64,000 nt of DNA from Stegostoma tigrinum. Taxonomy: Eukaryota. The notes beneath the pieces are model-generated. The model was not told the origin of the DNA and ran no database searches. It saw only the letters and a list, made by a program, of their open reading frames with translations. Shown in pieces: positions 1 to 64,000 of the stretch. A program made the translations under genes and the position numbers. Position 1 is the stretch's first letter, and every line of letters begins with the position of its first letter. The stretch covers positions 33,924,620 to 33,988,619 of the forward strand of contig NC_081382.1 in assembly GCF_030684315.1 (NCBI RefSeq), read 5' to 3'.

Positions 1-3000
1 GTATTGACCTTAACAACCACACACTAATTCCAATTGTATCGGTCTCAAGCATGCTCTTAGGGGTAGTACATTCCAGATCATTTTAAAAGTAAGGCAGGGT
101 CCTGAACTATAACTGGAGCAGCAAATAAAACTGTTGTCTTCACTACCTTTTCCTATGATACATGAGTATACCTGTGCTATTGAAGTTTTTGTTTTGACAG
201 GGTCAAAATGTACCCTTTGTATACCCATAATAACGGCTGGTATAACGAATTTAATTTGACATCAAATCAAAACATTAACACCTTCAAGCCTGGGTCACAA
301 AAAAAGTACTGATCAGCCAAATGAATGGATGGCATGAACAATCCCGTTTATAGTGAAGCATACAGTCAATCAATGCAGATGGCTGTGAAATTATACAATA
401 AGACAATCACCTAGTCTGCAAATCTCACAGAAGTGAACTTATGCACCATCCATACGTCAACACACCAGTGGCAACCTATTTTACATCAAGAATTTTCATT
501 GATAGTGATCTGTATTGCTGACAATGACCTATTTCAACTCTCTTTGTATAGAGAAGAGAACAAGGAATTTTTTCCCATGAATATAACATGTTTCTTAAGA
601 CAAGTATCATAAATAATACTGTACTAACAGTATATAATTTACTAAACTTGAACATAGAAAGACACTATGACTCAATTCTATCTTAAAGGAGTAGAATGAG
701 CTCATTTGTTAGTGCACAACTTGCAGCTGCTCTGCTTAAACTTCAGTTTTACATAAAAACAATTCAATTTCAACATTGTTTTCTTCCATCAAAAAGCATC
801 TGCAAAGAAAAATCAATTTCACAGCAATACATTAAGACAAAGTGGACAAGCAACATCAAAGTATCTTCGGGACAATGCAGGAATTCTTTCAATTAAGAGA
901 TGTAACTGATCAAGATACATAACTTTAGAATTGGCACTCAAAACAGAGTTACTAACCACAATCACCGATCAATCAAATTCTCTTTTGTGACAAAATAACA
1001 TATTTCAAAACCATGTTAATTACAGCAGTTTATTCACTTCTCTTTCAAACACTGAATTTTGGATAAAGTTGAGACAGTTGCCTCAGAATTATGTCATAAG
1101 GGTCTAGGACCAGCATTTTGTTGTGCACATAACAGAAAAGATGATGTCAGAAAGGTAACTAGATTTGTTTTCCATCGTGGAATTGCTCCCTACTGAAATT
1201 TTTTGTTACACTTAATACTTTGTCATCTATGATGCCAAAATTACAGCTCTTACTTTACAAAAAAAGCATTGAACACAGAGTTCATCAAATATTTCAGTCA
1301 CGTAGCCCAGCAAAACAAAGAAGAAATGTTAGTTGTGCAACTGGTATTGAAATGAGATTCAGAGTCAGTCAAAATCCATGCAGCTCTCGTCTCCGAGATC
1401 ATGGATTCTTACCAAAACTTAACTATAAGTTTACGACTGCACTTCTTTGATTACCTTCCTCTGTTACTTCAGTTGAAAGAGCTTGTATTCAAAATAATCT
1501 GGTGGTTTATTTTCAATGTTGGCATGGTTAGTATCAAAGTGGAGTTTAAGGTTGATTTCATACCACCTTGAGCAAGAAAATAGCATACCATGGTTGACAA
1601 TTTTTTTGGCAGATCAGGAAGCATGTATTCCAAGTCTAAGCAGACAAGACTATTTTCCATATCTTTCTTTTGCCTGCCTCCAATAGCCTCTACATGGAAT
1701 TCCTTATCCTCAACTTTTAGCTTCAACTAAGTGTGTGGCATTCTTTCACAAATATGAAACACCAAAAGTCATAGCCACATTAGTCATACTGCATGTTGCA
1801 AAGTAACATCACGTACAATACCAATAGTAAGTCCTGTGAGTAGTACAAAAGTCAAAACAATACATAAAAAGTGTATCAGTAGAAGCTCAGATTGGTCCAT
1901 TTTCTACTTCTAGAAACCACCAGAATTTCAGACATTTCATGCTGTTACCAGGTCACTCTATGTCAATCTGTTAAACTTAAGCTTGCTCAATGCCTTTAAA
2001 ATTAAAGAAAATTCTGACTTTCGATGCATCTCCTCTGGCTATAGAAGAGCATATCAGTGACTTTCTTTCTTGACCAGTGTCTCCCCTCCTCTTCCAACTA
2101 ATAACCTTGCCATGTCTTTTATTGTCCAAAACAGAGACTTCCAATTGAACAACTTCTTTATGATTCCCTCCCTATAGGATGGCCCACCAGCCGACCCATT
2201 CAGGATTAAGAACACAATGAACATGAATATCAATGTGCATTATATGTAGCAAAATGTGATAAAAAAAATTGTTGCAAACTATTCTGAATGGCTACCTCTG
2301 TATTTCACTACAATTAATCTTGCAATTCCTTCAAAACTGTTGTTTAAAAGCTTTAAATCAGCATTTCCCAAAATGCAGATGCTGTGAGGATCACAGAAAC
2401 AACATATGGGGTCATGAGTTCCACCTCCAAGACTAGGTCCTAAATCGTACTGAAGCTGAAGTGATGGCCAGCCAAGTATTTACTTTCTCTCCGAAGGGGA
2501 GGATTGGAACAGGGCATGAGGGTAGGGGCGTGGTTCACAAATACCCAGTGAAGATCTTAAGTCACAAATAAGAAGCTACTGCTCTCATTTTCCTTTCCAA
2601 GTGTGGCAGATGCAAGAATTCTTTTGGTGACAGCCTCACTTAAATGGCCACTACCCGAGTAGCCAGTCACATGTGTAGATACCACTTTTATCAAGGCCAA
2701 AGAGCAGCAGTCGCTTATATGATTCCTAAGTTTACGTGGGGCGAAGTGCAGAAGGGTAGTCCACAGGTAACGTGTGCATAATGATCTGGGGCAGCAGGCA
2801 TCAAAAAAAAACTTTGGTTGAGTCTTCTGCCGTTGGAGAATATGGAGAGATTCATTGAAACCCACGTAAGTATATAAAAATAATACCACTTAAAAGTACA
2901 TTAAACACAGATTTTCATATTTATGATGTACATTTTCATCTACAATATGACAACTTTAATAACCATGCGCTGAATGTCACTACATTACTTTATTTCTGCT

Positions 3001-4186
3001 TTGGTTGCGTTTTCACCAGGGACCACATTAATTTGCGAATGTAAACTGGAATCATATGAGAAAACAGATTGGTAGCTTTAAATGCTTTCTCTTGCCTCCT
3101 CCTAGAATGAACTTATTATTCACAAAAGAGCTGGGACAGAATTCAGATAACTGATTTAGAGGTCAGCAGGACTGACAATGCAAGGACAGCCTTACTATCA
3201 GCTATGAATAAAAATATTAGAAAAGGTATTCAAACCTACAATCCACCACTCCGCTAAAAACACCACTGTTTGTACAGCAGTTAGAAGTTTCACTCAACAA
3301 TTAAAACTGATTCCTTTTTCTAAAAAAAATTACCTTTGTTCTTAGTTATAGAATAAAGCTAGTTAATCTACACATATCTTACCTTAATTAGGAATAAGCG
3401 CAGCAAGTTAGCTTTTCTGTTCCTTCGGTAGGATTATGGCAATTTTGGGCAAAGCAGGCTTTTCAATCAACTAAAGGCACTATGGATGCTTTGCAACTTT
3501 TTAAACTGCATATCGCATGTTCATCTACCTCACCTATGTCGGTGAGAAGCAAACAGATAACCAAAATAAAATAAAGATCCTTTAAAAACTGTTACACCCT
3601 CCATAGAGATCAATTAAAAAAAAGGAATTTCCCAGACGACCAAAGGACAGGATTTCACATCTGAAGACCTTAATGTAACAGGCAATCTAAGGTCAATATG
3701 GAGTAAACAGCAATTAATGGGCAGTTAATTGTGATTAGGGTGCAAAATATATTATCATCATTTGGAAACTTTGATTTTTAAATGGAGATTGATGGGTTTT
3801 GGCTTTAGTTTCATGGAGATAAACTTTTTTTTAAAAAATACATCATTTCCAAATAAGGCATGTGACTAAGTGGCTAGTTAGATACCAGTGGCATTGATTG
3901 AAGAGGTGTTTAAACTACTGAGCTGGTGACTTGCAGAAAAACAAGTAATCAGAAGACACTGGTAGTTTACCTCAGGTTCAGTTCAGAAGAACCAGACTTC
4001 AGTTTTATCCGAGAAGTAGCAGGAAGATTTCAGTTCAGGAGAGCAGTTTAACCTTGGCAGCAAGGTAGTTTTGTTAGGTTTGTAGAAGTTCTAGTTTGAG
4101 TAAGTTTGTAGAATTCTCTTGGTTGTCACACTGGAAGGAATTCAGACCATCAAAACTCTACAGGAGTCTTAAATCTGTTTCAGCAG

Positions 4187-5271
4187 AACCGCTCCAAGAG
4201 GATCCCCCTCGTCCTCACACACCACCCCACCAACCTCCAGATACAACGCATCATCCTCCGACACTTCTGCCATCTACAATCCGACCCCACCACCCAAGAC
4301 ATTTTTCCATCCCCACCCTTGTCTGCCTTCCGGAGAGACCACTCTCTCCGTGGCTCCCTTGTTCGCTCCACACTCCCCTCCAACCCCACCACACCTGGCA
4401 CCTTCCCCTGCAACTGCAGGAAATGCTACACTTGCCCCCACACCTCCTCTCTCACCCCCATCCCAGGCCCCAAGATGACTTTCCATATTAAGCAGAGGTT
4501 CACCCGCACATCTGCTAATGTGGTATACTGTATCCATTGTACCCAGTGTGGCTTCCTCTACATTGGGGAAACCAAGCGGAGGCGTGGGGACCGCTTTACA
4601 GAACACCTCTGCTTGGTTCGCAATAAACAACTGCACCTCCCAGTCGCGAACCATTTTAACTCCCCCTCCCATTCTTTAGACGACATGTCCATAATGGGCC
4701 TCCTGCAGTGCCACAAAGATGCCACCCGAAGGTTGCAGGAACAGCAACTCATATTCCGCTTGGGAACCCTGCAGCCCAATGGTATCAATGTGGACTTCAC
4801 CATCTTCAAAGTCTCCTCTTCCCCCACCGCATCCCAAAACCAGCCCAGTTCGTCCCCTCCCCCCACTGCATCCCAAAACCAGCCCAGCCTGTCTCTGCCT
4901 CCCTAGCCTGTTCTTCCTCTCGCCCATCCCTTCCTCCCATCTCAAGCCGCACCTCCATTTCCTACCTACTAACCTCATCCCACCTCCTTGACCTGTCCGT
5001 CTTCCCTGGACTGACCTATCCACGCCCTACCTCCCCACCTATACTCTCCTCTCTACCTATCTTCTTTTCTCTCCATCTTCGGTTCGCCTCCCCCTCGCTC
5101 CCTCTCTCCCTATTTATTCCAGAACCCTCTCCTCAACCCCCTCTCTGATGAAGGGTCTAGGCCTGAAACGTCAGCTTTTGTGCTCCTGAGATGCTGCTTG
5201 GCCTGCTGTGTTCTTCCAGCTTCACACTTTATTATCTTGGATTCTCCGGCATCTCCAGTTCCCATTATCTC
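4187..5271 (+). mobile_element. Penelope-like element, family A, 5'-truncated (GIY-YIG endonuclease + 3' UTR)
   Basis: ORF 4319-4906: ANVVYCIHCTQCGFLYIGETKR..DRFTEHL (GIY-YIG with PLE CCHH motif); same 3' end as the other family A copies. Confidence 0.92.
5145..5172 (+). ncRNA. Minimal type I hammerhead ribozyme core (PLE family A)
   Basis: CTGATGA-agggtctaggcct-GAAA-cg-TC; stem I is very short. Confidence 0.7.
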
Positions 5272-5809
5272 TTAGAAAAAAAAGTTAGGCGAAAGATTAA
5301 CCAGTTAAAATTGGAGCGATCTTCCTCTGGGTTTGGAGTGACTGAAAGGATATCATTGGGAAATAGTTGAGTATATACGCTAAGATATTTTAAAATTAAA
5401 TTTATTATATATCCACAAGCTTTGTGTTTTTGTTCCCTTTGTGCCTAATAAAGTTATGGTAAAAGAGGCTCACATAAATGTGTTCAGTGACTAACTACCA
5501 CAGTAATCAACAGGAGAATAAAGCTTATGATCTATCAAGCCATTTTACTTGTCCAGTAGTACCATCAGCTGATAAACTAAAGGTAACTCTACATTAAGTA
5601 ATGCAATTGTGAGATGTCTTACAATCCCTTTTGCTGTGCACTGCACGCTGTCAGATATGTAGTACTACACAAACAATTAGCAAGTTATTCCTGGCTTTCC
5701 TGCAGGCTTAATGATTCCCAACACACTAAGTCAAGACTTCTCATGTACTTCACAAGTCATTCCACTCTGCCTGAGTCCACATACTTGACTTCTAACAACA
5801 AGGCTCACC

Positions 5810-5996
5810 TTGGTGAGTCCTTGTTCCTTCAATCTCCAAAAGTCATGTCCATTCTATTCTTTTCCCTTGGAACAGAAAAGTTACTCTCAAATATCCTGCT
5901 TGTTTGTTGACATAAAACGATCCTCTTCCCTTTATAGCAGCAGCTGTTTTTTCTCCTCACAGCTGCGGCTGCTTTGTCTTTTTCACTGTGGCTCAT
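5810..5996 (-). mobile_element. Decayed L1/Tx1-type ORF1 C-terminal fragment
   Basis: - strand reads SEKDKAAAAVRRKNSCCYKGKRIVL, resembling the ORF1p K..I..AAR.K...YKGKRI signature. Confidence 0.4.
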
Positions 5997-7424
5997 AAAG
6001 AGTTACTATGTATTAGCATGAAAACTATCATTTAATTTCAATAGGTTGCTGTTTGTAGCTTATTACCACCACAGTTCGACCTCAAGGGAATTCCTCCAAG
6101 CTGGTGTGCTTCTGGCATTTCCAATTTTACTTTAGGTTAAAAGGAGACACATTAAAACTTGAATGTACTTGATCTGCTGAAAATTCAGAGATACCAATAA
6201 CTTATGAAAAGATTTGTCCCGTTGCAACTGTGTATATTTAGTAGCACTCAGACCTGTAGATACTTCAGGCTTGCAGTCCAATCAAGTATCTCTGCTAATG
6301 TCTGAGATACCTTCATGCACACTTCACTTGCCCCAGTCTGATAGAGGCAAATCTCGAAGAAAGTGGCACAAAAATATTAGTGGTACCTCTGGCATACATG
6401 TCCTCTTTTCCAGTGTCAAGTTTAAATCTGCCAGCAAGTCAAGGGGATTGGCAGGCATCGGGCAACAATGATGTTATCAAGTACAGTGCGCAGACCAGGG
6501 AGTAAAGTGTACTAATTATCCACTAGTTTTAATTACATTCAACAGAGAAGCTGTTAGTATCTCAGAAATTGAAAACAGTCAAGACTTATTCCAAATGGGA
6601 GGTGAGAGATTAGGCTCCAAGTAGTAAGCAATTAACAATTTGCAAAAAGTTGTTAAAATCTGTTAGAAGTGGCCGTTGATCAGGGGACATGTACAGGCCA
6701 GTTCACCTGGGAGAAGCTGTTAATGTACTAAATGATGAACCACATGGGTCTGATTTTCTGTTAATCATGCAGCAAAACTGTCAGCGTTCATCACTATGAC
6801 TCCTCTCAAACGGACAACACCTCCTAGAGTTCAAATATGCATCATTAAATATGAAAAAAAATCCCAAAATCGCTTTTAGCAATTCAATTTCTCTCCATGG
6901 TTACCCTGTTGAAATTTCTTCAGTTTGCAATCAATTGGAAATCACTAAGTTATTGAGAACTTGCTTTTGTGTGCTGTGATTTTTGCTGTACAAACCCTTG
7001 GTAAAAGTTACACTTTGTTCATGCAGTTGCAACTAAGATTTTAGTAGCATCATAATTATACTGAACAGCTTCACTTGACCTTTAAAAACTAATTTTGTAT
7101 TTATGGAAGTCAAATTGATCCATTATAAATTCCACATTTTAAAATAGGTTTTAAAATTTCTGATGCTTTCTCTTCAAGCTTCATCCCACGTCTATGGCCC
7201 AGTCATTTAGCTAAAGAAAGTGGGTTGCTCATCCTTTATAATCAAATGCATGAATGAGGTTATGTGATCTATACGCCTGTGCATTTTATTGCTGCAACAG
7301 CAAGTATTTTCAACTGTAGAAGGCTTGCATACAGGTTATTGGAATTTGACCTTTGTCACTGCTGCTCAAGCTAGCTATGGGAAAGTAGACCAGGATGAGT
7401 CACTATCCAATTTTCCTTTTTACA

Positions 7425-7588
7425 GGAAAAAAAATGAAAATACTGCAGATGCTGAATATCTGAAACAATAACAGAAAGTGCTGGAGAAGCTCAACAGATC
7501 TGGCAGCATCTGTGGAGAGGGAAACAAAGTTAAAGTTCGAGTCCAACATGCCTCTTTGAGGAGTTCCTCCAACACTGTTTTTATTTCC
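7425..7588 (-). mobile_element. PLE family B 3'-end fragment with short inverted tail
   Basis: tgcagatgctg...gctggagaagctca..ctggcagcatctgtggagag motif shared with 51484 and 54129. Confidence 0.6.
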
Positions 7589-7789
7589 TTCTTACACATC
7601 CTAATTGCTTATTCGAACAAACTCCTGGAAATTATGATATACAGATGAACTAGAATGAGTCTTGCTAGTACACACTGTGCAATCAGGTGCTCAGCAGCAC
7701 AATTAATCTATTCCAACAAACCGATGATTAAATCTTTGCTGTGTTCAAAACAAAACAACAAATTTCAAGAAAAACGGCTCCACACACAA

Positions 7790-7975
7790 GAGAGATAGTA
7801 GGAACTGCTGATGCTGGAGAATCTGAGATAACACGGTGTGAAGCTGGATGAACACAGGCCAAGCAGCAGAGGAGCAGGACAGTTTTAAGAAGGGTCTTGA
7901 CCCGAAACATCAACTTTCCTGCTCCTCTGATGCTGCTTGGCCTACTGTGTTCATCCAGCTTCACACCATGTTATC
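7790..7975. mobile_element. Short fold-back PLE family A element
   Basis: Inverted arms gataacacggtgtgaagctggatgaacac / gtgttcatccagcttcacaccatgttatc; imperfect TSD ccacacacaa (7780-7789) / ccgcacacaa (7976-7985). Confidence 0.8.
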
Positions 7976-8819
7976 CCGCACACAAAAGGCCTTTCAATAA
8001 ATCCACAATTGTGCTCAGAGTTCCAACGTATTTCACAATGTTCCTTTTTGATGTCCTAATTGCAGCATAGCCATTTAGCTTACCCTGACAAATAATCACA
8101 GCAGTGTCTCCTGAAGCAGTACTTTAGCTACATAGCAGTCTATGTCTAAGTCTGCTTAGAACATACTAGGGATTACACCAAATTCCTCATTGATAGTACA
8201 GCACAAAAGTGATATAAAAGTGCTACATATTTTAATTTATACTGCTTTCCTAGCACATGCAATTAAACAGTTGTTGTAGTTAATATTGATCGGAACAGAT
8301 TGTTTCTGGTCAAACAAATTACAGACATGCCCAAAACATCAAAGCATTAACTTGAAAACAATCCATAAACAGGTTCCATTTGGCCAATGTTAACTGCACT
8401 CCCTTCCTACAGAGGGGCAAGTACTGTTTACCAAGTACATAAAGATTTGATAAGGTGCCCATGGGCCTGCAAGTGTTCTGAGATGTTGGAGTTTCAGCAC
8501 CCTTCCACTTATCTACTCAAAATGCTTATTGGCTTCCTATCACTAGTGCAACCAGGAACACCCTACTTTCTAAAGCCAACTAGGAAGAATCCCAGAGCCC
8601 AGTGGCCAAGTCTCACTAATAAGGCAGACTGGCTGATCTATTGACAACCGTGTTGTAGAATTGCTATAGACATTCCTGGTTCAGTAAGTGAATTACTAAA
8701 GCTGCAACATGGTTTTTGTTCGGTCACTGCCTGAATGCTGTCCTTATTTTCCTCCATGTCGGCATGGACTAGGATCAATTCATTCACACAAAATTCTGAA
8801 TGGAACTGAAGACAGTGCA

Positions 8820-8990
8820 ATCACCAATGGGTATCCCCACATTTTACTTTGTGATGGAAGGAAGATTACTGATGAAGCAGATGAGGCTAGCTAGGTATAC
8901 AATACAGTCTGTGGAACTCCTGCAACAATGTCCTGGAGCAGAGATAATTGGCCTCCAACAACCACAAGCTTTGTGCTAGGTATAGGTCCA
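8820..8990 (-). mobile_element. CR1-group LINE (second family) RT fragment
   Basis: Reverse complement of the segment at ~61600-61750 (gatggaaggaagattactgatgaagcag). Confidence 0.6.
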
Positions 8991-9696
8991 AAATCTTCCA
9001 TCACCCAGATCTCTATTCATTGTCAAGGAGGACAGTCAAAACTAAATTAATATATGTGTCACTAAACAACTAAAAACAAGGTTGAATCCTTGCCAGAGGA
9101 GAGCAAATAGAAAAGGGTTGCAGAAGGAGATGCACTGATAAATTTGAAGTGGATGAATGCTTGCCAAAATCCTGAAGCACCAACACTGCTTTCTTAATCA
9201 ATGGGCTCTTTTATAATCAATCCAGATAACGTTATCTGAAATCAACAGGCATCTTGACAGTCTTACAATCTGTCTTCAGGACAAAGGATGCACAAAGTAC
9301 AGTTTCAGGCATGCAACCAACCTTGATGTTCCAGAACAAGTTTAAAGTTAACTTGTGTGCATCCTCAAACATTCTGATTTTACCTGAAAATAATGTTGCA
9401 CAGCTGTCAGCTCATTCCTTGCTAAGCACATGAGTACTCTGCCCCTTAAAGGGCAATGTCACAGATTGTGTGTTCAGTGGTGAAGCAAAGGCACTTGCTG
9501 CTAAATGCTAAGAAGGTTGCTCACAGATCGAAAGATCACTTTTACAGTTAACCATTTCCAGACAGTTTAACCTAGCAGTTTGAACCTCGCCCAAGTCAAG
9601 GAGATGCCTTGGCATGTATGGTAGCAACAATAAGTAGGCAGATTTGAAATATTAACACATAACAAGCCAGGAAGTTAAAACTACTGAGTCTTTCAG

Positions 9697-10020
9697 ATTC
9701 ATAGCATCAGACTCATACAGAACAGAAACAGATCCTTGCCCCAACTTGTCCATTGCCAAACGTGTTTCCTAAACTGAACTAGTCTCATTTACCTACATTT
9801 GGCCCATATCCCTCTTCACCTTTCCCATCTGTGTACCTGTCCAAATGTCTGCTGCCACTTTCTTTGGCAGCTCGTTCTACACATGCACCACCTTCCTGTT
9901 TGGAAAATGTTGCCCCTCAGGTTCCTTTTAAATAGAGTCATACGATATGGAAGCAGACCCTTTAGTACAATTAGTCCACTCTGACCACGCTCCCAAACTA
10001 AACCAGTCCTACTTCCACCT
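9697..10020 (-). mobile_element. CR1 LINE 3'-end fragments (two tandem pieces)
   Basis: catagcatcagactcatacagaacagaaacag...tttggcccatatcc; same family as 22130 and 34550. Confidence 0.7.
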
Positions 10021-11289
10021 TGAAGTGTTTTGATTTTCAAATAGCAAACTAAATGATTACAATAGTATTAAGATAGAAGCTAAAATCAAAATAAACAAAT
10101 TTTAAAAAATCATAGCGATTGATATTCCAAAATTACAAAATTAGGTTTTATTAAACTGCTAAGTACCTTGGCTGGCCCTAATTTTGAACAGGCTACGCTT
10201 AGATCCTAGTCACACCCCTCTCAAAAAGATGCAACTGTTGTAAGGGATTTTAAAGTGAGATTAAAAGTGCAAGAATGGATTTTTTTGCCAAATCATAATT
10301 GAAATGGAGATTGCAGTTTTTAGGAGCCTTTACAACAAATGTGCTGGAGTCAAACAGAATCAGTGATAACAACGCCTAATTTCCACATTATTCTACTAAT
10401 GTGCACACTCCCAAAGTTGTTTAATTGCAGCAATGATTGTGAGCATTGACAGGTTTATTAGTCATTACCACAACAATATCCAGGCTAATAATTTTACAGA
10501 ATGTAAAAGATTAATCACAGTGTGAAGAGGGAATCATGCAGTTCACTTGACTGATTTAATGGAATTTGCTGGTCTGTTTTTGCATAAAAGGTTACTAAGT
10601 GTAAGTGAGAATGGAAGTTTCTCACCTTCAGTTTGAAAAACTTGTGTTATGTTAAGTCATAATGAACTCCCACTCAATATTGGCTAATTGTGATGGTAAA
10701 TTAATTTTTAAGCTGAAACAGACTCAAAATACTTTATTGAAATTGTTAGCTAAAAGATCCAATTTTGATAATGAATTAAAATTTCTCAGTAAAAGAAATA
10801 ACATAAACATGATTGCTTATTAATTGAGAATTTTGATTTTAACTTATTAATTTGATGAGGTATATATTTGGTGCTTAATGGAAGTGTTTCTAGACTCTCA
10901 AATCATATCAGATAAATCAGTTGTCAAAAAGCAGGAATGAAATTTGGCACCACGGGAAACAATCAGTACCCAGGCCAGATTTTTGGTGAACTTTCAGAGA
11001 AAGACATCAGCTAGCTGGTTAAATACTATAGCATGAGAATATACAATGTTTTTAATTGCATCCACCGCTCTTTTAAACCTGTTCTACCGTGCATTTCTAC
11101 CTCTTTCCACTATGCCTTCAGAGGCAAGATCTTCAACCTCTTGCTCCTGCAATTCTGAATGCTCTGCTTAAGCTTGCTAAAAATCTCCATCTTAAGCTTC
11201 TCGTACCCCAATTCTAAACTCAGATTATATGTACAATTATTATAGTACCACAAAGTGGTTGAATTTCAACTTCAATTTTAGGGACAGCA

Positions 11290-12140
11290 ATTGGTGTCCG
11301 CAACTTAAGTAAGAGCAATTACAGACATTTGATGAAAGAGTTGTCAAAAATGGGCAAGGAAAACAGGCTAAGGGGAAATTCAATAGATTAGCAGTGTCAG
11401 ATATTTAAACAGAATATTTACTAAAGTTCAGAAAAACATTATTCCAGTCCAAACTGACATGATGCGAAGGACAAACTACCTGTGGTTTACAGGGATGGTT
11501 AAACAGTGTATACCTTACTTTTTGATTGGATACTAAATGGTGAAAACTAGAGGTAGGATTTTGAATTTATTTTATCGTAATTAAGAAACAACTAAAAAGA
11601 TAATAAAGGAAAAAAAATTATAAAAATAAATTGGCAAGAAATACAAAACCAAACAAGAGCTCCTATGGGTCTGTACAAGAAAGAGAGTAGTTGAAGTAAG
11701 TCTGTGACTCTTTGCAAGGAGGAATTAATAATGGGGAAAAAGGAAATGGCTGATAATTTAAAACAATATTTAACATTGGTCTGCATAGTGGACAACATAG
11801 TAAACAAACGTAAGAGATAATGGAAGGAAAGATCATGTAACACTCTCTATTATGAGTATTTGACAAACTAATGAAACTTCCTCCCTAATGGCATTGTGGG
11901 TATAGCTAGACCAAATCGACAGTAGCTGTTCAAGGCAGCAGCTCATCACCATTTTCTCAAGGGCAATTAGGGATGGGCAATAAATGTTGGCCAGCCAGAG
12001 ATGTCTACATCCTGTGTGTGAATTTACAAAAAGCTAAAGTCAGACTTTTGGCCTGCATTGAAGGGTTTCAAAGGAGCAGGCTGCAGAGATAGTTGAGACA
12101 TTGGTCAAAATATCTCAGAATTGGAGTTTTACAAGCTCTT
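11290..12140 (+). mobile_element. Decayed CR1 linker region with a nested 3' end of the second LINE family (11878-12030)
   Basis: gaaatggctgataatttaaaacaatattt CR1-like stretch; ggatgggcaataaatgttggccagcc tail matches ~62550-62600. Confidence 0.55.
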
Positions 12141-15100
12141 GGGAAAGTGGTCAACCTAATGAAATTGAGGATTTTTTCCCCTTAGAACTCGTGGACAAAT
12201 TCACTCCTGGCTGACAGGATGAACATTTCCTCTCTGCCGGCTGCAACTGTCCCATGAGGAATAAGTTTAGACAGTTGCAGACCACTTCCTGTTTGGCATA
12301 CCAAAGAACAACCCAGAAAATTGTAAATTAAATTGTTGAAGGCCACAACCTGTTTAGGAAATGGAAAACTGGAGGACAGAAACTAATCTGATGTGTGCAG
12401 TTAATGTCAATTTTGAGATAAATGCTTTAAACAAAATAATAGGCAAGATGTTTCCTTTTGAGGAAAAGCAAAGAGTCTGGTCAATCGCTCTGATATTCCA
12501 GCATCTATCATTCAAAATATACACATACTTGTAAGAAAATCAAGGAAGGAATCTCTCAACTGGTGAGAACGTCAGTAGTGTTTTTTTTCTCCCTCTCACA
12601 TTGCACTGGTCTCCTGGAGGCTGGAATAAGTTCAAATGCATGCAAATCAAAACAACAGATTTCTTTACACGCACTCAGTTTAAACTTACCACAATTTTTT
12701 TTCAATGAGAACAAAAAGCCTTCAGATTCTTTTTCAAGCTAAAAAACAATTCTAACATCAACATTTTCCCATGATGGAAGTACAGCTTGGTGTCAACTGC
12801 TCCACTGTCCTCTTTTTTAGCCTGGTTTATGGAAAATAAAATTTCCGATCTAGGTGATGCCATGATTTTATTCTGACAGTAAGTAGAAAAGGAAACAACA
12901 CCTTGTTTGTAAATTTGAATTATGAAACTAAAGTAGTATAAATATCTGATCAACATCTTATATCATTTTGTTTTTACACTGAAGACAAACTGCATGTGGA
13001 ATTACCACTTTCCTGTGGAGATCAACAGTAATGATTTTGAAAGTCCTCTCATACACTCATGAATCTGAAGCCAGAGATCGTTCAGGTAATACATACAGTG
13101 AAGTAAGTGTAAAAGCAGAAGAAACTAACATTTATAAAAAAATTTAGGAATTTAAAAACTGAGAAGTTTCACCCTACAAATTTAGTTTCTCTCTACACAG
13201 CAAATTCCCATTATCAACAACCAGCAACGCACAACATTCCTGTCCAATGAACAGCTGCAGAGTAAGTGAAACCTTTAGTGGTTGAAAAAATAATCATATT
13301 TTCAAAAGGTTCAACTCTCAGCATTAATCAAGGAAACCTAAGACTCTACAGCAACAGACAGACAATAACAAGCATTGCTGTGGAAGCATACCAAAAATAG
13401 ACATTATAAATCAAAACCAAGCTAATGGTTAAAAGTACAACTGAATAGTCCCTACATGAGCATTCACAATTAATTAAACTATTATATAATGCACCTTTAA
13501 ACTTGGCAATAAAAAGTCACACAGATGGATAAGCTTCTCCTTTATCGAGGCTTGAAGTTCTTATAACAATTCTTCTGCTAATTCAATTTAAGTTTGTCTG
13601 CCAAGACTTTACTTCAACGAACGGAGCCAGATTTTCCCACACAATGTTTAAATGCGACTAGCAAAGATTCAGTGTACAACTAACAACGTGCTATTGTGTA
13701 GTGTTACATTGGCTTTGGCTCATTACATGGAAATGGATACATTAACCTCCTCACACACCCCCAGCCCAAAACTAATGGCGTCTGTCATACTCGGCTGCAA
13801 AAGAAAAAATGCAGCTATAATTTCAAGGTACGTAATACAACTGAAGAGTTTAAATAATGCACATCAATACTGTCCAAGTTACTAAGTAACGTGAACATGA
13901 AAAGAATTGCAGGAATCATTTAAAAATATTCAATCGCCATTGGTAACTAAACCATATTCAAAGTTTAAAAGAATTAGCAACTTTTATTATAAAACTCACC
14001 CAACCCAACTCAAAAGCATAAAGTTATCATGGATCAAGATAGCCAAAGAAGTAGATGCTTACAGCCTCAGTCACAGATGATACTGGTGCAGGCATGTACC
14101 TTTTTACTACTTTTCCAGTTCTTTGGATGAGGAGGACTTACTTGCACACCATTCTAGGACAATTTAGAAGCTGTTTATGTTCTATGTAAGATAATGGATA
14201 CTTTAGAAACTGTGCTGCAATTATCAGTTTAAACATAATTTTTAAGGATAATAGCTTTTATGGAAACAAAACATTGTGTGAATGCAGCTGTATGGCAATA
14301 TTAACATACATTAACAACAATATAGGTCACCAAAAGCCAGTATGCTGTGCTCAAAAACAGCAGCAGGTTAGAAACAATGGATAATCTACAGTTTAGTTTC
14401 ATGCTGTGAACCTGAACAGGATGTCTTTGTCCCAATGTACAGTACGTATATATTAAAAATACTGACCTGACACAGATAAGTCCTTATTAAATTTGAAGCA
14501 GGTGGCATTTCTTGAAGAATGCAATAGTTTCCATTTTGATTACATGGAAGTTGATGACTATTAAACCAATTTAAAAAAATAAAACAAGACACAGTATTAT
14601 TCTTTATGCTTTCTCTCCTACCCGAAAGTCTTTTTCTCTACTACTGGTTTCTGTGAACCATGCATCTCTCTCTCAGTGGGACACGCAACTGACTCCTACA
14701 TCTTTGCGACTGCAGCTGTTGAAGAGCATGACCATGACCGTGTTGACTCTACAATTTTCATTTCCTCTCTAACGTCGGATGACTGCTACATATTGCTTCC
14801 ACACCCAAGCTACTGAGATTCAGAATTTAGATTTGCAGTTTACCGCTATGACATTTAATTTTTTAAACTCTCTTAACTTTGAAATAGCTTTTACATGCTA
14901 AGTATGTATACACAGCTATTCATACGATACACAGTGCTTAAATCAATGCAACAGGCATAGGTGTACATTTTTTAAAAATGGCATATATTTGTAAGCAACT
15001 ATGTTTTAGTCATTTCCACCTATACAAAAGATTGCAGATTCCAGAAGTGTGCATAGCAGCAACTACAGCTCCAAGAGCAAAACATCAATAGCGACAAATC

Positions 15101-15414
15101 CATGCTATAGGGAAAATCATTCAAGGCAAAGTAAACACAACTTACTAATCAGGAAATTATTTATTATAGTGACTGAAAAGGCATTACTCAAGAAATATAT
15201 AATCATTAACAGTTTTCACTTACTCAAATACATAATTGCACATGAAATCATGACTTCTGATTTGATTTACTGTCATGGGTATCTAAATACAGTGAAAAAC
15301 TTCATTTACGAGCAGTACAGGCAGATCATAGTTAGCAAGGATATACAGAGCATACTGTCAAAAAAAAAATTAGGAGGCATACAAGTTACATCGCACCGAC
15401 CGTGCATGAGACAA

Positions 15415-16065
15415 GATCAACATTAGCAAGACAGCATTATTTGAGGTTACAGAGTCCGTTCATCAGTCTAATTCCAGCAGGGAAGAAGCCGTTCTTGAAC
15501 CTGCAGGTGTGTGTTCAAACTTCTGTATCTTCTGCCCGACAGAAGATGTTGTGGGAGAGCACTGCTAGGGTGCAATGGATCATTGATGATGTTGGCAGCA
15601 TTTCCGCAGCAGCAGGCTGTCTAATTGAAGTCAACGGATGGAAAGTTGGCTTCCACAATGGTCTGGGCTGTGCACACTACCTTCTGTAATTTTACGGTCC
15701 AGGGCACAGCTGTTGCCACACCAGGCTGTTATGCACCCAGATAGTATGCTTTCAATGGTGCATCTGTAAAAGTTGGTGAGGGCCCTTCAGGACACGCCGA
15801 ATTTCCTGAGCTGCCTTTGGAAGAAAAGGCACTGTTGTGCCTTCTTGACAATTGCATCTATGTGGGAAGTCCAGGACAGGTTGTCAGTTATCATCACTCC
15901 CAGGAACTTGACACTCTCCACCCTCTCAACCTCAGTTCTGTTATGTAAGTGGGGGCATGGTCTCCTCCCTTCTTTTTGAAGTCAATGATCGTTCTTCAGC
16001 TTTACTGACGTTGACAGAGAGAGGTTGTTCTCATTTCAACACATCCCCAAGCTCTCTATCTTCAT
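15415..16065 (-). mobile_element. Rex1/Babar-type LINE 3' fragment
   Basis: - strand encodes VERVES-KFLGV.I...L.W and ends in NGFFPAGIRLMN, typical of Rex1 C-termini. Confidence 0.7.
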
Positions 16066-17576
16066 GGTGCATAACATCTGGGACATTCATTTGTCAATAT
16101 TCAGGACCCTCAAAAGGCTTTGAAATAGCATCATCCCACTGACAGCTGCAACTGTAATGTTAACTCTGACCCAGGTGGTAAATAAAAAAGGAAATGTGTT
16201 ACCTTCCAGCATTCCGAATTCAGTTACATCCCAGTGTAGTCTCAAGCCTAAAGTTTACAGTTTTTAAATATTACATAATTATGGATAGCCCAAATCACAG
16301 AAAATATTCGAGGCAAGTTTCAAGAGCACAGTGGGCACAAAGTTGATAACGTGAAAAATTTCCCATGTTGGTGAATGCCTGTTCCTCAAAACAGTTAAAC
16401 TTGCCCCTTTTGATAGCTGAAACTGTTTACTGAGCAAAAAGCAATGCCATATCAAGATAATAAGCTGGTGGAATACTCAGACAAGTATAAGATACAGTTT
16501 AGCATGGATGAATCGAGATAATATTTTGGGAGTGAAAAGCACAAGGAATAGGAAAAAACTGAAGAATGCCGAGGAATCAATCCAAAGTCATCACCTAAAT
16601 TATTAGAATTACATTTCACCAATGACGTAATTAAACTCCTGTGATACACAGTTGTCCATTTTCTACTGTACACAGAAATCATGGTTGCAGAAAATTTGAT
16701 TAGCTAATTCTATAAAGTACACCTTGTTTAACCTTTAATTCTGTTCTACCGCCCTTCAGTTTTCCCAAAGCCCATATTTAAATAACTGGTCTCTTCACAA
16801 TGAGAGTCTAAATTACAAATTACTTATCACCATGATCCCTCTGTGCACTCTTCAGTGTTTTCTTGTTCTTTTTGATAAAAGCAGAAAACACCCCAGAAGC
16901 TAATCTGTCATTTCTCTTTAGATATTTTTAGGACCAGCTGTGCACTTACGTGTCTTCAGTTGTTTCAAATATCCAAAATTTATTTTCTTATTCTTTTCAT
17001 TCAAGGCATTCTTTTAACAAGTTGAAGCATCTAGTATTTCATACAATATTCTAAATATGACTATCAAGAAGTGGTCTTGGGTTAGAATAGTCTGTTAATT
17101 TGGAATTAAATGACTGTTTGATGCAGGCCAGATATCTGCTTCACATTAATTAAAGACTTTATGGACAATCGAGAACAATATATTGGAATCCTTTTTCACC
17201 TTTGCCAAAAACCCATTCACGCTAAGCCCGTGTCTTGCTTTCTTTCCGTCCCAATATACAAAAAAATCCAGGATTGTTCAGGCATTCATTAATTCAAAGT
17301 TACCCGGAAATAATTTCTTGTCCAAGTACAATCCATTCCTCAAAGTCTATTAACTCAATTTTTTGATGATTCAGCTTTTTAAATTAAAAAGACTAAATGT
17401 CTACATTGCTGCACTATTAACCTGAACACAACATAATTAGACAGGACTCAATTTGCATTCTTAGGGTAAAAATACAACCTTGAGTAGAATTTGTTTCCCA
17501 GATTCTAACATGATTAAATAATGACCAGGCCAGAAAATAAATAAAGCTAAATTTAAAAAATACACATCTGCCAGAT

Positions 17577-17905
17577 TTTTTTTTACCCATTTGAGGGATA
17601 TGGGCATCAATGGCAGTTATTGCCTGTCCCCAGTTGCTCTTGCGAAGGTGGTGGTGAGCTGCCTTTTTTCAACTGTTGCAGTCCACCCGCTGTGGGTTGA
17701 CCCACAGTGCCACTGAGGAAAGAATTCCCGAATTTTGACCCGAGGACAGTGTAAGAATGGTGATACACTTCCAAGTCAGAATGGTGAGAAGCTTGGAGGG
17801 GAATTTGAATGTCCTGGTGTTCCATATATCTGCTGCCTTTGTCCTTCAAGATGGAAGCGGTCGTGGGTTTGGAAGGCGTTGTCTGAGGATCTTTGGTGAA
17901 TTTCT
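17577..17905 (-). mobile_element. CR1-group LINE (second family) 3' end with poly(A)
   Basis: T-run then reverse complement of the 62290-62610 tail. Confidence 0.75.
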
Positions 17906-18337
17906 GCGTGCAGAAATAATTGGGTGTGTTCTATTAAGTGGTATAGATGTGTTATGTTGTATCAGAGAAATATACAATACCACTTGGGAGTGTTCTTGCT
18001 TATAGATGGAACAGAAGTAGACAAATGAAGTACTTAGTGGTGAACCCAACAAGTTACATTAGTTAGAGATTGTTTCCACGAGGCTTGGGATGGAAACGAT
18101 AGGGATAACAAAAGTGGGACGGAGATACCATGGAAAAAAACAGGGTGGAATGTCATGTGACAGGGATGGCCTTGGAGGGGTTGGTGAGAGGGTAGAGTTG
18201 AGTGCTTGGCAGAAAGCTGTGGGACAATTTGATACAAATTGTTATTCAAATACTATAAATTGCTCAAAATGAAGACTCACTGGATTTGAATGAAAAATGC
18301 TTTAGAAAAGATGTTATGTGAATTAAAAGAATAGATC

Positions 18338-18695
18338 AGTGTTGAATCTATGGACAATGACGAAAACATTTTATATCCTCCAGATTTTCGATATGTTCCA
18401 ACTCCAATGGGCATGCCACCACACCTATACAGACTTAAGGAAACTGCCCTCAATATTTCTATGAAAGTTGAATCCTAAATGACTATTTTGTTAGGAAGTA
18501 AGATTAATAAGTGGAAGGATAATTTTTTTCAATGGTGCTGAAAGCATAACAAGCAAATTTCAAGGAAATAAACACTTCATTGCTCAAATAATATTGGTCC
18601 CATCACATACAAACATGCTATCTTAACTCAGGAGAAAACAGTTTCCAATTGGACTTCTGTATTATATGACAATAAACAAGTCACAAGACCAAACT
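18338..18695 (+). mobile_element. Helitron PIF1-like helicase remnant (stops and frameshifts)
   Basis: Reads SVESMDNDENILYPPDF...MGMPPHLYRLK / KLNPK*LFC*EVRLI / HFIAQIILVPSHTNMLS*LRRKQFPIGLLYYMTINKSQDQT, colinear with the Helitron motifs YP.EFL, G.PPH.L.LK, RNLNP..GLCNGTRL, RRQFP...AMTINKSQGQT. Confidence 0.85.
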
Positions 18696-18696
18696 T

Positions 18697-20880
18697 CACA
18701 AAATTGAAGTGGAGCAGAAAGAGGTCATTTGGCCCATCACGTCTGTGTCAGCTCTCCAAACGAGTAATATGACCAGTGCCATTTTTGTGCATTCCCCAAA
18801 ACCCTGCATATTGCTTCCATACAAATAATCATGCAACGTACTTCTGAATGTCTCACTCCACCACATTTTCAGGCAAGGTATTCCAGGCCCAAACCATTCA
18901 CTGAAAATTTTTTTTCTCAAATCACACTTACGTCTTTTGCAAATTACTTTAAATGTGTGTCCCCTCATCCTCTATCCTTTTATCATAAGGTGAAAATAAA
19001 TGGTAACAGTAGGCGGCCATTAGGCCCCTTAAGCCTGCTCTGCCATTCAACAGAACCCTACATATTGCAGTGAGATCACCTCTCATTCTTCTGTATTCCA
19101 ACGAGTTGAGTTGGAACCTGCCTAATCTTTGCTTATAAGGCATTTTTTCCATATCAGGAATCACCCAAGTGAATGTTCTCTGAACTGCCTCCAATTAGAA
19201 AACATATTTTCCTAAGTTAAGAGGTCCAAAACTACTCTCAGTACTTCAGGTGTTGTCTCATCTCACCAGCACCTTGTAGAACTGCATTCAGACTTACTCG
19301 TTCTTACATTCCAACCTTCTTGAAATAGGGGCCAACGTTCTATTAACATTCCTGATTATTTGCTGCACATGTGCTTTTGCTTCTAATGTTCATGCACAAG
19401 TACACCTAACTCAGACATCCTACTCTGACCTCGTCACATTTGCCGGCATTTGGCCCATTTCTCTCCAAACCTGTGCTATTCATATACCATTCAGATACCT
19501 TCTAAATGTTGTAACTGTACCTACCTCCAACACTTCCTCTGCTAGTTCATTCCCTGTACACACCACCATTTATGTGAAAAAGTTACTCCCTCAGGTCCTT
19601 TTTAAATCTTTCCACTCTCACCTTACTGCTATGCCCTCTAGTTTTGGACTCGCCCACTCTAGGAAAAAGACCTTTGCTATTCACCCTATCCACGTCCCTC
19701 ATGATTTCATAAATCTCTGTAAGCTCGCCCCGAACCTCCGACAGTCCAGGAAAATGGCCCCAGCCTATTCCACCTCTCCCTATAATTCAAACCTTCCAGT
19801 CCTGACGACATCCTTCTAAATCTTTGCTGCACCCTTTTAAGTTAACAACATCCCTCCTATGGAAGGGTGACCAGAATTGAACAGTATTCCAAAAAATGTG
19901 TCCTCACCAATGCTGTGTACAGCTGCAACATGGCTTTCCAACTTCTATACTCAATGTTCTGATCAATAAAGGCAAACATGCCAGATGCCTTCTTCACCAC
20001 CAGGTCTAACCACCTTTCAATAACCTATGCACCAGCACTCCTTGGTCTTTGTCCAGCAACACTCCCTAGGACCCTGCTATTAACTCTTCAAGTCCTGTCC
20101 TGATTTGCCTTACCAAAATGCAACGCCTCATTTGTCTAAACTGAACTCCACCTGCCACTCCCCAGCCCAGTCCCAGCTTATCAAAATCCTTTGCACTCTA
20201 AGAAAATCTTCACTGTTCGCTATGCCACATATTTTGGTGTCATCTGCAAACTTACCAACCATACCTCCTATTTTCACATCTAAAATCATTTACATAAATG
20301 ACAAATAGCACTGAACCTAGCACCAGTCCTTTCAGCATACTGCTAGTCACAGGCCTCCAGTCCAAAAAGCAACGCTCTACCACCACCCTCTGTCTCCTAA
20401 CTTCAAACCATTTTGTACCAATTGGCTAACTCCACCTGCATCCCATGTGATCTAACTTCACTAACCACCCTTTTGTGTTGCAGCTTTTGGCAGTTCTTCG
20501 CCACCTAAATGTTACTCTGTTCTTTTGTTCTCCCTTCAAAAGTAAAGGCTTTGCATTTTCCCACATTATACTCCTTTACCAACTTTTCTGCCAACTTACT
20601 TAACCCATTACTGTGCCACTATAAACTAACTGCATTCCTAAAAGGGAACAGTTTCCTCCAAATACCCTGTTTACATCCTTCATAAATTTTAAATCAGCCA
20701 TCAAATCCCCCTCAATCTTTTTCTCTCTAACGAAAAGAGTCCTAACCTCCAGTCTATCTTCATAAATGAAGTTAACTCACCTCTGAAATTATCCTTGTTA
20801 CCCTTTCTGCACCCTATCTAATGCACTGATATCATACTTGAAGTATTGCACCCAAAACTGTACTGCCCCAACACTACTCC
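18697..20880 (-). mobile_element. Cluster of nested CR1 LINE 3' fragments
   Basis: ORFs 18696-18968 and 18949-19194 (EAVQRTFT...SLEYRRMRGDL; RGHTFKV) are CR1 RT C-terminal motifs; a longer copy lies at 19430-20470. Confidence 0.8.
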
Positions 20881-21778
20881 AGCTTTGAGGACTTGGAAAT
20901 ATAAATAAAAATAATATGGAAACGGTCTTAGATGAGTTAATATTTCATTGATAAGTTAGTTTTAAAGATTTGTCTAGAAATTACTTAAGATTATATTCTA
21001 AGTATAATACCATTGCTCAATTACTTTTTGTTTCAGGGAAGATCGAAGAAACTTCATGTTCCTAAAGTAATGGAACAATAGGTGTCATAAAATAAAAGAC
21101 CATACAAGAGCATTGAATGGAGTAGGATGATGGGTTGAACGGTTTTTATGCCTTTTGGATTTTCTTGTTAAATGATCTGCAAGTGTAGTAATCTTAAAAC
21201 CACAACTGTAAAACAAATGGTTGAGTAGGGTCAGCTTTGCACAATCTTATAAGCATTACAGATCTGGCAAGCACAAAGGAAACTAGATGTATCACATCAG
21301 CTGACTTGTGAACGATTCACTGAATTAGACAATCACCTGATGCAAGATTTCTAAAGATTACAAAACATGACTGAGGATTTTTAAAATATTTGATCAAGGG
21401 GTGTGGGTGCTGCTGGAACCCAGATCCCTAATTACCCTCGAGAAGGTTGTAGCGAGCTGCCTTCTTGAAGAACTGTTTTCAATTAAACATTTATGATATT
21501 GTCAGAAAAAGAAAATGTCTCAAGCACATAAGTGTGTTTCTTCAAGCAGAGCTCTGACACTTTTCTGTAGGCTTTCATGTTTGGTCAATATAATCAACTG
21601 CAAAACCACAATCACAACCAGTTGTATCTATTCAGCACCTTTTACAAAGTAGAAAGTTCCAATAGTATTTTAGACAGTGATCAGGGAAAGAGACAAAAGC
21701 TAAGTCAAAGGTTAATATAGATACAAAGATCAAATGATTGACGAAAAATGTACATTTTAAAAGGTCTTAAAGGAGGAT

Positions 21779-22000
21779 CTGAGATAACAAGGTGTAGAGC
21801 TGGATGAACACAATAGGCCAAGCAGCATCAGAGGACCGGGAAAGCTGACGTTTCGGGCCTAGACCCTTCTTCTGAAGAGTCTTTCTGAAGAAGGGTCTAG
21901 GCCCAAAACGTCAGCTTTCCCGCTCCTCCGATGCTGCTTGGCCTGCTGTGTTCATCCAGCTCTTCACCTTGTTATCTCAGATTCTGCAGTTCCTACATTC
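21779..22000. mobile_element. Short fold-back PLE family A element with 14-bp TSD
   Basis: TSD tcttaaaggaggat at 21765-21778 and 22001-22014; near-perfect ~95-bp inverted arms; axis at tcttctgaagagtctttctgaaga. Confidence 0.9.
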
Positions 22001-22126
22001 TCTTAAAGGAGGATATTGATTTCATCATTGAGGTGCAGTTACATCCACAGTGCTATTAGGGAGAGAGTTCTAGGATTTTGACTCAGTGACTTTGAAGGAG
22101 CCATAGCATAGTTTTCAATGACAGGA

Positions 22127-23400
22127 CAGTCAGAGTCATGCAGCACAGAAACACTGTTCAATCCAACCAGTCCACACCAAGCATAATCCCAAGCTAAACT
22201 CATCCTATCTGCCTTCTCCTGGCCCATATCCCTTCAAACCCTTCCTACTTATGTACTTATCCAAGTATCTTATAAATGTTGCAATTGTACCCATATCCAA
22301 CACTTCCTCAGGAAGTTCATTCCACACACCAACCACCCTATGTGTAAAAAGATTTGTCCCTCAAGTCTTTTTAAAAATCTCTCTCCTCTCACCTTGAAAA
22401 TGTGTCCCCTAGTTTTGAAATTCCCCCATCCTAGGGAAAAGAAACCTACAATTAACCCTTTCTATACCCCTCATAATTTTATAAACTTCTATAAATTCAC
22501 CTCTCAACCTCCTAAGCTCCAGTGAAAAAAGTCCATGCCTATCCAGCTTTTCTTTATAACACAAACTTTCTATACCCAGCAACATACTGGTAAATCTCTT
22601 CTGAATCCTCTCCAGTTTAATAATAACCTTCCTATAACTGGGCAGCCAGAATTAGACATAGTACTCCAGAACAGACCTCACCCATGTCCTGTACAACCTC
22701 AATATGACTTCACAACTCTGAAACTCAAAGGAATAAGCAATGAAGGCAAGCATGCTAAATGCCTTTTTAACTACCCTGTCTTTATGTGACACAAACTTCA
22801 AAGAATTATGTATCCGAACCGCTAGGTCCATCTGTTCTACAACATTACCGAAGGCCCTACCGTTAATTGTATAAGCCCTACTCTGGTTGTTGTGCCAAAA
22901 TGAAGTATCCCACATTTATCCAGGCTGAATTCCATCTGCCATTTTTCAGTCCATTGAACCGATTGATCAAGATCCCTTTGTAATCTTAGGAAACCTTCTT
23001 CACTGTCTGCTCTGCTACCAATTTTGGCGTCATCTACAAACTTACTAACCATGCCTTCTATATTCTCATCTAAGCCATTTGTAAAAATGGCAAACAAAAG
23101 AGGACTCCGAAGTGATCCCTGTGGAATGCCGTTGGTCACAGGTCTCTAGCCTGAAAAACAACATTCCTCCACACACTGTCTCCTGCTGTTAAGCCAATTA
23201 TGAATCCAATTGGCAAACTCCCCCGAATCCCATATGACCTAAATTTACAAGTTAGTCTGCCACACAGAACCCTGTCAAAGGCTCTACCAAAGTCCAAGTA
23301 AAAATGTCTACTGCTCTGCCATCATCAATCTTTTTGGTGACTTCGTCAAAAAATTGAATCAAGTTTGTGAGGCATGACTTTCCTCACACAAAGCCATGCT
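22127..23400 (-). mobile_element. CR1 LINE RT and 3' end
   Basis: ORF 22837-23139 GIPQGSLRSPLLFAIFTNGLD...SKFVDDAKIG; ORF 22652-22915 DLAVRIHNSLK...VRSVLEY. Confidence 0.9.
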
Positions 23401-23790
23401 CAGTCCAAGTTGAAGTGGGTGGTATTTCCATGTATTTACTGCCATTGTCTTAAAAAGTGAAGTTGGGGATTGGGGAGGTGCTTTCAAAGGAGCCAATGTA
23501 AAATGCTCCAGTGCATCTTGTAAATGGTACATAATGCCCATCACGATGTACCAGAGGAGGAGGGAGTGAGTGTTGAAGATGATGAACAGGGGTGTGCAAA
23601 ACAAGTGGACAGCTTTGTCCTGGATAGTGTCAAGCTTCTTCTGTTGTTGGAGCTGAATACAGCCAGGCAAGTTGAGGATATTTCATTACAAGCTTGCATT
23701 GTGTCTTGCAGATGGCAGACAGGCTGTATCAAGGCAAAAGGTGAGTTACTCACTAGATGATTCCCAGCCTGTGATCTGCTCTTGTAACCA
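23401..23790 (-). mobile_element. CR1-group LINE (second family) fragment
   Basis: KKLDTIQDKAVHL; homologous to 62040-62400. Confidence 0.7.
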
Positions 23791-24174
23791 CCTTTCCTAA
23801 GCCATATCAGGTGATCGGAGTTTCAAATTTGGTGCGTTTTACTACTACATGTAATCTCTGTCATAGTAAAGCATGATATAGTTGCAAGCTGCAAGTTTTT
23901 TGGAGCTGCTTTGTTTCACAAGTGTAATTACTGCATTAGAAAAATCTGTCACCTTCTATATGCTTTTGAAAGCTATTATTTAGAAAGAATGGATGACAGA
24001 GGATCAGAAAAGACCATTTGGTCCATATGATTCGTCTTAGACTTTACTATAAAAATCCAAATAATTTTCTCACTGCTCATTTCCAAAAACCACAGCTTGA
24101 AGTTATGTCTGATTTTTCTATACATCTTTCCCTCTGCTCCTTGTTATCACAGTTGACTCGTGAAATCAAGGTAA

Positions 24175-24240
24175 AGCTTTTGAGCTCCTAAGATGCTGCT
24201 TGGCCTGCTGTGTTCATCCAGATCCACACTTTGTTATCTC
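24175..24240 (+). mobile_element. 66-bp PLE family A fragment downstream of the hammerhead
   Basis: agcttttgagctcctaagatgctgcttggcctgctgtgttcatccag...gttatctc. Confidence 0.8.
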
Positions 24241-26101
24241 ATAATAGTTTATTTGAGCTCGTGTTAATCATATCAATTTTCAGTCTTATCCTCTACTTTA
24301 ACCAAAATTACTGTCTGCAGTTTCTTCTCATAGCTTAAATGTCCTATTTCCAGGTGTCAAACAGATGGTTTATTGTTTACTTTTCCCTTCAAATGCTTCG
24401 CTTCCTTTTCTTCCTGCAAAATGATAACCAAAACTCCAAACTGTATTCTAGATGGAGCTAAACCTCACTTTGCTAAGTGCAAAATACTTGTTTCATGCCA
24501 CCTGTCTATTTTAGAATTCTTTCGACAGTTGCATTTGAAGTATACAAATCATACATTACAGATTGCACTAAAACTAGCAGATGGCTGATCCTTATATTAC
24601 AAACAGAGATCATCAGCTGCACAAAAGTGCATGAAGTAACATTGACTAGTCAAAAATATATTTCATTCACATGGTAGGAGATCGATTTCTCTTAACACTG
24701 GTTCTGAATAAATAGATGACATTACCTCACATAAATTTAGTGCAGGACATGTCTGCAGGAATTGGATGTTTTGACAGCTTGGATTCAAGCAAATGTGTAA
24801 TCTTGACTGACTCAATATCCTCGTCAGTCAGTCTGTGCCAAGATGAATTTTTTTAACCTAATAAAATATTAAGCATTTATGGAATTACTAGAAAAAAAAT
24901 CTGTCCTGTGCACATCACAGTGTTATCTCCTACAGGGTCCATACATTCTACTGTAGGTGCTCTTCTTTGGTCAATATTACAACAATAACTTTTATCTATA
25001 TGGCACTTTTAACAATGAAGAAAATTCCAAAAGGTACTTCAATCAGACAGTTAAAAGGAAAGAAATGAAGGCTGAGTTAAAGGAGAATATACAAATGATG
25101 ATCAAACGTTTGAACAAAGATATGGATTTTAGACAAGGTCTTTAAAAAAAGTGCATTGAGTTAGAAAGATTTATCTAGCAAATTCCAGAGCATGGAGCAT
25201 AATTGACTAAAGGCACAACTTCAAATCATTGGGCTGAGGAAGCAAGGTTGCAGAGTCAAAGGAATATAAAGGCATTGGATGTGTTTCCAGTGCTGGCGAA
25301 ATTTATACCTTCAGAATTTTCATTGTTGTCAAGTGAAATAAATAGTGCAATGATTCTGACCGACCTCTGAAATGGTCACTTCATAAGTAATTATCAATGG
25401 GTTAACACAACATGATCTTTAGAATTAGAAGTAGATTTTATTGTCACATGTGGACTACCCATTCAGAGTGAAATGATTACTATGTAAAGAATATTAAATA
25501 TTGAAGTGAATAATCTGACATTCACTGATGATCAAGCTTAACATTTAGTTTAAAAATACATGGAAGTATAGTGACAACCAATCAGATCAATGTGCAGAAG
25601 GTACAGTACTAATTTAAAGAGTGTCTTATAATAGGGATGATGACCTACTATCTTTTTATATGTAAATATTATATGCACATGTCTGGACACACAACCAGGT
25701 CTATAATTTATTTATAAAGGTAACATTGACAATACCCAAGCGGCAAATTTGCATTGTAATTTTCCAACTTGACAATACTTCTTCAACAAATTAGGAGTGC
25801 ATCGAATTGTAAAGACCACTATGGTTCAATTGTCAGTTCAAATATAAAATGACACAACAGCTAGTTTATTTGCACTGTCTTCAGTTCTACACTCTATTAC
25901 ACCTTACCAAATATGGCAAAGTCAAATTTTACTTAAATTTGAAATTTATTGTGGTGAAGGTCGATGCTGTACATTATAATTGAAGTGAGACAGAAACAAC
26001 AATTAATAACGTGAACACGTTTACATTTCTAATTGATCTCATTAAGAAAATATAATGATACCAGTAACGTGATGGATAGAAACAGCAAAAAAAATTGAAA
26101 T

Positions 26102-27124
26102 CTCAAAATCCTAAATGAAACACAGTTTAATGTACATGTCGAAAAGAACTCCAAACAGATCAAAGCACATTCTTCTGTGAAGTCTTTCAGTTTGCCCCCT
26201 CACCAATTTCAGCCTTGTTCAGTACTATGAGGTAATTTATGCAACTAAAACCGGAGGGGGAATCTGTTACTACAGCAAAAGAACACAAATTCTGGAAATT
26301 TGAAATAGAAACAAAAACATACTGGAAATACTCAGTAACTAGGCAGCATGTGTGTTAAAAAAATGAATTTAATATTTCAGGCCAGCGACATTTCATTGGT
26401 TCTGATTTCCAACAGCTTTTCTTTCACAGGAAGTGTAACTGTCTCAGGTTTGGCTGTTGACTTCACTTTGGCCTCGTCCTCAAAAACTAAGGGAGTAACA
26501 GACCAACAGACTAGCTGTCCAACCTTTTTCTTTACATTGCAGGGAAGTCACATACCAGGCCATCCAAATCCAATATTTTTAATTGAATGGACTACATAAA
26601 TCCATACCATTCAGGGACATTAAATCACTTTAGCTTTAAAGATACAACACATTAAAAAAACTAGCAACAAATCTCAGCATAACTTTTTCAGATAAGTGTA
26701 ATATCTGAACCGACAACATAGTTACTTGTACTTGCATCTAAATATAGCTCATTTGCTTTATTAAGCAGTCTGTCAAGTATTCTAGCTAGCAGACACTACT
26801 TTGAAAATGAAGATCCAATATGAAGTTTGATTTGTTGGTGCGGCTGAAGATGGAGATTAGTTCTTTGCAGGATGCTGACTGATCCTACAAATCAACCCTG
26901 CCTGTATGTTTTGTTCCATAACTTATTATCTTTTCTCATGCTCCCTCAGCCTATATCACTTGCAATGACTCAAGTCACACTTTTAATGTTTGTTGATCAA
27001 GTGTTCTGTGTTTAGACAAAATAGCACACAAACACAGAGTACAGGAATAGGATTCAGCTGAATTCATAAACCATTCAAGTTGTATTTTTATGGCTCAAAA
27101 TCCTAAATGAAACACAGTTTAATG
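26102..27124 (+). repeat. Exact 31-bp dispersed direct repeat (26102-26132 and 27094-27124)
   Basis: ctcaaaatcctaaatgaaacacagtttaatg occurs twice, 992 bp apart. Confidence 0.85.
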
Positions 27125-27414
27125 CTTGATGCATTGTTCTTGACTCGTGCAAAAGTAGTTTTAAAGTCTTACGTCAATCTACATGTTAAGGAAAACTATA
27201 TAAATACTTGTTGTGCTTAACAGGGGATTTTTCTCTGTGCAAAAATTGAATTTCTCAGAATTTCTTTGTGAGCAGAAATTATTTCTAAATTCTGACGTTG
27301 ATCCTTAGATAGTTTTAGTTCAGCAATACACAAAAATGGCTGCATGCTTTCTAAAAGTTTTAATCTTTTCTCCCATTCTGTTCAGTGAATGATTTACACT
27401 TCCATCTCACTTAC

Positions 27415-27538
27415 CGTGTTGCTGGCTGTTATCTATACTCTGATGCTCTGTGTACCAGGCAGACAGCCCTCGGTGCTCGATCCCCACCAACTGTGGGCAC
27501 GTTGTACTCTCTCAGTGCCATAGGAGCAATTGCCAGTA
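27415..27538 (-). other. Putative 124-nt internal 5' UTR exon of the divergent gene
   Basis: - strand ctttctaattaattctgtctgtaaaatttcAG|TACTGG...AACACG|GTAAGT: branch-point-like CTAAT, acceptor, consensus donor; GC-richer than the flanks. Confidence 0.6.
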
Positions 27539-29262
27539 CTGAAATTTTACAGACAGAATTAATTAGAAAGCTGAATTACTTGACAATGTAGAATGTAAAG
27601 CAATTGGTCAAAGACTTTCAGTTGACCGCCATAGAAATTTGTACTTTATTCCAATACTCACTTGAAGCAACTCTCCCCACTCTGGCATTTTATTCCTGAT
27701 TCATGTTCATTAAAGCTCTCTATTAGATTCTTCAATAACATAATTTTAAATAGTGATAACTGTGAACTGCTATGATAGATTAGCATCAGTTGAAATTCAT
27801 CCACATTGTATACAGAGTTGGTGTGACACCATATAAACAGAACACAGGAGCAACACTGAGTCCCGTCTCAATTAGGTACTTCACAACAAGATGTCTATCA
27901 CCTGGCCATCTCAAAATTTATATCTAGAGGATTATTTCTACTTGAGAAATGCAAACCTGTAAGTGGCAATGTAAGGACCATACTGATTAACGGCTTCCAC
28001 TTGTAGACAATACTGAAACCGAGGAAGGATCTAAAGGATCGTACCATATTCGAAATTTTAACTCCGATTCGCTCACCATAGATGCTGTCAGACTTGCTGA
28101 GTACCATGCTTTCATTAGTGAAGTTTCCACATTGAAATTCATTAAGATTTTTCTACTGATATTTTGATCTCCCCCAACTTTATTTACAATATAGAAGTAA
28201 TTCATAAATTCTAATGCACATGAGACTGTTCTAAAATATCCTGAATTGTACCAAAATATTGGTTTCAGTGATGCAAACTACTGTCCAGCTCATAAGTCAT
28301 TAAATGCGAAGATAAGCTTTACCCCTTGGATTAACTGCTAAATTACAATAGTCATTTCCATAAATTTCGCCATTATATGAACTTCTGTCCCGAAAACTGA
28401 TCTTGACAAAAGACAAGAATGAAAAATGGCCCATTCAGTTCTTCAGAGTCACTGTCTATTGTATAGGTTCATTGAAAGTCATAAAATTAAATGGAGCAGG
28501 TAAATTATGGAAATTAAGTGATTGGAAAGAAAAAATACTCACATTCCATCGAAAATAAAACTATAATATTCAGCAAACATACAGGCAAAAAAGTATCTGA
28601 AATAATCAATAGCCTGCCTCCTCATAATAAACTTCTCATTCTGTTGATAAGCAGAACATGCACTGCACCTGTAGACATCAGCTCTGAAACAGAATTCAGC
28701 TTAACCCCGTCAGTTTTTTAAACTTTCTCCCCAGAAACTAAAATGGCAAACATCTCAGAGAAACTCACAATTCCACGTTATTTCAAAGGTACAGACTTAA
28801 TGACTCTGACCCTAGGAGCATTCTGATTTTATAGCTCAGACAATCTCTAAACTAGTGCTTCCCAAAAAGTTTCCTTTGCCCACAGTGAATCCCACTTAGG
28901 CTTGCAAAGAGTTGAGAACCCTAAGTGAGACTAGTGAAGACAGAATGGGCTAAAGTGGAGGGGAGGGGTCATATATAAATGAAGTCACGATTATGAGTTG
29001 CTTAGATCTCTGTGGTAGTCATTGCTGCTGGGGAGTTCACATTTTGGGAAATCGTTCTCTGGTCTGCTGGTTTGCTCGCAGCAACAGTGCTGAACTTGGC
29101 CACCGAAGATAAGATATTAGGAGGAGAAAAATCCAACCATTACTAGGTACACTGACTGTTACTATGACAGCAACAGGTGTGGACAAGATCTGCTTGAATG
29201 AACAATCACTGTCAAGATTTACATGTAAGTGTCATCTATGTGGACAAACTGCCATAAAACAA

Positions 29263-29486
29263 CGAGATAACAAGGTGTAGAGGTGGATGAACACAGCACG
29301 CCAAGCAGCATCAGAGGAGCAGGGAGGCTGACGTTTCGGGCCTACACACTTCTTCAGAAAATGAAGGAGGGTCTAGGCCCAAAACGTCAGCCTCCGTGCT
29401 CCTCTGACGCTGCTTGGCCTGCTGTGTTCATCCAGTTCTACACTTTGTTATCTCAGATTCTGCAGCATCTGCAGTTTCTACTATCT
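29263..29486. mobile_element. Short fold-back PLE family A element with 14-bp TSD
   Basis: TSD ctgccataaaacaa at 29249-29262 and 29487-29500; inverted arms; axis at cttcttcagaaaatgaaggag. Confidence 0.9.
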
Positions 29487-31869
29487 CTGCCATAAAACAA
29501 TTCCTGATTGGGGAATTGTGCTCCAGTTGCACAAATCAACACTTTCAAGAGTGGTGCTTTGGAAAGAAATTGTAAAGTAAAGCAATAATGTACGCAAGTA
29601 AGAAAACCAGCAGGATTCATCAACATACTTAGGACTACATTCTCACGAAACAACTGTTGCCTAAACTTTGAGATTGGGTACTTGGGATGAACTCGATATC
29701 AAAAACAAAAGACTCAGACTTTCTACACTAATTTTGTTAGAAAACTTAAAATTACATACTGTGTTTCATGCCTGTTTCAGGTATCCAGTTGATTTAAAAA
29801 ACCTCAGATAGCCAGAAATGGAAGAGATTCCAACAAACAGCACTTTTATGCTAATGCATCAATATCAGTAAGATTTATAATCTGCACCATTCTGTTTACA
29901 GACTTTTTGCGCAGTGTCAGTGTTGGGTTTATAATCAGAGTCTAGACTTTCAATCAAGGAAACACTGACCTTTGACAATTTCAAGTTCAACGTACGAAAC
30001 AGAAATGGGGATAAATTAGGTATTAAGATTGACTAACAATGGAGTCAATGATTAGACTTTAAAGAGAATATTAAATCAATATAGATTTCAAACTGAACAA
30101 TCTTAACCACAAAGATTAAATTCTGCGATGGATATACTTATAATTGTTTGGTCAATAGGTGCATTCCTCCAGTTTTTCATATCAGTTGAAAATTACATTA
30201 GGACACAAAAGGAGAAAGAGAGAACTTTAGTGGCTCCTATAAATTTGAAATAGGCAGACTAATGTAACATATTTGGGAGTAGGTAGTTTGTGGTTGCATT
30301 TTTACACTATTACAATTCTCAACCTCTTTTCTGCCATTCCCACTATTGACCCTGGAGGAAAACAAAAAGTACCTTTTCCAAGTTGCACAGTATAATTGAA
30401 GGTGCATGTTTATTCCTCATTCTTTCTATACGGTTCATAGATTTAATCACTAAATCTGTGAAATGGCAGTTATTTGGCAGTTTTTAAATGCCTGGCAAGT
30501 TCATAGAATTTCACATCAGCAGTAGTACAAACAGAATTACAAATTTAGAAAGAAAGAGAAATAATCATAAGTCAAAAGATTCACATCTATTAATAAGTAG
30601 CACTTGTGTTAAAGCATCTCGCATCTCCATTTTAAGCCTGCAAAATGGGTAAATAAACTAATGAGTTGTTCACAAGCCTCCATTATTTTTAAATTGCCTT
30701 CTGGGCAAATCATCACTCAGAGGTGCTCCTTTAAAAGATGTGGAAAAGGCTCCATTATAAAGGATATAACAAAAACCGAGGACGAATCACAATGGGAATC
30801 ACAATGTCAACCAAGTTACATCACATTCCTGTTGCTTTGGTATTATCCAACACCACATGCTGTGTTGGAAAACACTGCTGAAAAGAAAACTGGTGCTTTT
30901 GGCTCAATGGTGCACTTATCACCACTGCTCATCACACAGTGAATTATATTTGTATGAAACCATTGTTAAAAAGGACATGCTCACAAGGAGGCTGTCATAG
31001 GTCTATTCTGGTAATAAAGTAACAACTGTATGAAGAGCCAAAAACGGATAGACCTCCTTAACTATATTGCAACAAAAACAGATTGAAAGGATCCCGAATA
31101 CAAAAGGGAGAAAATAATCAAAGCTAAAAACAGTGGTGTTTTGAACTACCCAGAAGAATTTTAAAGCAAGTCAAAAGTCCAGTTCTACTGCTGAAATAAT
31201 AAAATTAAAAACTGTATACAAAGTAAAAGGACAGGATGGGTACTTGCTACGCCTCAAATGTTATTAGATCTCAGCTCCCAAGTCTGTCGTCAGATTCACT
31301 GCTACACACATCTTAGAACAATTGCAGGTGTAAATCTTGGCAATGGACTGCAACACAATAGGAAGAGTCCAGCCAGTTGATGAGAAGTTTTCAATAGAAC
31401 TTCCTTTCACATCAGACAGCATGACTGCCAAACGGCTCCAAACTCCACAATTTTTTGAATATTCTTAATCCCAACGCACAGCAAGATTTTGACTTTCAAT
31501 ACAGAACAAGGACATTTTAAAAGGATGTCAGTGAACCTTACCTTGAACTTATTGTTCTCGGATCTCTTGCACAATAGAGGCACTGTGGCCTCCATGTCTG
31601 CAGCCTCACCAAAATGGAAATATTAGAGTTTAAAAATAGTTTTCTTTTATAAAATGTGTTGTCTAAATATTTGTATATTAATCAGGAAAAATGGGACGTC
31701 AGAGTCCTAATTCAGTGTAGCTTTCAGCAAATTAGTTCCAATAGACAAAAAGGAATAACAAGTTAAGCCGACACATTTTGTCCATACTTCAAAAAACTGC
31801 AACTGCTCATAGATATGAGAGCAATAATATCTCACCCCATCTAAAGATGCACTCCTTTGTCACAAATGC

Positions 31870-32720
31870 AAACTCTCAAGAACAAAGGGGTGAGACATAG
31901 CAAATGGCAGACTATGTGGTAACAAGGCCTGGCGTGTGGGGTAGGGGGCTGGGATATGGGAGAGTTTAGGCCCTAGAATTAGTGAATTCAATATGGAGTC
32001 CAGAGGGCTGCAGGGTCCCGAGAACCCGATGGGTAACCATGCCTTGTTACCGCATAGCCTGCCATTACACACCCCCTGTTGTTAGTCACCAACAGTCCCC
32101 ATTAACAACTATTCACCCTCCCAGCCTGATCATTAGCAACTCCTTTGTCTGTCCAACTGCCTAGCTCCCTCTTTGGGCTCTATCCTATCATTTACTCCCA
32201 ACCCCACCCACCTCCCTGTTTCCTGCAAATAATGTGACATTTTCCCAACCACCAGGCCCAAAATGTTAGATAACAAAAAGTGTGGAGCTGGATGAACACA
32301 GCAGGCCAAGCAGCATCTCAGGAGCACAAAAGCTGACATTTTGGGCCCAGACCCTTCATCAGAGAGGGGGATGGTGAGAGGGTTCTGAAATAAATAGGGA
32401 GAGAGGGGGAGACAGACCAAAGATGGGTAGAGGAGAAGATAGGTGGAGAGGAGAGTATAGGTGGGGAGGTGATAGGTCAGTCCGGGGAGGACGGACACGT
32501 CAAGGAAGCGGGATGAGGTTGGTAGGTCGGAAATGCAGGTGCGGCTTGAGGTGGGAGGAGGGAATAGGTGAGAGGAAGAACAGGTTAGGGAGGCAGGGAC
32601 GAGGTGGGCTGGTTTTGTGATGCAGTAACTCTGTTTTCTCCTTCACTGATGCTGCCAGACCTGCTGAGCTTTTCCAGCAACTTTGTTTTTGTTCCTGATT
32701 TACAGCATCTGCAGTTCTTT
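31870..32720. mobile_element. Composite of PLE fragments: inverted family B-like piece (31870-32255), family A - strand 3' end (32268-32618), family B + strand 3' end (32620-32720)
   Basis: - strand GTLQPSGLHIEFTNSRA* (EN C-terminus) near 31970-32020; 31902-31931 is inverted at 32037-32067; family A UTR with hammerhead at ~32335-32362. Confidence 0.75.
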
Positions 32721-32734
32721 CAGATTTTAATGAC

Positions 32735-34370
32735 ATTTGGGGATTTGTTAATTGGGAAACTAGTCAGCGACCTCTGCAACTGTCAACATGACTCCAAGAT
32801 AGTATGTTGCGTCCTGAATGCCAGTTCACAGATGTCAAAGAACAACTGCAGGGAATTCTGAAGGAAGTGGGTGAACTGCCAGAGGTCATGGTTCACACTG
32901 GGACAAATGATGGGCAAACTGGCAGCTTAACAATCCTGATTGAAGGGTATTTAGATGATCTGGTGAAATAACTGCACAGAGTCCACTATCCACTTGATTT
33001 ACATTTGCATAGCACATGGAGTCTGACCAGCTAGCTCAGAGCCAGACCTGAGAGTGAGGAGACTCAGACTCCTGTTTACATGTCAGCTAAGGGTCTCTGA
33101 TTGGCACAGGTTAATAGGCCCAATTAGGGGTCCCACTCATCAAAATCCACCTGGTCAACCTCGCTCCAATCACTACATCAGAGTGAAAGTTAAAAATACA
33201 AAAGGGGCAAACACACAATTGGGCATGTATTATAGACCCACCTCCCCCAAACAGTGAGATAGAGGATAAAATATGCAAACAAAATGTCAGAGAAACAGAA
33301 AAATAATAAGGCAATAATAACAGGAAATTTTTAACTACCCAAATATTAACTAGGATAGTTTTATAATGCGAGTTAAGGTGTGAGCAAAGTTGTTAAACTG
33401 GATTCAGGAGCAATAAGAGAGTGGGCAGGTCTAGACCTAATATTCAGAATTATATCCAGGCAAATGGAAAGCAGTAACCATAAGTCAATAACATTTAGGA
33501 TTGTTATGGATAAGGATGAGGCAGGAATAAGTGTTCTAAACTGGCAAAGGTTAATTCAACTAAGATAAGATACAATTCAGCCCAAGTGGACCAGGAGCAG
33601 CTACTTGCAATAAAACTGAGTCAGGGCAGTGGAATGCATTCAAGGAAGAAACAGCGGAAGTTTAGGGCAAGTATATTCCTGTAAAGACAAAGAGTGGACT
33701 CAATACTAGAGAACTATGGACATCAATACACATAAAAGTCATGATTAAGTGAAAGAAAAAGCTAAGGGCTCAATGCAGCAATGCACCTAGAGGTGTATAT
33801 TAGGTATGCAAGGGAGAAACTTAAAAGAGGAAATTGGGCAAGCTAACAGGACATGAGAAAGCAAAGATGGGTAGGATTTTTTTTAAAATACAAAGAGCAA
33901 CAGACTAACTATGGAAAGAGTACAGTTCACTAGCAATCATAGAGGTAAGCTGTCTATGGACCCAGAATACGTGGTAACAGTTCTCAATGAATTCTTTGCA
34001 ATGATGTTCAAAATGGAAATGGACATCATGGGTACAGAGATCAGGTGGAGGACTGCGAAATATTTGAAGAAATTAACGGACAGAGGCAGGTTTAGCAGCC
34101 TTTAAGAAAGTGGATAAATGTGTGGGTGTATTCCAGGTTACTGAGTGAGGCAGGGGTTAAGCTATCTGGGGCCTGAGGTGCTAGGGTCTCTTGAACACCT
34201 CAAAAAAATCAAATTTGTCAAAGGTGACATTCCCTTAACATATCCATGCTGACTATCCATGTCTCCAAGTGAAGATACATTCGGTGTCTCGGAAGTCTTT
34301 TTAATATCCCCACCATTGAGGTTGCATTTAATAGCCTCTAATTTCCTGGTCCATCCTTTCTTTGTCATTT
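32735..34370 (+). mobile_element. Decayed CR1 (ORF1 esterase, APE endonuclease, linker), split by a solo LTR
   Basis: GDLLIG...DSKIVCCV..EVMVHTGTND (SGNH esterase); LGMYYRP; VLNEFFA. The last ~170 bp are inverted. Confidence 0.7.
32964..33177 (-). mobile_element. Gypsy-type solo LTR related to the 55940-59659 provirus LTRs
   Basis: - strand TGTAGTGATT...GAGGT...ATTAACCTG..CCAATCA...GTTATTTCA; same termini as 59438-59659. Confidence 0.8.
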
Positions 34371-34549
34371 TTTAAAAACCTTCTGCATGGTCCTCTGAGG
34401 TTCCCGACTGATATTCAGTTTTGGAAGTTATTACCAATGAGTTGACACACTGATTGGTGTACACAGATCCTCAGAGTGGCTGTGCAGCCACAGAGCTTGG
34501 ATGGAGCTTGTCTGGATATCTCCTCCCTTGCTTTCCTCAGCAGACTCAA

Positions 34550-34780
34550 AGAGTCACAGAGTTAAACACCATGGAAACAAACCCTTTGGTCCAACTCACC
34601 TATGTTGACTAGGATTCCCAAACTAAACTAGTCCCATTTGTCTCTGTTTGGCTCATATCCCTGTAAACCTTTTCTATCTATGTACCTGTCAAAACATATT
34701 CTAAATGTGGTATCTGTCCCTGCATCTACCACTTCCTCTGACAGTTCATTCCATTCACACACGACCCACTGTGAAAAGGT
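34550..34780 (-). mobile_element. CR1 3'-end fragment
   Basis: FSQWVVCEWNELSEEVVDAGT CR1 C-terminal motif. Confidence 0.8.
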
Positions 34781-35004
34781 TGTACAAGCTTGATTTTCTA
34801 TTTTTAAATAGTATGATTGACACAAATTTACAGATCTCCAATTATTTTTCCTATCTCCATCAGTTACCACATTTAAAAAAGCACCTGTGTAAATATTAGA
34901 GTACATCTCATGAAAAGAACATACAAGACAAACTGTGAAACACTCACATAAAAGTAAAAATCTAAAATTAAAATAAAACAAGCAAATGATGTAACGATCA
35001 ACAG

Positions 35005-35216
35005 AGATAATGGGAACTGCAGATGCTGGAGAATTCCAAGATAATAAAATGTGAGGCTGGATGAACACAGCAGGCCAAGCAGCATCTCAGGAGCACAAAA
35101 GCTGACGTTTCGGGCCTAGACCATCAGATGAAGGGTCTAGGCCCGAAACGTCAGCTTTTGTGCTCCTGAGATGCTGCTTGGCCTGCTGTGTTCATCCAGC
35201 CTCACATTTTATTATC
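35005..35216. mobile_element. Young short fold-back PLE family A element with 13-bp TSD
   Basis: TSD taacgatcaacag (34992-35004) / taacaatcaacag (35217-35229); ~83-bp apparently perfect inverted arms; axis ccatcagatgaaggg. Confidence 0.92.
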
Positions 35217-35734
35217 TAACAATCAACAGGTTTGGCAGCTTCTTTGGAGAGAGTAATTCAGTTAATGTGTTGAGTTGAATATGTCTCTCATTCAAGTCGG
35301 ATGACTTTTTCAGAAGAAGTCAGATTTCACTTGAAACACTAACTTTTTCTGTTCCCACATATGGTGACAGACTATTTTTAAGAAAAATACGTATGACTGA
35401 CCCAAATTACAACCAGAAGCAGTTAACTGTAATTTTCTTCCACTGACTCTCACTTAAATCAAAGATCTCTTCCCTATATCTGGTTTTATCCAAAAGACAG
35501 TGCTGAAAACATCACTGGTTATTCATCATGCGTTCAAGAAGGGAATCTATTGCCAGTATGTTATCAAAATAAGTAGCCTGGGACATATCTCATTCCAGCC
35601 TGTGGATTTCTCCATTTTTGAGGCTGCTAACCATGCTGGCATCTTCTCACTCTCTGTTAATTTCCTCTAATATTTCACAGCCCTTTATCTTGATATCTAT
35701 ACCTTTAGCATTGTGAAGACTGGCACAAAGTATT

Positions 35735-36720
35735 AATAAAGAGGGCAGTGCATTTGATTTGGCCTTAATGGGCTTCAGCAAGACTTGACAAAAATGTAAG
35801 AGCCCACAGGCAAACTGGGACACTGGTTTCAAATTAGCTGACGAAGGAAGTAGAGAGTGTTGGTAGAGGCACATTTCTGTGATTGGAAGAATATTTCCAG
35901 TGGGGTTCCACATAGTTGAACATTCAAGCAACTGCTATTTGTGGTATACATTAATGATTTCCACTTAAATGGGGAGGGTATGATCAAGAGGTTAATGGTA
36001 GACACAAAAATTGGTAGTATGGTAATTAGTGAGGAGGCTAACCATAAACTGTAGGAGATCAATGGTCTGGTCTGGTGAGCAGAGCAGTGGCAACTCAAAT
36101 TTGAACTCTGAAAAAATGAGAGTTAAAGGACTTGGGGATGCTAACAAAGCAGGGAATTTCACAATGAATGCAGGACCTGAGAGTACTGAAGACCAGATGA
36201 ATCTTGGTGTGCACATCTACAGATTCATGAAGGTGACATAGAAAAATCGATAAGATGGCTAAGAATGTATATGGGATATGTATGCAGCTGAGGTATAGTA
36301 TACAAGAGCAGGGACGTTACATTGGAACTGGCTGGGCCATAACAGGAATATTGTGTGTAATTCCGGGCAACACATTATAGATTGCACTAGAGAAGGTACA
36401 CAGGGTACTTATCAGGTTGTTGCCTGGGTTAGTCTATAAGATTATGAAAATGTAGTTGGGTGGATTGGAAAGCACTTTTCACATTTATAGAGGGGTCAAT
36501 ATCCAGAGGGTGTAGATTTAAGGTGGGAATAGAAAGTCCAGAGGAGAACTGAAGACAAATGTTTTCACCCACAGGGTAGTGTGGTGGGAGTTTAACTTCT
36601 CTGCCTAAAATAAAGTGGCTGAGTCAGAAACACTTGTAACATTTGGGCAGTAACGAGATATCCAGCACAGGCACAATGGGCCGTAAGGCTCCCTTCTATG
36701 CTGTGAAAATCGAGTCTATG
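35735..36720 (+). mobile_element. CR1 LINE RT/3' fragment
   Basis: tccagtggggttcc, gacacaaaaattggt (DTKIG), NLGVHIYRFMKV motifs. Confidence 0.75.
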
Positions 36721-37404
36721 AATGAATTGCCTGCAACAACAAATCTCATTTTTTCGCAATGGCCATAAACCAGAAAACTACAACTAACACCTGCATTCAG
36801 TCCCTGTGCCTTGGCTCCCTGGCTGTAAATATACCAACTGTCTATCAACTCAATTATGAGCTCAATCAGTTCTCAACTGAATCACCAGATAGCTTCTTGA
36901 CAATAACTCCTGCCAATATGAAGAATATTTCAGCCTTGCTAAACACTCTTTTTCCAGCAGCCATGTGCACAGCCCATCTATATTTCGGTTGAAGAAATAA
37001 ATGTCTGCAATGGAGAATAGCATGTGAGGATAGCAACCCACTGATGAGTAGCAGATAGACATATTACCAAGCTGAAGTTTAATCAATCACAGCAGCATTA
37101 ACAGTTATGTTTGATCTGTATTCATCACATGTCTACACAGAAAAGCACTTGGAGCACAGACTGCTGGGTAGCAATGAACAACAAAATATGTGCCTACATT
37201 TTAGACCTGCTTATTGTAAAGTATTACATATTTAGTCACAATGAAGTGAAGTATAATGCTGCAAGCTAGTTAGTGACCACCGCAACAGATTTCCTACTGA
37301 GTTATGGCATTGGTGCCTTTCAGTTGTGTGACTGTAAACCATCCAAATTTTGTACAATTTAAATTTGATTATCTATCATTTCTGGGTTCATTGCCACCTT
37401 AATA

Positions 37405-37920
37405 ACAACTTATTTAATGGTTTTTATGCAACAAAGTATCACAAGATGCTTCACAGGAACATTACAAGGCATAGTAAGCCACTGTGCTACATATAAAAAG
37501 AAATGTCAGATGACTAAACATTTGGCCAAAGCAAGAGATTCAACTACTGCCTTAATAAGACAAAAGCAAGGTAGAGACAAAGAGGTGTGGCAAGGGTTTT
37601 AAGAGAATGCCAGAGCTTAGGATCTAGTCAACTGAAAGAAAAGTCATGGAGAAATTAAAACTGGGGAAGCACAAAGGCCAGGGTTAGAAACACACAGACT
37701 TCTTAGAGGATGCACCTGGAGGATGGTGCAGAGATATTGAAGTGAAAGATATGGAGGTGCAGAGATATGGAAAGATTCAAAATCAAAGCTCATACTTGAG
37801 AGCCAAGATGCTGCTTAAACAGGAGTTAACGTAGATTAGCGAGGATACTTGAATGAAGCCAGCTGTGATTTGAGACGTGAGCAAGGAAGTTTTAAAATAT
37901 TCTCACGTTTTCAGAAGCAG
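37405..37920 (-). mobile_element. Decayed L2-type LINE 3' fragment
   Basis: acaacttatttaat..gcttcacagg..gccagagcttaggatctag pattern, shared with 24980-25260 and 21610-21780. Confidence 0.45.
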
Positions 37921-38299
37921 AAAACATGATTAATTATTCTCATCTGATGCTGAATGTCAAAATAATTACTAGGTGTTGCAATTCAGATGCCCCAATCATG
38001 GCAGTATCATTCCACATCCACTGATCCCCAAACTTTAGCTTCTAAACACTGCAAGCACTTACAAGCCCTGGGTCTATGACCCAGAGCTATCAACTACAAT
38101 CAATATGCAAATCCAATGCAGAAGCACCAATAATCTGGTTACCAGGCTGATGTATACTGATTCCCTAGCTGTCAGCTCATGGACATCAGAACTCTGGTTG
38201 TTAGCCAAAGATACTAAAGTACAAATTCCTGACTCACAGCTACCAGAATAGCCAGCTGACTATCACCAATGTATGTGGCTAGCAATATATTCCCATTAG

Positions 38300-38620
38300 A
38301 ACTGCATTTGTTAATCCCAGCCATTCCAAGGTTTCTAGCCATTGTCATCAGATTCCAGGTTTCAATTCACATATAAGCCTAGTCAGGCAGGAATTCCCAT
38401 CCGAGTCCTAGCTGCTAGTCACTCTCAGGTAAATTGCAGAGTGCCATTCTTATCAGAGCCCCGTTGCCTGCAATTGCCCAGAGTCCACACAGCCTGCCAG
38501 TCCCAACAGATCCCATACTACCAGCCATTCCCAGGTTATTACTCCCAGTTGCTCCCAGGGTGCCGGCCAGTCCTATCCGATCACACGCTATTATTCCCAG
38601 CATGCCAGCCATTCCCATAA
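38300..38620 (+). repeat. Degenerate tandem repeat with (c)cagccattccca units
   Basis: ccagccattcc at ~38317, 38521 and 38606, plus partial units. Confidence 0.5.
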
Positions 38621-38715
38621 ACTCTGAGGTGTAAAATCCAAGCTGATGCCGGTTAACACTAAGCCAGGACGGATCATTGAATGAAACACAAACACATCGC
38701 GCAATCCCAGCTCAC

Positions 38716-38800
38716 CTCCCGAGCAGTGGGCCGCACTCTACATCCGCGGGCTTTACCCACATTGCCAGTCCCTGTTCGAAGTTAATATGTTTATTTAGTT
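38716..38800 (-). other. Putative non-coding first exon of the divergent - strand gene (LRRC8A expected by synteny; start approximate)
   Basis: - strand donor GAG|GTGAGC in the CpG region. In human, KYAT1 and LRRC8A are head-to-head and LRRC8A has non-coding 5' exons. No LRRC8 coding sequence is in this window. Confidence 0.5.
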
Positions 38801-38855
38801 TGGAGGGGGGTACAGGGGCTGTTCTCTCCCTCAGGAACAAACATTCCCCCACCCG

Positions 38856-38871
38856 GCGGAAGTGACGTCAC
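38856..38871 (+). promoter_or_regulatory. Overlapping ETS (GABPA-type) / full CRE composite element
   Basis: GCGGAAGTGACGTCAC exactly matches the known (C/G)CGGAAGTGACGTCAC ETS-CRE promoter motif. Confidence 0.85.
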
Positions 38872-38989
38872 GCGCAACCTCGCCAGCTGCACATCCGCCG
38901 GTTGGGGAATTTGCGCCAAAATGTACATATTCCAATTGATAAACTTATTCGGTTCCGTCATTTTCCTCAGAGGGAAACAAAAATCACAC

Positions 38990-39082
38990 GCGAGCCTGAC
39001 CGGATACCTTTTTTTAACGCGCAGGAAAGCAGCAAGCCATCTCCGTTTTGTCCGCGAACGGGTGCGGGGAAGGGAAGCGAAA
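38990..39082 (+). other. KYAT1: Putative non-coding first exon of KYAT1 (start approximate; alternative donor at 39276)
   Basis: GTGAGT donor at 39083 inside the CpG region. The coding exon at 45292 has an acceptor, so an upstream exon is needed. Confidence 0.5.
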
Positions 39083-39712
39083 GTGAGTGTGTAACACCTC
39101 TTTGAGTCCGGTGTGCCGCACGCTGTTGGGTCCTGGACGAAGGATCCGCCCAGTTGATGTGTTCCCCGAGAGCAAGGTCCGCCCTTCGAGCTGCGTCATA
39201 CTGCGGCTCCCAACCGAGAAGACAGCGAAGTTGGGGACGTTGACATCAATCAATTCGGCTGGTCTCAGTTTCCTGAGTGAGTGAGAGAGAAAAAAGAAGT
39301 GAGACCCAATTGACAGTACGTGAAAAATTGAAAGGAGAGAAGAATAGGAAAAAAATACAAATAGAAGACAGTTAAGAGTCCGAAGGGCAGTTTGACTGAT
39401 AACGTAAATGCCTTGAAGTTTCTAGATGTCAGACCCACCGCTCTAACGGGCACGGTTGTTGGTTTTTTTGTCTAAAGGGATTTTATTTTAAATAGTGGTT
39501 TTAATACTTTTTAAAGTATTTTCTTTTTCTTTCGATAGCAGAGTGTGGGAGCTGCCACCTGTGATAGGAGATACAACGTGAGAGAATAAGTTTTGGGGTA
39601 ACATGTTTGGCAGCATCTGCGGTGAAAGAACACTCCTAAACATTCGAGTAATTAAAACCAAGAACTGCGGATGCTGGAAATCTGAAACAAAAACAAATTG
39701 GCGGAGAAACTG

Positions 39713-41925
39713 TGACGTTTCGGGCCGAGACCCTTCATCAGAGAGGGGGATGGGGTGAGGGTTCTGGAATAAATAGGGAGAGAGGGAGAGGCGGACCGAA
39801 CATGGAGAGAAAAGAAGATAGGTGGAGAGGAGAGTATAGGTGGGGACGTAGGGAGGGGATAGGTCAGTCCAGGGAAGACGGACAGGTCAAGGAGGTGGGA
39901 TGAGGTTAGTAGGTAGGAGATGGAGGTGCGGCTTGGGGTGGGAGAGAGGAAGAACAGGTTAGGGAGGCAGAGACAGGCTGGACTGGTTTTGGGATGCAGT
40001 GGGTGGAGGGGAAGAGCTGGGCTGGTTGTGTGGTGCAGTGGGGGGAGGGGACGAACTGGGCTGGTTTTGGGATGCGGTGGGGGAAGGGGAGATTTTGAAG
40101 CTGGTGAAGTCCACATTGATACCATTGGGCCGCAGGGTTCCCAAGCGGAATATGAGTTGCTGTTCCTGCAACCTTCGGGTGGCATCATTGTGGCACTGCA
40201 GGAGGCCCATGATGGACATGTCATCTAAAGAATGGGAGGGGGAGTGGAAATGGTTTGCGACTGGGAGGTGCAGTTGTTTATTACGAACTGAGCGGAGGTG
40301 TTCTGCAAAGCGGTCCCCAAGCCTCCGCTTGGTTTCCCCAATGTAGAGGAAGCCACACCGGGTACAATGGATACAGTATACCACATTGGCAGATGTGCAG
40401 GTGAACCTCTGCTTAATATGGAAAGTCATCTTGGAGCCTGGGATAGGGGTGAGAGAGGAGGTGCGGGGGCAAGTGTAGCATTTCCTGCGGTTGCAGGGGA
40501 AGGTGCCGGGTGTGGTGGGGTTGGAGAGCAGTGTGGAGCGAACAAGGGAGTCACGGAGAGAGTGGTCTCTCCAGAAAGCAGACAGGGGTGGGGATGGAAA
40601 AATGTCTTGGGTGGTGGGGTCGGATTGTAGATGGCGGAAGTGTCGGAGAATGATGCGTTGTATCCGGAGGTTGGTAGGGTGGTGTGTGAGAACGAGGGAG
40701 ATCCTCTTTGGGCGGTTGTGGCGGGGGCGGGGTGTGAGGGATGTGTTGCGGGAAATGCAGGAGACGTGGTCAAGGGCGTTCTCGACCACTGTGGGGGGAA
40801 AAGTTGTGTCCTTGAGGAACTTGGACATCTGGGATGTGTGGGAGTGGAATGCCTCATTGTGGGAGCAGATCAGATGCAGCGGAGGCGGAGGAATTGGGAA
40901 TAGGGGATGGAATTTTTGCAGGAGGGTGGGTGGGAGGAGGTATATTTTAGGTAGCTGTGAGAGTCGGTGGGCTTGAAATAAACAACCGGTTGGTGAAGTG
41001 GATGAACTGTTCGAGCTCCTCTGGGGAGCAAGAGGCGGTGCCGATACAGTCATCAATGTAACGGAGGAAGAGGTGGGGTTTGGGGCCTGTGTATGTGTGG
41101 AAGAGGGACTGTTCCACATAACCTACAAACAGGCAGGCATAGCTGGGGCCCATGCAGGCACCCATGGCCACCCCCTTTGTCTGTAGGAAGTGGGAGGAAT
41201 TGAAGGAGAAGTTGTTGAGGGTGAGGACGGGTTTGGCTAGGTGGATGAGGGTGTCGGTGGAGGGGGACTGGTCGGGCCTGCAGGACAGGAAGAAGCGGAG
41301 TGCCTTGAGGCCATCTGCATGCGGAATACAGGTGTTTAGGGACTGGACGTCCATGGTGAAAATGAGGTGTTGGGGGCCAGGGAATTGGAAGTTCTGGAGG
41401 AGGTGGAGGGTGTGGGTGCTGTCACGGACATAGGTAGGGAGTTCCTGGACCAAAGGGGAGGAAATGGAGTCCAGATAGATGGAGATGAGTTCGTTGGGGC
41501 AGGAACAGGCTGAGACAATGGGTCGACCAGGGCAGGCAGGTTTGTGGATTTTGGGAAGGAGATAGAAGCGGGCCGTGCGGGGTTGGGGAACAGAGGTTGG
41601 AGGCTGTGGGTGGGAGGTCCCCTGAGGTGATGAGATCATGAATGGTGTTGGAGATGATGGTTTGGGGCTCAGGGGTGGGGACATGATCGAGGGGGCGGTA
41701 GGAGGAGGTGTCGGAGAGTTGGCGTTTGGCCTCGGCGATGTAGAGGTCAGTGTGCCATACTACCATTGCGCCACCCTTGTCTGCGGGTTTGATGGTGAGG
41801 TTGGGGTTGGAGCGGAGGCCTGCCCGTTCTGCAGGGGAGAGGTTGGAGTGGGTGAGGGGGGTGGAGAGGTTGAGGCGGTTCATGTCTCGACGGCAGTTGG
41901 AGACGAAGAGGTCGAGGGAGGGTGA
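39713..41925 (-). mobile_element. PLE family A, long arm of a large fold-back (RT + GIY-YIG, frameshifted)
   Basis: ORFs give IKPADKGGA, FYLLPKIHK..PGRPIVS, TMDVQSL, QTKGVAMG, LRYIDD (PLE RT) and VVYCIHC..LYIGET (EN). Confidence 0.95.
39714..39741 (-). ncRNA. Minimal hammerhead core
   Basis: - strand CTGATGA-agggtctcggccc-GAAA-cg-TC. Confidence 0.7.
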
Positions 41926-43367
41926 CCTCTCCAGCACATCCCTCACCCTCCTGGACCTCTCAGTCTCCATCTCAGGCAACCAGCTTGTAACTGATGTCCA
42001 TTTCAAGCCCACCGATTCCCACAGCTACCTAGAATACACCTCCTCCCACCCACCCTCCTGCAAAAATTCCATCCCCTATTCCCAATTCCTCCGCCTCTGC
42101 CACATCTGCTCCCACGATGAGGCATTGCACTCCCGCACATCCCAGATGTCCAAGTTCCTCAAGGACGCAACTTTCTCCCCACAGTGGTCGAGAACGCCCT
42201 TGACCGCGTCTCCTGCATTTCCCGCAACACATCCCTCACACCCCGCCCCCGCCACAACCGCCCAAAGAGGATCCCCCTCGTTCTCACACACCACCCCACC
42301 AACCTCCGGATACAACGCATCACCCTCCGACACTTTCGCCATCTACAATCCGACCCCACCACCCAAGACATTTTTCCATCCCCACCCTTGTCTGCTTTCC
42401 GGAGAGACCACTCTCCGTGACTCCCTTGTTCACTCCACACTGCCCTCCAACCCCACCGCACCCGGCACCTTCCCCTGCAACCGCAGGAAATGCTACACTT
42501 GCCCCCGCATCTCCTCCCTCACCCCTATCCCAGGCTCCAAGATGACTTTCCATATTAAGCAGAGGTTCACCTGCACATCTGCCAATGTGGTATACTGTAT
42601 CCATTGTACCCGGTGTGGCTTCCTCTACATTGGGGAAACCAAGCGGAGGCTTGGGGACTGCTTTGCAGAACACCTCTGCTCGGTTCGCGATAAACAACTG
42701 CACCTCCCAGTCGCGAACTATTTCCACTCCCCCTCCCATTCTTTAGATGACATGTCCATCATGGGCCTCCTGCAGTGCCACAATGATGCCACCCGAAGGT
42801 TGCAGGAACAGCAACTCATATTCCGCTTGGGAACCCTGCAGCCCAATGGTATCAATGTGGACTTCACCAGCTTCAAAATCTCCCCTTCCCCCACCGCATC
42901 CCAAAATCAGCCCAGTTCGTCCCCTCCCCCCACTGCACCACACAACCAGCCCAGCTCTTCCCCTCCACCCACTGCATCCCAAAACCAGTCCAACCTGTCT
43001 CTGCTTGCCTAACCTGTTCTTCCTCTCACCCATCCCTTCCTCCCACCCCAAGCCGCACCTCCATCTACCTACTAACCTCATCCCACCTCCTTGATCTGTC
43101 CGTCTTCCCTGGACTGACCTATCCCCTCCCTACGTCCCCACCTATACTCTCCTCTCCACCTATCTTCTTTTCTCTCCATGTTCGGTCCGCCTCTCCCTCT
43201 CTCCCTATTTATTCCAGAACCCTCACCCCATCCCCCTCTCTGATGAAGGGTCTCGGCCCGAAACGTCAGCTTTTGTGCTGCTGAGATGCTGCTGGGCCTG
43301 CTGTGTTCATCCAGCCTCACATTTTATTATTTTGGATTCTCCAGCATCTGCAGTTCCCATTATCTCT
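41926..43367 (+). mobile_element. PLE family A, inverted second arm (RT thumb + GIY-YIG + complete 3' end)
   Basis: LDLSVS...FKPTDSHSYLEYTSSHP...IPYSQFLRL; 42000-43268 is the near-exact reverse complement of 39713-40978. Confidence 0.95.
43240..43267 (+). ncRNA. Minimal hammerhead core, sense to the KYAT1 pre-mRNA
   Basis: CTGATGA-agggtctcggccc-GAAA-cg-TC. Confidence 0.72.
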
Positions 43368-44069
43368 GATACAAAATATTAAAGATATTCAGGATTCCAG
43401 TTAGCATCTAAAGATAACAGACAAATAGTGATATTTTTCCTGTGTTGCCTTCAGTCTGATAACAGCTATAAAGTCTGATTGAGTTATTTGAGGTCATTCA
43501 TGTAACAAAGTCATTTGTCAATCCAGTCAGTGGAGAAGAAGAAAGAAACCATTGTTGATTGTGAAGATTGATGACACTGAGAATCATGATTTCATCAGAG
43601 GAGAATTTAGTGATACAAGACTCCATTTTGTTGGATGGAAAGTAAAGTTCTAAAAAAATTATTCAGGTTATTGCAGTGGTTGAGATGGTTGACAAACTTA
43701 GCTGTATAATTTCTATCCACAGGTACTTTATTTGAAATTGGGTCATTGTTGCATGTCATAGTAAACGGCAGAAGTGTTGAAATAACTAAGTACAAGGTAT
43801 TTTTGCATAAGGTTAAAATGATATGTTAATAACAGCTTGTATTTATATTGTGTCTTTAAAGTAGAAAAACTGTTTGACGTGTGCGCTATTCCCTATTGGA
43901 GGCCAAAAATCAGCTGGCTGCATTCATTCCTCTTTTCAGGAAATAACGCTTCTTGATATTCAATATCAACTAATGATATAATACATAGGGTTCATTCTCT
44001 TCAGCTTTTTGTTGCATTATACCTTCATTTTTCATTCACTAATGTTCTGTCTGTTTATTACTTGTGTGT

Positions 44070-44400
44070 GCCAGCGTGGTTCAGTATTAGTATGCTTTCA
44101 TTTCTAGGAAGGTTTTTGGTTTAGACTCCTCTGCCTGACCTGAACACCTAATCCAGCTGGCACTTCATTGTATAACTGAGGGAGAACAGATTGTGAAGAA
44201 ATGCCAAATTTTAGATGAGTCATTAACTGAACTTCATCTGCCTATTTGAGTGGATGTTAGAGATCCTATATTACTCTTCAGAAAAGAGTTGGAGAGATTT
44301 GCCAATGTCTTGATCAAAATCTATTCCTCAAAAACCACCATATGAAAGGAATAACCAGTTCTTATCATTGCGTGTGTTTGTGCAAATTTACTGCCAGGTT
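44070..44400 (+). mobile_element. Decayed DeuSINE-like element
   Basis: tRNA-like head then actgagggag...gatgagtcattaa...gtggatgttagagatcc...gaaaagag, the Deu-domain pattern. Confidence 0.55.
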
Positions 44401-45297
44401 CATTGACATTCCAGCAGCAGCTTCAGAAGTACCTGTGGTCAATAAGGATTGGCACAGTGTTTTCATATCTCTTATGTATCCATTTTATAGCAGGTATTCT
44501 GTACTTTGTAATAATCAATTTCAACTGATATGTGGATTGCTGACTAGATCTGCTGACTTCTGCAACAGTGTAGCAAACACAATACCAGCTCTGCCATGTG
44601 TTACATAAAATTTTGCATCACAGGAACAGGCCATTCTGACCACTGATCCAGTTTCCTCCCATTTGACATCATTTCAGCCAATTAGAATACCCTATTAATT
44701 TTTTCCTTGTGCTTAACTAGCTTTCCTTTAAATGCATGAGCTGTTCGTTGGTGGCAAGTTCTACATCTCCACTATCGTCCTTCATTAAAAAAAATCATTT
44801 ACATTTCTTATTTGATTTATTAGTAAATTTATGTTCCCGAGTTTTAAACTTTGCTACAAGTGGAAACATCTGTAAATTAGCCCTATCAAACTCACCTCTC
44901 AGTCATAGTGAAAAGAGCCCTGCCTGTTTTATTTATCCTAATAGTTATAACATCTTAGTTATTGAATCTGTATGATTTTTAGGCACTTTTTTCCAACGTC
45001 TCTATATCTGTTTTTCTTAGTACAGACAGACCTTCACCTGTGATCTAACTAAGGATTTGTTGAAGTTTAATGTTACCTCATTACTTTTGAATTTTGTTCT
45101 TTAGACAGGAATCCCATTGCCCTGTGAAATTTTGTTTCTTTCATGCAGGAATGTTCAGACTTTTGTTTTGATTCATGCCTTGATCATGTACAAGATATAA
45201 TTTCATTTATTTGTTATAGTTTATTGTTTTTCATTATTTATGTGCTTGAATTTGACAATTGTAAATAAAATCTGTTATCTGCACTGTTTAGGTAACA

Positions 45298-45350
45298 ATG
45301 TCCCGGCAGATACATTCGCGGAGAATTGAAGGATTAGACAAGAATATTTG
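45298..45350 (+). CDS. KYAT1: Kynurenine aminotransferase 1 (cysteine conjugate beta-lyase), first coding exon (exon begins 45292)
   Basis: tgtttag|gtaacaATG; translates MSRQIHSRRIEGLDKNI(W); 53 coding nt then GTAAAT donor, phase 2, in frame with the next exon. Resembles the KYAT1 N-terminus. Confidence 0.85.
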
Positions 45351-46649
45351 GTAAATTAATGTTTTGGCTACAGGAGAAATTTACTGACTGTAAGAAGGCA
45401 TTGAGGAATCTTGTCTATTGCTAGATATCAGTTGTGATTCGATACAATTTGCCATGGCCATGGCAAGATTCTTCACATTATCTACTCTGAGTACTTATAA
45501 AGTGAGGGTGAATTTGTGAAATCCCCTACAATTTCACATCTCAGTTTTGGTTAAAATAACTTTACAGTTGCTTCAAATTTGTTTTACAAAAGAAAAGTCT
45601 TAATTTGCATGAAAGTGGACTTTCAGCACTTGTTCTTTGACCATAGTGCCCTTAGTCATTCTTTGTACAAATGCTGGTAAACATGTCAGCAGGAACGGGA
45701 ATGGGACATTGTGGCATCAGTCAGTATTCCATGTTGATCTGATGCAAATAGCTCAATGGTCTACTGCATGCTCTCACTTAAGTTTGCATGTTGAACATAC
45801 ATTGAACAGCAGGGAGGATCCCTACCAGCACTATTTAAAGGGATCACCAAACATTCACAGCTGACGACCCTTTGCCATTTCAAGGCTTTTATGTAAACCT
45901 GTTCCTCCAGGCATAGCCACATGAATGGGAACGCCCCTTGATATTGAGCATGACTGGGAAAATGAGAAGAGGATATGTGGAGCAGGACAAGATGCTAGAA
46001 TAGGGTGATGGGCTCTCAGGAAGTGGCCTTTCCTCACAGCGTCCATAGGTAGCAATTTTCCTACCTGATCCTCAGCCAGAAGCAGTATGGACATCTGCAT
46101 TTCTCCAGGGTAGTATTCTCTGAAGTCTGCCAAGGTGCCATGACTGCAGCCACAGAGGCAAAGGCCAAGTGGCCTGTGAATGTGACGGCACCTGTGATAA
46201 TAAACTTTTCTATATCTTCTTCCAAGCTAGTGCTGGAGATAGTAGCACAACTTCACAATTTGCTGTTCATTGTTTTTAAGGGGACTGTCTATTCAAAATG
46301 AGTTAATTTCATTTTCTCTTATCAAAGACAAGTGGAATGAGCTCTTGATTTACTCAGGTTGCAGCTTTCTTCATTTTGCAGTATTGCATTGACTGCACCC
46401 ACATTACTTTCCAGATTCCCAGTACCTGCACCACCCAGAATGTACCTCCGAGTTTAGAGAACAGGCTGGCTTTAAACAATGCAGTATATCTTTAAGAAGT
46501 GCTAACATGTATCAGCTTTGATCTATTGATCTTTGCAACCAGCCAACACTGTGATACTATGCTGCCTGTATTTCTACTGAATGGATGCTGGTAAATTGTG
46601 CCTTTTTTCAGCCATTACCTAATTTAGCTCCCAGTATACTTCAAGGGTT

Positions 46650-46745
46650 GTTGTGGCACAATGGTAGTATCCCTATGGACTAGAAGGACCAGGTTCAAAT
46701 CCCACCTGCTCCAGAGATATGTTATAACATCTCTGAACAGTGATG
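46650..46745 (+). mobile_element. tRNA-derived SINE head
   Basis: A-box-like gtggcacaatgg and B-box ggttcaaatccc. Confidence 0.55.
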
Positions 46746-46961
46746 CATGGGAAATATCCCCAGTAAGTTTCAAGTATCACAGAGGATGCTGCAATTGTTG
46801 TGGCCTTTGGCAAGATACAAAAGGAAGTGATTCTGTCAATTTTTGTAAAGCAGAGAAAAATCTGATATTTTGTTTACTTTGACTGCTCTTGAACCTGTTG
46901 GCAGTCAGCTGCTAAGCAGAATTGCTAGTGATGCCTATTACCTTTATAGCAAGGCAGTTGT

Positions 46962-47146
46962 AATAACAGTGTGGAGCTGGAGGAACACAACAGGCCAGGC
47001 AGCATCAAAGGAACAGGAAAGTTGATGTTTCGGGTTGGGACCCTTCTTCAAGTGTTGCCTCTGATGTTGTCTGGCCTGCTGTGTTCCTCCAGCCCCACAC
47101 TATATGTTATCTCTGACTCCAGCATCGGCAGTTCTTACTATCTCTG
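46962..47146. mobile_element. Short fold-back PLE family A-related element with 14-bp TSD
   Basis: TSD agcaaggcagttgt (46948-46961) / agcaaggtagttgt (47147-47160); inverted arms. Confidence 0.85.
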
Positions 47147-47155
47147 AGCAAGGTA

Positions 47156-47185
47156 GTTGTGTTGTGTTGTGTTGTGTTGTATTGT
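47156..47185 (+). repeat. (GTTGT)n microsatellite
   Basis: Five perfect units then attgt; begins inside the right TSD. Confidence 0.9.
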
Positions 47186-47252
47186 ATCAGAGAAAGAGAT
47201 GTGGAAGCATCTAAAGAGAATTCTAATGTGTATTTATTTCCAACATTTTCAG

Positions 47253-47394
47253 GGTCGAATTTACACAGCTTGCTGCTGATCATGCAGTTGTCAACCTAGG
47301 GCAAGGATTTCCTGACTTCTCCCCTCCAAATTTTTTAAAAGATGCTTTCACGAGGGCCATAAATGGTGACTTCAACCAGTATACCAGGGCTTTT
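47253..47394 (+). CDS. KYAT1: KYAT1 coding exon 2
   Basis: ttttcag|G...TTT|gtaagt; (W)VEFTQLAADHAVVNLGQGFPDFSPPNFLKDAFTRAINGDFNQYTRAF; NLGQGFPD is the class I aminotransferase/KAT motif. Confidence 0.92.
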
Positions 47395-48159
47395 GTAAGT
47401 ATTTACTTTTAGTAATATATCAAAGAATGGGATTATTCAATGTACAGCAGTTATTGAATTAACTTAGAAGAACAATTTTAGTGTATTTTGATATCTTGAA
47501 TGGCTACTCCCAAAAGACATTTGTTTGTCCTGCTAGATTACTGGTCGTTAACACTGCTGAATGTTCATTATGATAACAAAATGTGCAGGGTTATGGAATC
47601 CTAAATGTAAGTTCTAACAATCCTCTGACTTTTTCATTGAGCCAAATGATTAAAAATCTCTTCTGCAGACTTTTTCAGTTGTTATTGACAAGCATTCATA
47701 CCCGACATTTTGAAATGGCTACTGGCTATGAGTTCTCCAACAGACAAGGTGGTAATGATGAATGGTAAGAAAGTACACCCCACCACTTGTCCAATCAATT
47801 ATGGCACTCTGCTGGATAATGTCGAGAAGATTCACAATCTGTTTTGAGTATATCTAGTGCACAATTACAGTCGGCCTGTGCAACATTGAGCTCAAGAGAT
47901 GTAAAAATCACCTGTTTCTGCTGTCTTTTCAATGGAAGGTGTGACTGAGTTGCACATCAGAATTAAGCTTTGCACATCTATAAATTACTGCCATTCACTG
48001 TTAAGATTCACAATTGAAGGATGGTCAGCAAGTGGCCAATACATACAAGAGTCATTACTAATAGGAATGATGGCTATGAAGTTTAAAAGAAAAATCTTTA
48101 AAGAGGAAAGAATCTAATGTTTTAACTAATCTTCTCTAGCTGTCCCTGCACTATTGTTT

Positions 48160-48760
48160 CATGTGTTAATCAAGGATCATTCCTTTATCTCTCCTATTTC
48201 TTATTTACTTGCTGTCTTCAGCAAGATCATCTGAAGTCATGCCATTTTTAGATTAGATTAGATTCCCTACAGTGTGGAACATTAATGACATTCAGTTCTA
48301 CTTCACCGCCATGTCTCTTGATTTCTCCATTGTTGCGGTATTATCAGACCGCTCATCCATTATCCGATGTTGGATGAACAGAAACTTCATCCATTTCTTT
48401 ATTAGGAAGACTGAAGCCATTGTTTTTGGTCTCAATTCTAACCTTATAGTTACTGACCCCATTCCTCTACCTGACAGCAATCTTAGATTAAGTTAACCTG
48501 TTTGCAATCTTGGTGTCGTATTTAATCTCAAAATGAGCTTCCAACCTCATAGTTGTGCCATCATGAAAATTACCTATTTCTACCTTCATAGCACAGCCTC
48601 TGTCTCAGCTCACCTGTTGCTGAAACCCACATTCATGCATTTCTTACTTCTAAACGTGACTATTCAAATGCATTCCCCTGCTCTAATTTTGATGTCTTGT
48701 GCATATTCAATATTAAATGCTTCACCTTGGTGACTGTGCCTTCAGTTGCCGTGCCCCATG
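48160..48760 (+). mobile_element. L2 LINE RT fragment
   Basis: NDIQFYF...WMNRNFIHFFIRKTEAIVFG matches L2 DDTQLY...WM..NFL.LN..KTE. Confidence 0.7.
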
Positions 48761-50274
48761 TTCTAGCTCTTCTGTCCACAAAACAAGTCAGGTTAAAAAT
48801 TCCCTCATCAATGACCATACACATTTCTCACGCATCTCTTTGGATGATGTTCTTTTTCTTTTCTGATCTGTTCTCTATGTTTTTTCCCATCCCAAAATGG
48901 AAAGGCGCTTTTTTAGTATACAGGTGCGATGATACAACATAAATGCCCTAATCATAAATTCAGCTTACTAGTAGGAAATCCTTTTTATCTTGTTTTAAGT
49001 ATCTCAGAGTAGATTTCCCAATAACAACTTGAGTATGAGATCAAAGTCATTAAAGTGTAGACACCTTGATTTATTGCAGATCAATGAATATATATCAATA
49101 AAGCTAAGTGTCTTATTTATTTTAAAAGTGATGTAAAATTTCAGTCAGCAAATCATAAATGCATATATTTGATTCTTTATATCTTATTCTATATCTTGCA
49201 CAGGTTTCCCAACATATGTTTTCACACTAACTATTTTTTCCTATGTTTAATTACCTCCACTGTCTCAGCTCTACCCATTTCTGTCACCTTCTTCTGCTTT
49301 GAAGGCAGCTTCGAAACAATCAAAATAATTTTTAATATTTTTGTCTAAAATGCCGCCACAGGTTGACTGGTTGTGTCCCTGACATTGTAATTATATTGAC
49401 ACCCACTGTGTCTCGGTCTCTGTAACAATCTACAGGCTGCAGTCCACATTTACACTGGTTGACTGCTCAGGCGTCTGTTCCAAGCAGCATCAATCCTCAT
49501 TGTGTTACATGGGCAGTGCAATCTTGGTTCCTGACATCCCCTGTCGCATTTCAGTGACTTAGCACTGTGAATCTGTGCATGCACAATCATGTTGCCATTT
49601 AATAAACACCATCTCTTGACTGAGTTTTTGGTTTCTGCTCCAAATCTCTCCTTTACTTTTATGCCTAATTGAGGAATCTCAACATTTTTTTTTCTACTTT
49701 GAAAACATGATATAACTATGGTATAGATGGCATGCTTAAGAAACAGCCTCATTGGTCTTTCAATAACGACTGTTTGTTTATTTTTATGTTTTTATTTTTT
49801 TCTTTCCTGTTGCTGTTCTAGTTCTGGCAATGCTTCAGAACTACTGGCTTGTGATTTCATGCCCACAGACATAAGGCACATGACCACCTGAGAGGCATAA
49901 GTACAAGTGACCATATTATGACAGCCAATGGTCAAAATGTATAGGAGTTATGGTTACAATAGAAATGGTAGTGTTTATGGTAATAGGCTAGTAAACGGGA
50001 GATCAATTTTCAAGCAGTTGCGAAAAAGATCACTTGGGAGCCCAATCAGGAACAAATCACCTTTGAAGATGGATTACTAGAAAACCTATCTAATTCACTA
50101 ATGAATTTCATGGAGGGGAAGCTGTCACTCAGTTGTAATCCCTCTAAAGTGACTTAACAAGTTGTAAAATAAAAGGGATCTGGTGATATGAGCAATACAG
50201 GTTTTTTTGTTTCTGTTGCCCATATCCTAAATAAAATTGACTCTGACTTCTGCTTACACAACTGACAAATTGAC

Positions 50275-51312
50275 TAGCGAGTTTTGAGACGATTTGTAGC
50301 TCAGGTTGAGGTTTTGGATGTGAGTTTGCTCGCTGAGCTGGAAGGTTAGTTTTCAGAAGTTTCGTCACCATTCTAGGTAACATCATCAGTGAGCCTCCGA
50401 AGCGCTGGTGTTATGTCCCACTTTCTATTTATCTGGTTAGGTTTCCTTGGGTTGGTGATGTCATTTCCTGTGTTGGTGATGTCATTTCCTGTTCTTTTTC
50501 TCAGGGGATGGTAGATTGGTTCCACATCAGTGTGTTTGTTGATGGAATTCCGGCTGGAATGCCATGCTTCTAGGAATTCTCGTGCGTGTCTCTGTTTGGC
50601 TTGTCCTAGGATGGATGTGTTGTCCCAATCAAAGTGGTGTCCTTCTTCATCTGTATGTAAGGATACGAGTGATAGTGGGTCATGTCGTTTTGTGGCTAGT
50701 TGATGTTCATGTATCCTGGTGGCTAGCTTTCTGCCAGTTTGTCCAATGTAGTGTTTGTCACAGTTCTTGCAAGGTATTTTGTAGATGATGAACTTAATGA
50801 ACTAATGAACTTAAAAGACCCTATACAGACAACAAACAAAACGAACGTCATCTACAAAATACCTTGCAAGAACTGTGACAAACACTACATTGGACAAACT
50901 GGCAGAAAGCTAGCCACCAGGATACATGAACATCAACTAGCCACAAAACGACATGACCCACTATCACTCGTATCCTTACATGCAGATGAGGAAGGACACC
51001 ACTTTGATTGGGACAACACATCCATCCTAGGACAAGCCAAACAGAGACACGCACGAGAATTCCTAGAAGCATGGCATTCCAGCCGGAACTCCATCAACAA
51101 ACACATTGATTTGGAGCCCATCTACCATCCCCTGAGAAAAAGAACAGGAAATGACACCACCAACGCAGGAAATGACATCACCAACCCAAGGAAACCTAAC
51201 CAGATAAATAGAAAGCAGGACATAACACCAGCGCTTCGTCGGAGGCTCACTGATGATGTTACCTAGAATGGTGACGAAACGTCTGAAAACTAACCTTCCA
51301 GCTCAGCGAGCA
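50275..51312. mobile_element. Fold-back PLE family C (GIY-YIG on both strands) with 15-bp TSD
   Basis: TSD aactgacaaattgac at 50260-50274 and 51313-51327; + arm ORF TNVIYKIPCKNCDKHYIGQTGRKLATRIHEH; - arm 50275-50790 is its reverse complement. Confidence 0.95.
51250..51283 (+). ncRNA. Minimal hammerhead core (PLE family C)
   Basis: tca-CTGATGA-t-gttacc-tagaat-ggtgac-GAAA-cg-TC-tga: 6-bp stem II, 3-bp stem I. The antisense-arm copy (50356-50389) has GAAACTTC. Confidence 0.8.
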
Positions 51313-51483
51313 AACTGACAAATTGACCTTTATATGCAACAAGAATAACTAAAGTATGTTTTATTTTTAATCACGCTATATAAATTAGAATTTTAAACTA
51401 TTCTATAAGACTTTATTGACTAAAAAGATATTTTTGCAAACTAATGGGTCATTTCTTGTACCACCTGACTGAACTAATGTTAA

Positions 51484-51685
51484 TAAAAGCAAAATACTTT
51501 GGATGCTGGAGATTTGAAATACAAACAGATAATGCTGGAGAAACTTAACAGGTTTAGCAAATTCTGTGGAGAGAGAAACAGCTTTGAAATTTTGAGTCCA
51601 ATTAGACTTAAAACTTTAACTGAGTTTCTGTCTGCACAGATGCTGCTAGACTTGTTAAGTTTCTCCAGCACTTCCTATTTTTATT
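51484..51685. mobile_element. Old short fold-back PLE family B element
   Basis: gctggagaaacttaacagg / cttgttaagtttctccagc arms; TSD aactaatgttaa (51472-51483) / aactgatattaa (51686-51697). Confidence 0.75.
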
Positions 51686-51792
51686 AACTGATATTAAACC
51701 TTCTACATATTAGATTCAGTAAAAAAAGTGTTACATCAGTCCTCACACACAGTTCTCTTTTATTCTTTCTCACTTCTTCCACCCCTTCCCAG

Positions 51793-51942
51793 GGTCACCC
51801 ACCATTAGTGAACATCCTAGCAAAGTTCTTTGGGAAATTATTGGAACAAGACATTGAACCATTCACTGAAGTTCTAGTGACAGTTGGGGCATATGAAGCC
51901 CTATTCTGTTTCTTCCAGGCACTGATTGATGATGAAGATGAA
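51793..51942 (+). CDS. KYAT1: KYAT1 coding exon 3
   Basis: Long pyrimidine tract, cccag|GGT...GAA|gtacgt; 150 nt: GHPPLVNILAKFFGKLLEQDIEPFTEVLVTVGAYEALFCFFQALIDDEDE. ILAKFFGKLL is closer to KYAT1 than KYAT3. Confidence 0.92.
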
Positions 51943-52475
51943 GTACGTGGTATTTGGTAATGTCCCAGAAATGTTAGATTCATTGTATTGAAGCAGAGAA
52001 CTGATAATGATAGTATTAGCTTTTATAGAGATTTTGATTGCTGTTGAATCATCTTTAAGCTGACAGTCAGAGCATTTAAATTAAAGGTTTCTAACTTTTG
52101 GATTGTTAATTCATAAAATTTATCTTTATTGGTATCCTTTAAATAATTAACTACCTGAAAAAGTAGAGCTGAATGACTCCACAGATAAAGGAAACGTTCC
52201 CATTTAGCACCACTGCTAATGTGCAAAATTGAATATGCATCAACCTCTGTTGAAAATCATCTCTGACTGCTACTTCAGTGGCTACATTGGAAGTGTACCT
52301 CTGTCATATGAACAAAATATAGTTATGATCTGTGTTAAATGAGCTCACTTTAATTGTGGTTATGAGTAGTCTGCTACCATTACCATTAGTGTCTGGTTGG
52401 TAGATGAGGGACGGAGTGGGAAATCAGTCAGAAATTCCAACCATGATTGAAACCATTTTCTCTACTCCAATACAG

Positions 52476-52562
52476 GTCATTATCATTGAACCGTTCTTTG
52501 ATTGTTATGAGTCAATGGTGCGAATGGCAGGTGGCCATCCTGTATATATCCCACTGCATCCA
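52476..52562 (+). CDS. KYAT1: KYAT1 coding exon 4
   Basis: tacag|GTC...CCA|gtaagt; 87 nt: VIIIEPFFDCYESMVRMAGGHPVYIPLHP. VIIIEPFFDCYE is KYAT1-type. Confidence 0.93.
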
Positions 52563-52724
52563 GTAAGTCTCCACAGCCAAATTAAACTATTGGTAACTTA
52601 TACGTTTTTTAATTTACTGAATAGAATGATAATACAATTCAGGTTTCACGGAGTATTCATTTGTGTTTTAATTCCTAGCTTCGCATTAAAAGTGTGCCCA
52701 GATGTATCTGGGTGTTGTAGTGTA

Positions 52725-53350
52725 TGAATTGCAAAAGACATACATGCAGGTACAGCAAGTAGTTAGGAAAGGAGAATATTATTTTTTGTGAGGGGAACTG
52801 AATACAAAAGTTAAGCGATTATGGTTCAGTTGTACAGGGCCTGGTGAGATCTAATCTGGCATATTGTGCACAGCATTGTTCTTATTCAAAAAAGCATGTA
52901 AGTGCACTGCAGTTCAAATAAGGCTTTCTCAAATGGAGTGTGAAGGTTAGACAGCCTAGGCTTGTATCTTCTCAGGTTTAGATGAGTAAGGAGTGACTTG
53001 GTTGAAACATTTAAAATCTGGAGGGACAATGGAGGATATTGACTCTTGCAGGGGAACCAAGAACTTGGGTGTCATAATTTAAAAATCAGGGATTGCACAT
53101 TTAAAATAGAGAAGAGTCAAAAGAAAAAGTCTTTGAGAATCTTGAGTCTTTGGAGCTGTCTTCCTGAAAAGGTGGTGGAAGCTGAGTCCTTGAATATTTT
53201 TAAGGTAAAATTCGATGGATTCATATTAAGCAAGGGGGTGAAAGGATATTAGGGGTAAGTAAGAATATGGTTTGAAGTTCCAGTCAGTTCAGCCATAAGC
53301 TTCTTGAACTGTGGAGTAGGTTTAAGGGGCTGAATTTGCCAGTTCCTGTC
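52725..53350 (+). mobile_element. CR1 3' fragment
   Basis: LWSCLPEKVVEAESLNIFKVKFDGF CR1 C-terminus. Confidence 0.8.
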
Positions 53351-53592
53351 CCTTATTTAGTAACTGAAAGTCTATTTAGGACTTTTATCTTTAGATGCAC
53401 TAGCTTATTTTGCTTAACTTCACAGAACCTTTTTTTCAAGCAGCAAAGCTAAACATCAAAAGAGGGGTAGGAGTTAAGTATTAGATTCCTTGGATGAAAG
53501 GGCCAGCTCAGGAATGGATTCCTGTTGACTGTCTTATACATAAATACTCCGCACAGATTACAAAGTTAAAAGGTTACCTAACGTTCTTTCAG

Positions 53593-53718
53593 AAACCTGT
53601 ATCTGGAAGATTGATGACCAGTGCTGACTGGGTATTGGATCCTGCTGAACTAGCAAATAAGTTTAACAAGCGTACTAAAGCAATCGTCGTTAATACTCCA
53701 AATAACCCTCTTGGCAAG
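53593..53718 (+). CDS. KYAT1: KYAT1 coding exon 5; gene continues past the window end
   Basis: tttcag|AAA...AAG|gtaaga; 126 nt: KPVSGRLMTSADWVLDPAELANKFNKRTKAIVVNTPNNPLGK, with the NTPNNPLGK PLP-binding-domain motif. The expected next exon (VF...DEVY) was not found in 53719-64000. Confidence 0.93.
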
Positions 53719-54128
53719 GTAAGAATGAAGAGTGTTTGTGCAGTTATAGGCTGTGTTATGACTACTGCCAATAATTAAGGTTTAGTGTTGTTGATTCAAG
53801 TCCATATCTTGGAGTACACCTGCTACATGTAACTTTTCACTTTCAGGATACCTAGGAACAAAATATCACGTGCGTTTTTCTCTTCATTTGATCAATGTCC
53901 GAAGTAGATACATTTGAAGAGTAGCTCACAGAAGTGTTGAATCGGAAAGCTTGATTCATTTGTTGGTAATGTTTGTTCAATGACATAGTCTTTAAACATA
54001 AAAACATGTGGAATTGCACATAGACAATACTTAGTGCTGATTTTGATTGAGCAAGATTAAAGGTTGATGGATAACTTGACCAAGGAAGGCAGGAGAGGAA
54101 AATAGAGCAGGGAGGTGGAGAGATTAAA

Positions 54129-54285
54129 TAAAAACTGAAAGATCTGCGGATGCTGTAAATCAGGAACAAAAACAAAGTTGCTGGAAAAGCTCAGCAGGTC
54201 TGGTAGCATCTGTGAAAGAAAAAAAACAGAGTTAACAGTTTAGGCCTGGTGACCCTTCCCCAGAACTGAATGCAGGAACTGTGTA
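54129..54285 (-). mobile_element. PLE family B 3' end with degenerate hammerhead
   Basis: Flanked by ggagagattaa on both sides; matches 32620-32720 in reverse. Confidence 0.7.
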
Positions 54286-54375
54286 GGAGGAGAGATTAAG
54301 TTGTTCCCTAAGAAACATGGCAAATTTTACCTGATGCTGTTGAGAAGGATCCGGTTGCAAAAATGCAATTGCGAT

Positions 54376-55171
54376 TAAAGTTTTGGCGAAGATCTGTAGC
54401 TCGGGTTGTTGGTGAGGTTGTTGACTTGCTCGCTGAGCTGGCTTGTTTTTGTTCGGATGTCTCATCACCATGCTAGGCAAAATCATCAGTGGAACCTCCA
54501 ATGACGCTATGTTATTCTACTCCACTTGGAATTTATACTGTCTGATCCGTCATGGTGAGTAGTGTCATTTCCAGTTTTGATCTGTATGCGTTTGTATATG
54601 GGGTCCAATTCTATATGTTTGTTGATTGCTTTACAGGTGGAGAACTATGCTTCTAGAAATTCTCAAGTGTGTCTATGTTTGGCTTGTGCTACAATGGTTA
54701 CTTTGTCCCAGTTAAACTGATGGCCTTCACTCTCTGTGTGTACCGATAATAAGGAGAGTTTGTTGTGCTGTTTTGCTGCCAGCTGATGTTCATGTATTCT
54801 GATGGCTAGTTTCCTTCCTGTACACAGTAGGAGGACACAGTACCCCTGAAAACACTGGCCACACTGCCCTACATCAAGAACATACCAGAAGTGACAAGAT
54901 TCTTAAGACCACTAGGAATCATTGTAGCACACAAGCCCACAGCCACTCTACGACAAGCACTCACAAGGATTAAAGACCCCATTCCCACCAACATACAGAA
55001 CGAGCGTGGTTTACAAAATACCATACAAAGACTGCCACAAACATTACGTCGGACAGACAGAAAGGAAGAATAACATTGCTTCATCGGAGGCTCCACTGAT
55101 GATGTAGCCTAGCGTGATGACAAAACTTCTGAACAAAAACAAGCCTGCTCGGTGAGCAAGTCAACAACCTC
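54376..55171. mobile_element. Fold-back PLE family C-related element with 13-bp TSD
   Basis: TSD atgcaattgcgat (54363-54375) / atgcaattgtgat (55172-55184); + arm LPYIKNIPEVTRFLRPLGIIVAHKP; inversion junction at ~54821; degenerate hammerheads in both arms. Confidence 0.88.
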
Positions 55172-55394
55172 ATGCAATTGTGATATTTCTAGAAACAGAT
55201 ATTGTTATTATTCTGCTGGATGGGGGCTTCAGAAAGCAATTAACACATCTTCCCCATTGCCTGCTTGGGAAGTGCTTTCTCCTGAAGTGGTACCATATAG
55301 ATAACTGAATAAGACTTTCTTGGTCTGCCAACTCCGTTGAGTGGGTATATAGCTTACATGCGTAGAAACAAACATCCTCTGCTGTGTGTCAACT

Positions 55395-55500
55395 TGGCTG
55401 TTCTGAAGAAGGGTTACTGGGTCTGAACCATTAACTCTGCTTTCTCTTCGCAGATGCTGGCAGAACTGTGTTTATCCAGCAATTTCTGTTTTTATTTCTC
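55395..55500 (+). mobile_element. PLE family B 3' end starting at the hammerhead
   Basis: gttCTGAAGAagggttactgggtctgaaccattaactc...cagatgctggcag. Confidence 0.65.
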
Positions 55501-55939
55501 AATTTAGCTCCCTCTTATTCACCTTGTTTCTCTTCAAAGCATTAAAATAGAGAGATTCCCAGTGAGAAGTCCACAGTCACAGATTAAAATTGTCATTTTT
55601 GCCAAATTGACTAAATATGGCATAAAACATGTTTGCAAAACCTCCAGAGTGTAAACAGGCTGAAATCAATTTCTAGATAAAGAACAATTAACCTCTACTG
55701 TCAGGAAATAAAATGTCCTGTTCAAACAGTATTTATATCAGGAGCACTACCAATAATATAGTGCCACTTTTACTTGGGGTCAGGCTTGACTGGATTTTGG
55801 GGGGCAAAGTAGCCAGAGGGTTAACCAAGCTTAGCTAATTCTATCTTCAGTAGGCAGGATACATTGTTATTGGACTTTCAAGCAGAATTATAGATTTGGG
55901 GAACAACATTCTGGAGAAGATTTGCGGTGGCAGGCTTAC

Positions 55940-58900
55940 TGTGGTAATTACAGTGAGGTCAGCTAGATCTCATAGAATATCAGGTCCTTGATTGGGGCTG
56001 TTAACCTGGTTCCAATCACAAAGCCCTGGTTGACCGATACAAACAGGAGTGTCAGAGGTTTTGTTGACTCAGAGCTGGCTTTGAGGAAGCTGGATTAGTG
56101 TATGCATATGTAAATAAGGGGTGACGAGGTGACTTGATAGGGGTCTCTGTGGAGTTCATTCAGTGAAGAAAAAAATGCACTCCTGAAGGATTTTGCTCAC
56201 GGAAGTCATCTTTGAGTTTGGGGTAAGCATTTCTGGCATCATGCTGTTATTTGGGAAGCCGTTGTAGTTACTGAGGCTATGAGGACTCGACAGCAAAAAA
56301 GGCCAACTAGGCCTGAACTCAGTAAGATAACGCATAAGCTGGTATCCAGGTGAGTGCACACCCTGGAAAGGTCACCTACATCTGGCTTTGAACCTTTTAA
56401 ATTGCTTACCAACATCCTGCAGAAAAAAAATCAAAATAAACATCTGGTTATATGATCACCCTGTTCATAAGGAGAGTTTGTTGTGCCGTTTTGCTGCCAG
56501 CTGGTGTTCATGTATTCTGGTGGCTAGTTTCATTCCTGTACACAGTAGGAGGACACACTACCCTCTAAAACACTGCATGGCTGCACCAGTGGTTGCAGAA
56601 CCACTCTTTCACAAAATTTACGCTGGACTCCAAGCCTTATGTTTATGTAATAAACCAGCTAAACAGGGAACTTTTACAGATTAAGGGTACAACTTCGGTT
56701 CTGGTCTCATATGAGAAGCAGCTAGTTCAGTTACCACTGATTGCAGTGAAAGGTTCGAGCCCAAGCCTGAAAGGGAGAAACTGGTTGAGAAACATTCACC
56801 TTGATTGGCTTAACATTTTTCAATTATAAAATGGCTACCTGAATGAAGTCTTAATTAAATACCCAGAGGTTTTTCAGGAAGGTCTAAGGACTATCAAAGG
56901 AACCAAGGCCATCTTGCATGTTGACCTGGAAGCAATTCCATGACTCTGCAAGGTCCACCCAGTGCCAATTACATTATGGGCAACAGTAGATTCAGAAATT
57001 AGGAGGCTGGAAAGCAAAGGAATCATCAAACCAATACAGTTTTCAGAATGAGCTGCATCGATCATACCAATTGTGAAGCCCAGTGGCTTGGTTCACCTTT
57101 GTGGGGATTTTAAACACACAGTAACCAGCTTCTTGCAGCTGGATAAATACCCAATCTCTTGTGTAGAGGGCTTACACGTAAAGCTGGTGGGAGTCTGTCC
57201 TTCACGAAGCTAGCCATGAGCCCTATGTGCCTGCGGTTAGCTGAGGATTCATAGAAGTTGGCTGTAATTAATATCCATAAGAATTTGTCGCAGTAGACGA
57301 CACTGCCATTTGGGGTATTGTTAGCCAGAGGAATTTCTCAGTGGACAATGGAGAACATTTTACAAGGTCTGCCCCAGATTGCAACTTATCTGGATGATGT
57401 ACTAATAACAGGGAAGGCTAATAAAGAGCAGTTCAAGAACATGGGCAAAGTCCTTAAACGTTCCAGGTGGATGTACGTCTTAGAGAGAAAAATGTGTTTT
57501 CCGAGCACCCCAAATAACCTACTTGGGCTGCAGAGTTGACAAGGCTGGGTTACCCTTATTGGAAGATAAAGTGATGGTGATGAAAGGTGCCCCAGCTCCC
57601 ATGTCTGTACTGGACTTAGGTCTTTCCTTGGATTGATGAATTACTACAGAAAGTTCATATGTAACCTAGCTTCCAATCTGGCACCCATATATCTGCTATT
57701 GAAAAAGAGTCAACCTTCGAAAAGAGTCACACAGCCAAGATACGGCCTATCGGGAAGTGAAGAAGCACTTGTCATCACCTAAGGTGTTGGTATTCAAGTG
57801 AGATCTGGTGCTGACATATTATGCCTCCCCTGTATGATATTGGGGTATTCTCGGTTCATGGACGGCCCAATGGAGAGCATCCGCAATAAGGTATGCTTCT
57901 CAGATTCTGGCTGATGCAGAACACAGATGTGCTCACAGAACGAAGGTTTGGCAGTCATCTTTGGCATGAGAAAGTTTCACCAATACCCCTTTATGGAAGT
58001 AAATTTCTAATAATAATAGACCATGAAGCCCCGCTAGGGCAACTCAAAGAGGACAAGGCTGTGCCACCCATAGCTTCAGGTCAGATTCTCATTCTGTGGC
58101 TTCTCATTCTGAGTGCTTATAAATACAAGTTGGAACAACATCCAGGATGCCAAGTAGGAAATGTGGATGCCTTGAACTGCGTCCCACCAGCAGATACACC
58201 ACCAGAAAGTTATTTAAACTTTCTGGACACTCTCTTTTGGTTACTGCTGACAATATCAGACTCTGGATGCAAAAAGAGCTGATCTGACAAACTAAAACAG
58301 CTGGTGCTGATGGTGGAGAGAGGGGGATCAAAAGGGCCATTACAACCAGAATGAAACCGTTCTGGACCTGGCGAGACCAGATCACTGTGGAGGATGACAT
58401 TTTATTGTGGGGACCAAGAACCAAGCAAAGATCAATACCAGATATTGGCTGAACTCCACCGTGGTCATCCAAGAGTGTCAAAACTGAAGATGTCGGAAAG
58501 AAGTCATGTCTGCTGGCCAGTATTGGATGTAGACATAGTTGTGTTGATGGGCCAGTGCCGGGAGTACCAACAAGGACAAAGATTACTGCCAGCAGCTTCC
58601 CCGCATTCATGGGAATTGCTGGATAAACTTTGGACTTGCTTACACATTGACTGTGCCAACCTTTTCACGGGCACAATGTTCTTATTCATCTTGGACCCTC
58701 ATTCAGAGTGGTTGGATGTGCATAGAGCTAATTTGTCAAACACAGGGAAAATGATAGATTAGCTGTGATCATTTTTTGCCATACACCAGCTTCCGGAAGT
58801 GTTGGTCACAGATAATGGGCTGTCATTTACAGGAATTTGAGTATTTCCTCAAGTCAAATGGCAGTCAGCATAGAAGGACAGGTCCATACTATCCATTGTC

Positions 58901-59659
58901 CAATGGTTTGTCTCCAAACTTTGAAGGCAGGCTTAAAGAAACAGCCTACACTATCACTCAATACCAAACTGTATCTGGGGAAGGGGAGGAAAGGGAGTGG
59001 GAGTGACTGAAACGGCATCAGGAACATCAGTGCTGGACATAGGACTCAAAGCAAAAGAGACAGTTTTCTTTAGGGGATGAAATTTGGCATCAAACCCAGA
59101 GAAATGGCCCTGCATGGGTAAGCAAAACATACCCTGCTCTTCAGAACAGTCAGAAAGGCTGTAGGAGCCCATGGGTTTTCTCCTTCCATCTAGCATCAAA
59201 GAAACCTCAGAGTCTGAGATGATCATGGCAGATATTGCAGCCGCGAGACCTTTACCGTCTGAAAAAGAGGATAAGTCTCTTCCGAAACACTCCAGGACCA
59301 AGAGGCGGGTGACAGTCAGGTATATGCAGCCTGAATCTGAAGCTGAGTTAGAGGACCTGGACCCAGTACAAAAATGCCCCAAGAGAGGCTATAAGATAAA
59401 GAACAAGCCTATGTCCCAGGACTTAAACGAGGAGGGATGTAGTGATTATTACGAGGTCAGCCAAATGCACCTCATTGAATACGAGTTCCCTGATTGGGGC
59501 TGTTAACCAGGGAGCTCTGGCTGACAGGCATTAACAGTCATGTCAGACACCTGTTCACTCTTGAGAGCTGGCTCTGAGGAAGTCAAACAAATGTCAAGTA
59601 TTATGCACAAGTAAAGGGTGACTTGGTGACAGGATAGGGGTCACTGTGGAATTATTTCA
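55940..59659 (+). mobile_element. Decayed Ty3/Gypsy LTR retrotransposon (LTRs 55940-56162 and 59438-59659)
   Basis: TG...CA LTRs, 5-bp TSD CTTAC (55935-55939, 59660-59664), PPT gaggaggga; PR (GRNWL), RT (LCGDFK, YLDDVLITG), RNase H, IN (LHRGHP...WP, LHID) in Gypsy order; gag largely deleted; many stops. Confidence 0.93.
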
Positions 59660-59747
59660 CTTACCACCCCATTTTATTATGTTTAGTATTTTTAAGTTAA
59701 GTAAATAGCTGGTTTTTTGAAGGAAAACCCAAATCATATAAACTCAG

Positions 59748-60529
59748 ATAATAAAATGTGAGGCTGGATGAACACAGCAGGCCAAGCAGCATCTCAGGAG
59801 CACAAAAGCTGACGTTTCGGGCCTAGACCCTTCATCAGAGAGGGGGATGGGGAGAGGGAACTGGAATAAATAGGGAGAGAGGAGGAGGCGGACCGAAGAT
59901 GGAGAGTAGAGAAGATAGGTGGAGAGAGTGTAGGTGGGGAGGTAGGGAGGGGATAGGTCAGTCCAGGGAAGACGGACAGGTCAAGGAGGTGGGATGAGGT
60001 TAGTAGGTAGCTGGGGGTGCGGCTTGGGGTGGGAGGAAGGGATGGGTGAGAGGAAGAACCGGTTAGGGAGGCAGAGACAGGTTGGACTGGTTTTGGGATG
60101 CAGTGGGTGGGGGGGAAGAGCTGGGCTGGTTGTGTGGTGCAGTGGGGGGAGGGGACGAACTGGGCTGGTTTAGGGATGCAGTAGGGGAAGGGGAGATTTT
60201 GAAACTGGTGAAGTCCACATTGATACCATATGGCTGCAGGGTTCCCAGGTGGAATATGAGTTGCTGTTCCTGCAACCTTAGGGTGGCATCATTGTGGCAG
60301 TGCAGGAGGCCCATGATGGACATGTCATCAAGAGAATGGGAGGGGGAGTGGAAATGTTTTGCGACTGGGAGGTGCAGTTGTTTGTTGCGAACTGAGCGGA
60401 GGTGTTCTGCAAAGCGGTCCCCAAGCCTCCGCTTTTCTGCAAAGCGGTCCCCAAGCCTCCGCTTCTGTGTTCATCCAGCCTCACATTTTATTATCTTGGA
60501 ATTCTCCAGCATCTGCAGTTCCCATTATC
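59748..60529 (-). mobile_element. PLE family A, - strand 3' part with an inverted 65-bp terminal piece, 14-bp TSD
   Basis: TSD tcatataaactcag at 59734-59747 and 60530-60543; hammerhead core at 59811-59838 (-); 30-bp tandem duplication at 60405-60464. Confidence 0.92.
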
Positions 60530-61074
60530 TCATATAAACTCAGTATTAGTGTCTTGTTGGCAGCTGGGTTTTAGTGCAGCAGTTAGTAACAAAACCTTTA
60601 TCATAGCACCACCTACAGGTATTATAAGAACATTTGAATGAATTTTTTTTCACATCCTTCCTCTGATTTTGATTTTTCCTGAAGCAAATGAGCAATGAAA
60701 TACTGCATTTTCTGCAAAACATTGCTGATGTGTTGATACTTGATAGAAAATTGTAAGTTCTGCAGTGTGCATCACATTAGTTACCCAGAATAGAATATGA
60801 AACTCAGGACAACTCAGTGCCTGATTCAAAAATAGAAAGGCATCACAACAACTTCTGACACAGTTGCCTATCTTTATCACCTGAATGTAAAAAGGCAGTT
60901 GCTGCTATACAACGACAGAAATTGTAAGAAAGAGAGAAAGGTGAAGAAATTAATGCTATCCAGTTATCTGTCTGGAGAGAACTAGGTTTATTGCTTTGCT
61001 CATTATACGGAGATGATATGGCCTTAGGCACATGGTGATACAAGTTTAGCAACACTATAAATAACAGCAGACCT

Positions 61075-63165
61075 CATGACATAGATGGGTGAAAGGAGCA
61101 GACACTGGCAGAAGCAGATTTAATGGGGATAAATATAAAGTGATAAACTTTGAGAGAAACAACATCCAGAGGCAGTATAAATGGTACTATGTTGAGGGAA
61201 GAGGATTGCGAGTACAGTTACAACACTGGCATCCATTCAACAATGTGGAAAGTCACCAAGTTATGTCCTGTACACAAAAAGCAGGACAAACCCAACCCAG
61301 CCAATTACTGCCCCATTAGTCTACTGTTGATCATCAGTAAAGTGTGTCAGCAATAGTGCTATCATGCAGCACCTGCTCAGCAATAACCTGCTCAGTGATG
61401 CCCAGTTTGGGTTCTGCCAGGGCCACTCAGCTGCTGACCTCTTTACAGCCCTGGTTCAAACATGGACAAAAGAGAGAAATTCCAGAGGTGAGATGAGAGT
61501 GGCAGACCCCAACATCAAAGTTGCTTTCAACTGAAAGTGGCATCAAGGAACTCTAGAAAAACTGTAATCAATGAGTATCAGAAGGCAGTCCTCAGTAGTT
61601 GAACTAATACCTGGTACATAGGAAGATGGTTGTGGTTGTTGTAGGTAGGCCATCTCAGCCCCAGGGCATCTCCCTGGACAGGGTAGTGTCCTAGACCCAA
61701 TCATTTCCAGCTGCTTCATCAATGACCTTCCGTCCATCATAAGGTCAGAAGTGGGGATGTTCACCAATGATTGTACAGTGTTCAGCACCATTCATGACTC
61801 ATCCAGTTCTTAAGCAGTCCATGTTCAAATGTAATACGATCTCGGCAAAATCCAGCTTGGGCTGACAAGTGGCAAGCAACATTTGTGCCACACATGCCAG
61901 GCAATGACCATCTCCAATGAGAGACAATTTAATTATCGCCCCTTGACATTCAATAGTATTACCACCACTGAATCCCCCACTATCAGCATTCTTGGGGTTT
62001 ACGACTGACTAGAAACTGGACTTATCACATAAGCACAGTGGCTACAAGAATATCTCATCACCTCACTCCGCAAAGTCTGTCGACCATTGACAAAGCACAA
62101 GTCAGGCATGTGGTGGAATACACCACTTGCCTGGATAGTTGCAGCTCCAGCAACATTGAAGAAGTTTGGCACAATCCAGAACAAAGCAGCCTGCTTGATT
62201 GGCATCACATCTACAAGCTTCCTCTCCCTCCATCACTGACACTAAGCCGCAGTGTGTACTATGTACAAGATGTACTGCAGAAATTCACCAAAGATCCTAG
62301 ACAGCACTTTCCAAACTCATGACCACTTTGTCCTTTGAAAGTGCAGTAGATATGTGGGAATACTACCATCTGCAAGTTCCCCTCCAAGACACACACCATT
62401 CTGACTTGTGTATATATATCACTTGTTCCTTCACTGTCGCTGCATCTAAGTCCTGGAATTCCCTCCATAAGGGCATTATGGGTCAACCTACAGCATGTGG
62501 ATTGCAGTAGTTCAAGAAGCCAGCACCTCGCTACCTTTTCAAAAGCAACAAGGGACGGACAATGAAATGCTGGCCAGCCAGTGATGTCCATGTCCCATGA
62601 GTAAATATTAAAAGAAAGAGTAGAGGGATCAAATGGTGTGTATACATAAATCTTTGAAGGTGGCAGCTGATGAGGTGATTAATAAATATGACGTGGACTG
62701 GACAAAGTCAGAAGCCACACGACACCAGTTATAATGCTGCAGGTTTATTAGAAATCACAAGCTTTTTCAGTGCTGCTCTTTTGTCAGGAAGGAGCAGTAC
62801 TCCGAAAGCTTGTGATTTCAAATAAACCTATTGGACTATTACCTTGTGTTGTGTGACTTCTGGCATTGTGATTGATAATGCTTATGGTATTTGGCTATGT
62901 AAGTTGGACAGTAAATACAAAAACAAAATAGTTATGCCAACCTTTCAGATAGTGCTTCAGGTGGAATAGTGTGTACGGTTCTCTATAATGGTCTTCAAGA
63001 AGAATATCAAGGTCTTGGAAAGAAAACTGGGGACATTACCAGGATGATGCCAATGATGAGAGATTTTAGTTATGTAGAGAGATTGGAGAAAGTTGGTAAG
63101 TTCTTAGAGCAGATGAGATTAAGGGAAGACTTAATATTGATATTTAAGAGTTTTAATTTACAGTA
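61075..63165 (+). mobile_element. CR1 fragment interrupted by a second CR1-group LINE (61200-62612) and a fold-back element
   Basis: Inner ORF MWKVTKLCPVHKKQDKPNPANYCPISLL; the outer CR1 resumes at ~62615 and ends YVERLEKVG..RLREDLI. Confidence 0.8.
62686..62867. mobile_element. Short fold-back element, PLE family D
   Basis: Arms aggtttattagaaatcacaagcttt / aaagcttgtgatttcaaataaacct; centre tgtcag-gaaggagcagtactccGAAAgct is a hammerhead remnant; TSD gtgattaataa (62675-62685) / gtgattgataa (62868-62878). Confidence 0.75.
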
Positions 63166-63565
63166 TCATAGAATGTGATCTAAACTGGACAGGTCTTTCA
63201 AAGATCTGACACATACATTAAATGAATGACTTCCTTTTGTGCTGTAAAGTTTTGTGATTCTAAGATTCCCAGTGGACTGACAGCTGAAGGGCAGTGAGCC
63301 TGCTGTGTGGAAGAGGTAAGTGCCTTTGCAACTCTGCTTGCAGACCAAGAGGACCATGTGAGTTCCTGCCTGCCTACCACGCTTATCTGTTTCTTTTGGC
63401 TGCATTAGATCACCTGCCCCTCCCAGAAAATAATTTCTCTATCAAAATTCCTATCCATTTTACAAAGCCATCTGCAGGAAATGTTGAGACACTCGATCTG
63501 AAACAATCCTTTCGGCAGGTTGAATATTTGCAATCTATCGACAATTCTTACAAAACTGGTTAAAG

Positions 63566-63680
63566 GTAGACAATAGACAATAGGTGCTGGAGTAGACCAT
63601 TCGGCCCTTCAAGCCAGGACCACCATTCATTATGATCATGGCTGATCATCCACAATCAGTATTCTGTTCCTGCCTTTACT
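63566..63680 (-). mobile_element. CR1 3' terminus with short tandem tail
   Basis: tagacaatagacaataggtgctggagtagaccattcggccc. Confidence 0.6.
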
Positions 63681-64000
63681 ACTGCCTACAGTGGTGAACT
63701 AAGTATTTTACGAAACAAAGTCTTTAAATTGGACATAACACAAAGCATTTCAACAAGAATTAATGGGAAGTCCTTTGGGATGACCTTGAAGTATGATGAG
63801 ATTTAGTACAAATGTAAATTATTTTTAATAGTCAGTGACATGGTGTACTTATTTTGTTTGTCTTTGTCACAAAATACAATACTCAAAAACAAATCCCAGA
63901 TGAAAATGAAGGTTGCAGATTGTGTTTGATAAGACATCTATTGTTTGTGGATGGCTGAACCGTCCTGTCTACTTTAGCCCAGAGAGTGGAAACAAATATT

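What the first reader, a model, noticed from the sequence alone, without database searches (positions are those of the whole stretch)
7790..62867. One fold-back insertion architecture shared by four hammerhead-bearing Penelope families
Seen: at least 10 TSD-bounded insertions (7790, 21779, 29263, 35005, 46962, 50275, 51484, 54376, 59748, 62686) plus the large 39713-43367 element. Each is two outward-pointing copies of a PLE 3' end. TSDs cluster at 10-15 bp (14 bp four times). In the TSD-bounded copies one arm runs to the true terminus and the other stops ~20-45 nt short, in family A almost always at the same ...ttatct motif. Sizes run from 0.18 to 3.65 kb. Known: PLEs often insert with inverted pseudo-LTRs and a short extra tail, and carry minimal hammerheads. 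Inferred: two fixed priming positions (terminal and ~35 nt internal), one for each nicked target strand, with a ~14-nt endonuclease stagger. The rule holds across diverged families and ages, making this a natural dataset for the unresolved PLE second-strand mechanism.
Basis: partly seen in the sequence, partly recalled or inferred. Interest (0 to 1): 0.8.

Follow-up and report, generated by a model that had tools for sequence, protein, structure and literature searches.

The report
Two-ended Penelope retrotransposon insertion scars
These are mirror-image scraps of a known kind of jumping gene, and the thousands of copies in this genome record how it inserts: most likely it cuts both DNA strands about 14 bases apart and copies its RNA twice, from two nearby start points, rather than folding one copy back on itself.

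Summary
Ten TSD-bounded head-to-head Penelope-like (PLE) insertions are present; the 39713 element has no TSD. The 35005 site is empty, with one TSD copy, in a related species. In an architecture-blind genome sample, 52 of 53 TSD-bounded pairs had one tailed and one tail-less arm, with TSDs of mostly 14-16 bp. The architecture is known, and two RT start sites were shown in vitro in 2024.

Corrections: both priming sites are internal windows, not a terminus; single-arm insertions are common; 'fold-back' is the wrong mechanism for many copies, since the tail-less arm is often the longer (14 of 52).

Not found in the papers I could search: arm 5' ends pile up at a capped start site (extra G in 2398 of 3278) and at the predicted hammerhead cut (2402 against 133-378 at neighbouring bases, no G excess), and the two arms share variants and length class. 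Best reading: twin target-primed reverse transcription on the sense RNA, probably one molecule. The scan noted the start-site clustering earlier in another genome (e1-7858714).

The parts
7790..7975 (.). Family A (older subfamily) head-to-head insertion, tailed arm left; TSD 7780-7789 / 7976-7985
21779..22000 (.). Family A insertion, tailed arm right (tail with internal deletion); exact 14-bp TSD 21765-21778 / 22001-22014
29263..29486 (.). Family A insertion, tailed arm right; exact 14-bp TSD 29249-29262 / 29487-29500
35005..35216 (.). Young family A insertion, tailed arm left; 13-bp TSD 34992-35004 / 35217-35229; site empty in a related organism
39713..43367 (.). Large two-armed family A copy without TSD. 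Left arm (minus strand, about 39713-41925) carries broken RT and GIY-YIG frames and is cut inside the hammerhead; right arm (plus strand) carries the Cys linker, GIY-YIG and tail
43206..43213 (+). TATA-like motif 30 nt upstream of the inferred start site (function inferred; canonical TATA position recalled)
43236..43236 (+). Inferred capped transcription start: main 5' end of arms genome-wide, usually preceded by an extra G
43238..43269 (+). Minimal hammerhead motif; predicted cut between 43267 and 43268, the second hot spot of arm 5' ends
43325..43336 (+). Short-arm priming window around the ttatct motif
43360..43377 (+). Long-arm (tail) priming window; the element continues beyond it into the ORF start in run-through copies
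46962..47146 (.). Family A (older subfamily) insertion, tailed arm right; 14-bp TSD with 1 mismatch
50275..51312 (.). Family B (Penelope/Poseidon type) insertion with GIY-YIG fragments and a hammerhead in both arms, tailed arm left; exact 15-bp TSD
51484..51685 (.). Old family C insertion, tailed arm left; 12-bp TSD with 2 mismatches
54376..55171 (.). Family B-related insertion (about 69% identical to 50275), tailed arm left and longer; 13-bp TSD with 1 mismatch
59748..60529 (.). Family A insertion whose tail-less arm is about 690 nt and tailed arm about 70 nt; exact 14-bp TSD; not derivable by fold-back of a tail-primed cDNA
62686..62867 (.). Old family D insertion, longer arm left; 11-bp TSD with 1 mismatch
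4184..5281 (+). Single-armed family A copy with tail, no TSD found
24175..24241 (+). Single tail-less family A arm that starts at the hammerhead cut, no TSD found

Best explanation
These are insertions of endonuclease-bearing Penelope-like retrotransposons made by twin target-primed reverse transcription. Inferred steps: the GIY-YIG/RT protein, plausibly a dimer, nicks both target strands about 14-15 nt apart, leaving two 3' ends. Each end pairs by 1-3 bases with the sense RNA at one of two internal windows about 37 nt apart in the 5' leader, downstream of the hammerhead and upstream of the ORF start. Both are extended towards the RNA 5' end, most likely on the same RNA molecule with the trailing RT displacing the leading cDNA. 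They stop at the capped start site, at the ribozyme-cut end, or at random. The two cDNA ends are then joined (blunt, through the copied cap base, or by microhomology) and gaps are filled, giving TSD - short arm / long arm - TSD. If only one end is extended, a single-armed TSD-bounded copy results. Arms of 0.3-2.3 kb come from priming at a downstream pLTR in read-through RNA. Shown: the anatomy, the long+short pairing, TSD size, end distributions, extra G, shared variants, one empty site. Inferred: nick geometry, dimer, one RNA molecule, strand displacement, promoter and ribozyme activity.
For: Long+short pairing in 52 of 53 TSD-bounded pairs, none short+short. TSD 13-18 in 52 of 53, uncorrelated with microhomology (rho 0.00, n=44), so the paired bases lie within the stagger. 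The tail-less arm reaches further 5' by more than 15 nt in 14 of 52, the tailed arm in 9 of 52. Tail-less arms reach the start site with their own extra G while the tailed partner stops early (L031, L149). At the start site with palindrome-type junctions excluded, the upstream base is G in 2398 and A/T in 880, against 27% G expected; the same signature is attributed to the cap for L1/SVA (PMC3287187, PMC11702581, passages). 5' ends by position: 133, 371, 2402, 308, 378 around the predicted cut. Perfect palindromes with the axis at the cut 709 and at the start site 1035, against 50 and 23 at two other self-complementary 4-mers. Arms of one insertion share 49% of their non-CpG variants against 8% across insertions; 0 of 1000 re-pairings of the 15 long pairs reached the observed value. 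Length class is matched: both arms beyond the start site 15, neither 34, mixed 3 (Fisher p 2e-10). In vitro, Anolis PAc nicks and extends both strands from two internal sites and is predicted to be a dimer (PMC11167929).
Against: In vitro PAc showed no difference in start site between top and bottom strands, and no need for ribozyme cleavage (PMC11167929). Shared variants could also come from one dominant source at a time or from gene conversion between arms; neither was excluded. In 3 of 52 pairs one arm ends near the start site or cut while the other runs far upstream, which one short RNA cannot give without a second pLTR or a second RNA. 29 of 52 pairs are symmetric within 15 nt, as fold-back or central deletion would also give. 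Of the first 100 listed ends at the cut, 62 are the self-palindromic class and 12 another microhomology class (hand count). In family B the excess at the cut is only about two-fold: 44 against 21, 21, 29. The predicted hairpin around the priming sites is no more stable than shuffles (z -0.43). Only one empty site was tested.
Confidence: 0.6

Rival explanations
1. Twin priming as above, but on two RNA molecules from the same source locus, one per subunit of an asymmetric dimer that fixes which site each uses.
For: Explains the 3 mixed-class pairs and further non-TSD cases where the short arm stops near the start site and the long arm runs on (L085, L144, L031). Needs no strand displacement. Shared variants are expected if few sources are active at a time.
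Against: Independent RNAs should give many mixed leader/read-through pairs; 3 of 52 were seen. Near-equal random ends such as -598/-594 and -707/-705 suggest one broken template.
Confidence: 0.2
2. Self-priming fold-back: one cDNA is made, folds back and copies itself, and the endonuclease trims one end to leave the tail on one side only (self-priming proposed in PMC3846280, endonuclease resolution of the tail in PMC8557442).
For: Predicts shared variants and symmetric arms (29 of 52 within 15 nt). Many axes show short overlaps. PAc endonuclease cuts its own pLTR sequence (PMC11167929).
Against: A copy of a tail-primed cDNA cannot extend further 5' than its template, yet the tail-less arm does in 14 of 52, by up to 1.4 kb (window 59748). 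Tail-less single arms with TSDs exist (9). The extra G and the cut-site peak point to the sense, capped RNA, not the antisense template that the published self-priming model requires for head-to-head arms. It may still account for some symmetric copies.
Confidence: 0.12
3. For the peak at the predicted ribozyme cut only: RT stalls at the base of a hairpin and joins through a self-complementary 4-mer, with no RNA cleavage.
For: The cut coincides with a self-complementary 4-mer and with the 3' strand of a predicted stem. Weak effect in family B. No RNA reads ending there were found in Anolis (PMC11167929).
Against: Two other self-complementary 4-mers give 50 and 23 palindromes against 709. A stall two bases downstream would make that position the peak, but it has 378. 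Non-palindromic junctions at the cut (26 of the first 100, about 625 by extrapolation) still exceed each neighbour's total and show chance-level G (6 of 26).
Confidence: 0.25
4. The palindromes are assembly artefacts or arose after insertion by recombination between separate copies.
For: Long inverted repeats are hard to assemble; short-read contigs of the same species break at these repeats.
Against: Arms differ from each other (73-97% identity in the window), carry matched TSDs (52 of 66 against 3 of 330), follow a strict long+short rule, and one site is empty with a single TSD copy in a relative.
Confidence: 0.03

Closest known systems
Inverted-pLTR insertions of EN+ PLEs (Adineta Pen2a/Pen2, Drosophila virilis Penelope; PMC3846280, PMC2377424, PMC8557442)
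   Same: Inverted terminal copies, TSD, a 30-40 nt tail often at one end only, partial tandems.
   Different: There described as optional features of few copies, with 8-10 bp TSDs in Adineta and a self-priming explanation. Here tens of thousands of arms, a near-obligate long+short pairing, 14-16 bp TSDs and mapped 5' ends.
Poseidon from Anolis carolinensis, PAc (PMC11167929)
   Same: Two internal RT start sites that bound the tail; both strands nicked and extended; hammerhead upstream; predicted dimer.
   Different: PAc sites lie 111-118 nt inside the ORF, here in the leader before the ATG. No strand-to-site coupling was seen in vitro, and no trace of ribozyme-cut ends; the main text has no mention of TSDs, stagger or palindromes.
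LINE-1 twin priming with 5' inversion (passages in PMC11702581; original model recalled)
   Same: Both target ends prime on one RNA, discrete TSD, end-joining of two cDNAs, extra G from the cap.
   Different: In L1 the second primer lands at variable internal sites and the two cDNAs cover adjacent parts (recalled). Here it lands about 37 nt from the first and both cDNAs cover the same sequence, giving a palindrome.
Minimal hammerheads of metazoan PLEs and retrozymes (PMC4209133; bioRxiv 10.64898/2026.07.22.740005)
   Same: Minimal core with short helix I and no helix III; dual motifs on opposite strands 100-700 bp apart were already noted in Schistosoma.
   Different: That paper states in vivo evidence for cleavage was absent; here insertion ends peak at the predicted cut in family A.

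Membership tests
EN+ Penelope-like elements | RT followed by a C-terminal GIY-YIG endonuclease | tested here: met
   Family A: RVT_1 E 8e-5 and GIY-YIG E 0.057; family B: GIY-YIG E 5e-4. All below Pfam cut-offs, in broken frames; order.
EN+ Penelope-like elements | pLTR / partial-tandem and inverted organisation | tested here: met
   Run-through and tandem copies L064, L078, L081, L113, L145; 90 inverted pairs.
EN+ Penelope-like elements | 30-40 nt tail at one end | tested here: met
   Offset 31-45 nt between arm ends, n=44; also families B and C.
EN+ Penelope-like elements | Minimal hammerhead motif in the pLTR | tested here: met
   Core boxes and stem II by pattern in all four families; only 1 hit for family D; Rfam gave none.
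EN+ Penelope-like elements | RT groups with PLE/telomerase RTs in a tree | not tested
   No reference RT set was fetched.
Neptune clade (family A) | CX2-5CxxC linker upstream of GIY-YIG (PMC8557442) | tested here: met
   C-x4-C-x2-C precedes the GIY-YIG motif. The same linker marks Nematis, which was not excluded by a tree.
Penelope/Poseidon clade (family B) | No Cys linker between RT and GIY-YIG | tested here: met
   L081 reads through the region upstream of GIY-YIG without the linker; no tree built.
EN+ PLE (families C and D) | Linked RT/GIY-YIG ORF | not tested
   Only the ends were studied; C resembles the family A end by eye, D has a hammerhead-like motif only.
Active hammerhead ribozyme | Self-cleavage after the NUH triplet | tested here: inconclusive
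   Indirect genomic peak at the predicted cut in A, weak in B; no RNA assay possible.
Self-priming fold-back insertion | Second arm never extends 5' of the first (tailed) arm | tested here: not met
   14 of 52 pairs have the tail-less arm longer by more than 15 nt.

The most novel reading that the evidence does not exclude
PLEs integrate by a distinct route in which two RT active sites load 37 nt apart on one capped sense RNA, each primed by one end of a 14-15 nt staggered break, so that the two first-strand cDNAs replace a conventional second-strand step. The tail is the spacing between the two sites, and the genome holds thousands of in vivo footprints of both the capped start and the hammerhead-cut RNA end.
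Probability: 0.5. Interest if true: 0.82.

Novelty: new member of a known kind. Interest (0 to 1): 0.66.

Why it matters
How PLEs finish insertion, and why they carry inverted copies, a one-sided tail and a weak ribozyme, is stated as open in PMC11167929 and PMC8557442. This genome holds at least 73,133 exact copies of one arm motif, enough to read mechanism from junctions. The junctions argue against the published antisense self-priming idea as the general rule, give a stagger and a strand-to-site coupling that the existing in vitro system can test directly, and give indirect in vivo evidence that a minimal PLE hammerhead cleaves. The elements themselves are ordinary members of known clades.

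Tried and rejected
Target-site motif: the 30 best hits to the 35005 copy nearly all had AAC after the short end, but this was query bias; 232 of 73,133 genome-wide. Those 30 loci were left out of all pairing, TSD and end counts, but are included in the variant comparison (30 of 81 pairs; none among the 15 long pairs). The ratio 50,018 tailed of 73,133 is not a long-arm excess, because many short arms end before the last base of the pattern. Hybrid A+C insertions at 32262 and 39646 as proof of two RNAs: no TSD found, not used. Short tailed arms as a sign of collision with the leading cDNA (7 against 1; two tail-only insertions L035, L066): confounded by detection limits, suggestive only. The two long+long pairs lack TSDs; L078 is a tandem whose outer ends are long+short with a TSD. 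RNA fold of the leader: not better than shuffles; one search folded the wrong stretch. No RNA holder listed. PDB sequence search of the family B endonuclease fragment gave nothing relevant. Rfam gave only sub-threshold miRNA-like hairpin hits. No earlier notes on this genome.
Full report
Observation. Self-comparison of the window finds inverted repeats at all 11 named places. Ten are bounded by direct repeats of 10-15 bp, 14 bp four times; the 51484 repeat is the weakest (2 mismatches in 12). The 39713-43367 element has none. Alignment of the family A arms shows one arm with and one without the tail; families B, C and D show the same in the window. Contigs of a related organism from two studies join 34991 to 35217 directly, which is the empty 35005 site with one TSD copy.

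Identity. Family A carries broken RT and GIY-YIG frames with a Cys linker before the endonuclease, the mark of Neptune or Nematis PLEs (PMC8557442). Family B lacks the linker, as in Penelope/Poseidon. Minimal hammerhead motifs occur in all four families. No tree was built, and no ORF was linked to C or D.

Sampling. I fetched 50 fixed-grid 10-kb stretches (10 of 60 requested places did not exist) and 70 loci around the first listed hits of a motif shared by both arm types. The 30 loci chosen by likeness to the whole 35005 palindrome were kept out of the architecture counts. Of 90 head-to-head pairs, 66 were long+short, 2 long+long, none short+short, and 22 had an incomplete end. Of 53 with a TSD of 11 or more, 52 were long+short and 1 had an incomplete end; TSD lengths were 11 (1), 13 (6), 14 (15), 15 (14), 16 (11), 17 (3), 18 (3). 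Mismatched flanks gave such a TSD in 3 of 330 trials. Sizes ran from 106 to 3534, with 35 of 52 at 260 or less. Single arms with TSDs are common: 10 against 17 pairs in the fixed-grid set, of both end types.

3' ends. In 44 young TSD-bounded pairs (43 from loci, 1 from the window) short ends spread over -7..+1 and long ends over +28..+45 around the last base of the ttatct motif. Microhomology to the target averaged 1.7 and 1.9 nt against 0.74 and 0.70 simulated, and TSD length did not depend on it. The element continues past the tail into an ATG about 74 nt after the motif, so both sites are internal, as shown in vitro for Anolis PAc (PMC11167929).

Against fold-back. A hairpin copy of a tail-primed cDNA cannot reach further 5' than its template. 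The tail-less arm does so by more than 15 nt in 14 of 52 pairs, the tailed arm in 9, and 29 are within 15 nt. Window copy 59748 is such a case. Deletion after insertion could mimic some, but several tail-less arms end intact at the natural 5' hot spot while the partner is short. Tail-less single arms with TSDs also need priming at the short site.

5' ends. Arm 5' ends cluster at the base equal to window 43236 and at 43268. Genome-wide patterns that demand three non-template bases upstream gave 7434 at 43236 and 1954 two bases upstream, the latter mostly one microhomology class. With palindrome-type junctions excluded, the base before 43236 is G in 2398 and A or T in 880 cases, against 27% expected. 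An extra G is attributed to the RNA cap for L1 and SVA insertions (PMC3287187, PMC11702581). A TATA-like motif lies 30 nt upstream; the canonical position is recalled. I infer a capped start of the sense RNA. At the predicted hammerhead cut the count is 2402, against 133, 371, 308 and 378 at neighbouring bases. Perfect palindromes centred there number 709, against 50 and 23 at two other self-complementary 4-mers, and 1035 at the start site. Non-palindromic junctions at the cut show chance-level G (6 of 26, hand count, tested), as an uncapped end should. Against: 74 of the first 100 listed belong to microhomology classes, and family B shows only 44 against 21, 21 and 29. These counts are of arms with exact motifs, and duplicated regions were not removed.

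One template or two. Arms of one insertion share 49% of their non-CpG variants against 8% across insertions (81 pairs, 30 of them from the biased set); among 15 long pairs none of 1000 re-pairings reached the observed sharing. Both arms pass the start site in 15 pairs, neither in 34, only one in 3. This favours one RNA, but one dominant source, gene conversion or two RNAs from one locus are not excluded.

Mechanism. Most likely both target strands are nicked about 14-15 nt apart, each 3' end primes on the sense RNA at one of two windows about 37 nt apart, both cDNAs run towards the cap or the ribozyme-cut end, and their ends are joined. I put two-primer synthesis on sense RNA at about 0.8, and the full version with one RNA molecule at about 0.6. 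Nick geometry, dimer and strand displacement are inferred.

Literature seen. PMC11167929: main text and part of methods and a term search. PMC4209133: abstract, results, discussion. Passages only: PMC3846280, PMC8557442, bioRxiv 10.64898/2026.07.22.740005, PMC2377424, PMC9977147, PMC11702581, PMC3287187. No supplements were read; supplementary figures S1-S2 of PMC11167929 may bear on the strand-to-site coupling. Searches and one search listed no paper on twin priming, cap-derived G or cut-site ends for PLEs, but the library lacks most subscription papers, including older Penelope papers, so absence from print is not established.

Verdict. Real and general, in elements of known clades with a known architecture. 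The value lies in the junction statistics, which make the open PLE integration mechanism testable. Interest 0.66.

Noticed in passing
L064:6740-8440; L078:4970-6185; L081:835-1585: Insertions whose arms are tandem repeats of a 300-440 nt unit (pLTR plus ORF start), with outer ends still long+short and TSD-bounded; retrozyme-like, could reflect circular or tandem templates.
   Followed up: partly
window:32262-32734: Tail-less family A arm joined head-to-head to a family C tailed end; no TSD found, so nesting with deletion or a two-family event is undecided.
   Followed up: partly
window:39612-39713: The left arm of the large family A copy is cut inside the hammerhead and continues into a family C end in the same orientation.
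   Followed up: partly
window:54128-54288: Single-armed family C copy with an apparent 11-bp TSD, read by eye.
   Followed up: no
L035:1484-1519; L066:8025-8057: Tail-only insertions of 25-33 nt with 14-15 bp TSDs, ending near the short priming site.
   Followed up: partly
window:55941-59659: Decayed LTR-retroelement remnant: direct repeat 55941-56162 / 59442-59659 and an integrase zinc-binding hit at 58355-58759.
   Followed up: no
window:19430-20461, 22187-23248, 34615-34781: Diverged dispersed repeat copies (68-72% identity), probably LINE fragments.
   Followed up: no
window:7428-7546: Further family C copy with a tailed end pointing left.
   Followed up: no
L128:3350-3370: A family A insertion whose target sequence resembles a family D end, i.e. 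probable nesting of PLE families.
   Followed up: no

Follow-up and report, generated by a model that had tools for sequence, protein, structure and literature searches.

Insertions of EN+ Penelope-like elements (PLEs) carry an inverted, 5'-truncated copy of the pLTR and a one-sided tail of 30–40 bp (PMC3846280; PMC8557442), and the origin of their inverted and tandem ends has been called unresolved (Craig et al., 2021, PMC8557442; Frangieh et al., 2024, PMC11167929). For PAc, a Poseidon element of Anolis, both target strands are nicked and extended, synthesis starts internally at two sites that flank the tail, and the template's 5' end sets the run-off length; RNA-seq reads were absent at its hammerhead cut and cleavage was dispensable (Frangieh et al., 2024, PMC11167929). 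Minimal hammerheads are described in metazoan PLEs as dual motifs 100–700 bp apart on opposite strands; single motifs, stemming from truncated PLEs, are also numerous (Cervera and de la Pena, 2014, PMC4209133). Non-LTR retrozymes, which are short, non-coding and PLE-derived, with a type I hammerhead and long TSDs, are head-to-tail tandem repeats that give rise to circular RNA (PMC7229834; Li et al., 2026, bioRxiv 10.64898/2026.07.22.740005). MITEs, finally, are short, have the shape of an inverted repeat and reach high copy numbers (Goubert et al., 2022, PMC8969392).

The six palindromes in the preliminary description of the window, the 64-kb stretch of Stegostoma tigrinum DNA analysed here, each consist of two 3' ends (pLTRs), set head to head, from PLEs of the RT/GIY-YIG type (Table 1). 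Self-BLAST, by which palindromes in the window were located, recovered every one of them, together with one at 51518–51685 and a 1-kb one at 50319–51320. The insertion type itself is already known, and the palindromes are not a new class of mobile element: as in described EN+ PLE insertions (PMC3846280; PMC8557442), there is a head-to-head inverted copy, a palindrome at the junction, a tail at one end, a long and variable TSD, and a pLTR with TATA and Inr-like motifs. What differs from the insertions of those reports is that most of those seen here consist of two pLTR stubs whose 5' ends pile up at one site.

Table 1. Palindromes, PLE copies and pLTR motifs in the window. Arm positions are relative to the C of the CTGANGA box.
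Feature	Position (self-BLAST)	Strand	Arms	TSD and remarks
Palindrome, A2	7791..7975 (7827–7975)		left +31..+128, start just 3' of ribozyme cut; right +5..+92	candidate TSD 13 bp, 2 mismatches
Head-to-head palindrome, older subfamily A2	21779..22000 (21774–21985)		starts: left -2, right -3; tail on right	TSD ~14–15 bp, 21765–21778 / 22001–22014
Head-to-head palindrome, A2	29264..29489 (29264–29454)		left -3..+94; right +1..+129, tail on right	TSD 15 bp
Head-to-head palindrome, young subfamily A1	35002..35216 (35039–35217)		left +9..+128 with tail; right -1..+90	TSD 13 bp
Broken A1 copy	39713..41759	-		RVT_1 E 8e-5, GIY-YIG E 1e-3; 3' end at +28, the ribozyme cut
5'-truncated A1 copy	42172..43371	+		endonuclease region, 3' UTR, pLTR, tail
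TATA-like box of A1 reference	43206..43213	+		at -34; 6/8, top TATAWAWR match in 300 nt upstream
TCT-type initiator match YC+1TYTYY	43235..43241	+		predicted +1 at 43236 (-4); consensus from PMC5580651
Minimal type I hammerhead motif	43238..43269	+		core from 43240; predicted cut 43267/43268
Palindrome, A2	46963..47146 (46968–47101)		left +1..+91; right +41..+129	TSD 14 bp
1-kb head-to-head palindrome, family D (Penelope/Poseidon-like)	50319..51320			axis inside endonuclease coding region; hammerhead 51250–51283; TATA-like box at -47
Decayed palindrome, family B	51485..51696 (51518–51685)		starts +16, +22	no TSD found in a search for one
Long asymmetric head-to-head A1 insertion	59748..60531		-599..+90; +58..+126 with tail	TSD 15 bp; axis far from core; architecture as in short palindromes
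Head-to-head palindrome, hammerhead-bearing family C	62686..62869 (62702–62869)		starts: right +5; left ~-1 by eye (script, cut at midpoint: +6)	weak candidate TSD, 11 bp, 1 mismatch

Family A fits an EN+ PLE, since pLTR, partial tandems and inverted 5' copy are all present. Its endonuclease motif is visible, an N-terminal ORF of 518 aa is found at locus L194, and the RVT_1 and GIY-YIG matches, on adjacent pieces of one broken copy, lie below the Pfam curated cut-offs. The 3' ends of the family are bimodal, at +89/90 and +124..132, fitting the one-sided tail of 30–40 bp. The Neptune clade is marked by a Zn-finger-like linker between RT and EN (PMC8557442) and by its place in an RT phylogeny; a Cys-rich RT–EN linker is present in family A and absent from the family D fragment. 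Families B and C are putative PLEs, recognised here by hammerhead, TATA-like box, two 3' ends and head-to-head pairs. The minimal hammerhead of the family A pLTR was found by a pattern scan with a stem II check, which gave 130 matches in 1.48 Mb and for which cleavage is predicted. Its architecture is that reported in PMC4209133, the text of which, unlike the present analysis, does not place the ends of copies relative to the motif or a start site. A search against Rfam did not match the hammerhead family and returned only sub-threshold miRNA hairpins, some palindromes matching miRNA families weakly; MFE folding of the 135-nt pLTR gave an unremarkable stability (z -0.27).

Arm starts were mapped with rel 0 at the C of the CTGANGA box, which places the hammerhead cut between +27 and +28, in a random genome sample of 148 unselected 10-kb stretches (1.48 Mb), with the 5'-truncated copy at 42172..43371 as the A1 reference. 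Rates were taken from young A1 arms with a true 3' end and an identity of at least 88% (n=122, 15 censored), leaving out older A2 copies mapped on this reference. Forty-four of the 122 arms started at -8..+9, where ~2 were expected from the upstream rate, an excess of about 20-fold; the start hazard was 0.030 per nt at this hotspot as compared with 0–0.003 upstream. The hotspot is not peculiar to palindromes: unpaired arms make up 20 of the 44, and by themselves gave a hazard of 0.023 against 0.0006–0.003 upstream. As a check against a reference artefact, a second A1 reference copy was used, which placed 47 of 129 arms in the hotspot, as were family-specific references. Family B arms started at -9..+1 in 26/29 cases and family C arms at -9..+6 in 21/29 at the loci found by searching, with the same result in the random sample. 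A second, smaller peak lay at +28..+38, just 3' of the predicted ribozyme cut; for PAc, by comparison, no in vivo sign of hammerhead-cut RNA is described (PMC11167929).

Among copies that run into the ORF (28 distinct places), the 5' pLTR started at -4..+3 in seven and at +33..+38 in three. The units of tandem copies started at -2/-2, -1/-1, +2/+4, +3/+2, +33/+28, +38/+41, -175/-185 and -68/-68; they thus restart at the same position even when the site is arbitrary, as expected of a physical RNA end. The proposal in the preliminary description that an RNA with its 5' end at the core served as template is supported by the A1 hotspot and by the 5' pLTR starts of the ORF-reaching copies. Its observation that both arms end near the core in the elements at 21779, 29263, 35005 and 62686, and one arm at 7790 and 46962, was reproduced (Table 1). 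The placing of the palindrome axis on the core holds in part: clustering there is far above chance, but both arm starts lay beyond -150 in 8/27 young random pairs, and two palindromes of the window, at 51518 (+16/+22) and at 50319 (axis in the endonuclease region), have their axes off the core. No report of the hotspot was found in literature searches; supplementary Fig. S2 (genomic coverage) of PMC11167929 could bear on it.

A1, A2, B, C and D all have a TATA-like box with the hotspot following ~30 nt downstream (shuffle p 0.008–0.054 each), and Inr or TCT matches occur in the first four. A combined p would not be a clean test, because in A1, A2, B and C the TATA boxes were known before start positions were read and because A1 and A2 are related; A2 also has a stronger TATA match at -297. 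For family D, whose loci were missed by a short query and matched by a longer one, a shift of the start to about -15 was forecast beforehand from the TATA spacing. None of its 23 uncensored starts fell at -8..+1 and four fell at -17..-12, with partner arms starting at -17, -17 and -15, while 6/23 lay at -46..-54, on the TATA itself. In family D the hotspot thus lies outside the core, at the place expected from the TATA spacing, although numbers are small; family D has no clear Inr, and a predicted hairpin also has its 5' edge at -17. Penelope of D. virilis starts without a TATA box, at a point separated from the downstream hammerhead by 46 nt and an intron of 75 nt (PMC2377424; PMC4209133). 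A splice acceptor at the hotspot was ruled out, as AG is absent before the start and an upstream exon is not common to the copies. In two contig sets, which may come from the assembly's own sample and do not reveal starts, 292 and 393 contigs had heterogeneous loose ends before rel -1. Judged from these sequence motifs, the RNA 5' end just before the hammerhead is likely to be the transcription start.

We therefore favour, with reasonable though far from complete confidence, the view that the palindromes are dead, one-off products of PLE insertion, in which both target ends would prime on one RNA and both copies would extend to its 5' terminus, probably the transcription start. Pol II would start 30 nt downstream of the pLTR's TATA box, ~4–7 nt before the CUGANGA box, and RT would begin at two internal sites, +90 and ~+128, on either nicked strand. 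The two genomic 3' ends found here match such two-site initiation, a step shown in vitro for PAc, which is of the Poseidon clade and for which the text describes neither a 5'-end hotspot nor head-to-head joining (PMC11167929). Since initiation would be internal, the 5' pLTR of the RNA could also serve as its site, from which a run-off cDNA of 95–135 nt like that of the retroviral strong-stop would result. A solo stub would follow from one productive primer, and two would give cDNAs whose 3' ends are joined head to head through blunt, microhomology or filler joins, so that the axis would mark the RNA 5' end. Staggered target cuts leave the 12–20-bp TSDs seen here, hammerhead-cut RNAs would produce the smaller peak at +28..+38, and the stubs, having no TATA box, would not act as sources. 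In LINE-1 twin priming two target ends likewise prime on one RNA, and retroviral minus-strand strong-stop DNA is a short run-off cDNA, primed at an internal site and extended as far as the 5' end of the RNA. The present case differs from both in that the two arms usually copy the same stretch from fixed internal priming sites, and in that poly(A) and a tRNA primer are absent.

The same route could operate on a processed RNA, with a 5' end set by a 5'-to-3' exonuclease that trimmed a longer or read-through RNA up to a folded or protein-bound hammerhead. In A1, B and C the ends precede helix I by 2–5 nt, those of family D at -17 coincide with the predicted hairpin edge, and the first 172 nt of the PAc ORF are bound by the PAc protein, which also assists the ribozyme (PMC11167929). 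Counts of an extra cap-derived G are ambiguous here: one preceded the A1 hotspot in 17/41 cases against 10.5 expected, a count confounded by the partner arm, and 'solo' copies of four families, a set contaminated by long copies, gave 10/23 non-C. Trimming nevertheless leaves unexplained why families whose upstream sequences are unrelated have a TATA-like box 30 nt upstream as well as initiator matches, and we regard it as unlikely, if the strongest of the alternatives.

A transcription start as the RNA end leaves the origin of the second arm to be considered, and here the architecture of the pairs is informative. Exactly one arm carried a tail in 90/98 head-to-head pairs. Arms of the same pair were closer to each other than to permuted partners (0.029 versus 0.044; 32 young pairs) and shared more rare variants (8 versus 0.8), and 5/20 far pairs ended no more than 15 nt apart where 1.1 were expected (p 0.003), all of which points to a single template for both arms. 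One pair, at locus L186, has a 230-bp spacer between its arms, a candidate capture of unique flank. Fold-back self-priming of the first cDNA, proposed in PMC3846280 on an antisense-template model (Arkhipova et al., 2013), would make the second arm without a second primer; it accounts for identical arms and near-symmetric ends, and 19/50 young junctions show overlap or microhomology. Fold-back requires the tail to be on the longer-reaching arm, however, whereas in 20/28 asymmetric pairs the tailed arm is the one that reaches less far 5' (p 0.036, even when tested against 50:50). Some arms moreover abut at ~+90 with no overlap (L076, +83..+130 with -2..+90), which is incompatible with fold-back, and the hotspot is left unexplained, since solo copies have it too. 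This asymmetry argues for two primers, and fold-back as the general route seems slightly less probable still than exonuclease trimming, even if some symmetric palindromes may have arisen in this way. Gene conversion could also have made arms similar, and subsequent deletions at the centre could have made them asymmetric.

Two-primer run-off at an RNA end also has to be set against events on the cDNA. In A and B the hotspot falls at helix I, and PLE endonucleases cleave their own AT-rich pLTR DNA (PMC11167929), so that stalling of RT where the ribozyme fold has its 5' edge, or cutting of the cDNA there, might be envisaged. The preliminary description had suggested that synthesis ends at this edge; the ends instead follow the TATA-like box ~30 nt upstream, and family D has no start at the core. 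RT reaches an RNA fold from its 3' side and would be blocked at the 3' edge, leaving a stop at the 5' edge unsupported, and the restarts of tandem units are those of a physical RNA end. We consider stalling or cutting improbable.

Size, hairpin shape and abundance (53 short family A palindromes in 1.48 Mb) recall a self-propagating element, either a DNA-transposon MITE or a retrozyme-like master palindrome, but this can be dismissed almost outright, and for family A is refuted, because all 43 junction strings of short palindromes are distinct, which leaves no master copy, all 57 TSDs differ (12–20 bp, found in 38/47 young pairs and in none of three swapped-flank controls), the ends are the +90 and +128 PLE termini and not matching TIRs, and short palindromes grade into kb-long head-to-head insertions. 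The junction strings quoted in the preliminary description are present, and its conclusions of independent formation and of a retroelement origin distinct from MITEs (PMC8969392), which would have a common master and a fixed short TSD, stand. Its suggested non-autonomous retrozyme-like class does not: the palindromes are head-to-head and individually unique where retrozymes are tandem (PMC7229834; bioRxiv 10.64898/2026.07.22.740005), they are not amplified as units, and they lack a TATA box. Tandem, head-to-tail arrays with a type I hammerhead occur separately in this genome (loci L071 and L086).

More tentatively, and at somewhat less than an even chance in our estimation, PLE replication in general may pass through a strong-stop-like step, with internal priming in the 5' pLTR from both nicks, run-off at a capped TATA/Inr start or at a hammerhead-cut end, and then a join or jump. 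If so, this step would account for the inversion of the pLTR, for a tail on one side and for partial tandems, by which the promoter is restored; some 1e5 stubs would form a genome-scale fossil map of PLE starts, and would be evidence of germ-line cutting by minimal hammerheads. The stubs would imply that a share of templates begins at the ribozyme cut, which RNA-seq for PAc failed to show. Extrapolation from the sample gives ~1.1e5 short palindromes for family A alone, so that about 1e5 MITE-looking hairpins in the genome would be by-products of a retroelement. They constrain PLE copying quantitatively, as to the start of the RNA, the use of one template for both arms and the usual trailing of the tail arm, and would constitute a fossil record of copying by a poorly understood retroelement.

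Self-comparison of the window recovered the six palindromes already named and two more, whose arms correspond to the 3' terminus of longer copies within the window. ORF pieces of those longer copies carry reverse transcriptase and GIY-YIG signatures, which score below the Pfam cut-offs because the ORFs are broken. The axis motif is a predicted minimal type I hammerhead, the kind described for the pLTRs (3' end regions) of Penelope-like elements (PLEs; PMC4209133). With the C of CTGANGA taken as zero (position 43240 of the reference copy; predicted cut +27|+28), the arm starts of the named elements (see table) agree with the preliminary description, which had the arms, or one arm each at 7790 and 46962, ending within ~10 nt of the hammerhead core box. 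Their sub-threshold Rfam matches make three of the palindromes likely to be miscalled as miRNAs.

Elements in the window, and at loci elsewhere in the genome (L numbers); arm starts are relative to the C of CTGANGA
Position	Element	Observation
21779	named palindrome	arms start -2/-3
29263	named palindrome	arms start -3/+1
35005	named palindrome	arms start +9/-1
62686	named palindrome, family C	arms start ~-1/+5
7790	named palindrome	arms start +31/+5
46962	named palindrome	arms start +1/+41
7846-7956, 46970-47099, 50706-50929	palindromes	Rfam miRNA matches, all sub-threshold
39959-43012	two divergent long A1 copies	large inverted structure, with 96% complementarity between 39935-40801 and 42172-43036 (its arms)
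39713-39741 (- strand)	A1 copy	ends at +28, the predicted cut; sequence beyond resembles, by eye, a family-B pLTR in its 3' part
43206-43241; L049	initiator matches of A1 and A2	TCT-type, ribosomal-protein-like in A1; Inr in A2
L071:6760-8434; L086:4977-6183	PLE units with internal deletions, in tandem arrays (~445 bp; ~301 bp)	each unit with hammerhead and first ORF codons; arrays include an inverted part
L186:2628-3077	head-to-head pair	both arms start -1; tail on one; TSD 19 bp; arms 230 bp apart, spacer without match to family-A references
L043:1138-1367	tail-to-tail pair of A1 ends	rare
L278, L282, L297, L299, L302, L303	family D ends at -46 to -54	on AT-rich TATA-like box; junctions scrambled, duplicated

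Head-to-head architecture was constant from 120 bp to >1 kb. Of 98 such family-A pairs, 68 came from the random stretches and the others from the window and searched loci; the tail was on exactly one arm in 90, with arm ends at ~+90 versus ~+128. Target site duplications (TSDs) of 12-20 bp flanked 38 of 47 young pairs but were absent from three swapped-flank controls; no two of the 57 long TSDs were alike, and the junctions of short palindromes were distinct in 43 of 43, as the differing junctions first noticed had suggested. An identity as DNA-transposon MITEs, which the preliminary description had also doubted, is thus rejected for family A. An inverted truncated copy with a one-sided tail is a described PLE insertion unit (PMC3846280, PMC8557442), and the palindromes are this unit reduced to its ends; the retrozyme-like class proposed for them was not borne out. 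Tandem hammerhead arrays do occur at other places in the genome, and those at L071 and L086 would be retrozyme-like multimers, as expected from a circular RNA template. The L186 spacer would have been either captured or inserted at the axis later on, and the L043 pair is probably two adjacent insertions.

The positions at which arms start were assessed in 148 stretches of 10 kb drawn at round coordinates, which yielded 122 young arms of A1, each with a genuine 3' end and at least 88% identity (15 censored). A hotspot at -8 to +9 held 44 of the 122 starts (0.030 per nt at risk), and a second peak at the cut site (+27 to +39) held 12 (0.008), exceeding its flanking windows (p 5e-4); the 990 nt upstream held 40 (0-0.003), a rate predicting ~2 arms per peak. 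Among the 44 arms at the hotspot 20 are unpaired, so the hotspot belongs to short copies as a whole and passes to palindromes from them. Placement of the axis at the core stands as clustering far above the upstream rate, but not as a property specific to palindromes. Starts fell at -9 to +1 in 26 of 29 searched family B copies and at -9 to +6 in 21 of 29 of family C, the best 30 of thousands of candidates; because the query began at the core, upstream ends are unselected and downstream ends unsampled.

Rare variants are shared between the two arms of a palindrome, and in each of the three age classes these arms differ less from each other than permuted partners do. Of 20 far-upstream pairs, 5 end ≤15 nt apart, more often than by chance; these features argue for one template, though gene conversion may instead account for arm similarity. 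Two primers acting on one RNA, the +128 primer lagging behind the +90 primer, would fit all cases. The Anolis Poseidon protein (PAc) is described as nicking and extending both strands in vitro, with two internal start sites flanking the tail (PMC11167929). The two cDNAs would then be joined head-to-head; 50 young junctions comprised 19 overlaps, 11 blunt joins and 20 with filler. Fold-back of the first cDNA, a published suggestion for the second arm, has to place the tail on whichever arm reaches further. In 20 of 28 asymmetric pairs, however, the shorter arm bears it, and the arms of several pairs adjoin at ~+90 without overlap.

Copies running from pLTR into ORF, at 28 distinct places (three loci counted as one place), include seven starting at -4 to +3 and three at +33 to +38; at L194 the copy runs on into a 518-aa frame. 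Where a second unit follows a copy, both begin at the same position, be it hotspot, cut or an arbitrary site, as would be expected if a jump took place once a physical 5' end of the RNA had been reached. The A1/family-B join at 39713-39741 is possibly a template jump onto hammerhead-cut RNA; with L204, whose 3' end is at +29, it makes two of nine listed internal 3' ends near the cut.

The RNA 5' end at the hotspot is probably a transcription start. Long copies of A1, A2, B and C have a TATA-like box and, 29-31 nt on, an initiator match at the 5' edge of the hotspot (consensus from PMC5580651; positions read after the fact). In the older A2 an Inr match occupies the position of the A1 TCT-type match, behind the same box. 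For family D, the TATA-like box at -47 predicted a hotspot near -15, recorded before copies were fetched. Of 39 copies, 38 were scored (one had no core match) and 15 were censored; of the 23 remaining starts none was at the core and four were at -17 to -12; of three partner arms, two started at -17 and one at -15. Counting against a start site, six of the 23 lie at -46 to -54, possibly an endonuclease cut site or microhomology trap, and D. virilis Penelope is described as starting further upstream without a TATA box (PMC2377424). Family D -17 is also the edge of a predicted hairpin, as blocking of an exonuclease would have it, an explanation we consider unlikely.

The insertion type and the hammerhead motif were already known. 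In searches of the openly accessible literature, we found no report of a 5'-end hotspot for a PLE start site or ribozyme cut. Added here are the TATA spacing in five families, including one prediction made beforehand (family D), the tandem restarts at the same position and the arm-asymmetry test against fold-back. The palindromes and their hotspot are real and mechanistically informative.
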